Part shown: positions 1 to 64,000 of the stretch, piece by piece
Layout of the letters: every line of letters begins with the position of its first letter
Numbering within the stretch: position 1 is the stretch's first letter
Source: Narcine bancroftii
Lineage: Eukaryota
Direction: 5' to 3'
Assembly (NCBI RefSeq): GCF_036971445.1
Contig: NC_091476.1
Span: 140,802,001-140,866,000 of the forward strand
DNA length: 64,000 bases
Translations under genes and position numbers: made by a program
The notes under the pieces: generated by a model
The model's database searches: none
Seen by the model: only the letters and a program-made list of their open reading frames with translations
What the model was told of the DNA's origin: nothing

Positions 1-1350
1 TACTAGAGGCAGGGTTCCTCAACTCTTCCTCTGCAACATCGATGATTACTTTGGTGCTGCCTCATGTACCCATTATGAGCTTGTTGATTTCATCCACTTT
101 GCTGCCAACTTCGACCCTGACCTTAAATTCTCTTGGTCCATCTCTAGCGACACTCTGCCTTTCCTTGATCTCTCTGCCTCCATCTCTTGAGACAAACTAT
201 CAACGGACATTACAAAACCTCCAACTCCCACAGCTACGTTGGCTACACTTCTTCCCATCCTGTCCCCTGTAAGGATTCCATTCCATTCTCTCAACTCTTC
301 TATCTTCGTTGCAGGACAAGGTTTTCCATGTCAGATCTTCAGAGATGGCCTCCTTCTTCAAACAATGTGGTTTTCTCTCTACCACCATCAACTCAGTGCT
401 CACCCACATATCTTCCATTACCTGCACACCTGTCTAAGCCCCATTTGCTCTGACGCACAGGTCAAGATTCCTCTCGTCCTCACCTACCACCCCATCAGCC
501 TTCGCATCCTACACATCCTCATCCATCATTTCTGCCACCTAATAAGTGATCCTGTCACTAGACACCCATTCCCCTCTCCTTCCATCTCTGTCTGCTGCAG
601 GGACTGCTCCCTCCATGACTCCCTTGTCCACTCCTCCCTCCCCAGCAATCGCCCCTTGGGACCTACCCTGTGTCCGCAGGAGATGGTCCACACACCCACA
701 TCACCTCCCTCACCACCATTTGGGGCTCCAAACAAGCCTTCCAAGTGAAGCAACATTTCACTTGTGAATTTGCAGGGGTCATCTACTGTATCTGGTGCTC
801 CTGTTGTGGTCTCCTCTACAATCGCAGAGACTGGATGCAGACTGGGAGACCAATTTGTGGAGCACCTCAGCTCTGCCACAAAAGTGTGGCTCATCCAAAG
901 GCCATCCATTCCAATTCCCCATCCCATTCCCTTGCTGATAGGTCTGTCCATGGTCTCATACACTGCTAGACTGAGACCACCTGCAAATTGGTAAGAACTT
1001 CTCATCTTCTCTCTGGGCTCCTTCCAACTAAATGGCATTAACATCGACTTCTCTGGATATTGTTATACCTTTCCTCCCACCCACACTTCTACCCCCATCA
1101 CCTTCCCCAACCTCTGTCTCTCCTTTCCCCGTCTCCTTTCGCATAAACATGATCAATTCTTACCTTGTCCCTTAACATTTTTGTTGGTCTGGATTTCTCC
1201 CCCAGCTGGAGAATCTTAAAATTCTGAGACTTCTGGAATTTTCTGCTTCTGACTTCATTCTCCTTGAAGAGGGGCTCAGGCCTGAAACGCCACCAATATA
1301 TTTTTGCTTTTTATTGATGCTGAAAAGACCGGCTAAGAATCTCCAGGGTT
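1..1350 (+). mobile_element. Penelope-like element, decayed 3' part (RT C-terminus, GIY-YIG endonuclease, pseudo-LTR)
   Basis: Frameshifted ...IPLVLTYHP..., [26 protein letters not shown] and ETGCRLGDQFVEHL (PLE GIY-YIG). The tail carries TTGAAGA-GGGGCTCAGGCCT-GAAACG at about 1264-1289. Confidence 0.85.
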
Positions 1351-1529
1351 TTGTTAATGATTTTACTATTTTGGTGAGAGTGACCACAATTCCCTGAGCT
1401 TGAGCATAGCTCAGAGTAAGGATAAAAACAGACAAAATGTGGAAGTGGTTAATTGGGGAAGGGTTAATTATGATGGATGAGGCAGGAATTAGCGAGAATA
1501 AATTGGAAACAAATGTTCGAAAGTGCAGA

Positions 1530-2740
1530 ACTAGAGCCATGGAACCACAGAACACTACAGCACAGAAAAGGACCCTTCGGCCCTTCTACTCTGTGCTGAA
1601 CCATTTTTTTTCTTTTTCCTATTCCCACTGACCTGCACCCAATCCATAGCCCTCCATACCTCCCCACACATGTACCTGCCCAAATTCTTCTTAAATGTTA
1701 AAACTGAGCCCACATTCATCGCCTCAGCTGGAAGCTCGTTCCACACTCCCACCACTTTCTGTGTGAAGAAGTTCCCCCTCACTCTTAACCCATTTCCTCT
1801 GGTTTGTATCTCACCTACCCTCAGTGAAAAAACATTTACTCTGTCCATATCCTTCATAATTTTAAATACCTCTATCAAATCTCCTCTCATTCTTCTATGC
1901 TCCAGGGAATAGTCCTAACCTGTTTAACCTTTCCTTGTAACTCAGCTCCTAAAGTCCAGGCAACATCCTAGTAAATCTTCTCCACGCTATTTCTATCTTA
2001 TTGATATCTTTCCTGCAGTTAAGTGACCAAAACTGCACACAATACTCCAACTTTTGCCTCACCAATGTCTTATACAACTTTACCATAACATCCCATCTCC
2101 TATACTCAATACTTTGATTTATGAAGGCCAATGTGCCAAAAGCTCTCTTTACAACCCTATCCACCTGTGACACCACTTTCAGGGAAATATATATCTGTAT
2201 TCCTAGGTCCCTCTGCTCTACCACACTTCTCAGTGCCCTACCATTTACCATGCATGTTCTTTCTTGGTTTGTCCTTCCAAAATGCAACACCTCACACTTG
2301 TCTGCATTAAATCCATCTGCCATTTTTCAGCCCATTTTTTCAGCTGGTCCAGATCCCTATATAAGCTTTGAAAATATTCTTCGCTGTCCACAATGTCTCC
2401 AATCTTGGTTTTATCTGCAACTTGCTGATCCAATTTACTACATTATCATCCAGATCACTGTAGATGACAAACAACAATGGTCCCAGCACTGATCCCTGAG
2501 GCACACCACTAGTCATAGGCCTCCAGTCTGAGAAGCAATCATCCACCATTACTCTCTGACTTTTCGTGTCCAGCCATTGTCAAATTCATTTCATTTCTTC
2601 ACCATGAATACCTAGCATCTGAACCTTCCTGACTAATGTCCCATGTGGGACCTTGTCAAAGGCCTTACTAAAATCCACATAGACAACATTCACAGCCTTT
2701 CCTTCATCAATGCTCCTGGTAACCTCCTTGAAAAACTATA
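1530..2740 (-). mobile_element. CR1 LINE, 5'-truncated
   Basis: [42 protein letters not shown] and RGDLIEVFKIMK; CR1 3' tail. Confidence 0.92.
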
Positions 2741-2749
2741 TGACGGTGT

Positions 2750-3733
2750 GGATAAAAAATTGTCTTGCATGTAGAAAGGAGAGAGTAGTAGTATTCTGCC
2801 TGGAACTCAATGACTAGTGGAGCGTTGCAAGGATGTGTTCTGGAATGTGTTATGATGTGTTATGATCTTTATAAATGACCTGGTTGAAGAGGCAGAAGGA
2901 TGGGTCATTAAGTTTGCCGATGATACGAAGGTTGGAGGAGTTGGGGATAGTATTATAGGTTGTCGAAGTTTACAAAAGGATATAGACAGGATGCAGAATT
3001 GGGCAGAAAAGTGGTAGATGGAGTTCAATCTGGATAAGTGTAAGGGGAAACATTTTGGAAGGACAAACCAGAAGACTGAGTTAATGGCCGGTTACTTAGA
3101 GGAACCTTGGGGTCCAAATCCATACATCCCTCAAGGTCACTGCACCAGTTGATAGAATCGTTAAGAAGGCCTATGGGATGCTGGGATTCATTAATGGGGG
3201 ATTGTTCAGGAGAGGTCATGCTGCAACTCTACAAATCTATGGTGAGACCACACTTGGAGTATTTTGTTCAGTTTTGGTCATCTCATTATAGGAAGGATGT
3301 GGAAGCTATGGAAAGATTGCAGAGGAAATTTATCAGGATGTTGCCTGGATTGGAAAATAAGTCTTATGAGGCAAGGTTAGCAGAACTGGGAATTTTCTCT
3401 TTGGAGTGTAGAAGGATGAGAAGAGACTCAGTGGAGGTCTACACAATTATGAGAGGCAACAATAGGGTAGACAGCCAGCACCTTTTTCCATGGGCAGGAA
3501 TAGAAAACACTAGAGGACACACGTACAAGGCAAAGGGAGGAAAGTTTAGGGGAGGCATCAGGGTTAAATCTTTTTACACAGTTGTGGGCGCCTGGAATGC
3601 CTTGCCAGGGCGGTGGTACAGGCTTGAACAATAGGGGCATTTAAGAAACTCTTGGATTGGCACACAGATGAAAGAAAAATAGAGGGTTATGGGGTATTGA
3701 GTGTTTGAATTTTTTTTAAGTATATGGGTTGGC
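2750..3733 (+). mobile_element. CR1 LINE, 5'-truncated; the 3' tail is interrupted by an L1 and resumes at 6388-6430
   Basis: FADDTK (tttgccgatgatacgaag) and LYKSMVRPHLEYFVQFWSSHYRKD. Confidence 0.9.
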
Positions 3734-6371
3734 GGGGGGGCGTGGCAAGATGGCGTAGAGTGGCCGGACTTTTAAGTACCCGTTTTTTAACCCTTTGTTT
3801 TCAAGTTTAAACTTCTTAAATTTTAGTTTAAAGTATTAAGGAATTATTATGGCCATTAATGGTAAAAAGATTAAACCTCAAGTGCAGAAGAAGTTACAAT
3901 TTCGAAGTACTGAAGATTTGGGGCCTAAACAACTTGCTACAGCCTCAGGTTTAATTTATTCAGTGCCTAAACTACAAAGCCTGCCTGTGGGAGCTGAAAA
4001 AAAAATGTCTACTACTCAGCAAATGAAGGATAGCGCTGGAATTACCCGTTCTCTGGAAGAAGGTGCGTGTTCCCATGTAGTGGATCCCGATTCTGGCAGC
4101 CTGCTGATTTTAACAGAGGGAGCACACAGGAAGACAATTCCATTGTCTGAAACGTTTCTGGCAATGCTCCAACCTGAAGATTTCGACCTCTTCCCGTGAT
4201 TTTTTGAAAAAAACGAGCTGCGGGGGGAGGCCAGCATTGACCCCCTGAGGAAGTCGGGGTGCCGTCGCTGGGAGTCCAGACCCGCAGTAAGACCGTTAAA
4301 ATGCCTTTTGCTGAGTTACAGCAGAGCTGCCACTACGTTAGAGAAAGCAGGGCTGAGCTTTTCTGAATTCCAATGTAACCAGTTAAATGCTGTAATTCAG
4401 CCTATAATGAATGAGTTGGCTCAAAGGATAAGCTCAGAATTGAATAGTTAAAACACATGTAGAGAAGATTTTTAAAAATTTCAGTCTGCTTTTTTGGAAT
4501 GTCAACAACAAGTGGCTTCTAATACAGAAAAAGTGTTGAAGGTTGAAAAATCTGTTATAGAATTGCGAGAACATGAGAAGGAGTTAGAGAGGAAAATAGA
4601 CTATTTGGAGAATCAAAGTAGAAGGAATAATGTGAAAATTGTCAGTTTGCCAGAAGGTATGGAAGGACAAGATCCTCGTTTTTTTATGGATTGGATTCCA
4701 CAAGTATTAAGGCAAGAATTTTTTTTTGAAGGCTTGCTATTGGAAAGAGCTCACAGAACTTTAAGAAGATCACCTTTACCTGGTCAGCCACCGAGACCTG
4801 TAATAATTCGATGTTTGAATTATTTGGATAGAGAAGCAATACTTCGACTGGCGGTGCAAAATGCGAGAAAACGACAAACTCCGTTATTGATTCAGAATAG
4901 CAGAGCTTTTTTCTATCCTGATTTGAGTCAAGAGGTCATTCAACTTCGACGTTGATTTAATCCAGTTAAAGAAGTTTTGTGGCGTAAAGGTTATAAATCT
5001 ACTTTTCGCTATCCGGCAGTGTTGAAGGTGTTTCATGGAGACTATCAATCTTGTTTTTTTGAGGATGATCATGAAGCAATGATTTTCGCTGATTCATTGC
5101 CTGATATAAGAGAACAAAGACATAGTCCACCATTGTCTCCTAAAGAAAAATCTGGTTGTTCTGGAAATGGAAGAAATGGTAGAAATGGGAAAAACAGGAA
5201 TGGAAAGAGTCCAACTTCTTTTGAAATAGGATCTTCGAGTTTGGAACCTCTTGGATGAATAGCAGAATCTTCTTATTCTTATTTTACTTTTTATGTTATT
5301 ATGATATTTTGAGATTTTTTTTGTTCGGCTGGGGAGGAAGAGATTTATTCTAGGTTCTATTAGTCATCAGCCACTGGTGGGTGATCCACACCCAAATTTT
5401 GTTTAGGGATTACTACCTTTTGGTAGTTTTTTTGGGGGGGTGTTTTTGTTGATTATTTTTTTTCTTTTTATTTTATCTAGCTTTTACTTTATGATTTTTT
5501 TTCTCCTATTGGAGGGCCTATATATGATGATTTGAGTTTTTATATACAGATATTATTGGTGTTTAGTAATATTAGTAGATATGTTAAAGTTGAGGTTTGC
5601 TACTTTTAATGTTCGAGGTTTAAACAGTTCGATTAAGCGTAATGATGAGGGACAGCTATGGTATTGATAAGAATTCTTTATTTCTTTATTTTTAAATTGG
5701 ATCTTTGGTAAAATGTGTGTTTGGTAGCGATATGATTTTATCTGAAATGATTAAATTTGAGACTTTACTTATGAAGGTACCAGAGAATGTATTATGTATT
5801 AAATATTATAGGATGGTATGGATAAAAAGGGTTGGGATATATCCAAATCTGTATAAGATTAAAATACCTTTAGATCTGATAGTATCTTTATTGGGCAGTT
5901 TGCAACCTTTGAAAGGTTTGGGATTAGATAAATTTCAACTTGCTTTTGTATATTTAGCATTATTTGTAGAGAAAAAATGTATTGTTAGTATGTGGAAAGA
6001 TACAAATATGATTGATATTAATAGATGGCATAATGAGAGGACATACTGTTTAATAATGGAAAAAATTACATATGTTTCGCGTGATAACTATAGCTTTTTT
6101 ATTAGTAAGTGGTTGTTATATTCAGAATATTTACATTTCGATTTATCTTGATTAGATTTTAATATGTATGTTTAATTTTTCCTTAGGTTTTTTTCCCTTT
6201 CTTTATGACTCTCCTTAGGAGACCTGGCTGAAGAGGGGGGGGGGGGGGGGGGTTCTTTTTTTTTCTTTCTTTTTTCATTTTTTTTCTATAAAATATAACG
6301 TTCATGTTTTTGGTTTATTGTTGTATGTTATTTACTATCTGTATTTTGAATGAATAAATAAAGTTTATAAA
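3734..6371 (+). mobile_element. L1-clade element with both ends intact, decayed ORF1 and ORF2 mostly deleted
   Basis: 16-bp TSD AAGTATATGGGTTGGC (3718-3733 and 6372-6387). 5' end GGGGGGGCGTGGCAAGATGGCG. ORF1 motifs LENQSRRNNVKIVSLPEG, LERAHR, PRPVIIR and FYPDLS. ORF2 start MLKLRFATFNVRGLN at 5581. 3' end AATAAATAAAG plus an A-rich tail. Confidence 0.9.
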
Positions 6372-6679
6372 AAGTATATGGGTTGGCACCAGGTCGAGGG
6401 CCTTTACTGTGCTGTAGTGTTCTATGTTTTAAGAACATAAAGAGGAGAGGAAAGTGTTGGCAAAGAGATTCCGGAGCTTTACAACTGCCAAAACCAATGG
6501 ACAAAACAATTTCAAATGGTCAGTTTGATGGAACTTTGGAGGGTTATCGGGCTTGCCTATCTTCCAGAACAAGCGGCTTCACTGGCTTTAATGATTCACG
6601 TTGGCTGTGGGGCTGGGGAGAAATCAAACACAATTCATCCAAGACTGGAAATGCGAATGGCTCAGCTCTCCCAGTCCAC

Positions 6680-7010
6680 ACCACCCAGCACATGCTCTGT
6701 TCTTGCTGCTGCCAGCAGAAAATAGGTCTAGGTGTAGGTGCCACAAGACCAGCACCACCCGGTTCAGGATCAGCTACTCCCCCTCCTCCACCATCAGACT
6801 CCTCAACAACAAACTCAATCAGGGACTCATCGAAGGGTTCCTACTTGTGCACTGTATTGATTTTTTAAATTCCCTCTGTATTTCGGTTTGTTTAGATTTC
6901 TTTGTTTGTTTACGTCGAGTACAGTTTTTTTTGCACTACCAAGGTAGAAATTCTGCCTGGCCACAGAAAAAAAGAATCTCAGGGATGTACTCTGGCAATA
7001 AGTCTGAACA
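6680..7010 (+). mobile_element. Rex1/Babar-like LINE 3' fragment
   Basis: ccacaccacccagcacatgctctgttc...caccatcagactcctcaac, the same 3' end as the copy at 30300-30585. Confidence 0.6.
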
Positions 7011-8941
7011 CACAGTGCATCACAGAGGGAACCAGTTAAAATTAAAAGGAGACCTATGGCAGAGGTCAGAAATGGATTCAGCCAATTATGGAAATTACAG
7101 AGAGAGTAACGACAAGAGCGAAAGAAGCAGTGAGAAAAGATGTGAGGAAATGTCATGTTAGCTCCAGTAGGACTGCTATGGTTGAAGGGGCTGAGTCCAA
7201 ACTTCTCATGGCAATGAGGACATCCAATAAACACAGGTCTTGTCAGTGATTACAAGCCCAAATTGGTATGTTCTAAGCAGCCTGCAAAGTCTGGAATTGT
7301 CAGTGTGAACTCTGAAAGCAGGTTGTGTCCTGTGAGTGCTGACTGAGAGAGATGACTGAGAGAGTGCAGACCCATCAATTTCAGATGACAATTAACATTG
7401 ATTCTTTCAGCTAGAGCACCTGGTCTACAGTGATAAACTGGAAACTTGCCCACTTCCCAGCACTTTGTGACAATGCAGTTGAAATAACTGTTTTTCCATT
7501 AAGGAGCTGTATAAACTTTATTTCCTCTCATAGCTGAGGAAATAAAGTCACTTTTTCTTGGCTTATTGCATCGACTCATTGGGCATAGGTCCAAAATCAT
7601 CTCACACTGTGACCTTACAAATCATGTGTGCGAGAGCCCTGAGTGTCAGTGGGCAATTCCTCATAGCGTAAATCGTGACCACAGCCAATTCTACAAGCAC
7701 GGTTGGCCACTTAATGCTAGCATTGAAGAGATGCCGAGATCGGGAAAACTCATAATAAACCAGCATATTGCGACTGAGCTACTCATAAACCAGCGTTCAA
7801 GCCAAATTAATTTTGGTTTATGAAATCCCAAGAATAATTTCGCCCCCCCCCCCCCCCCCCCCCCATGAAGTGGTATAACTAAGAACTTGCTTGTTAATTT
7901 TATTGAGGTATTTTTGGAATCAATAACATTAGTAACAATTTTCCAGATTTGAAAACATCATTATTGCTACGAAGACAGGGGGAGAATTCAACAATTTTAG
8001 AGCTGAGTGGGTGAATTATTCCAAGGGGACACACAGAGACTGCAGACACTGGAGCAAAGCACAATTTGCTCTTGGAACTTAGTGGGTTGAGCAGCTCCTA
8101 TGGGAGAAAGAACAGCTGATGTTTTGAATTGGAACCCAAGGCTGGGAGTGCAGAGGGGAGATAGCTAATGGAATGAGGACCGGGGCCCTGGAAGCAATTG
8201 TTGGAAATAGGGAGGGTTGAAGGATGACAGACAATCAAGGTTGATTGGGAGGTGCCATACTTATCCCAAGTTCTGTTGTCTGACACAAATTTAAATCTCA
8301 AGTCATTTGTGTTTTGCTTTAAAATTGTAAAATGCACCAACACTCTCCACGTTATGGACATGGGCAGCTTGAGATTACACAGGTGATAAATGTTGGATTT
8401 CTGTTGCAAACTTCATGTCTATGATGCCATTTTCCTTTCTCTCCCTCTCTCTAGGCAACATCCATTTAACAAAAGTAGTCAAAGGAGTTTGCAAAGGCAG
8501 TCTACATATTAGTGTGGGGCAAGAAGCCACTGGTTTGAAATATTATTTCATTAGTGACAAAGGAATTAGTCCCAGGAGTTATTTCATATTTTAGAGAGGG
8601 AAATGTTACTTTTTTTTAAGTGGAATGATATAGATTTTTTTAAAATTCACGTTGAATTAATCTTAAGAAAAATTACAATTTTTCTGCTGTCGTTTGCTCA
8701 GTATCTACTTCTCTGGAAGGAAAAGTTCTGGTCTTTCTCCCTTCACTGAAGCAACCTCTCCTAGCACTTTTTAACCTGCCTGCATCCTTCACATAAGCTT
8801 CAACAGCAACAGCGAGTTTAGAAAGATGTTTCACTGAATTCAGTGCAATGCTACATTCCTTAAACACTGTTGTGCAATTCTACGACCTGGTCGCGACGAT
8901 GCTTCGGTGAATGATCTGGTGTTCACTATAGATTATTACAC

Positions 8942-9189
8942 CGTGCATCTTGGCGCCTCACAGTTCGGCGGGCAGAAACCTCCTTGGAAGACCGCAGACC
9001 CCACCTCACTGACAAAAGACAAAGGAGGAAAAACCCAACACCCAACCTCAACCCACCAATTTTCCTCTGCAACCGTGTCTGCCTGTCCCGCATTGGACTT
9101 GTCAGCCACCAACGAGCCTGCAGCTGACGTGGACATTACCCCTCCATAAATCTTCAACCGCGAAGCCAAGCCAAAGAAAGAAAGAAAGA
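8942..9189 (+). mobile_element. RTE LINE short 3' fragment
   Basis: Same 3' end as 11790-12050, (GAAA)n tail, TSD ATTACAC (8935-8941 and 9190-9196). Confidence 0.88.
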
Positions 9190-10050
9190 ATTACACTGAA
9201 GCCTTTACAGCGCTGAACTGCACCACTAGGCATGGAACAAACAAAAATGTCACCTTCACCAGGGGAAGCAGCCAATATGTTACTTCAAGTGAAGGATCAG
9301 TGTTCTAAATTAACCATAAACCACTGCCTAATGGTTCAATCAGAAAACCCCAAACAATGTTATACCCAGAACCTACACCCACTTCCCCATGTGAGACAAG
9401 GTCCTGGCGAAGGATCTCTGCCAGTTCCACATGTTGAAAGTGAACTGATGTTGAAAGAACATTTATCATTTTAATTAAGCTAATTATTTGGCATTCTCTT
9501 CCCAAAAATACATTTGTTTTCTCCTTGAGAGTCTTCTATTGCTTTATTCCACAACCTCTTCATCACATGATGCACTGGACTTGATTTTAACATCTCCCTC
9601 AAAGACCATGGGTGCTGCACAGATCATTAAGTCTGAGCTGGAGTCAAACAGGTGTTGCCACATTCATTTTGCAGGGAATGACTTCAGTCTCCTTTGGAGA
9701 AAATTGTGTGAAGAAGGCAGAATATTAATCTATTCATATTTCAGGTTCTGGAGCCAGCATTTACTGACCCTAAGTAACTGCTCTGATGGTGATGGCAAGC
9801 CACCACCGAGAACAGATTTCCCTTCTCATGAAGGTTTTCCTCGGTGCCATATGGGAAGAAGGGAGTGCCAGCATTTACACCCAATGACAATGAAGGACTG
9901 GCTAAAGGCTTCGGGGACGAGGTGGAGTTCCAATACTCTTGGTTGGAGATGGTTTGAAAGGCTCTGAATGAGTAGCCCAGGCGTCATACTTGTCTTAATT
10001 TCTCTCATTGTAGCTTATGGCTGGCCAATGAGCTTTGAAAATAGTAACGC

Positions 10051-12580
10051 TTGATAAAATTTTTTGTCGAGATTTGAATAAAATGGTTAGGGAGTTTTTA
10101 TGGAGGGGTAAATTTTCAAGAGTAGCTTTGAATAAATTAACTTGGAAATATGAGTTAGGGGGACTACGTTTACCACATTTTCAAAATTATTATGAGGCAG
10201 CCCAACTTAAATGTATTAGTTCATTGATAGATTTGGTACGGCCTCCTAGTTGGGCTAAAATTGAGATGGCAAGTATTTTTGAATTTGAAATACATCAATT
10301 TTTGTTTGGATGGAATATAAATTTGTTACAACAATATAATGTGCCTATACTAAAATATTTAATGAAGTCATGAATAAAGAAAAATAAAATGATAGGCTCT
10401 AGGGGTAAATTATCGGCTTTGACTCCGTTGTATAATAATCAACTTATTTCTTTTTCAATTCATAATCAAAGTTTATTGTATTGGAGATTTAAAGGTGTGA
10501 AAAATTTGGGAGATTGTTTTAAAGGGGGTAAGTTTTTATCTTTTAATCAGATGAGGGAAGGTTTTGGTATTGAAAAGAATTCTTTATTTCTTTATTATCA
10601 AATTCGATCTTTGGTAAAATGTATGTTTGGTAGAGATATGATTTTACCTAAAATGACTAAATTTGAGACTTTTCTTATGAAGGTACCAGAGAAGGGTTAA
10701 ATTTCATCTATGTATCAAATATTACAGGATGGTATGGATTAAAAGGGTTGGGATAGATCTAAAAGTAAATGGGAAGTGGATATTGGTTTTATTTTTTCCA
10801 AAGAGGATTTGTTAGATATCTGTTATGATAGTGTAACCAGATTGATAAATGTACATTATGCAATGATTAATTACAACCTTTTATATCTATTATATTTGAC
10901 ACCTGAAAAATTAAAAAGTATGGTTTTCATGAATCAGATTTGTGTTTTAGATGTGGTGATACGGTTGGAACTTTTTTTCATGCTGTTTGGCTATCTGAGG
11001 CGCCTGCAAGCTCACACCAAGACACAAGAGAAACTTGTCCGTGAACTACTCTTTGCAGATGATGCCGCTTTAGTTGCCCATTCAGAGCCAGCTCTTCAGC
11101 GCTTGACGTCCTGCTTTGCGGAAACTGCCAAAATGTTTGGCCTGGAAGTCAGCCTGAAGAAAACTGAGGTCCTCCATCAGCCAGCTCCCCACCATGACTA
11201 CCAGCCCCCCCACATCTCCATCGGGCACACAAAACTCAAAACGGTCAACCAGTTTACCTATCTCGGCTGCACCATTTCATCAGATGCAAGGATCGACAAT
11301 GAGATAGACAACAGACTCGCCAAGGCAAATAGCGCCTTTGGAAGACTACACAAAAGAGTCTGGAAAAACAACCAACTGAAAAACCTCACAAAGATAAGCG
11401 TATACAGAGCCGTTGTCATACCCACACTCCTGTTCGGCTCCGAATCATGGGTCCTCTACCGGCACCACCTACGGCTCCTAGAACGCTTCCACCAGCGTTG
11501 TCTCCGCTCCATCCTCAACATCCATTGGAGCGCTCACACCCCTAACGTCGAGGTACTCGAGATGGCAGAGGTCGACAGCATCGAGTCCACGCTGCTGAAG
11601 ATCCAGCTGCGCTGGATGGGTCACGTCTCCAGAATGGAGGACCATCGCCTTCCCAAGATCGTATTATATGGCGAGCTCTCCACTGGCCACCGTGACAGAG
11701 GTGCACCAAAGAAAAGGTACAAGGACTGCCTAAAGAAATCTCTTGGTGCCTGCCACATTGACCACCGCCAGTGGGCTGATAACGCCTCAAACCGTGCATC
11801 TTGGCGCCTCACAGTTTGGCGGGCAGCAGCCTCCTTTGAAGAAGACCGCAGAGCCCACCTCACTGACAAAAGGCAAAGGAGGAAAAACCCAACACCCAAC
11901 CCCAACCAACCAATTTTCCCTTGCAACCGCTGCAATCGTGTCTGCCTGTCCCGCATCGGACTGGTCAGCCACAAACGAGCCTGCAGCTGACGTGGACTTT
12001 TTACCCCCTCCATAAATCTTCGTCCGCGAAGCCAAGCCAAAGAAAAGAAGACATATACAATCTCTTTGGAAGAAAATTCAATCTTTTTTAGAATACCTGT
12101 ATAAGATTAAAATAGTTTTAGATCCAACAGTATTTTTATTGGGTAGTTTGCAACCTCTGAAAGGTTTGGGATTAGATAAGTTTCAGCTTGCTTTTGAATA
12201 TTTGCTTTATCCGTAGCGAAAAAATGTATTGCTAGTACGTGGAAAGATACAAATATGATTGATATAATACATGGCATAATGAGATGAAATATTGTTTAAT
12301 AATGGAACAAATTACATGTTTTGAGTGATAATTATAATTTTTTTATTAATAAGTGGTTGTTATACTCAGAATATTTACATTTCAATTTATATTGATTAGA
12401 TTTTAATATGTATATTTTTCTTTAATATTCTTTCTTTTTTCTTTCTTTATGGCTCTCCTTAGGAGAGTTGGCTGAAGGGGGGGTATTTTCTTTTCTTCTA
12501 TATATAAAAAAGTGTTCATGTTTAATTGCTGCATATGTCATATATTATTTGTTTTTTGAATGAATAAATAAAGTTTAAAA
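10051..12580 (+). mobile_element. L1 5'-truncated copy (ORF2 C-terminal part and 3'UTR), same family as 3734-6371, interrupted by an RTE
   Basis: FLWRGKFSRVALNKL..GGLRLPHFQNYYEAAQL and a CxxC..H..C knuckle near 10940-10995. 13-bp TSD AAAATAG(T/C)AACGC (10038-10050 and 12581-12593). Confidence 0.9.
10995..12050 (+). mobile_element. RTE-clade LINE, young, 5'-truncated, nested in the L1
   Basis: Uninterrupted ORF ELLFADDAAL...FTYLGCTIS...[18 protein letters not shown]..., C-terminal C2H2 [21 protein letters not shown], short 3'UTR and (GAA)-type tail. Confidence 0.93.
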
Positions 12581-13855
12581 AAAATAGCAACGCGTGCAGA
12601 GACCAGGGGGGTGGAGGCATGTTCCAACACATTTGCTGAAAGGACAGCAATGATGCACGAGTCAGGATTACGTAGAACATGACCCTTTTTCCATATGTGG
12701 CCCTCAGAACATTGAATTTAATCTTAAAGCCCCTCAGTAAAATGTAACAATAAACAGCCAATAATTTGTTGCTGTAGTGAATTCAGCAGTAACTATAAAC
12801 AGGATCCAAGTTAAACAGCTAATTAACAAAGATGGTGAAAGGGCCTGGTGCGGTCTAAGTAATTCAATGAAAACATGGCTGATCTGAAGCATTTCCAGCT
12901 ACCTCTGGTAACATTCACTACCTGCATTACATTACAAATCTGTCTACCTCTGCATTCAAAACATTCAGACTTTGCTTACATCACTCAAGGCAATCACTCA
13001 GCTTTCAGAAAACATGTTGCCACATCTTTCTCAATTCGACAACTCATTTTCTGCCACAAAGGAAACTTTTACCAACCTATCAAAACTCCAAGATCTTCCA
13101 AGTCAGTCTCCCCTTACTTTTCTGGCTGTGCCAGGTATCAATCTCGTAGCATTTCTGATATGCTTCCAACACATTTACTTCTTTCCACTATCCAATAGAC
13201 AATTTTCTGGAGCCTGATTGGTTTTGGGATTTTGATGGTACTAACCTATTTTTCTTACCAGTCATTAATATTTTATTAGAAATGGACAATTTGGTCCAAC
13301 TCTGCAGCATTTGTGATCTTAGCACTGACCATCAGACAAATTTCACTGCAAGTTCACCAAAGATTGCAGAACCAAATACAAATGTTGTCAAGATAATTTT
13401 GGTCTGACCCTAAAAATGTATTTATTATTATTTTTTTCATGAAACCTTATGACCATATATTGGTCAGGCAAGGGGATTTCAACATACTGTAATCAGTTGC
13501 CAGAGTAATAATTAAAGCAAAATACAGCACGCCTGATTTAAAATAATTATATCAAGAGCAACCAATTTCGGAGCTCAAATGACCAAATCTTTATTTCATG
13601 ACACTGAAACAATCAGTTGGTTAATATGGAACACAATTTATAAAGTAACCCAAATAAATACACATTCCAATTCCATCAAGAAACAACAACAGCATTGATG
13701 CTTTTGGTAAATTGGTCTGAAATACAACGCTTCAAAATGATAGCAGACTGAATCTTTGTGCGAAGGTGCAGTTAAAAGGTGTCTTTTTTTGTAACAAAGA
13801 CCAATTAGAGGAAGTGAATAAATGAAAAAGAATAGGTGCTGTTAACATTCCTCTA

Positions 13856-13861
13856 TTTATT
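13856..13861 (-). terminator. Candidate eif3i polyadenylation signal (AATAAA); a second candidate lies at 13590-13595
   Basis: TTTATT on the plus strand 53 nt past the stop codon. Which signal is used cannot be told from sequence. Confidence 0.4.
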
Positions 13862-13913
13862 TAACAAAATAAACACTCCAATTAAATTTGGAAAAGACAT
13901 TCTCCTTCACACC

Positions 13914-13995
13914 TTAAAATTCCATCTCAAATTCAAAGTACTGTGGGTCAAAGTGATGTATTCTCACGTAACCATCCTCGCCTCCGCTGCTGTAG
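13914..13995 (-). CDS. eif3i: eif3i exon 11, last coding exon ([27 protein letters not shown])
   Basis: cag|C TAC AGC...TTT TAA, 82 nt. Confidence 0.96.
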
Positions 13996-16900
13996 CTGTA
14001 AACATGAGAAAGTACCATTAATCTCAACCTGGAATGTCCCTGACTACCCCAAAGTATGACCGGAGAAACAGGGCAAGTTAGGTTTTGTTCTCTTTCTCCC
14101 ATTCTTTTTTTTTTAATATTTAATTTTAATAGACTCAAACAAACCTCTTTTTTAAGCATTCATGTAACAGAGTCTGTATTTATTCCCCCACCTTCCCTTT
14201 CTACAACTGAAAGTACAGTCAATTAAATTACATTGAAACAATTAAATTAAAAAGTAAAAAAAAACCACTCAAAACAAAATATTTCAAAGTGGAGGGGGGA
14301 GGGGGGCTTCTAATCAATCTGTGCACCAATACAGTTCAAGTAAGGTTGCCACACTCTAACGAATATGTTATGTTTCTTCCTTAAATTACATGATTTTCTC
14401 CAGGGGAGTGCAAGTCTTCTGGATCCTGTAGAAAACCACTTTTGTAATTTTTTTTTAAGAATATCCCTCAGTTCATCCCAGAAAGAACTTGCCTTTGTAC
14501 ATAGCCAGGTGGAGTGGACAAAAGTTCCAACCTCCACACCACACATAGAGCAAATTTTTGACTTTGTGTAATTTTTGTGGTGTGAGGTACAACTGGTGCA
14601 AGAAATTGACAACTCCAGTCACACTGTACAGGCACAGCTCTTGCCACCACTCTTCATTGATTGCTGTGCCCAAGTCCAACTCCCATTTCTCCCTCGACCT
14701 GTGTAAGCCCTGCTTTGGGCCCCTCACTTTGGAATATGTAATACATCTTAGAATCTCCAGATTACTACATCTAGGTAGAGTCATAGACAGACCCAATTTT
14801 TACCTTAAGATCTTATTTGCAGATAGCAGAATGTTCTATTAGATAAATCGTATTTGTTCCTCAACTGCTCAAATGACATGAGCTGCCTTTGCTTGTAACA
14901 ATTTTCGATACACCTGATCTCCCTTCTGGCATCAGGTGTCCAGGATTTTATTACCCAGAGGCAAGGGTATTGTTTTTCTGGGTCAAAGGCATTTTGGGAG
15001 ATATCCCCACCTTCAATCCAATACATTGATTCATTCTTTGCCATATCTGAAGTACATGCTTTAATTTCTTTGAAATTAATTTAGTGTCCCATTTGTATAT
15101 AAACTCTCCGGCTATCTTTTCATCTACTGCATGTAGTCCAATTATTACCCAGGAAGGGGGCGGGGGGGGGGTGGGCGGCCTTCACTCAAAGAACGAAGCG
15201 ATAAACCTTGCCTGGGGTGTCCAGTAATATTTTTTAAAATCTGGTTATTTTAACCCCCCCTCCCCCAAATTATAGTTTCACGTCAACTTTTCCATGGAGA
15301 TTCTAGCCACTTTACCATTCCACAGGAACCTCCTGGCACATTTGTTGAGCAACTTTTAAAAGCCATGTGGCAACAAAATGGGTAATGATTGAAAAAGATA
15401 CTGGAGCCTTAGCATCACCTTCATTCTGACACAGTTAACTCTGCCCACCAGTGTTATGGGCAGAGTCCTCCATCTAGCAAGTCCTCCTCAATCTTCTGGA
15501 GCAAAGGGAAATAATTAAGTTTGTATAAATTGCACAAATTTTTGTCCACTTTATCCCCAGATATTTAATGCGTTTTTGTGGCCATTTGAATAGATTTCTC
15601 TGTTGATATTGTCTATAATCCCCATTCGTCAAAGTCATAATTTCACTTTTGTCCAGATTTTCTTTATACCTAGAAACCTTGCTATAATCCTCCAGGGTGG
15701 TCTTCAGCCTGGCCAATGACCCCCCCCATCAGTGTCTAATGTCAAATATACTAACACATTATCAATGAAAAGATTGATTTTGTGTTCCACCTGGCCCTCC
15801 TTGAACCCCTTTATGTGTGGATCCCACCAAATTTCTTCCGCCAGCAGCTCCATTGTCAGTATGAACAGTGCTGGGACATTAGACAACCCTGCCTACTGGA
15901 CCTGCTCCAAGGAAACACTGGAAATATACCCCGATTTGTAATAATTTTTGCTTGGGGTTTACAATAAAGTGTCCTCACCCAGTTACAGTACAACTCAGAT
16001 TATCCAAAATTTAAAAATATTTTTGGATAAACAAGGATATCTGAAATCCTCATTTATCCAAAATATTTTCAGAGCCGAACTGACCAGGAATGTCGGGCTC
16101 CCAGTGGTGGCAGCAGCAGTGGACCCTGGGCTCCTGGCAGCAGCAGCGGGACCCTCAGCCTCCCGACACGAGCGGGCCTCATTGGGGAGATATCGGTGAT
16201 CAGCGGTGGCCAGCATTTTATTTTGGTGAGAATTAAAATTTATTTTAATGCTTAAAAAGCCTTCCCTTGTTGTTCAACACTGTTAAAAGTGATTTGCTGT
16301 TGCTATTGGGCTGTTTTTAAAAATGACCGGTTCACCGCAAAAAAACGTTTATCCGAAATGGGCCCAGTCCCAACCATTTCTGATAATCGGAGTTGTACTG
16401 TAATAAATGTTTGACCCAATCCAAATTTCTCCTGTACCTTGAACAAAAAGTCCAATTCCAATCCGTCAAAGGCCGCTACGGCCACTCCTGGATCCACCCT
16501 CGACTGTGCCAGATGTACTATATTAAGCAATCTAGCTATGCTGTTTGCTGATCATCTCCTTTCTACAAATTCAGCTTGGTCTGGATTAGTTTCAACAGAT
16601 ATTCTGCCAATCTATTGGCCAATTCTTTTACAATAATTTCATAATTGGTGCTTAATAACAAGATGGGTCAGTACGAGGCTGGATTCAATGGGTCTTTCCT
16701 TTTATTTGGAATCACCATGATGACTACTGTGGAGAAAGACTCCAGAAGGGTATGCGCCTCCTCCGCCTGATCCACACCTTCACAAGAAGGGGTATTAAAA
16801 GATGTTTGAACTTTTTATAAAATTCGGTGGAGAAACCATCCTCCCCTGGTGACTTACCAGCCTGCACAGAGCTCAGGATCCATGCAATCTCCTTTTTAGA

Positions 16901-19900
16901 GAAAGGGGAACTCAGCCCCTCTCACTCTTCCTGATCCAAATTTGGTAGTTTCAATGAAACCAAGAAATCATCTATTTTGGTAGGATTACCCCCTGACTCA
17001 GATTTATACAATTCCTTATAAAACCTTCCAAATGTTTTGTTTATTTATTTTAGTTTATATGAGATCTTGCTTTCCCCTGTTTGATTGTCGCATTGATTGT
17101 TGTTGAGGCCTATTTTGCCCTCACCTGCCAGGACAAGACTTTGTGGGCCCTCTCCCCCAGCTCATAATACTTCTGTCTAGATCTTAAAATCAACTTTTCT
17201 GTCTTATATGTTTGTAACTTATATTTGAGCTTTTTATTCACCAAATTCTTGTATTTTTCTACTGTGCCCATTTTTTAATACCTTTTCCAGTTGTGCTATC
17301 TCCTGTTCTAAAGAGTTAACCTCCTTTTTGTACCCCCTTTTTAATGCTCTTAGTACAAGCAATTATCTGGCCCCTTAAATAAGCCTTCACTGTATTCCAT
17401 ATTAGGAAGTTATGCTCAGTAGAGGGGCAGTTCTTCTCACTGAACAATTCTATCTGAGTTCTTCTGGCCTTCCCAACAGCAATGCATTCAGGCACCCTCT
17501 ATACACCAAGGCCTGCTTATCTGATGAATGGTCAGACAGCAGTTGAGCCATGTACTCAGTTGCCACTATTCTACCCTCCTAATTTGGCTGATGCCAAAAA
17601 TAAATCAATTCTGGTGTAGGAATCACATTGCCTTGAGTAAAAGGAGTAATCCCTTTCTCTCAGATTCAGCTTTCTCCAGACATCTATGAGATTTAGCTCG
17701 TTCATAAAGGCCAGAGTAGATCTAGCCGCCATGGTCCTTGCTATCTTCTTTGTAGATTTGCCCATGACTGGATCCGGACAAAAATTAAAGTCTCCTCCAA
17801 TTGAAACATTCTCTTATCCTTTAGATACTTTCAAGAATATGTCCTGTATAAATTTTTCATTGTCAAAGTTTGGGGCATATATATTCATAAGTGTCCAGGG
17901 TTCAGAGTATATTTGACAAAGCATCATCACAATTCTTCCTGCTGAGTCAGTGGTCACTTCCCTGACCATCCCTGGAACATTCTTCCCTATCAAGATAGCA
18001 TCTCTCCTAGCTCTAGAATTGAAGGATATCGCCACCTGGCCCACTCATACGCTCTTTAACTTTAAATGCTCTTGCTTTGTAAAGTTGGGTCTCCTATAAA
18101 AACACTATATCTGCCTGCATCTTTTTAAAGTGTGCTAAGACTTTCTTTTAATTGTTCCATTTACATTAAAACTCACAAATTTGATTGACATCCATTATCC
18201 CCAGACCACTCCATTATATCCTTCCCCTTCCTTCTTATCATGATACCTAATTTTCATCATTGTTCTCCTCCATAAATCCTTGCATAGGCAACCGTGTTCC
18301 ACACAAGAACTAAACAAATTAACAAAACTAATTCACAACAAAATGAGAAACATCCCAGAAACCCCCCACTCTCTTTCTCCCACTTTTCTGCCCACAGTTT
18401 TTGCACTTCAACAACTTTAATTCTTCAATTCCACCCCACCAGCTGTGAAATCTGTTGCAAGAGGGACTCAGCAGGCCAGGCAGCACCCACGGAGAGAAAT
18501 AGATGGTCAACATTTCAGGTCAGGATCCTTTTTTGAAACACATGCTCTCAGTTGTCTCTGCCATGTTTTTGTTTTGTACAGGGATGATCAGAAGACAATC
18601 CAAAACATTTCTGAACTCAGAAGTCATGCACACAGTGTGTGGTTTTCCAGCAATAGTTGTGGGAAATCAGCCCATGGAACACACAACAGTTATACCTGCC
18701 ACATATTCAGCAACTCCATCCATTTCTACAGTGAAGAACTACACCAAGGGAAGCAAACTTCAATTTGCATCTTTTGAAAGTCATCGAGTCAACAATACAT
18801 TTAAATATCACGTTCTAATCTTATAATAATATAAATTAATATTTAAATATTTCTTCAATGTCAGACACATCTGGACACTTGAAATTTCCAGTATTTTTGG
18901 AAGTGGAGATCTGGTCCACCAGGCTGTCAAACCATTCCCTAAATGTCAACTGCCAAAAACACCAGCAAGCCCTTGGGCTAATTCGCAGATCATGCTATAT
19001 AACTGCACTCATATTTGGGTAGAGAGGGGTGATATGGATGCCACATTGCTTGGACATCTCAAGGCCAGGCAAATCCAAGGACATGACTCAATTGTCTGCA
19101 TTAAACACAGGACTGGTTAAAGAACATTAAAAGGTTCTAAATGAGAGAATTTAAACATTTCTGGTAGCTCAATTTAACACTATGATTTTTATTGAAATCT
19201 ATTTCAGATACAGCAACGTACCTTTTCCCATCTGGATGGAAAGCCACACTATTGATTGGGCCAAAGTGACCCTTTACACGACCAAACTCTTCTTCAAAAG
19301 ACAAATGGAAAAATCTACAAAGGAAACAAACTGTTATTCAATCACAGGAAATAATACAGTAGGCAAGAGTTCTTCTTCCATTACCGTGAGGTACCATTTT
19401 GGAAACCAGGATAGAGTCATTATTGCCCCCTTTATTACTCTTCCAATATCCAAGACAAGCTTTGTGCTGATCATAGCTTATAGCCACGGCTTTTTCTCTG
19501 TCCAGGGCAGAATGTTCAAAAATCTGAAAAAATTAGATATACCATCTCATCTCCGGAAAACAAAGCGACGTTGACCAATGCTGATCTAGTTTGTCGGGAG
19601 GAATGATCATGGCTATCAGATCTCAGTCAATGACACTTTAAGAATAGGGGCTTGGCCACCTGGCTCCTCAAGCCTGCTCTGCCATTCAACTAGAATGGCT
19701 GATCTTATTGTGGACTCGGATCCACCTACCCTCCTTTTCCCAAGCTCCTGAAGGTGAACCCTACAAATACTCAGAGCTTAAAAGCTGCCTTCTATGAAAG
19801 GCAGTCTAAAAAAAATAACACACAAAATCTGTGGAAGAAGGATGGTCAGTAATTCAATTACATATTTACACAAAACAACTTCAGACTAAACTTTAGAAAT

Positions 19901-22900
19901 TGTATTTTAATTCCCACATCGTTGTTTGTTACATACCGAGCCTCAAACTTCCCAATTCTGGTAGATGTGGTTGTTACATCCATCGCTTCCTGACCACCAC
20001 CAAGGACAACCTAACAAAACAAATCTGGGGTTAAGCGGATGAATCGCATGAAATATGATGTTATCTGTTCAGAGAAAATTAAGCAGCGAAACCCACTGCC
20101 CAAATCTTGGAAAGTCTGCAATGTCTACATACAGGCTATAGATTTTGACCCCCTCCACCAGCTTTCAAATTAAATCCTTAGACAAGTTGTATGAATTAAG
20201 GCATTTTTATGAGCAGTGAAATGCAAACCAAATTTTTTAACGTCATTGTTCGCCATTAAATGTGCGAGCTGCATCGATGAATCTACTCTTGAACCTACCG
20301 GTTCAGTATTGGACAGAGTAAAATAAACAGAGAAATAGGCATTTTTTAGGACATCCTCACATATGTTTCTTTCTGTGAAGCTCTTACTAAAGATAACTCA
20401 CACTTTATATGTTTAAATTTGCCCAGTATGTTGTTATAAAAATTACACCAACATTTTAAACATGACTAATTAAAATATGACCAATGTGTTCATAATCAAC
20501 TACTTGTCAATTCCAACCCAATGACAGACTCACTCTATACTATAGAAAAACACCAAAGTCTGCAAACACCATGATATCTACCCTGAAGAAATTCTCCTAA
20601 TCACTGTGCCAGAAGACCTTTGTGTTTTACTCCTTTCTACTGCAAAACTCTGCAAAATCTCTTTGCCTCTCCCCATTACATTTTTCCATACCTTGATGGA
20701 GCTCAAGCTCGAAAGATTAGTTATCCATCTTTATCTTTGCAATATAAAGTACAGTTTGACCTGCTGAGTTTCTCCAGCATTGTTTTTACTCGCTCTATAC
20801 CAATGGTTTTCAAACTTTTTCTTTCCACTCATATACCACCTTAAGCAATCCCTATGCCATAGGGCTCTGTGATTAGTAAGGGATTGCTTAAGGTATGTGA
20901 GTGGAAAGAAAAAGTTTGAAAACCACTGCTCTATACTATGATTGTTTCTGATCATTTCTAAAATAATTGTTCCCTGAAAGCACTAATCTGGTCAAGAGAT
21001 CAGCAGGTAATCTGGATCGGGAATTTTCAATCTTTGCCATGAACAACAGTGCACCATGGTCACAACTAACAAATAAAATCAATGATCTGATCAACTTACA
21101 CAAACTGCATAGGGACATTCTGAAAATAAGTTGACATTTCATTTTAAGAACACAAGTTATGCAACTGTGCCACAAATAAAGCGCACTAAATCACCACGGT
21201 GCAAATCACTGGGCAAACTTGGTCAGAGCCCGGGCCCAAACTAGAACCAAATCTGCTTGGATTCTGTCTCTTTCAACTCTCCATGGACGTCATTCCAGAA
21301 AATTCTGTCCTAGATAAAAGTTTTTGTGATAAATGCATCCCTTAAGGAGCAAAATAAATGCCATTTAAACTATTTATCATTTAACTATAACTGGAGAAAC
21401 ATGATGCATTCTCCTCATAATATGGTATTCACCGTGGAAGTATTTTCGCACTCTGAGGAATCAAACCTTGGAGATACCACATGACCACAGAATTTATCTG
21501 ATGATCTATTCCTTACATCAATTACAAGCAAACCCTGGGTTATGAACAACTCGTACATATAAATGAGCTGTTCCCCAATTCATGCATGTGCATAATTATG
21601 CCCCAATTCACAAGTAATAAACCCACCCTACTCTGTAACCCCCCCCCTATTTTTCCTTCATTCATGAGTCTCTTAAATGCCCTTAATGTTTTAGCCTCCA
21701 CCACCATCCCAGGCACGGCATTCCAGGCACCCACGACACTCTGTTTAAAAAAAAACTTACCCCTGATGTCTCCTCTAAACTTACCTCCCCTTTGTGCATA
21801 TGTCCTCTGGTGTTTGCTATTCCTGCCCTGGGAAACCGGTGCTGGCTGTCCACCCTATCTATGCCTCTCATAATCTTGTAGACCTCTATTGTCTCCTCTC
21901 ATCCTTCTACGCTCCAAAGAGAAAAGTCCCAGCTCTGCTAACCTTGCCTCATTAAACTTGCTTTCCATCCATCAGAACCAGGTTCAACTGAGCATTGAGC
22001 TAAATTGTTTATTACAAAGTATGCATGTAGTCCCTGCAACAAATCAAGCAACTTACATGTTCCACAGAAGGAGAAATAGCAGCTGAATTCACTGGTCGTT
22101 CAGTCCTGAATGTCTTCAAGTGCTCTAAACTTGCAGAATCAAATAACTGTAATAGAGAAGATCCAAGTGTAAGAAAAGCAGACAGGCAGCAACACTAACT
22201 TCAATCAAACTTATGTGCAAGATCTAAATTATTTGGTTTTGCCCTCATGACTGATGTCAAGGCCCAACCATTATGGTTCCCTTCACCTGAAAAAGCAGCT
22301 GTGTATACCGTCTACAGCAAGAGCTAGCACATCCAAACTATGGAGGGAAAGCCCCAAGCAGCAGAATCCCAGCTCTATCTCAGCAAGACATGAAAAGTAG
22401 AACAACCGTCAGCAAAATAATAGATGACACTTTGATATAGTGAAGAGAAATCTCATTTTCCAGATCATCTGAGATATCCTCATCCTTAAAAAAAAAAGTG
22501 GCTTCGCCTTTACCATCAGCCCTTACCCACATCTCCATTTCCAGCACATCTACCCTGGCCCTTTCTGCCCTTGGAAGCAAAAAGAACAAGATTCCCCATG
22601 GCCTCACCTACCACCCCACCAATCTCTACATCCAATGTATATTCCTCAATCTCCATCACTTACATGATCCCACCCTCATATTCTCCTCACCTCTCCACAT
22701 TCTGCAGGAACTGCTCCCTATGTGACACCCTCGTACACTCATCCCTTCTCACTAATCGCCCCCTTGGCACCTTCCCATGTGATTGCAGGAGGTGCCACAC
22801 ATGCCCACACCCTCCTCCTTCACCACCATTTGGGGCCCCAAATAGTTCTTTCAAGTGAAGCAACACTTCACTTGTGAATCAGCAGGAGTTATGTACTGCA

Positions 22901-25900
22901 TCCTGTGCTCCCGTTGTGGACTTCTCAACATTGAAGAGACTGAAATAAGACTGGGAGATCTCCTCTGTCTGAATCAGTGGCAGGGATCGCCCAGTGGCCA
23001 ATCGTTTCAGTTCTGCATTTTTCCACGCCGACATATCTGTTTGTGGGCTCGTACATTGCCAACTAAGGCCACCAATAATTGGAGGAGCATCAACTAACTT
23101 TCTGTTTTAACACTGACTTCTCTGGTTTCTGCTGACCACTTCCCGTTTTCTCTCTCTTCCCCATTCCTCTGACTCCTTTCTTCCAGCTCTCCACTCGCTT
23201 CCCCCATTCACAGAGCCACCCCCCCCCCACCTTTTCTCTTGCGGCCTCCCTTCCTTATCCACCCATTACCTCTTGCCTTTGGTCCTGTGCTCCTCCCTCG
23301 TTCCCCCCCCCCCATTTTATTCAGACGCCTGCCTACTTAGGCTTATACCTTGATTAAGGGCTCAAGCCTGAAACATTGGTTATGTATCTATATAAAGTAC
23401 ACTGTTTGACCTGCTGAGTTTCTCCAGCATTGTGTTTTTAATTCAATCATTGCATCTACAGACTTTTGTGTTTCACTCCAAAATTGCCTTAGATTTAACT
23501 AAAATATCACAACTTCTGTCAACATGTAAACAAGATCAGAGCTTTTAATTAAGTCACAGCTTTTAACTGGGTAAAGGATTCAAAACTCCACAACTAGTAC
23601 ATAACAAAATGATCTCTATCACCTTTATTGACTTGTACACGTCTCTGCACACTTCATTTGGAACTCAGTGCTTTATGCCTCGAAACTGCAGTATAGTTTG
23701 ATACAACAAAATGTTCCAGTAGTAATGCTTAAATTAAGAATGTTAACCGGCTTACCTTAGCAGTATTGTCCTTTGAAGCAGTGATAAACATGGTAAGGTC
23801 CAAGGATGTCTGGATGTCATTAATTTGCTTGGTGTGCTCCTTTGCTTTAGAAATTACTTCCCCAGACTGTTGCAAGTTTTAAAATGAGCAAATCAATATA
23901 AAGTATCAATTATGGCATAAAATATAAATGTTGTAGTGGGCGCACAGCGTGGTATTGCGAACCGCCACCTTCAGTTCACAGACTTACCCGACACTGCTAG
24001 CAGTGCTGGGCGCCAAAGTACAGTGAGTGGATCAGATGAAGCCCCTGCCTAAAGGCGCGGGGCGCGAATGGCTCATAGCTTTAACCTGCTGGTCCACAGG
24101 ACCAGCATCTGTTCACTAACGAGTTCATTAACAGACAGGGAATAAAAGGTCTGTGTATGTCTGCAATAAACCAGTCTTGAGTTGACTCCCTTTGTGTGTG
24201 TTTGCCTTTATTTAGTAGCATCTACCGTAGTAGCTGCTACACGTTGGTGACCTCGACGTTAAGATTCAACGAATTTGAGTCATTATGGAAAAGGAGGACA
24301 TTTCAACAGGCAGCAACAACTGTCGTTGCCGCCACGACAGTTAATGCAGTTGGGCTTCATTTGCCTCCTTTCTGGATACATCAGCTTCGAATTTGGATTC
24401 TTCAAGCTGAAACCCAGTTTCGTCTTCGGGGTATAATGGCAGAAGACACAAAATTTTGGCATGTCATGAGTACATTGGACGCGGCCACTGCCTCGCGAGT
24501 AAGTAAATTTATTGCTCATCCTCCGGCAGAACACCAGTACACCAGGTTCTGCCAGTTTTTTCTTGACACATTGGAACTTACTAGGCATGAGCGTGGCATG
24601 TGTATTTTGAACGTGGAAGGCCTAGGTGACAAGAATCCATCAGACCTAATTTAATTTCTACTTTAAAAATGGGTTTTAATAAGATATTAAAAATAGTGAT
24701 CTCTCTCTCAAATAACTCATGTAGAACACTCCTTTCATATACTTCTCAACTATTGAGAAAAAGGTGAGCTAATGTTAACTAGAGTTTCAAACATAACTTT
24801 CAGAATGTATTCCAAGTGAAAATAACATTAAAAACTCTTCATTAATATTTAGGAAAGATCATTGGAAACTCACCATGAAAATTATGATTTTGCATATTGC
24901 TGGCTTTAAATAAGAAAAGCCTACAGCAATCTTTTAATTTAGACAACAGGCCATTTTGGCCAACGAGTCTGTGCTGCCCAGTTAACCTACAGTATGGCAT
25001 CTGCTCCCACCACCTCACCTGGCAATGTAGGCACCTCCACTCTTCGTGTTTTAAAAAAGCCTGCCTTGCAAGTCTCCTTCAAACTTTCCCCTTTCACCTC
25101 AAATATATGCCTCATAGTATTTGACATTTCCGTAATGAGAAAAAGACCCCATCTATGCATCTCATAATCATATGTAATTCTGTGATGCTATCCTCAACCT
25201 CTAATGCTCCGAGAAGCAGAACCAGACGCTATCCTCCCAATGTGGCCTAACCAAGGTTTTAAGTGCTAATCTTTTCAGAAAGGAAAACAACCATCTTTTT
25301 TGCCAGATGTAATATATTGTATAGGTAGCAAAAGAAAGGTTCAGACAAAAGACAAAATATAGAACATTACAGCATAGTACAGGCACCTTGGCCTATGTTG
25401 TGCTGACCTGTGCATACCAAACAACCCCCCCCCCCAAAAAAAAAAGAAAACCTCCCTACCCCCGTAATCCTCTATTTTTCTTTCATTCATGTGTCTGTCT
25501 AAGAGTCTCTTCAATGCCCCTATTGTTCCAGCCTCCACTAGATAATTAATTAAAAACCCGGATGCCACTTTATCATGGATTAACAACTTTGGCCAACCAA
25601 CATTACCCAACTAACTTTTTACATTTCCACTGACAAGAATAAATTGAGGCAGCTATCCTCACACAACTCCATATTTTTGTTTTACCAAGTTATCCATTTA
25701 AAATTAACATATGTCAATAGTTTGTAATACATTGTCAACTGACCCCACTTAATAACACACATAAGTTAAATCTCAACATAGCAATTGTATTTCTAATGGC
25801 AACATGCTATTTCCAGGTGTTATCTAGTAAATAGTCTCTGAACTGCCTTCAATGCATTTATATCATTCCTTAAATATGGGAAGCAACATCATACAACATT

Positions 25901-28900
25901 ATTCCAGATATGGTCTCACCAATGCCTCATCAGTGAAGCACGATATGCCAACCTTTTTTAAATGTAATTCTACAAGTAACAATCAGTGACATTGCTTCCC
26001 AATTTCCTGCAACTTACTGTACCTACACACTAAGCTTGTACAAATTAGGCACTAATCTACCTAGATCTCTCAAACATACCTGGGCACACAATACCTAGAC
26101 ATCTCCATCATATCTCTGCACAAGAAAGCTATGCAATCTCTCATCATTTAGAAAGTTTGCTTTGTTTAGTTTTTGTGTCAAAACAATTTCACACAATTCT
26201 GCCAGATACATAGCCACTCACACACACACAATCTAAAACACAGATTGTTAATACACTTTTACTGCATCTTTGCGACAAACAATTCAAGATCCATCATTCT
26301 GACAGTCTATCTGATTGTAGAAGCTCTTTTCAGTGCAGCAATGCTAAAGTTAGTGACACTAGTACCAATGAGTTACCTTGCATTGTTTCACATCTCTCTT
26401 CTCTCAAGGGGGAATGACTCTCTGGATTTCTCAGGCCGTGAGCGTGGAGGCCAGATCATTAGACACAGTTAAAATGCACAAGTATTTACATGGTGGGGAA
26501 AGTGGCCAGAACAAAGCACCCATGATCATATTGAAAGGTGGGCCAGGCCATCCACTGCTGCTGCCATTTTCTTGTGTTATTCACTCTGTAGTGATGATCT
26601 CTACCTCAGGAGGCAGGCACACCAATTCAATGTCATTAGGATGCTGTCATCAGATGCCAACAATTAATGCATAGTTTCGCCTTACCTTAGCACTAATCTG
26701 GACCAATTCACCATTTTCATGTCCTGCAATGACAAATTCTCCAAGAGGTCCCCAAACAGCACTTGTTATTTTGGATTCATTGGCTGGCACCTTCATGTGC
26801 GGTTCATTATTACCTAAGGATCAACAGGGCATTAAAGGTAAATAGAAATTCTGAATCAATTTACTACACCGCATCTTGAATGTGCAGAGAAATTTTGGTT
26901 GAACACTTAATTTGATAAGTAATCAAATTTCAGACACCCATGTAGAAAACAATGGAACTAATTTATGCATAGGAAACTCGTACAAACAGGATTATTATTT
27001 TTTAAACAAATTATTTGATTTATAATTAACCATTGACCAAAAAACCAGGGTAATCTCACTTCAGACAAATACCAAGGCTGCAGATACTGGAACCTTCAAT
27101 AAATGAGATACTGGAGGAACTCAGCAGGTCATGCATCATCCAGAGATAGAAATGGTCTTAATCAATAAAGAGCCTCAACTCAAAACATTGATTGACCATT
27201 TCCAGCCTTCTGGACTCGATGCTGAATTCTCCAACTTCTGATTCCTTACATTCCGTCTGCCTGTATAAGAAACATTCAGCATTGGCTCAATTTCTCTTAC
27301 TTTATTTGCATTGTCTTGCCATTTACAACATCCATTGATTCAGAGGTTTAACATACTGAAAATAGCCCTTATTAACCCATTTGGACTCAACCAATCAAAG
27401 ATTTTCCCCACTGTTCAGACCACCCCTCTCTCTTATTCCTCTTCCCCATTCTGAGGAATGCTCCCAGACCCGAAACGCTAACTGCCTCTGTGTCCACAAA
27501 TACTAGCCGACCAGCTAAATGTTCGATATTTTGCACTCTTTTGTGAAAAATGATTCCCTGGCTTTCTGCACTGCAACTACCATCATATAATGGCGATAAC
27601 CACGAAAGTTGTTGCCCACTTTCAAATCCATCACCCTCAATATTTAAAAGTTTGACATTTCAAGAGTCCACTGTAAAACTGATAATGGTAACAGTCATTG
27701 AATTATTGAATAAGTCCACGCTGCTGAAGATCCAGCTGCGCTGGGTGGGTCACGTCTCCAGAATGGAGGACCATCACCTTCCCAAGATCGCGTTATATGG
27801 CGAGCTCTCCACTGGCCACTGTGACAGAGGTGTACCAAAGAAGAGGTAGAAGGACTGCCAAAAGAAATCTCTTGGTGCCTGCCCCATTGACCACCGCCAG
27901 TGGGCTGATATCGCCTCAAACCGTGCATCTTGGCGCCTCACAGTTCGGCGGGCAGCAGCCTCCTTCGAAGAAGACCGCAGAGCACGCCTCACTGAAAAAA
28001 GACAAAGGAGGAAAAACCCAACACCCAACCCACCAATTTTCCCCTGCAACCGTGTCTGCCTGTCCCGCATCGGACTTGTCAGCCACAATCGAGCCTGCAG
28101 CTGACGTGGACATTTACCCCCTCCATAAATCTTCGTCCGCGAAGCCAAGCCAAAGAAAAATTGAATAAATAACCTTGTGATCCAAGTTCCACCGTGGCAG
28201 ATGTCAAGTTAAAGTTCAGCATTTAAAAAAAACCCACCATTACGAGAACGAAATTAGAAGCTTGTTGCAAAGTCTATTATCTCACTAAAGCTCATCAGGG
28301 AACCAAAATATATAAGCTTTACTTGGCCTGGTCAGATCCAATGTAAAGTGGCTGAGTTTATACTGTCCTCCAGGAAACTCAGCAGATCAAACAACGTTCT
28401 TTATATAACATAGATAAAGATACATAACCAATATTACGAGCTTGAGCCCTTCATCAATGTACGTGCAAAATGGAGGAAGCAGTCCGAAATGTTGGTTATG
28501 TATCTTTATCTTTGCTATATAAAGTACACTATTTGACCTGCTGAGTTTTCACCAGTGTTGCACTTTTACTTCAAGCATGCTGTCTGGACTTTTGTGTTTT
28601 ACTCCTGTCCTGGATGTCAGTTAGTAATTAGGTGCAACTATCTGTTGGAAACCAGTAAATACAGGAGATGTCACAACAAACTAAACTAAATGTAGGCCGA
28701 TTGAAAGTTGTCCCTCTCCATCGTTATTTTCCTTGGATTTGTTTTTCTAATAAATAAAATTAGTTTATGTATCTGAGAGCAGGTGGCTTCTTTTAAATAC
28801 TTTAAGGGAAGAACATCCAATCTCAGAAGGGAAGACCTTTTTTGGAATTCTTATCAGTATACCTTATCCTTACTTATTTGAGCAGGATCTCGGATGTCAA

Positions 28901-31900
28901 AGAAGCTGACGTAACAATTGTAGCCCATCTGCTTGTCTGTGGTGAACATGATGATGTTGCCACTGAAGTCAAATCCTCCTGTTCGGACTGCAGAGCTTGT
29001 TTTAAACAAAGCAAGTTGCTTCCCTAATAATGAAAATCATCTCATATGAATAAGGATCAGAACACTACAAATAATAAAAACAGACAAGAGACAAAAAAAA
29101 TAAATGAGCCAACATTACCACACCCTGGAACATTCTGGAATCTTACTACATTCACACAGGGACTGCCAAGACTACATCTGGTGTACACTGGGTGTAGTTC
29201 TGCTTGCCTTACCCAAGGAAGGAAAACTTTACCATTGAAGGCTTACCAGAATGACTTCGACTTCCAGAAAGGCAGGACCGTCACATAGGGACAGAACAAG
29301 TCAATGAGGCCAGTGTTTGAGGGTTTAGAAAATTAAACGGTGATTTTATTGAAATGTTCAGAACTCCAATAGAGGAGATGATGGTGGGGGGGGGGGGGGG
29401 GGGGGGGAGAAGATGAGGTGAGGTAGAATCTTTCCCCTGGCTGGAAATGCATAGAACCAGATGTCACATTCTCAAGAGCATGGAATATCACGACCCCTCT
29501 AGCCTGCCCTTTCACTCAACATGCCTGATCTATGTTGGCCTCAATTCCTCTTCTGTGCCATGTCCCCATAACATTCAATTCTATCTCCACCTTTAATACA
29601 TCTAATGATCTGGCTTCCAATCTCAGAGGCAGAGAATTACACGTATTAACTACAAGAAATGCCTGCACCAGAATCCATGGACACTTTGAGAGACACTGAA
29701 GGGACTCACTCTTGCTTCTATTTCTTTCGTGCTGTAAAGGACACCAGGTGACACTGATAGTGTCTCTTCGTCTGCCTTATGGCAGGAAGAAGGCAATTTC
29801 ACGTAATATTACATTTTGTCATATTACATGACAATAAAGGTATCTTGAAAATAATGCCCTTTATTTTGTACCTCTCCCCCATGGTTTGCAATTTCCCCAC
29901 AAGTAGAAGCATCTCAACATTTATCGTGTCAAGTCGTTTTAGGAGCTCGTGTTTGAAAAAGGTCGCCCTTCAGCTTCTGAACTGAAAGTTTAAGTCCTTG
30001 GGAGTCACTATCACAGAGGACCTTTCCTGGAGCCAACACACTACTGGCATAGTGAAGAAAGCACGTCAGCGCCTCTCCATCCTTAGGAGTTTGTGGACGT
30101 TTGGTATGACATCAGAAACCCTGGCAAATTTCAACAGATATGTAGTGGAAAATGTGCTGACTGGCCAGATCACAGTCTGGTATGGTGACAGCAACAATCC
30201 CAAGTGTAGAGCCTAGCCCAGGGAATCACAGGCAAAATCCTCACCTCCACTGAGAACATTTACAGGGAACAGTGCCATAGGAGAGCAGTAGAGGTCATCA
30301 AAGATCCACACCACCTAGCACATGCTCGGTTCTTGCTGCTACCATCAGGGTTCAGGGCCCACCATCAGACTCCTCAACAACAAATTCAATCAGTGATTCA
30401 TTTAAGGACTTATTTTGCATTTAAAAAAATTGTTCTGTATTGCAGTCGGTTTGTTTACATTTCCATTTGTTTACATGTGTTCATTGTGTACAGTTTTATT
30501 TGTACTACCAATTAGTGGTAATTCTCCTTCGTCCACAAGAGAAACGGTTATGTAATGTCATGTATGTTCTTCGACAATAAATCTGAAATCTGAAGAAACA
30601 CAAGCTCAAAGTACCTTCACCTTCTTGATGGGCAACCCTCTCATCCCAGGAAACAGCCTTGGTGAATCTCCTTGGACTGGTTCTAATGCTACTATACATG
30701 TTTAAATAAGGGACAAAATCTATGCACAGGAATCCTGTTGTGGCATCAATTGCATTACTGCAATAAAACCTCCTTAATCTTAAACTCCAATCCCTTTGCA
30801 GTGAAGGCCAAAATGTCATTTGTTTTCATAACTACTTGTTGGAGCTGCCTGCTAAATCTGTGATTCATGCACTCGAAGACATAAATCCCCCTGAACTTAA
30901 TACATTTGCAGTCTCTCCACTTAAATAATAATCAACCTTTTGATTCCAGAATGCCCAAGAATTATGATCGTGCAAAACAGTGTATTCCACAAGGTAGCAG
31001 AGGCTAAATTTAAGAAATAGAAACATTTTCAGACACCCAATAGATCGAACGATATGGGAAGGGATAAAGAGTTGGATGTGACTACTTTGTTACAGAGAAG
31101 GCTAGAAGGGCTAAATGGCACACTATTGCACTCTTTCTTATACTTCAACCTTTTTCTTTCCACTCACATACCACTTTAAATATTCCCTTTGCCATCAGTG
31201 CTGTGATTAGTAATGAATTGCTTAAGGTGGTATACGAGTGGGAAAGGAAGGTTGAGAATCATTGCTCCAGACGCAATTGTTACTGAAATATTTGCTTGAG
31301 AAAAATTATCATTGGGCCATTTCCTTTGGAGTTATGAATCCGTGCACATAACGACTTAATTAGGGATGGTTGAAACAGTGGTCTTCAAACTTTTTCTTTC
31401 TACTCACATACTACCTTAAGCAATCCCTTATTAATCACAGAGCACCTATGGCATAGGGATTACTTAAAGTGGTATGTGAGTGGAAAGAACAAGGTTGAGA
31501 ATCACTGCTCTAAATCTCTTCAACTGTGTTAACTCTTAGGTTTGCAAGAGCATTTTAATCTCAAGAAACTTTTCAATGGAGTGCTGACCCATTCAGAGCA
31601 GGAATTTTCTGAATCAAACTGTTCTGTGTTGATTTCAGCCAGTGTGTTGCTGGGGTAGTCACTTGGATTCAATAAACTCCAAGAACCAGAAAAACAAAGA
31701 TTGGACAATCATTCCATTCTTTGTTACTGTCCAGATGGAGGTGCACATGGTGAATGTTGGGGGGTCACAAAATTGGGTATTTCCATCCTCACCACTACAC
31801 GTCAAAGAAGTCCATTGGGCAAAATCTCAGCCGATGCAATTTCTTGCCAGAGAGTAATGTCATTAGACACTGGAGAAATTAAGAAACCTGGTATAACAGA

Positions 31901-34900
31901 ATCAGCTGAAAACAAATGTAACTGCTGCTTTACAACACAAGGAGATGACAACAATGCAATTTCTCACCTGTTTCACAGTCCCAAAGTCTGCAAGAGTTAT
32001 CTGCAGAACCGGTCAACACTTGCTTTGTATCCCCTAATTATTACATTAAGGACAAGAATCACCTAGCAGTAAATTGAAAGATAATAAACTTGAACTATAC
32101 TCGTTGTCAAAACAACCATCAACATATGCTCTAAGAGCATTTATTATAGTTGACCTTTTTTCCAAATCATGTCATTTCATTGCAATTAAAAAAGGCCTAT
32201 GCAAATCAGTAAGTGTCAAAAAGATGATCGACTTTTCAGTAATCAACCATTGCTGGATAGTTGGATTCCCCAGAGGCACAAGTAGCTTCTGGACAGCACA
32301 GATGGCAGAGCGGTTAGCGTAATCCTGTTACAGTGCCAACGATCGGGACTTGGGTTTGAATTCCACTCTGTAAAGAGTTTGTACATTCTCCTTGTTTCAG
32401 CATGGGTTTTCCTGGGGGGCACTGGTTTCCACAGCCTTCAAAACGTATGGGGGTTGTAGGTCAATTGGGTGGAAAGGGATCATGGGCTAAAAGGGCCCAT
32501 TACCGTGCTATAAGCTTAAAATTAAAAAAAAAATAAAACCCACCTTCTATGCAATAACCATTCTGCGACAATGAAAAAACATTTCAAAAATTCAGGCCAT
32601 TCCAAAATATCCCACAGATCATGAAGTATCGTATGCACTGAATTTGTCCCTGCATTATGCTGGTGACCATCGGAACAAATTATAAAGATAAAGGATACAG
32701 TCCACATCCACGCACCACACTGCTCCTGTGTGTCCATTGTAAGTGCCAAGCCTCTCTCCATTCAAAGAATACCAGACATTAACGACCTGTGCAATTAAAA
32801 AAGCACACAAAGAATTCACAACATTCTGACAAAAGGACATGCTGATATTAACCTTCAAAACTGATATTCATTTTCACTTTGACCTAGTATTGCTGCACAT
32901 TCTCCAAAAAAACTATATAAACATTTGCAGAGATCAAGATATTGAGCATAGGAGCAGGAACACTGGGTTTCAACTGCACAAAACATTAGTGAGACCACAC
33001 TTGCTGAACGACCAAAGGAACTGCTCACATTAACCATTCGAGACTCATATTCATGAAACAATATTTATTTACATGGATGAAATACTTGACGTGCATATGT
33101 ATTGTCTGTATGTATTACATCAGTTGCATGTCTGTGTGTTTTGTTTACACCAAGGACCAGTGAACGCTGTTTAGTCAGGTGGTACTTGTGCATTCAGATG
33201 ACAATAAACTCGACTTGGAGCGTTGTGCATTGTTCTGGTTATCCAGCTGTATGAAAGATGTCATTAAGCTGGAAAGGGTGCAGAAAAGACTCTGATAATA
33301 TGATTGGGAGGGGAATCAATATGTTGCAATGGCTACAACATTGCAGTTCCATGTCCACCAAGGCTCCAAGTTCATCTATGCTAATCCCATTGGCCTGCAC
33401 TGGATCTGTATCCTATCACTACTTTCCTGAACAAGTAGCTATCAAAAACTATTTTAGACATTCAAAATGCACGAGTCTCCACCTCTGGCATTTCATCCCA
33501 AATATTCATCACTCTCTGTGTGGAAAAACCTCAATTTCTTTCCTTAAATCAGTGATCGCTGGTTCTAGACGCCCGTGTTAAAAATATTTTATCTATTCTA
33601 TTGATGTGCCACATAATTCTGTAAACCTCAATAAAGTCACTCCTCAGCCTTCTACATTGCTGTGAGAATGAGCCCAAACGACCCACTTTTCTCTTGTATC
33701 AGCACCCTCTATTGCTACTACATTGTTCCAGGAGTGTAATGCCAGAACCACATGATATTGTGAAAGTTTTCTGTCCAATCTTTAGTACCACTGTGAAATC
33801 CCATTCTAATTCTTGTACTTCTATGCCATGGCTTTCAAAACCAAGCATTCAAAATACTCACATACAACTCTTCTCAAATCTGATGATTAACCTCCACTGA
33901 TGCTCCCCAACAAGGTTTGTCTTTCCAGTATTTTCTTTCAATAATATATTTCCAGCCCGTTTCTCATGTCACATTATGTGTGACATCATCTCCGTCTTTG
34001 AGCTCATGAGGTTTTCAGACATGAGTGTGTTAAAAGCATTTAAGTCCACTTATGTCTCTAAGAAGTCTGCTTTCCTCAAAACTAAAATGGCCATGTGTTT
34101 ATGCAGGTGCTTCTGATCTAACACTTATTGTTTCCAATATCTCAAGAACCATCATAAATCCTTTTCATCTTCTTGACTCTAACTTCATTCAGCATCCATT
34201 TTTGTCTCAAACTGGCTTCTGTCTTCTATCTCAAAAAAGAACATGTGTTTAAAATGCTAATGTGTTGTCTTTATGCTCCTGTAACCAACCAAACTAACTT
34301 ATTAAATCATATCTTAAAATATAGTTTTAACATTGAACTAAGGATTCATATTAACACAGATCCATTACACTTGCAGAGGTCATGATATTGATCGTCGAGG
34401 TTCAACTGCACAAAACATTAGTGAGACCACACTTGCTGACTGACCAAAGGAACTTCAAATTTGTAGCATTTGCAATGTTTTGCATTTGGAGACTGCATTT
34501 GATTATTGTCCAGGATATTGAACTAGGATTGTGATGTCTTCTTTGGCTTGGCTTCGCGGACGAAGATTTATGGAGGGGGTAAAAAGTCCACGTCAGCTGC
34601 AGGCGCGTTTGTGGCTGACAAGTCCGATGCGGGACAGGCAGACACGATTGCAGCGGTTGCAAGGGAAAATTGGTTGGTTGGGGTTGGGTGTTGGGTTTTT
34701 CCTCCTTTGCCTTTTGTCAGTGAGGTGGGCTCTGCGGTCTTCTTCAAAGGAGGTTGCTGCCCGCCAAACTGTGAGGTGCCAAGATGCACGGTTTGAGGCG
34801 TTATCAGCCCACTGGCGGTGGTCAATGTGGCAGGCACCAAGAGATTTCTTTAGGCAGTCCTTGTACCTTTTCTTTGGTGCACCTCTGTCACGGTGGCCAG

Positions 34901-37900
34901 TGGAGAGCTCGCCATATAACAGGATCTTGGGAAGGCGATGGTCCTCCATTCTGAAGACGTGACCCATCCAGCGCAGCTGGATCTTCAGCAGCGTGGACTC
35001 GATGCTGTCGACCTCTGCCATCTCGAGTACTTCGACGTTAGGGGTGTAAGCGCTCCAATGGATGTTGAGGATGGAGCGGAGACAACGCTGGTGGAAGCGT
35101 TCTAGGAGCCGTAGGTGGTGCCGGTAGAGGACCCATGATTCGGAGCCGAACAGGAGTGTGGGTATGACAACGGCTCTGTATACGCTTATCTTTGTGAGGT
35201 TTTTCAGTTGGTTGTTTTTCCAGACTCTTTTGTGTAGTCTTCCAAAGGCGCTATTTGCCTTGGCGAGTCTGTTGTCTATCTCATTGTCGATCCTTGCATC
35301 TGATGAAATGGTGCAGCCGAGATAGGTAAACTGGTTGACCGTTTTGAGTTTTGTGTGCCCGATTGTGATGTAGGCTGAGAGATAACTACAAGATCAGCAA
35401 CCATGAGGCCAAGTTTATCACCCAACACACAGCTGATTGAGTAGAGTGCCTATTGAACCAATGTGCTACATAATGACAAATTAATTGCACTGTGATTTTG
35501 TCTTAAATTGATTTCCAACTGCTTATGGAGGACAGAAAGGGATAGGAACTAGAGTAGGTCAGCAAGTAGAGGGATTTAAGGAAAAAGGATGTGAGGTCAA
35601 GTATGGAATCCAGGTCCACGTCAATAAGCAAGGTGGAGTGGATGGACATTACGCTTGGCATGGACGAGGTGGGGCATAAGGGTCTGTTTCTGTTCTTTAC
35701 GTTTCCATAATCCATTAAGAGAAGGAGGAAATAAAAGGAAAAGCCTGTCATCTGATAGATTTTATTATAATTACAACCCACTTCATCATAAAAATGACTG
35801 CAGTGAAGGGCCAAACCCTTAAAATCACATATCAAAAGAAGGACATACCTGGGGGAAACTGCATGATGTCAAAGCAGACAGAAAAGCTTGGAGTACATCA
35901 ATTTCCAATCTGGGAACAAGTACTTACATCATCAGATGAAGGAGTTGAAATGGCGTGTTCTAATCATGTTAACAAATGTGGCAGAATTAGCATTATAATT
36001 GATTTTGTGTTGATTTGACTTATGGTTGTTGGTCAATAAACTGACAGCCTTGACTTGAAAGGCTGAACTATGTTGGCAGCAAGAAGTAAAACACAAAAAT
36101 CTGCAGACACCATGATTGAAGTAAAAACAATGTTAGAGAAACTCAGCAAGTTAAAAAGTGTACTTTATATAGCAAAGGTAGAAATGCATAACCAATCATC
36201 AGGGTATGAGCAAAATAGCCTGGGGAGGGGAGGGGAGGGAAGGGGGGGGCAGGTGTGGAAAGAAGGGAGAGGAGCACAGGTAGGAGGTGTAGGTGGAAAA
36301 GGGAGGAAGGATACGAGAGAAAACTGGGGGTGGGGGAAGATAGTTCTGTGAATGGAGAAGGAAAGAAGTGGAGGGCTGGAGGAAAGAAGACAGGAGATAA
36401 GAAAGAGGAAGAACGAGGAGTGAAAAATAGGTAGCAACAGATATTTGTTGCTGTTGTAGCTACAAGGAGCGAAATTGAAGGAAACAACAAGCTGAGGTGA
36501 GTTTCAGTTTCAATCGTTTATTTGAAAGCCTGCACGCTGCCCTTCAAGAGGCGAGTGCGAGACTCGTCACCGTGTTGGCTGTGAGGTCATTAAGCAGCCG
36601 AAAAGCGTGCACGATGACCGAAGCAACGAGGAATCCCCGAACCCAACAGCGCCATCTTAACGTGGCTGCTCCGCTACCACAGCCATCACATGTGGAGCCG
36701 GTTCACCTGCGTCGTGATGTGTGCCACCACTCAATCCCCCAGAAATGGCTTTAGTGTCCTGATGCTGGTACCGTTGGCTGCCCGTAGGACGGGGTCTCAC
36801 AGCTGAGTGCGAGTCTCCAGTGCGGTTGGTGGGATTACGCTGAGTTCAGCGCCCGTGTCAACCAGGAACCATCGGCCACTTGTCTGTCATGTGGAGGAGG
36901 TTGTTGATGGGGCCAGCCATTAGCGGCGGCTGGCCTGGTTGTTTTCCTGAAACGAGCAGGGTTGTCTGCATTTGTGTGCCTGGGCTCCCCAACGCTGATG
37001 ATAGAAGCACCAGGTATGTTCGGAGCCTCTGTCTTTTTGCTGGGGCGCGGTTGTGGCCGGCTGGGGTGTCACCTGACTCATGGCTGGTTCGTCTTCGTGC
37101 ACCACAGGACATCCGCTCGAGCTGCGACTTTGCATGGGTCCGAGAAGTCCTCATCTGCCAACAATAGTTGGATGTCGTCCAGCATTTGTTCCAGGAAGGC
37201 ATGCTCAAACATGAAGCACTGTTTGTGACCTTCTGCCAAGGCGAGCATCTCGTCCATGAAGGCAGATGGTGCCGTCTCCTAGGCCGTCCAGGTGCATGAG
37301 CCTGGCCGCATGCTGGCGTCTGGACAGGCTGAACGTGCTGAGGAGGAGCTGTTTGAGTGCTGGGTATTTACCCTCCTCCGGGGGATTGTGGATTAGGTTG
37401 TCCACTCTGGCAGCAGTCTCCTTGTCGACGTGGTAGAACATCGTTGAGTCAAGAGTTGATTTGTCGGAAATGAAACTGTGCTTCCACGTCCCTGAACCAT
37501 GTGCGTGGGTGAAGCGTCCAGAAGGGCAGTAGTTTCACGGCGACTGTGTTTACTGCTGCAGCATCCATGATGTAGAGGCCAGAATCGTCTGGGCTTGTCG
37601 GGGTCACCAATTGTAGCGGTAGCTACAAGGAGCGAAATTGAAAGAAACCACAAGCGGAGGTGAGTTTCAGTTTCAACTGTTTATTTGAAAGCCCGCATGC
37701 TGCCCTTGAAGAGGAGAGCGCGGGACTTGTCACCACGTCGGCTGTGATGTCATGACACAGCCAAAAGGCGCGCATGATGGCCGAGGCCATGAGGAATCGC
37801 CGAACCCAATGGCACCAAGTTAACGTGGCTGCTCCACTACCGCGGCCGTCACGTGCGGAGCTGGTTCACCTGCGTCGCGATGTGCACTGCCTCACTGACC

Positions 37901-40900
37901 AATATATACTCACACATACATCATCATACACTAAATTATATTTAACAACTACTGATTTCACAGTGTAGCAATGAATTTCATAGAAGAGACTTTTCCCCAA
38001 AAATAATACAGGATATGAACTTACAGTATCTTTGGCACAGGAGAACACCAAATCTCCTTCCCTGTTGTACTTAATCTGTGTGATCGATCTTTCATGACCC
38101 TGTAACAGGATGGGTTTCTGATACAGGACAGAAATAAAATTGGATAAATTCAACAGCTGATACATTAATCTTACAGTATAACCCACAAAAACTTGCTTTG
38201 AGATAGCACAGCTCTCTAAGCTCCACTGCATTTCTATCACTAATTTCCTCTTTGAAACAATTTCCACAAAAGCTCCCAATAATTTAGTTGCTACTGATTC
38301 AGTCTCATGTTGCCACAAGTTTGACATTGATTTTGGAAATATGATGGGGGTAAGAGATATTCAACACCCTTAAAGTGCCTATCCCAGTCATCAACGTTTA
38401 TGTTGCAACTTTTATTCATCAGACTAGTCTCAAGAGGTGGAGGTCAATATTTCCAGTTAAAGTTGCAAAGCTCTGTGCACTGCCAGATGGATCTTTTAAG
38501 CCAAGCATTAAATATGACCACATCATGAGACTCCAGATGTTGGAACTTGAAGCACAAAAAAATGTTCCAGCAGTGGATATTTTGCTCCAGTAAACTTTTG
38601 CGACAGAAGCAGAGATGCCACGAATCTAGTTCTGGGGGAATGAATTGTTGGAGGAACTCTGCAGGTCAAACAGCATCTATGGGGTGAAAAGGTCAAACAA
38701 CTGTTCAGGTTGGCTCTCTACATAAAAACTAAAGGGAAAAGGATAACACAGTAAAACCCCTGTAATCTGGAATTCAAGCAGTTGACAAAAAAAATGCAGA
38801 AAATGTATAGGTAAAAAATACGGAAGTTTAAAATTGGCGCACCTTGCTGTTAGTTTGCCAATCATGCCACACACAATCTCAAGCAACCAGAAAATTCACT
38901 TATCTGGCATCTATCAATCCCTATACTGGGAGTTTTAATGCATTACATATATAAAGTAGGTGAAAAAAATGGGGGAGTGTCGAGAGGTTATCAGACATAA
39001 GGTGCAAGAGGCAAAGAGACAGAACCTGAGAAAGGAAGTGGGGGTGGGGAAAAGAGAGAAGTTACATGGAAGAAAAAAACATAGAGTAAGAAATTAGCCG
39101 GAAACAGAATAACCAGACATCAGTGAGGATATCCATCCAGAAGGAATACATCTTGGTAAATATAACCAGATTACCACTTATAGCACAGAACAGGCCAGTT
39201 CGGCCCTACTAGTCCATGCCGTAACAAATCCCCACCCTCCTAGTCCCACTGACCTGCACCCGGTCCATACCCCTCCAGTCCTCTCCTCTCCATGTAACTA
39301 TCCAGTCTATCCTTAAATGTAACCAATGATCCCGCCTCAACCACGTCTGTCGGAAGCTCATTCCACGTCCCTACCACCCTTTTGCGTAAATAAATTTCCC
39401 CTCTTGTTCCCCTTATAATTCTCCCCCTTCAATCTTAAACCATGCCCTCTAGTTTGAATCTCCCCCACTCTTAATTGAAAAAGCCTATCCACATTTACTC
39501 TGTCTGTCCCTTTTAAAATCTTAAACACCTTTATCAAGTCCCCCCTCAATCTTCTACGCTCCAGAGAAAAAAGCCCCAGTCTGCACAACCTTTCCCTGTA
39601 ACTCAAACCTTGAAATCCTGTCAACATTCTTGTGAACCTTCTCTGCACTCTCTCTATTTTGTTTATATCATTCCTATAATTTGGTGACCAAAACTGTACA
39701 CAGTACTCCAAATTTGGCCTCACCAATGCCTTGTACAATTTCATCATAACCTCCCTACTCTTGAATTCAATACTCCGATTTATGAAGGCCAACATTCCAA
39801 ATGCCTTCTTCACCACACCATCTACCTGAGTATCAGCCTTGAGGGTACTATTTACCACAACTCCTAAATCCCTTTGTTGCTCTGCACATCTCAATAGCCT
39901 ACCATTTAATGCATATGACCTATTTAGATTTGCCTTTCCAAAATGTAACACCTCACACTTATCTGTATTAAATTCCATCAGCTATTTCTCAGCCCACATC
40001 TCCAGCCTTCCTAAATCACCTTTTAATCTACGGTAATCTTCCTCACTGTCCACAACACCACCAATCTTTGTATCATCCGCAAACTTGCTTATCCAATTCT
40101 CCACCCCTACTTCCAGATTAACCAATTCTCCACCCCTACTTCCAGATCGTTAATATATATAACAAACAATAGTGGACCCAGGACCAATCCCTGAGGAACT
40201 CCATTAGTCACTGGCCTCCAATTGGACAAACAATTTTCTACCACTACTCTTTGACACCTCGCATCCAACCATTGCTGAATCCATTTCACTACCTCCTTAT
40301 TTATACCTAATGCCTCCATTTTTTTTCCTAACCTCCTGTGGGGAACTTTGTCAAAAGCTTTACTAAAGTCTAAATAGACAACATCCACAGCTTTCCCTTC
40401 ATCAACCTTTTTGTAACCCCCTCGAAAAACTCAATCAGGTTTGTCAAGCATGATCTACCCCTGACAAAACCATGCTGATTACTCTCTATCAATCCCTGTA
40501 CCTCCAAATATTTGTAAATACCATCCCTCAGAACACTTTCCATCAACTTACCCACCACAGACGTCAGACTCACAGGCCTATAATTCCCAGGTTTACAGTT
40601 GGACCCTTTCTTAAACAGCGGAACAACATGCGCCACCCTCCAATCCTTTGGCACTACCCCCGTGACCAATGACATCCTAAATATCTCTGTTAATGGCACC
40701 ACTATCTGTCCACAAGCCTCCCTGAGTGTCCTTGGGAATATTTTGTTCGGTCCTGGAGATTAATCCATCTTTATCTTTTTCAACATAGCCATCACTACCT
40801 CCTCGGTTATCCTTATATGCTTCATGACCTCCCCACTATTTTTCTTTACTTCAACTGGTTCAATATTTTTTTTCCCTAGTGAATACTGAGGCAAAGAAAT

Positions 40901-43787
40901 CATTCAAAATTTCCCCCATTTCCTCTGACTTCTCACTCAGCCTACCCTCGCTGTCTACAAGGGGTCCAATTTTATCCCTCACTAATCTTTTACTTTTAAT
41001 GTACCTATAGAAACCCTTTGGATTTATTTTTACTGTCTGCCAAAGCCTCTTCGTGCCTTTTTTTGGCCTTTCTAATTTCTTTCTTAAGATTCCTTCTACA
41101 CTCCTTGTAGTCCTCCTTCAAACTCTCAGCTCCCTGCTCCTTATACCTCTTGTACACCTCCCTTTTTCTCCTAACCAAATTTTCAATATTCTTCGAAAAC
41201 CAAGCCTCCCTATGACTTCCAGCCTTTCCTTTGATCCTCACTGGGACATATCTACTCTGTACCCTCAAAATTTCTTTTTTGAATATCCTCCATTTTTCAT
41301 TTACATCCTTACCTGAAAATATCCTGTCCCACTCAATACTCCCCAAATCCCTTCTTATTCCTTCGAAATTTGCTCTTCTCAACTTTAGGCCCCTCCTTGA
41401 TCTCCCTTAAAACTACCCGAAAACTAACAGAGTTATGATCACTAGACCCAATTTGTTCTCCAACATTAATGTCCGATACCTGACCTAGGTCGTTCCCTAA
41501 CAGGAGATCTAGTATTACACCGTCCTGAGTCGGTTCTTCTACTAATCGATTTAGAAAACAATCTTAAACACATTTAACGAACTCTAGCCCAGCCAGCCCT
41601 CTAACTGTATGGGTATCCCAATCAATGTGAGGGAACTTAAAAGTGTAAAATATGATTTACACACATATACGTTATCTCCCTACAAATTTGTTCCTCTAAT
41701 TTTCTTGGCCTGTAATACACTCCTATTAGGATCCTCATGCCTCTTTCACCCAAACAGCCTCACTGGACGATCCCTCCAGACCATCCTGGCATCTCACGGC
41801 AGTAATGTCCTCCTTAACAAGCAGAGCATCTCCTCCCCCTTTTTTTTTAACCCCCTGATCTATCACATCTAAAACAAATGTATCCTGGAATATTGAGGAA
41901 CACATCATATTCCTGCTGGATAGCTTTAAATCTAACTACATGAACTAATTTTAGTTCAAACCCACCTCCATTTGGTTCCACTGTTTCCAGCTCTTTATCC
42001 ACTCCTGTACTTATTTTCCTCTCTCCTACCCCCAGTGGTCTTTCAATCTACCCGACCCGACCCCACTTTCTCCTATACCTGTTCACCCCTGGACCCCTCC
42101 TCCCATTTCTACCCCCTTTAGGTATGTGAATGTGATAATGTGAACCCCCTTTAGTCTTGTAAATGGACTTGACCCAAAACATTTCCACCTGTGGATGCTG
42201 CCTGATCTGCTGAGTTCCTTCAGCAACTCTTTCTGGAGTTCTGGACATTAGTCCTGCCTCAACTCTCAATGGGGGTGTTTCTAGTGAGCCAGGAAAAGTG
42301 CGGTGATGCAAGGTAATGCGAGGTGAAGCGCGGTGACACCTCGAATTTGGCCGCACTGGAAACACATCTGGGTTGTGGCCGATGTGTGGCGATTCGAGGT
42401 GCTCCGGCGTCCTACTTTTGAGGTGGTCGATGCGGGGTGATGCGAGGGACGACCTCGCAGTGGAAACACCGTGGGTGACTCACCGGAAGTCTCGATTTTT
42501 CACCCGCGGTTTTCAATTGCTCATCGGACTTCCTGGTCACCTCGCATTCCTCGCATCACCCCGCATCACTGCGTATTCATCGCTTGGTAGAAACAGTTCA
42601 GGTAGTCCAAAAATGTGCAGTGATGCGAGCGACAAAAAAGCGCGGTGATTCGAGGTGTCCTTAGTATAAACACAGCTAATGACAGACAAGTCCTCCACTT
42701 GTCCAAGAACAATCGGGACTTTGATCAAACATTCACAAAGAAACAAAGTCCCACCAGTTCTCTGGCCATTAACTCTAGTCTGACAGTGCCTCACAGGTTG
42801 GCCAGGCAAGTAGAAGATGGTCAGGCCTCAACCCACATTAGGCCTCAGGTGGGATTGTGGAGTCTGCCCCTTCCTCTATTTCCTCCACCCCTTTCCTCCT
42901 TCCACCCCTCCACCTTATCCTGTCCCAGTTTTACCCCCTGGCCCCCTCTGCTGCCCCATCCTCACCCATCCCACCATGCCCCCTCACCCCACCATGCTGC
43001 CCTGTTCTCACCCCACCACATCCACCCCATCATGTCATCTTGCCCCCTTGCCCCTCACCCCACCATGCCACCCTGTCTCTGATCCTCACCCAACAATGCC
43101 ACCCCTTCCCACTCCACCATGCTGCCCCATCCACGCCCCCTTCTCATCCCCACCATGCTGCCCCAACCACGACCCCTTCTCATCCCCACCATATGGCCTT
43201 GTCCACACCCGTCACCCCATCCTCTCTCCCTCCTACCATGTCACCTTCCAGCCCAACAAGCCGCCTTGTCCATGCTGCCCCATCCCATCCCACCCTGACC
43301 CCCAACCCCCACCATGCCCACACCCCCCACCATGTCGCCCTCCAGCCCAAGATGCTGCCTTGTCCCCGCTGCCCCATCCCATCCTGACCCCAACCCCCCC
43401 ACCATGGCACCCTGACCCCCAACCCCCATCATGCCACCTTGCCCACACCCCCCACCACGTCGTCCTCCAGCCCAGCATGCTGCCTTGTCCCCGCTGCCCC
43501 ATTCCACCATGGTGCCCTGTCCCCACCCTCAAATGCCGTCCCAACCCGCCCACCCGCCCTCGCCCTCGCCATCGCCATCATACCGCCCCATCACATCCCC
43601 ACCCCCACTCCGCCGCCCTCAATTCCCTATACACCGTCTTCCCCCCACAACCCCCACCTCGCAATCCCCCACGCACCGCCTCTCCCCCACATGCCTCCTC
43701 CACCCGACCCCATGCCGCCCCGTGTTCGCCTTCCACCCCACCATGACGCCCAGTCGCCACCACCCCATGCCGTCCCCTCCCCACCAT
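13914..43787 (-). CDS. eif3i: Eukaryotic translation initiation factor 3 subunit I (WD40), complete spliced CDS, 11 exons, 325 aa
   Basis: complement(join(43785-43787,38025-38117,32699-32786,31968-32033,28874-29023,26686-26813,23756-23866,22057-22146,19937-20010,19222-19314,13914-13995)) = 978 nt. All introns are GT-AG with consistent phases. The translation [24 protein letters not shown]...[43 protein letters not shown] matches vertebrate eIF3i as I recall it. Confidence 0.97.
14104..18440 (-). mobile_element. L1-clade LINE of a second family, decayed near-complete ORF2, in eif3i intron 10
   Basis: Endonuclease start [11 protein letters not shown] (about 18190), [30 protein letters not shown] (FADD equivalent), [18 protein letters not shown] knuckle, poly-T at about 14104. 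Confidence 0.9.
15986..16400. mobile_element. Tc1/mariner (pogo/Tigger-type) MITE nested in the L1
   Basis: TIRs CAGTACAACTC(A/C)GATTATC at both ends, with TA on both flanks. Confidence 0.88.
19222..19314 (-). CDS. eif3i: eif3i exon 10 ([30 protein letters not shown])
   Basis: tag|A TTT...AAA AG|gtacgt, 93 nt. Confidence 0.96.
19937..20010 (-). CDS. eif3i: eif3i exon 9 ([25 protein letters not shown])
   Basis: tag|GTT...GCT CG|gtatgt, 74 nt. Confidence 0.96.
20801..20928. mobile_element. hAT-type palindromic MITE (128 bp)
   Basis: TIR CA(A/G)TGGTTTTCAAACTTTTTCTTTCCACTCA, perfect 8-bp TSD CTCTATAC (20793-20800 and 20929-20936). Confidence 0.92.
21620..21955 (-). mobile_element. CR1 3' fragment
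   Basis: [11 protein letters not shown] and [13 protein letters not shown], homologous to 3380-3700. Confidence 0.85.
22057..22146 (-). CDS. eif3i: eif3i exon 8 ([30 protein letters not shown])
   Basis: cag|TTA...CAT|gtaagt, 90 nt. Confidence 0.96.
22450..23480 (+). mobile_element. Penelope-like element fragment with pseudo-LTR tail
   Basis: [33 protein letters not shown] (GIY-YIG). Tail TTGATTAAGGGCTCAAGCCTGAAACATTGG...GACCTGCTGAGTTTCTCCAGCA. Confidence 0.85.
23756..23866 (-). CDS. eif3i: eif3i exon 7 ([37 protein letters not shown])
   Basis: cag|TCT...AAG|gtaagc, 111 nt. Confidence 0.96.
23932..24650 (+). mobile_element. Gypsy (Mag-like) LTR retrotransposon fragment: LTR, PBS and truncated gag
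   Basis: LTR TGTAGTGG...CTGCTACA (23932-24241) containing AATAAA. PBS TGGTGACCTCGACGT (24245-24259, tRNA-Trp-like). gag [12 protein letters not shown]...[14 protein letters not shown]. Confidence 0.85.
24940..25545 (-). mobile_element. Decayed CR1 fragments
   Basis: KTLVRPHWE and CR1 3' tail motifs. Confidence 0.6.
26686..26813 (-). CDS. eif3i: eif3i exon 6 ([42 protein letters not shown])
   Basis: tag|GT AAT...AAG|gtaagg, 128 nt. Confidence 0.96.
27714..28159 (+). mobile_element. RTE LINE 3' fragment
   Basis: [30 protein letters not shown] (27705-27713 and 28160-28168). Confidence 0.9.
28371..28606. mobile_element. Inverted pair of Penelope pseudo-LTR modules (fold-back)
   Basis: Left arm AAACTCAGCAGATCAAAC...GATAAAGATACATAACCAAT is the reverse complement of right arm TGTTGGTTATGTATCTTTATC...GACCTGCTGAGTTT. 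Confidence 0.8.
28874..29023 (-). CDS. eif3i: eif3i exon 5 ([49 protein letters not shown])
   Basis: tag|GG AAG...ATA A|gtaagg, 150 nt. Confidence 0.96.
   Translation of the reverse strand, partial: GSNLLCLKQALQSEQEDLTSVATSSCSPQTSRWATIVTSASLTSEILLK
29985..30590 (+). mobile_element. Rex1/Babar-like LINE 3' fragment
   Basis: [45 protein letters not shown], tail aataaatctgaaatctgaa. Confidence 0.8.
31143..31508. mobile_element. Composite hAT MITE: two units of the 20801 family around a spacer of about 110 bp
   Basis: Units at about 31143-31265 and 31376-31507, each with the TTTTTCTTTCCACTCACATACCAC...GTGAGTGGAAAG palindrome. Confidence 0.8.
31968..32033 (-). CDS. eif3i: eif3i exon 4 ([23 protein letters not shown])
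   Basis: tag|GG GAT...ACA G|gtgaga, 66 nt. Confidence 0.96.
32034..32698 (-). other. eif3i: U12-type (minor spliceosome) GT-AG intron 3 of eif3i
   Basis: Donor GTATCCTTT (32698-32690). Branch site TCCTTAAT (32052-32045) lies about 11 nt from the AG, with no polypyrimidine tract. Confidence 0.92.
32293..32520 (+). mobile_element. tRNA-derived V-SINE (HE1-like), inside the U12 intron
   Basis: A-box TGGCAGAGCGG, B-box GGTTTGAATTCC, core GAGTTTGTACATTCTCC...TGGGTTT...GGTTTCC. Confidence 0.75.
32699..32786 (-). CDS. eif3i: eif3i exon 3 ([29 protein letters not shown])
   Basis: cag|GTC...GAC T|gtatccttt (U12-type donor), 88 nt. Confidence 0.97.
34538..35360 (-). mobile_element. RTE LINE, young, 5'-truncated
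   Basis: Near-identical to 11223-12045, 11-bp TSD GATTGTGATGT (34527-34537 and 35361-35371). Confidence 0.93.
36080..36435 (-). mobile_element. Penelope pseudo-LTR fragment
   Basis: Reverse complement of the recurrent module (gtaaaacacaaaaatctgcagac...gagaaactcagcaag...) plus a purine-rich tract. Confidence 0.7.
36446..37894 (-). mobile_element. Internally deleted Gypsy (Mag-like) LTR element: LTR-PBS-gag-PR-PPT-LTR
   Basis: Direct repeats of about 285 bp (36446-36733 and 37612-37894). PBS TGGTGACCCCGAC (37609-37597). gag [17 protein letters not shown] from 37568, zinc finger [21 protein letters not shown], protease [14 protein letters not shown] (about 36868-36827). PPT TTCTGGGGGA next to the 3' LTR. 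Confidence 0.88.
38025..38117 (-). CDS. eif3i: eif3i exon 2 ([31 protein letters not shown])
   Basis: cag|AAA...ACT|gtaagt, 93 nt. Confidence 0.97.
38749..38940. mobile_element. Degraded Tigger-like MITE
   Basis: Imperfect TIRs CAGTAAAACCCC...GGGAGTTTTAATG. Confidence 0.4.
39160..41930 (-). mobile_element. CR1 LINE, about 2.8 kb (end of endonuclease, RT and 3' tail), frameshifted
   Basis: [54 protein letters not shown] and [18 protein letters not shown]. Confidence 0.94.
42271..42677. mobile_element. PIF/Harbinger-like CpG-rich MITE in eif3i intron 1
   Basis: Imperfect TIRs GGGGGTGTTTCTAGTGAG / CTTAGTATAAACACAGCT, 3-bp AAT on both flanks, internal inverted GTGATGCG/CGCATCAC motifs. Confidence 0.6.
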
Positions 43788-43790
43788 GCT
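42890..43790. repeat. Degenerate C-rich tandem repeat (core CCCCACCATGC) at the start of eif3i intron 1
   Basis: At least 12 (C)ACCATG copies in a low-complexity tract; G-rich on the eif3i sense strand. Confidence 0.85.
43785..43787 (-). CDS. eif3i: eif3i exon 1 coding part (ATG only)
   Basis: Minus strand GCAGC-ATG|GTGGGG, with A at -3, 62 nt downstream of a TCT motif. Exon 2 starts at Lys2, so exon 1 must supply only the ATG. Confidence 0.75.
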
Positions 43791-43902
43791 GCCGGTGCCA
43801 CTGAACTGTTTCTTCTCCCTCTCTCCACCACAACGCCGCCACCGGAAAGACCGAGTCCTCTGGCGGAAGTGGTGCCGGGTGAGAGGTCGAGGCGCCGATC
43901 CC
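43788..43902. promoter_or_regulatory. Bidirectional CpG-rich promoter and 5'UTRs shared by eif3i and tmem234
   Basis: Divergent ATGs at 43787 (-) and 43903 (+). TCT/TOP-like TCTTTCC on the minus strand (43850-43844). ETS/GABPA-type GGCGGAAGTG at 43862-43871. High CpG density. Confidence 0.85.
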
Positions 43903-52205
<8,303 letters not shown>

Positions 52206-52339
52206 TGGCATGGAGCTTGATCTGTCACAATCAGGAACTGATGGTCTTCAATCTTTTGGTGAATTTGATCATCTCAGGAAATGAGGAAGAGAGTGCAGAC
52301 TGGCAAACCAGCAAATGAACATCAAGAAGTAGATTCCAA

Positions 52340-53089
52340 AGAACTGACATGGGAGGAGTTATCCACAGGAACCATGAGGAATACAATAAATATTCGGTTT
52401 TGTATGATACGATACAACTGGCCACATAGACCTCAGAAGTTAAAAGAGTGGAATCCAACAATATCGGACAGCTGCTTCTGCTGTAAACAAGAGACTGGAA
52501 CAACATTACACGCAGTTTGGACATTAATATTAAATAGAATCACAAAAAATAACACACCAAAAGATCCAGAAATCTTTCTGTTAAATAACAAAAGACAAAA
52601 AAATTAGGCCTAAAATTAGACAGGGCTCAAAAAAGATTCATTTTGATTGTGCTGGCAGCAGTGAAATGTATAATGACGAGTTGGAAAATGGAGGCAAGCT
52701 TAAAAATACAGCAATGGTATATAGAAATTCAAAAATGTGTTCCATTAGAAAAAAAATTACCATCTAAAAGACAAATATACTTTATTTGAACAAATTTGGG
52801 AACCATACATCGAATATGTTAGAAACTGCCAATTTTGGATCTCCATCTCTCAAAGTGATATGATACAAGTACGATAAGACTTAAATATGGATGACACGAC
52901 ATTTTAATTTCTTTTATGTGTGCTTTTATTGTTTGTTTATGTTTTTGATTCTTATTTTAAGTTAAAGGAGTGGGGAGGGTGGGAGGAAGGAAAAGAAAAT
53001 GCCACTATGTATATTTTAATGATGAAAACTTGTATATATTGTTATTGATATGGTTCACGGTGCAATAAACAAAAAAATTACAAAAAAAC
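52340..53089 (+). mobile_element. L1 3' fragment just downstream of the tmem234 stop codon
   Basis: CFCCKQETGTTLHAVW knuckle, AATAAA at 53064-53069 plus A-tail, probable TSD GATTCCAA (52332-52339 and 53090-53097). Confidence 0.82.
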
Positions 53090-53139
53090 GATTCCAACAT
53101 GTAGCTGATTGTAAAGGTGCAGCTGTTGTGAAAGGATAA

Positions 53140-53980
53140 AGATGTCTGACAAAATCTGTGCTGATTGTATTCAGTAAAATTATAATGCTGGAGAAATTCA
53201 GCAGGTAAAACAATGTACTTCAGATAGGAAAGATAAAGACACAATCAATTTTTTGGGCTTGAGCCCTTCATCAAGGAATGAACAAAATGAAGCCAGGTGC
53301 CCAAACAAATTGGTGGAGGGGTGGAGGAGCATAGGCCCCAGGAAGGAGGTAATAGGTGGATAAGGGAGGGAGTGCACACCACAAACGGGGACAGGGGGTA
53401 GCTCTGTGAATAGAGAGGGAACGGGGTGGAGAGCTGGAGGAAAGGAGACCGATAGGGAAGAGAAGGAGAACGGGGAGTGGTCTAGCAAAAACTGGAGAAG
53501 TCGATGTTCATGTCATCCCATTGAAGAGTTCCCAGACGGAAAATTAGGTGTTGCTTCTCCAATTTACGGGTGGCCTTGGTTTGATAGTACATGAGGCCAT
53601 GGGCAGACATGTTGGTGTGGGAGTGGGGCGGGAATTGAAAAGTAGGCCACAAGAAGTAAAGTGACCTCCCAGTCTGCGTTTAGTTTCTCCAATGTAGAGA
53701 ACCCAAATGTCTTCTCCCAGCAAAGCTATCCCATCAGTCCCATACTCCTCTCCTGTGGACTTCCAACGGATTCTCTCTCACACAGACCCAACAAATCTCT
53801 TGATCATTTGTCTCTCACCTACACATTTTGTTCATACCTTGATGAAGGGCTCAAGCCTGAAATGATGGTTATGTATCTTTATCTTTGCTACATAAAGTAC
53901 ACTGCTTGACCTGCTGAATTTCTCCAGTATTGGGTTCTTTACTTCAGCCACAGTGTCTACAGATTTTCGTGTTTTACTTC
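53140..53980. mobile_element. Penelope fragment (minus strand) bounded by inverted pseudo-LTR modules
   Basis: Module on the minus strand at about 53140-53290 and on the plus strand at about 53830-53980. The internal part matches the 3' GIY-YIG region. Confidence 0.78.
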
Positions 53981-54028
53981 TAATTGAATTCAGTATAACT
54001 AGAATAATCAGTCTGTAATAAGGTGCTC

Positions 54029-54047
54029 GTGCCACTAGGTGGTATTA
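54029..54047 (+). promoter_or_regulatory. Candidate CTCF site
   Basis: GTGCCACTAGGTGGTATTA matches the core CCACYAGRKGG; motif evidence only. Confidence 0.4.
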
Positions 54048-57000
54048 ATGCCTTTGTAAAGCACAGCAAAAATGTTTGGACTCCATAAATCAATTAACAC
54101 TATATAATTTTTGAGAGATTTCTAAAATGTCCCCAAATTGCATTTTGATTGAGATCACTGTGGCTGTTATTGCAGAAAATCATGCACAAAATTCTCTACT
54201 GAGCATTCTGATATATGGGACACAATTATGAAACACGGAAGACTGTAGCTATTATAATTGTGATTAAAACACACAGAAATGCTCGAGGAATTTAGCCCTT
54301 CTTTGGATCAGGCCGAGACCGCCTGAGTTCCTCCAGCATTTCTGGGTGTTTTTATTTTGTGAACTAATTTCCTGCTCTATTAATGTAAAGAACTTGTGGG
54401 TCTGTCTAGGTGTAAATAATGGAACCCTCATGACAATGGGGAATGAGCATTATACTCTCGTCATGTTGAATAATATTTATCATCGTACCACGTACAATGT
54501 TTGACAAGGAAGGGTGTTACTTTGGAATTTTTTAATTAAAGGCCATTTTTATTTATTTCAATATATTTTGTGACTTGATTTTCCTAATCTATGCAAATGC
54601 AGAGTTTACATGTGAACAGTTTCTTTTTGCAAATAGAACGATGACTGAAAATTGATAAGCAGTAGATTGAGTTGGATATTGGGTTGTTATTTTTCAAGAT
54701 CAAGCTGATTAGGAAGGGAATCAAGGGTAACAAAGAAGGCAGGAGAATGGGATAGAAAATCAGCCATGATGCAATGGCAGGGAGGACTTGATGGGCTGAA
54801 TGGCTCAATTCCTTCTTCTGGTATGAGCAGACAGTGCGGATTACAGGAACACATGGCAAGACTATAAGAAATAGATTCATTTGCAAAGTTGTTGCAGACC
54901 TTTACCAATTAAATTGTGACATACACATATAAATAAGGAAGTGGTTCAATTCATTATTAATTGTTCTGGTGTAGTATCTAAATCTCTTGGTCATTTAGTG
55001 ATTGCTCCTTTTATTGAAGATTGGAAGTTTAGCCACAGTCTAATCTGGCAAATTTGGCTGGTATTGGAAAACTAAAGGAAAGAAATGCATTGCAACAAGA
55101 GGATTAGAAGGCAGTGGTAATATGGTCTGTTCACAGCACTTGGATCTAAGTAGATGGGGAACAGGAAAGGCTACTGAATGAATTTATTTCCAATCTCATC
55201 TGATAATGTGTTTTCTTAACCATCAGGTCCATGATATTGGAGTAGGTGATTTGAAATGTTTGCCAAAAATACTCAGGTAAAAGTCAAATTTTGTAGACCA
55301 TTTTTTAAATAGGGACTGAAATTCACACTATAATCCAAATGATCTCTAAATGAATAAAGAGTAAAAACAATGAATTAAAGTAATAATAGAGTCTGAGCAT
55401 CAAAACACACATCTACCACAGGGGAGAACAGGCCCACGGTAAGTATCGGTATCTGCATAGTTAGACGTGTCGGGCATTCTGATGGGCAAATGGCTGAGGC
55501 GAGGGTCCACATTGATCCCTCAGGCATTCCAATGGGCGAGTTGCTGGGGACAAGGCGTGAGTTCATGACTGAGACTTTGGGATCTTTGGCCTGAGGGTGG
55601 CCAGACTGAGGTGAGAGGCTAGGACTGACTTTTACACAAGATGTAGGGAAAAATCATTGGGCCAAAAATGGGGGATTGACATTTTCATTGGATTGACTTT
55701 TACAAAAGTATATGCGGTTCTTCTAAGAAACTAGCTACTCTTTCGACTTTGGACTTGATGTGGATGGACAGGGGTGTGATCTATGCTCCCTTTTCTGAAG
55801 TCTATGATCATCTTTGTCTTATTGACATCGAGAGGCATTGTCATCTTGGCACCATGCCACTCTCCTTTCAATCTCCTTCCTGCTTTTGGAACAAGTCCCA
55901 CGACTCCATCTGGGCCAGTTGCATTCTGCATGTCTACTCAGTAACCAAGAAGGGCGAGCAAATGAATGGAAAATGGGCCAACTAGTATAGAACTAACTCT
56001 TAGGTTTAAATCTATTGTTATAGATTTTGTGGATCAATGAAACACAATATCAATAAGTCTGGTCTCAGTAAATAATAATGATTAAAGGTCAAAGTACTTG
56101 CTGTCTGTGACATCACAGACATCCAGTTAAGAATCTCTGTTACTAAGGTGATCACTGGGAATCAATTGGACTGGTCAATTTAGAATCTTTAATGCTCGTC
56201 AGAACATTTCTCATTGGTGCCCTGACTGTTTTCAAGTCTCTTAGGGTTTATCCAGCTCTGAGAACTTGTCATTTTTTTCACTTAATAATCCAGCATTTAC
56301 ATTGTGCACCAGGTAAGTTTATAAAGAAAGGTTAAATAGTAATATCAGAAAAACTTCTTTCTCCAGACTGTTTGGAGTGGAAACTTGCTGCCACAAGTAG
56401 GGTTGAGGAAATGAGGATTAATGCATGCAGGATGAAGCTGGATAAACCTGAGGGCAAAGAAATTGAGGAATATGGTGTGAGTGACAGAATGGAAGTGAGG
56501 AAGTCAGTGAGAAGTAAAACACAGAGGCAGGCGTGTGGAGCTGCATGTATTGTTTTGTACCAAATTCTTCATGTGGTGTCACACCCACTGTGGGAATGTA
56601 CTGGCTGAAATGTGACCCAATTCCACACGGGACATCAAACAGCTCACCTCAGGCAGGCTCAATCGCATCCTCAGACACTTTATTGAGCAATATTTGACCC
56701 CAATCCACATATAAAATTTAACCTAGCCAAATGTGAAATTATTAATTTTGGTTGGAAGTAATAAACAACAACTCTAATAAAGGGGTGCTGGAATGGGAGG
56801 AGTGGAGCAGACTGACCCAAATTATAGAATGAGGAGAAGCAGTGAAATCTGCAACATGGATAAATGGTGTCCTTGGCTTAATTAGGATATATAAAAAGTA
56901 CAAATTATGCTAATTTTATATAAAACATTGTTCAGGCCTTTAATGGAACATTATGGTAATTTTCTGTTTGATTTTATATGGTATCAAGGTCTTAGCTGAA

Positions 57001-57080
57001 TTAGAAGCAGAAGTAGGCCATCTAACCCTACAGACTTTCACAGTTGTTCAGTTTACTCTTGTCTTGAATGCATCATCCAT

Positions 57081-57280
57081 TGGAGTGAAACACGGAATTC
57101 CATAGTTGCTGTGATTGTAGTCAAAACCCAGAAATGCTGAGCCGATCTCGCAGTGTCCATAGGAGGTAAAGATATGTAATTGCCAATTTGGGCCTGTCAA
57201 GATATCAGGCCCAAAACATCAGTTCTTTACCTTCTATGGATGCTGCGAGACCAGCTGAGTTCCTCCAGCATTTTTTTCTT
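57081..57280. mobile_element. Short inverted Penelope pseudo-LTR pair (second subfamily); a similar one lies at about 54230-54355
   Basis: CTCGCAGTGTCCATAGGAGGTAAAG...TTGGGCCTG versus CAGGCCCAA...CTTTACCTTCTATGGATGCTGCGAG. Confidence 0.7.
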
Positions 57281-58059
57281 TTAACTGCGTGATCCATTTT
57301 CCTGCTCAGTCCCAAATCCCTTAATCCAAAATTTTGTTGATTTCAGCTTTGAATAAGCAGGACTGAAGTTCGTCAGTCCAGGGGTAGGGAATACCAAAAG
57401 GTAACAATTTCTCTTCACCTCAGCAATCAAAGTCTGGCTGCTTATTCTGATGTCATGTCCTCTAATTCTGGACAGCATTTGATCAACCAGTCCTCATCTT
57501 CATTGAACTGAAGACAGGGTTGAAAGAGTTTTTGTAAAAAAAAAATTGGTGTGGGGATGTTGAAGGGGAGATTAAGGAGACGAACATCTCTCTAGGGTCT
57601 AGATTTAAGTTTAATTGACAAATGATTCAAAGGTGTTAAGCAGAAACTTTATTCAACTAGTGATCTGGAATGTACTGTTCGAAGGAGTAGAATAAATTTC
57701 AAAAGCAAATGGGTAAATGCACAGTAACATTTACAAAAGTGTAGGGAAGGAAGTGAAGGTAGTGGGATTAATTGGATATTTTGTTCAATAAAATACCTCC
57801 CAAGCTATAAAGTGCTAACCCTATCAAACAAATGGCCAAAGAGCTAAGTTTTAAGGAGTGACTGAAAGGGTGGGTTTGAGGGGAGGGTGGGGGGTGAAGA
57901 ATTTGGAAGAGATTTCCAGAACTTTCAGATGCAAGTATAGCCTCCAATTCAGGGATGATTTATAAGTCGGAATTCGAGAAATGAAAAAAAAAAACACTGG
58001 AAGGATTGTAGTGTTGGGAGATGACAGGAATAATGCAAGGCTGCAGGAATTTGAAAACA

Positions 58060-58270
58060 CGGTTGGCACAGCAGCTAGCACAACACTATTACACTGCCAG
58101 TGATCCAGGTTTGAGTCTGGCGCTGTCTATAAGGAGTTTGTACAGTCTCCCTGCATCCGCATAAGTTTCCTCCGGGTGCTCCGATTTCCTCCCACCCTTA
58201 TGTTAATTGGGGTTTTTGGGTGGCCCAGGTTTTTGGGTGGAAGGGCCTGTTACCATGCTGTATGACTAAA
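58060..58270 (+). mobile_element. V-SINE-like element
   Basis: A- and B-box remnants, then TAAGGAGTTTGTACAGTCTCCC...TTTCCTCCGGGTGCTCCGATTTCCTCCCAC. Confidence 0.75.
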
Positions 58271-59601
58271 TTTTTATTTTTAACATTAAGCTGGAGCCTG
58301 CAAATGCAACAAAGGCATGGGTGATGAGGGAAGGGAACGTGTTATGAGTTGGGAGATGTGGGCAGATAATTTAGAATAAGATGATGCTTATGGACTGAAG
58401 TAAAAGAAATGATGTGTGAAATAGGTCTGTAGAGAAGAAGAGTTAACCTTTTATGACTGTGACCTGGAAGCAGAACATTGTTAATTCTCTTTTGTTGCTG
58501 ATGTTTCACAATATTTTCTGCTTCTATTTCAGGTTTACAGATAGAGGGAGCCAGGAGAGCACTACAGTAATCATGTGTAGAGGTATGCATGAGGATAAGG
58601 TGGGGGCAGCAATGGGTAAAGTAGCGCAGGGGGAAGGAACTATGTGTCGTTGTGGTGGACATAATGGTCTGGAAGCTGATCTGAGGGCTAATACCAAGGC
58701 TATAGTTTAGATCAGTGTCAGGCAGGTATTGGAAGTATCATCAAATGGAAATGGCCAACTAGTTGAACTGCACATTCTTGTGTGTGAGAATATTGCATTG
58801 GCTTTTTTTTAATATAAAACTCAAATTTTCTGGCAAAATAGTAAATATTTTTTTCCTATGAGAATGGGTGCAAATTGAGATAATTAGTAGTCTCATCTTG
58901 TAAATTGCATCACACTAGTTTTGTTGAAAATTTTTAAAAATTAATTTGCATCTGCTGAATTTATTAAGCATATGGATGCAGTGGTGTTGCACTTAAGCCT
59001 TCTGATGTCTCATCAGTTGGTCAGTGAGTATTGGCAGATTTCTAAATTACTCCAAATATCATAGCCACACTGCATGCCCTCTCTCAGTATCCTCTACATT
59101 CACAGTTCTGACCACTAAATAATGGCAAGGACACAATATTGACAGATTCTTCCCTACCATAAACCATTATTACCCCAATTATTACTGTTTAATTTGTGGA
59201 AAGGTTTTATTATGTATTTGATCTAACCTCCATTTCCCTCCTCTAGTGATACATAACCAAGAAGATATTAATGGGCCATCAGTTGTGTGTAGGCAATGGC
59301 ATCCTGATAGAAGGGCCATTGATGTAGTGATGTGATATTAAATTAATTACTGGGAAATAAAATAAACCTATATTTTTAAATAAAGCTTGCATAATGCAGA
59401 TGTATCTTTGATGTGACTTAGTAAATTAAAAAAGTATTAAATTATATAAAGTGTAATTGTTAACTGGTGAGGAAACACTTTCAAATTCCATTACATTTAA
59501 AGGGAACAAAAGTAACATTTCTAATGTGAATATAGAGTTGTTTACAGCCTGAGAATGTTATTGAACAAAATTTATTTCCTCTCGACAGACTTTTGAAAAG
59601 C

Positions 59602-62600
59602 ATGTCTGATGTTTCTGTGGGCTCTGAGCCCCTACGTGAGCCAGTGGGATTAAGTGCAGGGACTGAAGTACTTCCCAAACATGGTGAAATCCCTTCAGTT
59701 CGTACAAAAGTGTGGAAAACGCAGGAGCAGAGTAAAACGTACACTCGTGAGGCAAGTGATGTAAATGCAGATTGGTGTAGTAAGATTGCAAGAAGTATTG
59801 TTGGACCTCTGTCTGATTTCTAGCTAATAAAACAAATTGCCAGCACAGCTTGAATCAATCAATTAATGTAAATAATTCACTGTTCCATCCAACTTCTGTT
59901 TTGAATCCCTGACATCACTTCCTTGCTATTTTTATTTCCATTTCTTATATCAGGATGCCTAATATAGAATAATTCTGGATATTCCTCATGGATGCAGGTA
60001 ATAATATTTATAGAAATAGTCTTAGTGCAATGTCTCAGAATTTTCATGTCTCTTTCCGAAACTTATGGTCAGTGACTCCACTCAATTTGCACACAGGAGT
60101 GAAAATGCTGAGTGACCAAAGGAAATGCTCACACTAACCATATTCATGAAGCAAAATTAATTTATTTGTATAGATTAAATATTCATCCTGTAGATGTATT
60201 GATTGTGTGTTATGTCTGGTTGTGTGTCTGCATGTTTTGCATCAAGGACCAGAGAACACTGATTTGTTGGGTTGTACTTGTACAGTCACATGGCAATAAA
60301 CTTGACTTAATGTGACTTGACAATTTTTGCCTAGTTTGACATGTTTTTAGTTTTGAGTTTGATCTTGAACTTATTGAGACAATTCTGGATTTGCATTCAA
60401 CCAATATAATTGGGCAATGTTTTAAATTGTAACCTTTCTTTAAAAAAAAAGCTTTAGTAAGTATTTCAGCCACTCAGGTGCCATAGCAACCCTGTGGAAG
60501 GTGATGGTGGGATAGAATTGAGCGGGATTGCAGGCTCGAGCTCACGGAATGAAATCAGTGCCCCTCAATGCAACTGGCCCACCCTTGGTGGAGGCTTTGC
60601 AACTATTTCTAGTTCATCTTTATGACTGTTCTACCAATAATTCCCAATGCAGAGCAAGGATTGTTAGTGTGGAAATCTGCAGTTACTGCTGCTCACAACC
60701 AATGAGTCTGAGCCCAGACATAGGAGGTTCTATCCAGTTTCAATAATGATTCATTCTTTCCTGCTTGAACAGCATAATGGCAGTCAAGGCCAAGGTGCTG
60801 GTTATAGACTTCTGGAAGAGGAGTGGGGCTCACCCTTCTGTCCACACCATCAAATGGAGATTGTATGGCAGCTGTAAGAGTTTAGGGGTAAATGCCTCTA
60901 ATTACCTGCCCTGACACAATTACTTGGGTATTGGCACAGTGGTCAGGAAAATGCATCAGCATCTCTACTTCCTCGGAAGCCTGATGAAATTTGCACGTCA
61001 CCTGCACCCCTCAACAATTTCTGTAATACACCAAGAAAGTATTTTGTCTGAGAGCATCAATGCATGGGATGGGAACTGCTCCACCCAAGATCACAAGGAA
61101 TAGCAGAGAGTTGGGAATGCTGCTCTGACCATCACACAAATCCCCTCCCCTCCATCAACTCCATCTACACATCGCTTTCTCAGAAAAGCATCCAACATAT
61201 TAAAAGTTTCACCCACCTTGGTCACCCTCCTCCCTCCTCACATCAAGAGGTATATTTCTGATTACAAGATCACATACCATCTGATTTGAGAAGATGCTTT
61301 CATTCTCAGACTGTTGAAAGACCCTTACATACTCAAAATGATGTCGCCTTTGCTCTGTTCTGACCTGTCTCTGTAACTTTGCACTCTGTATTGCTGAACT
61401 ATGTATCAGTTGACTTGCTGGGCTGTTGGCAAAACAAGCTCTTCCATAACACCTTGATACACGTGACAATAAACGTGAATTTAAACTTGGTGGTGAATAG
61501 GCAACTCCTAAATAGAATAGATCCACTTTCACAGATAGATCTGAATAAGAGGGAACAAAAGACAATTAATCCAGTTTTTAATTGATGGAGAAACTATGAT
61601 ATTTTTCAATAGGAAATTAATGTATGATCTATCCTAGGGCCTCCATGTTGATGCAGTCATGATAAAGGTTTGCCAGTGGCTATACTTCATTAGAAGTTTG
61701 AGGAGATTTGGTATGTCACCGAAGAATCCTGTATTTTTCTACATGTATACCATGGAGAGCACTCTGACTGGTTGCATCATGGTCTCGTATGGAGGTGCCA
61801 ATGCACAGGACAGGAAAAAAACATCAGGGAGATGTTCATTCGGCTGGCAGCATCACGGGCACCAGTCTTCATTCCATCAAATACAAAAGGGGAGTGTCTT
61901 AAGAAAGCAGCCTCTATCCTCAAGGATCCTCACCACCCAAATCATGCCCTCTTTACACTGCTTCCATGAGGAAGGAGGTACAGGAGCCTGAACACAATCA
62001 TCCAGCAGTACAAAAACACCATCAATTGGCAGAGATCTGTTTCTTTGAGCCAGAAAATTCCAGGTTCAAGTCCCCTATAGAGACTGAGCACCAAAATCTA
62101 GGCTAACGCTTCATTACACTACTGAGGGAGTACTGCACTGTTAAAGGTACTGTCTTTCAGATGAGATGATAAACCATGTTATCATTTTACATCTCAAGCA
62201 AATGATGGGTGTTTCAAAGAAGAATTCAGAATCAGAATTTATTGTCGTGAACATGTCACGAATATCGCTGTTTTGTGGTAGCATCTCAGTGCAAACGTAT
62301 GTAAACCACCTTACGAAATAAAATTTAAAGAAAATAGTGCAAGGGGAAGTCTAAGATTTTCATGGTGTTCTTAGGAACAACACCTCATCTTCCATCGGGG
62401 CATCCTCCAATCAGATGGCATTAACATCGACTTCTCCAGTTTTCATTAGCCCCACCCATCTCACCCCTACCCCTACCCCTTTTCTCTCCTTTCCTCTCGC
62501 TCTGCATTCACAGAGTCATCCTCTCCCCAGATCATTTCTCACCCTTCCTTTCCTGTCCTCTGTCCAATTATCATCTTTTGTCTGTGGTCTGTTTTCATCC

Positions 62601-64000
62601 TCCTTCCCTTTCTTTCTTTCTCCCTAGCCTTTTAATTCACACCCCTTCCTGCTTTTTACTCATACCTCGAAGAAAGGCTGAAACCCAAAACATCGATTAT
62701 ATATCTTTAACTTCTATGGGCAACGCAAGACCTGCTGAGTTCCTCCAGCATTTTTGTATTTTTACTTCATGATATTCTGGTCAGCATACATTCACCAAGA
62801 AAAAAAAATCACTGAAACAGATAACCAATTTCCTTTCAGGTGATTGTTTCTGGGATCTTGCTCTGTACAAGGTGGCTGCTGTGTTTCCACTCCCTGTGTC
62901 ACTGACCAGTTCCAAATAACATAATTGCTTCCAAAACTCATACAACTTCCTGAAAAGAATGACTAAGGCACTTGATGAATCCTTTTCCAGGAACTGATCT
63001 TGCTCCCAACCTGGACAACAAGATCCTGGCATGTGATAACTGATACCTATGACTGATCCTGACCTTCTCTGTCCACAGAAATGCGTCGAATGCAGCAGCT
63101 GCAAGGGGAGCAATCAATATTTGAAGAGAAATTATCAGGGAAGCAGTGAACAAACTCCAGCAATTAAATCTTGCAGGTACTTCATTAGCATGGTTGATTT
63201 GTCAAACGTGAGCTACATCTGCCAAACGTAGTAAATGTCAAGATCATTACTGCAGGTGGTCACAAATGTTTATAGAAACTCCTAACATTTGCCTCTGTTC
63301 TCTTAGTCATTGCCTTAATCATTCTTTCCACACAAAAAATGATTTTCAGCAGATGAGTGAGGTAGAGGAATGTTTTTTTTAACAACAACCTGTCTCATAC
63401 AAGACCTTAAACCTAGGTGTAAAACTGGGCCTACATTTTGCTCAAGACCAAAACATTGGTTATGTATCTTTATCTTTGTCATATAAAGTACACAGTTTGA
63501 TCTGCTGAGTTTCTCCAGCATTGTGTTTTTAAATGAACCTTGAACAAGGACTCAGACCCAAAACTTCAGTTATTTATCTTTACCTCCTATGGACTCTGCG
63601 AGATGGCTGAGTTTCTCCAGCATTTCTGCGTTTCTAGAAGAAATTATAACTCCACTTGTGCCGCCTGACCTGCTATTTACAGCTTTTACTGCTTTCATTT
63701 CAGATTTCCAATATCTGGAGTCCATTGCTTTTTGACATTCTGGCCCCCACGGGCCCTGGGGTCAATGCTTTCGTTTTTTTCACTGGTTTGCCAGTGATCC
63801 ATTCTGACCTCTTGTTGGGACATTGTAATCCCCATGCAGAGAGTTACAGAGAGAGAAAAGTCCATACAAGTTGGGTTCTGCCAGGTTTGGACATCAACCT
63901 GCCTCTCCTTGTGACTTTATTAGTCACACCAGAACATTTTACACTGGCTTGGCAAATCCACTGAAAAGGCCCTCTGGGAAACAGCAGTCAATATCCTACC
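59602..64000 (+). CDS. Candidate 5' part of an unidentified multi-exon gene (exons 59602-59751, 63079-63176, 63840 to beyond 64000)
   Basis: Acceptor tttcctctcgacag at 59588, ATG at 59602, then GAG|gcaagt (GC donor, phase 0). Next cttctctgtccacag|63079-63176|gtac (phase 0 to 2), then ccatgcag|63840, open to the window end only in the required frame. No homology recognised. Confidence 0.45.
60780..62020 (+). mobile_element. Two decayed Rex1/Babar-like fragments (about 60780-61485 and 61625-62020)
   Basis: QWLYFIRSLRRFGMSP..ESTLTGCIMVSYG and KKAASILKDPHHPNHALFTLLP. Confidence 0.7.
62050..62200 (+). mobile_element. DeuSINE (SacSINE1/AmnSINE1-like) remnant
   Basis: B-box GGTTCAAGTCCC, then TACTGAGGGAGTACTGCACTGTTAAAGGTACTGTCTTTCAGATGAGATGATAAACC, recognised from memory as the Deu domain. 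Confidence 0.65.
62370..62770 (+). mobile_element. Penelope 3' fragment with pseudo-LTR; further modules at about 63440-63530 and 63538-63635
   Basis: GAACAACACCTCATCTTCC...GGCATTAACATCGACTTCTC as at 997-1053, followed by the module tail. Confidence 0.75.

What the first reader, a model, noticed from the sequence alone, without database searches (positions are those of the whole stretch)
1262..63635. Dispersed Penelope pseudo-LTR module with a variant minimal hammerhead ribozyme core
Seen: more than 10 copies of one module (about 1262, 20690, 23345, 27450, 28440 minus, 51900 minus, 51960, 53250 minus, 53835, 62660, 63440, 63540). By-eye consensus: CATACC-TTGATGA-A-GGGC TCAA GCCC-GAAA-CG-TT-GGTTATG. 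This maps onto a type-I hammerhead: stem I (CATACC/GGT(T)ATG), core YUGANGA, stem II GGGC/GCCC, GAAA, palindromic ACGU stem III, and an NUH site. Established: Penelope-like elements carry minimal hammerheads in their pseudo-LTRs, and these act as dimers. Inference: this family appears to fix a C3U change (U3-G8 wobble), an extra A after A9 and a GUU site, so it may be an uncatalogued ribozyme variant. Copies sit inside both pre-mRNAs.
Basis: partly seen in the sequence, partly recalled or inferred. Interest (0 to 1): 0.7.

Follow-up and report, generated by a model that had tools for sequence, protein, structure and literature searches.

The report
Decayed Penelope-end hammerheads with wobble core
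These repeats are the worn-out tail ends of very abundant Penelope-type jumping genes, each carrying a damaged copy of a small, predicted self-cutting RNA motif whose odd features are all already in print, so they are ordinary, and none of the copies here is likely able to cut.

Summary
The module is real: 19-24 copies in the window (reversed controls 0) and an estimated 3-5 x 10^5 in the genome. It is the 3' pseudo-LTR of GIY-YIG Penelope-like elements: 17 of 21 endonuclease-region hits have it just downstream on the same strand. U3 is inherited, not decay: 256 exact U3 copies against 8 with C3, also in an older family with compensated stems. It is not uncatalogued. Cervera and De la Pena 2014 list the base after A9 as a standard feature, GUU sites are common there, and their Saccoglossus motif combines U3, G8, extra A, CG palindrome and GUU. 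The copies decay neutrally: G12 survives in 45 of 87, 1 of 87 has an intact core, 0 of 19 in the window. No pile-up of copy starts at the cut site was seen (0 of 30). Cleavage is untested. The scan reported this before, in this genome (e1-9879921, e1-9939962) and another (e1-8649666). What remains open is how a U3-G8 core performs.

The parts
8..1060 (+). Broken, 5'-truncated PLE coding remnant: RT C-terminal part, CxxxxCxxC-type linker, GIY-YIG endonuclease region
   Evidence: tblastn with natural in-frame pieces from other copies, E 1e-38 to 5e-48; related copies hit Pfam GIY-YIG weakly (E 0.0016, below cut-off) and RVT_1 (E 0.0057)
1254..1371 (+). pLTR module, family B2; U3, but U16.1 changed to C (core broken)
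20673..20786 (+). pLTR module, family A; deletion at A9-stem II; in an EIF3I intron, antisense
22535..23062 (+). Broken PLE linker and GIY-YIG remnant upstream of the 23318 module
23318..23461 (+). pLTR module, family A; G8 changed to T; in an EIF3I intron, antisense
27451..27479 (+). Older C3-type hammerhead relic with damaged stem II and U16.1 changed to C
   Evidence: read by eye; not an HMM hit
28374..28487 (-). pLTR module, family A; A13 changed to T; sense to EIF3I; inverted partner of the next part
28482..28586 (+). 5'-truncated inverted pLTR partner, lacks positions 3-10
51820..51946 (-). pLTR module, family A; stem II and palindrome broken; last intron of TMEM234, antisense
51937..52089 (+). 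pLTR module, family A; G12 changed to A; last intron of TMEM234, sense, ends about 40 nt before the splice acceptor at 52129
53167..53307 (-). pLTR module, family A; G12 changed to A; in the TMEM234 3' UTR, antisense
53488..53712 (-). GIY-YIG end remnant belonging to the 53307 module
53822..53962 (+). pLTR module, family A; U16.1 changed to A and CG palindrome lost; in the TMEM234 3' UTR, sense; inverted partner of the 53307 copy
57115..57282 (.).
62375..62443 (+). Last codons of the PLE coding region upstream of the 62637 module
62637..62768 (+). pLTR module, family B1; U4 changed to C, G12 to A
63440..63531 (+). pLTR module, family A type; positions 3-10 missing
63534..63639 (+). pLTR module, family B1; G8 changed to C, G12 to A

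Best explanation
The repeats are decayed 3' pseudo-LTRs of GIY-YIG Penelope-like retrotransposons, each holding a minimal type I hammerhead motif with an inherited U3 opposite G8 that likely cut slowly in the parent elements and is predicted to be dead in every copy in this window. Shown: dispersed high-copy module; position 100-370 nt downstream of the endonuclease region; back-to-back inverted pairs; U3 as the parental state in several subfamilies; neutral CpG decay of the copies. Inferred: in the parent elements the motif was kept by selection for cleavage, because across subfamilies only the tolerant positions vary (7, 17 as U or C, loop II) and stems I and II change in compensated pairs; the two-base CG palindrome lets two motifs form stem III together, or the element's protein helps folding, as published for other PLEs; cleavage after position 17 would free the element RNA from a longer transcript. 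The U-G wobble likely lowers the rate, which the element tolerates because cutting is slow or optional in its cycle.
For: PLE link: 17 of 21 endonuclease-region hits in 1.14 Mb of arbitrarily placed genome stretches have a same-strand module within 900 nt, 0 opposite only, 4 none; chance about 0.05 each. RT and GIY-YIG motifs in neighbouring frames. U3 parental: 256 vs 8 exact copies; C3 in 306 of 3716 core-intact motifs (control 36); U3 in 30 of 30 family A and 32 of 36 family B copies not selected for their core; 21 of 30 fetched copies of the older GTC/GAC-stem family. Compensated stems between families: stem I ACC/GGT in family A, GTC/GAC in the older family (191 matches, control 0), and pair 10.4-11.4 is T-A in 13 of 30 older copies, where the pattern did not fix it, against C-G in families A and B. 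On 50 core-intact copies, 16 cells change on both sides, 3 of 500 shuffles as high. Dead copies: G12 kept in 45 of 87, G12A in 38; 1 of 87 intact; 0 of 19 in the window. Literature: dimers of a minimal PLE hammerhead cleave weakly, monomers not (PMC4209133); the Anolis PLE ribozyme needs the element's protein and is dispensable for insertion in vitro (PMC11167929).
Against: No cleavage was measured. Covariation is modest and reflects a few events between related families; the shuffle control ignores relatedness, and pair 2.1-1.1 is unpaired in 17 of 50 rows. Predicted folding does not favour the active form: the hammerhead dimer scores -17.9 kcal/mol against -30.0 for the best dimer, the monomer pairs G5-G8 with 15.2-17 into an inactive hairpin, and stem I probability drops from 0.89 to 0.17 with flanks (30 copies; core tertiary contacts are not modelled). 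No copy start piles up at the cut site (0 of 30). No full-length element with two pLTRs was found in 6 of 6 long copies examined. Pfam hits for the endonuclease and RT are below the curated cut-offs. The clade assignment (Neptune-like) rests on the linker motif only.
Confidence: 0.72

Rival explanations
1. The U3-G8 motif no longer cuts. The lineage kept the fold for another job, such as binding the element's protein or shaping the RNA end, and spread without cleavage.
For: Cleavage-dead mutants of the Anolis element still insert in vitro and no RNA reads begin or end at its cut site; Naiad and most Chlamys elements lack hammerheads and proliferate (PMC8557442); inactive folds are predicted to win; no cut-site starts.
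Against: All subfamily consensuses keep G5, A6, G8, A9, A13, A14, A15.1, U16.1 and a non-G at 17, while position 7 varies (the G12 plurality in one cluster is lost to CpG decay); this is the pattern expected of selection on catalysis. C3 sister lineages coexist.
Confidence: 0.2
2. The module is a separate non-autonomous element (SINE-like or retrozyme) that spreads on its own, not simply the truncated end of the PLE.
For: Most copies are short and lack coding sequence; animal retrozymes derive from pLTRs (bioRxiv 2026.07.22.740005).
Against: Upstream homology runs without a fixed boundary from the module into the endonuclease and RT for 1 kb or more, as expected of 5' truncation; Tandem Repeats Finder lists no array of the module in the window.
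Confidence: 0.05
3. One or more copies were taken into use by the host to cut or regulate EIF3I or TMEM234 transcripts as ribozymes.
For: Copies lie in introns of both genes and in the TMEM234 3' UTR.
Against: All four sense copies have broken or deleted cores; contig depth is similar on both sides of the 53866 site (contigs cannot show ends).
Confidence: 0.02

Closest known systems
Minimal type I hammerheads (min-HHR) in pLTRs of metazoan Penelope-like elements (Cervera and De la Pena 2014, PMC4209133), especially the Saccoglossus kowalevskii(1) row of Fig. S3
   Same: Place in the pLTR; base between 9 and 10.1; G10.1-C11.1; two-base CG palindrome instead of stem III; thousands of dispersed single copies; inverted close pairs. 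The Saccoglossus row has U3, G8, extra A, CG and GUU together.
   Different: The paper's text discusses only U3-A8 as a core variant and lists no cartilaginous fish among the rows I read; here U3-G8 is the majority state of several subfamilies and of about nine in ten core-intact motifs.
Hammerhead of the Anolis Poseidon element PAc (PMC11167929)
   Same: pLTR hammerhead of an endonuclease-bearing vertebrate PLE; 30-40 nt optional tail at the element end.
   Different: PAc has C3-G8 and was assayed (protein-assisted, dispensable for insertion in vitro); this family has U3 and a zinc-finger-like linker typical of Neptune or Nematis elements.
Animal non-LTR retrozymes (bioRxiv 10.64898/2026.07.22.740005)
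   Same: Type I hammerhead derived from PLE pLTRs.
   Different: Retrozymes are tandem arrays with intact motifs; these copies are dispersed, truncated and continuous with PLE coding sequence.
Natural core variants of Perreault et al. 2011 (PMC3088659), incl. U3-A8 and saltern variants
   Same: Natural change at the 3-8 pair; one saltern variant is written with U3 and G8 (PMC7151607).
   Different: Those are microbial or phage motifs; the U3-G8 one also has a two-base insertion.

Membership tests
Endonuclease-bearing Penelope-like element | RT followed by C-terminal GIY-YIG endonuclease in one coding region | tested here: met
   Collinear RT, linker and GIY-YIG remnants at window 8-1060 and in other copies; Pfam hits weak, below cut-off
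Endonuclease-bearing Penelope-like element | pLTR directly downstream of the coding region | tested here: met
   17 of 21 hits, 100-370 nt
Endonuclease-bearing Penelope-like element | 5' truncation and inverted 5'-truncated partner copies | tested here: met
   Window pairs at 28.4, 51.9, 53.3-53.8 and 57.2 kb; 14 of 24 close neighbour pairs in the sampled stretches are back-to-back
Endonuclease-bearing Penelope-like element | Full-length unit with a pLTR on both sides | tested here: inconclusive
   0 of 6 long copies had an upstream same-family pLTR; all 5'-truncated; small sample
Neptune clade | CX2-5CxxC linker between RT and endonuclease | tested here: met
   Seen in L058 and L055 frames; defined in PMC8557442; shared with Nematis
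Neptune clade | RT phylogeny | not tested
   No reference RT set on hand
Minimal type I hammerhead (min-HHR) | Core boxes UGANGA and GAAA, U16.1, H17 | tested here: met
   Subfamily consensuses and 3716 genomic matches vs 36 control; not met in any of 19 window copies
Minimal type I hammerhead (min-HHR) | Watson-Crick pair 3-8 (C-G or U-A) | tested here: not met
   U3 with G8 in families A and B; a published PLE-associated row has the same combination, so this does not exclude membership
Minimal type I hammerhead (min-HHR) | Base between 9 and 10.1, G10.1-C11.1, palindromic 15.2-16.2 | tested here: met
   A9.1 in 80 of 87; CG with CpG decay products
Minimal type I hammerhead (min-HHR) | Stems I and II supported by compensatory change | tested here: met
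   Between families, about three pairs; few independent events
Minimal type I hammerhead (min-HHR) | Self-cleavage after position 17, as a dimer or with protein | not testable with these tools
   Indirect test for cut-site starts negative
Non-LTR retrozyme | Tandem units each with an intact hammerhead, no coding sequence | tested here: not met
   No array in the window; copies continue into coding sequence

The most novel reading that the evidence does not exclude
A vertebrate Penelope lineage replaced the hammerhead's C3-G8 pair by U3-G8 early, kept the rest of the motif through compensated stem changes across successive subfamilies (about 23% to 6% diverged), and reached over 100,000 copies beside C3 sister lineages: either a wobble-core ribozyme tuned to cut only when the element's protein binds, or a hammerhead fold kept for a non-cutting role.
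Probability: 0.25. Interest if true: 0.5.

Novelty: new member of a known kind. Interest (0 to 1): 0.22.

Why it matters
As an observation it adds little: hammerheads in Penelope ends are known since 2014 and this combination of features is in that paper's supplement. The useful residue is a natural comparison inside one genome: successful U3-G8 lineages beside C3-G8 lineages. Assaying both would bear on an open question stated in the literature, whether these elements need their ribozyme to cut at all.

Tried and rejected
Rfam scan of the window at E up to 1: 6 chance-level hits, no hammerhead family. Pfam on the window's own PLE frames: no family for 3 of 3; 7 of 11 frames from other copies had no family at all and 1 had only an unrelated weak hit. 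Protein atlas look-up gave no answer. Cut-site start test, a lead from earlier scan notes: 370 genomic copies of the downstream 19-mer lack the upstream AAA; in the 30 fetched, 0 match the consensus exactly up to the cut site, 4 stop one base short (2 of them internal deletions); by eye 1 of the 100 listed ends there, and it is a deletion. The test is small and covers family A only. Core conservation above flanks within families: non-CpG core 92% against flank 86%, not taken as evidence because the HMM anchors on the core and flanks mix subfamilies; the CpG core positions are at 58%. In one search I mis-placed the two stem III pairs (helix 4), which lowers the overall percentage; those columns were fixed by the search pattern and carry no information. 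Forcing A at 1.2 mostly retrieved single mutants of families A and B, not compensated pairs. No RNA holder on record was listed; the four runs laid are contigs guessed to be RNA, from one study, and cannot show RNA ends. Papers not held: Lunse et al. 2017 on PLE hammerhead dimers and Przybilski and Hammann 2007 on the 3-8 pair; either may already describe or measure U3-G8. Searches for a measured C3U rate found none. A search for hammerhead, Penelope and shark found no relevant paper. bioRxiv supplements were not seen.

Full report
Observation. Pattern, repeat and BLAST scans show a dispersed module of about 150 nt. A profile HMM finds 19 copies in the window and 52 in 540 kb taken at round-number positions of the genome, with 0 in reversed sequence. 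An iterated profile finds 24 in the window and 166 in 1.14 Mb (113 with the first profile), again 0 reversed. Scaled to the 3.33 Gb genome this is 3-5 x 10^5 copies; the window is about 2.5 times richer than average.

What it is. Copies share upstream sequence for variable lengths up to 1 kb or more. That sequence encodes broken RT, a cysteine linker and a GIY-YIG endonuclease (Pfam E 0.0016 and 0.0057, below cut-off). In the sampled 1.14 Mb, 17 of 21 endonuclease-region hits are followed within 900 nt by a same-strand module, against about 0.05 expected per hit. The window has four such units (8-1060, 22535-23062, 53712-53488, 62375-62443). Back-to-back inverted pairs are common (14 of 24 close pairs), a described PLE arrangement (PMC8557442, passages). 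The linker points to Neptune or Nematis; no tree was built. Six long copies were all 5'-truncated.

The motif. Clustering 210 of 368 aligned copies (those covering both halves) gave eight groups from 5.6% to 23% diverged. U3 is parental: 256 exact copies against 8 with C3; 306 of 3716 core-intact motifs have C3; among 87 copies not selected for their core, family A has U3 in 30 of 30 and family B in 32 of 36. In the older groups 12 of 21 have U3, and 8 show an alignment gap there that likely hides C3. An older family with a GTC/GAC stem I has 191 matches; position 3 is U in 21, C in 8, A in 1 of the 30 fetched (by eye 75, 21 and 4 of the 100 listed). Its pair 10.4-11.4 is T-A in 13 of 30, where families A and B have C-G. 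So U3 coexists with compensated stem changes, and C3 sister lineages exist in the same genome. On 50 core-intact copies covariation is modest. Position 7 varies, position 17 is U or C.

State of the copies. G12 and the CG palindrome sit in CpG sites and decay: G12 is kept in 45 of 87, 1 of 87 has an intact core, and none of the 19 window copies keeps core, stem II and palindrome. This is neutral decay after insertion. For 30 intact copies from elsewhere, stems I and II form in isolation, but the core is predicted to pair into an inactive hairpin, stem I is mostly lost with flanks, and the hammerhead dimer is 12 kcal/mol above the best dimer. No pile-up of copy starts at the cut site was seen.

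Host genes. EIF3I lies on the minus strand and TMEM234 on the plus strand. Contigs of four runs guessed to be RNA join 51132 to 52129 at GT..AG and continue to about 54541, so the 53.2-54.0 kb inverted pair lies in the TMEM234 3' UTR. All four sense-oriented copies among those with core sequence are broken.

Mechanism. Shown: identity as PLE ends, parental U3, decay. Inferred: the parent elements kept a slow, dimer- or protein-dependent ribozyme. Support from print: weak dimer cleavage and no monomer cleavage of a minimal PLE hammerhead (PMC4209133, main text parts 1-2 of 4 read); protein-assisted and dispensable cleavage in the Anolis element (PMC11167929, passages). That a U-G wobble lowers the rate is my recalled knowledge; I found no measured value.

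Comparison. The base after A9 is listed as a conserved trait. Supplement parts 1-2 of 3 of the same paper show many GUU sites and a PLE-associated Saccoglossus row with U3, G8, extra A, CG and GUU. Perreault 2011 (passages and section 8) covers U3-A8 and saltern variants; PMC7151607 (passages) writes one with U3 and G8. The retrozyme preprint (part 1 of 5 and passages), PMC6765202 (passages) and PMC6155905 (passages) give context. Lunse 2017 and Przybilski 2007 could not be read and may bear on novelty. Earlier notes of this scan describe the same family in this genome and a U3-G8 family in another; they are not independent evidence.

Verdict. Real, ordinary, a new member of a known kind. The residual question is whether a U3-G8 core cuts. 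Interest 0.22.

Noticed in passing
window 53167-53962 (TMEM234 3' UTR): The inverted pLTR pair lies in the 3' UTR and is predicted to form a long double-stranded stem (z -6.2 on 20 shuffles). Contigs show A>G at 53213 and 53222. This may be A-to-I editing or alleles; G at 53213 is also the family's usual base, and T>A and T>C differences occur nearby too.
   Followed up: partly
window 51937-52129: A sense pLTR copy with its tail ends about 40 nt before the last splice acceptor of TMEM234 and carries its own pyrimidine-rich stretch ending in CAG; the contigs use the 52129 site.
   Followed up: partly
L098:7270-7521 and L119:5773-5932: A derived module type with a repeated downstream box and a broken stem II occurs at two unrelated loci, suggesting a subfamily that spread with a damaged hammerhead.
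   Followed up: no
window 42950-44282: C-rich degenerate repeats followed by an 8-bp-unit array in the CpG-rich stretch between the divergent EIF3I and TMEM234 genes.
   Followed up: no
window 11209-12053 and 34530-35374: Two 845-nt copies, 98% alike and inverted, of the RT end of a young LINE (RTE-like by recall), with further copies at 8.9 and 27.7 kb.
   Followed up: no
window 24181-24654: Frame with a Pfam DUF7041 match (E 7e-13) inside an EIF3I intron, likely a retroelement remnant.
   Followed up: no
G000:C11:208810517, 208867663, 208930375: Three identical C3-type motifs about 60 kb apart, probably a segmental or tandem duplication.
   Followed up: no
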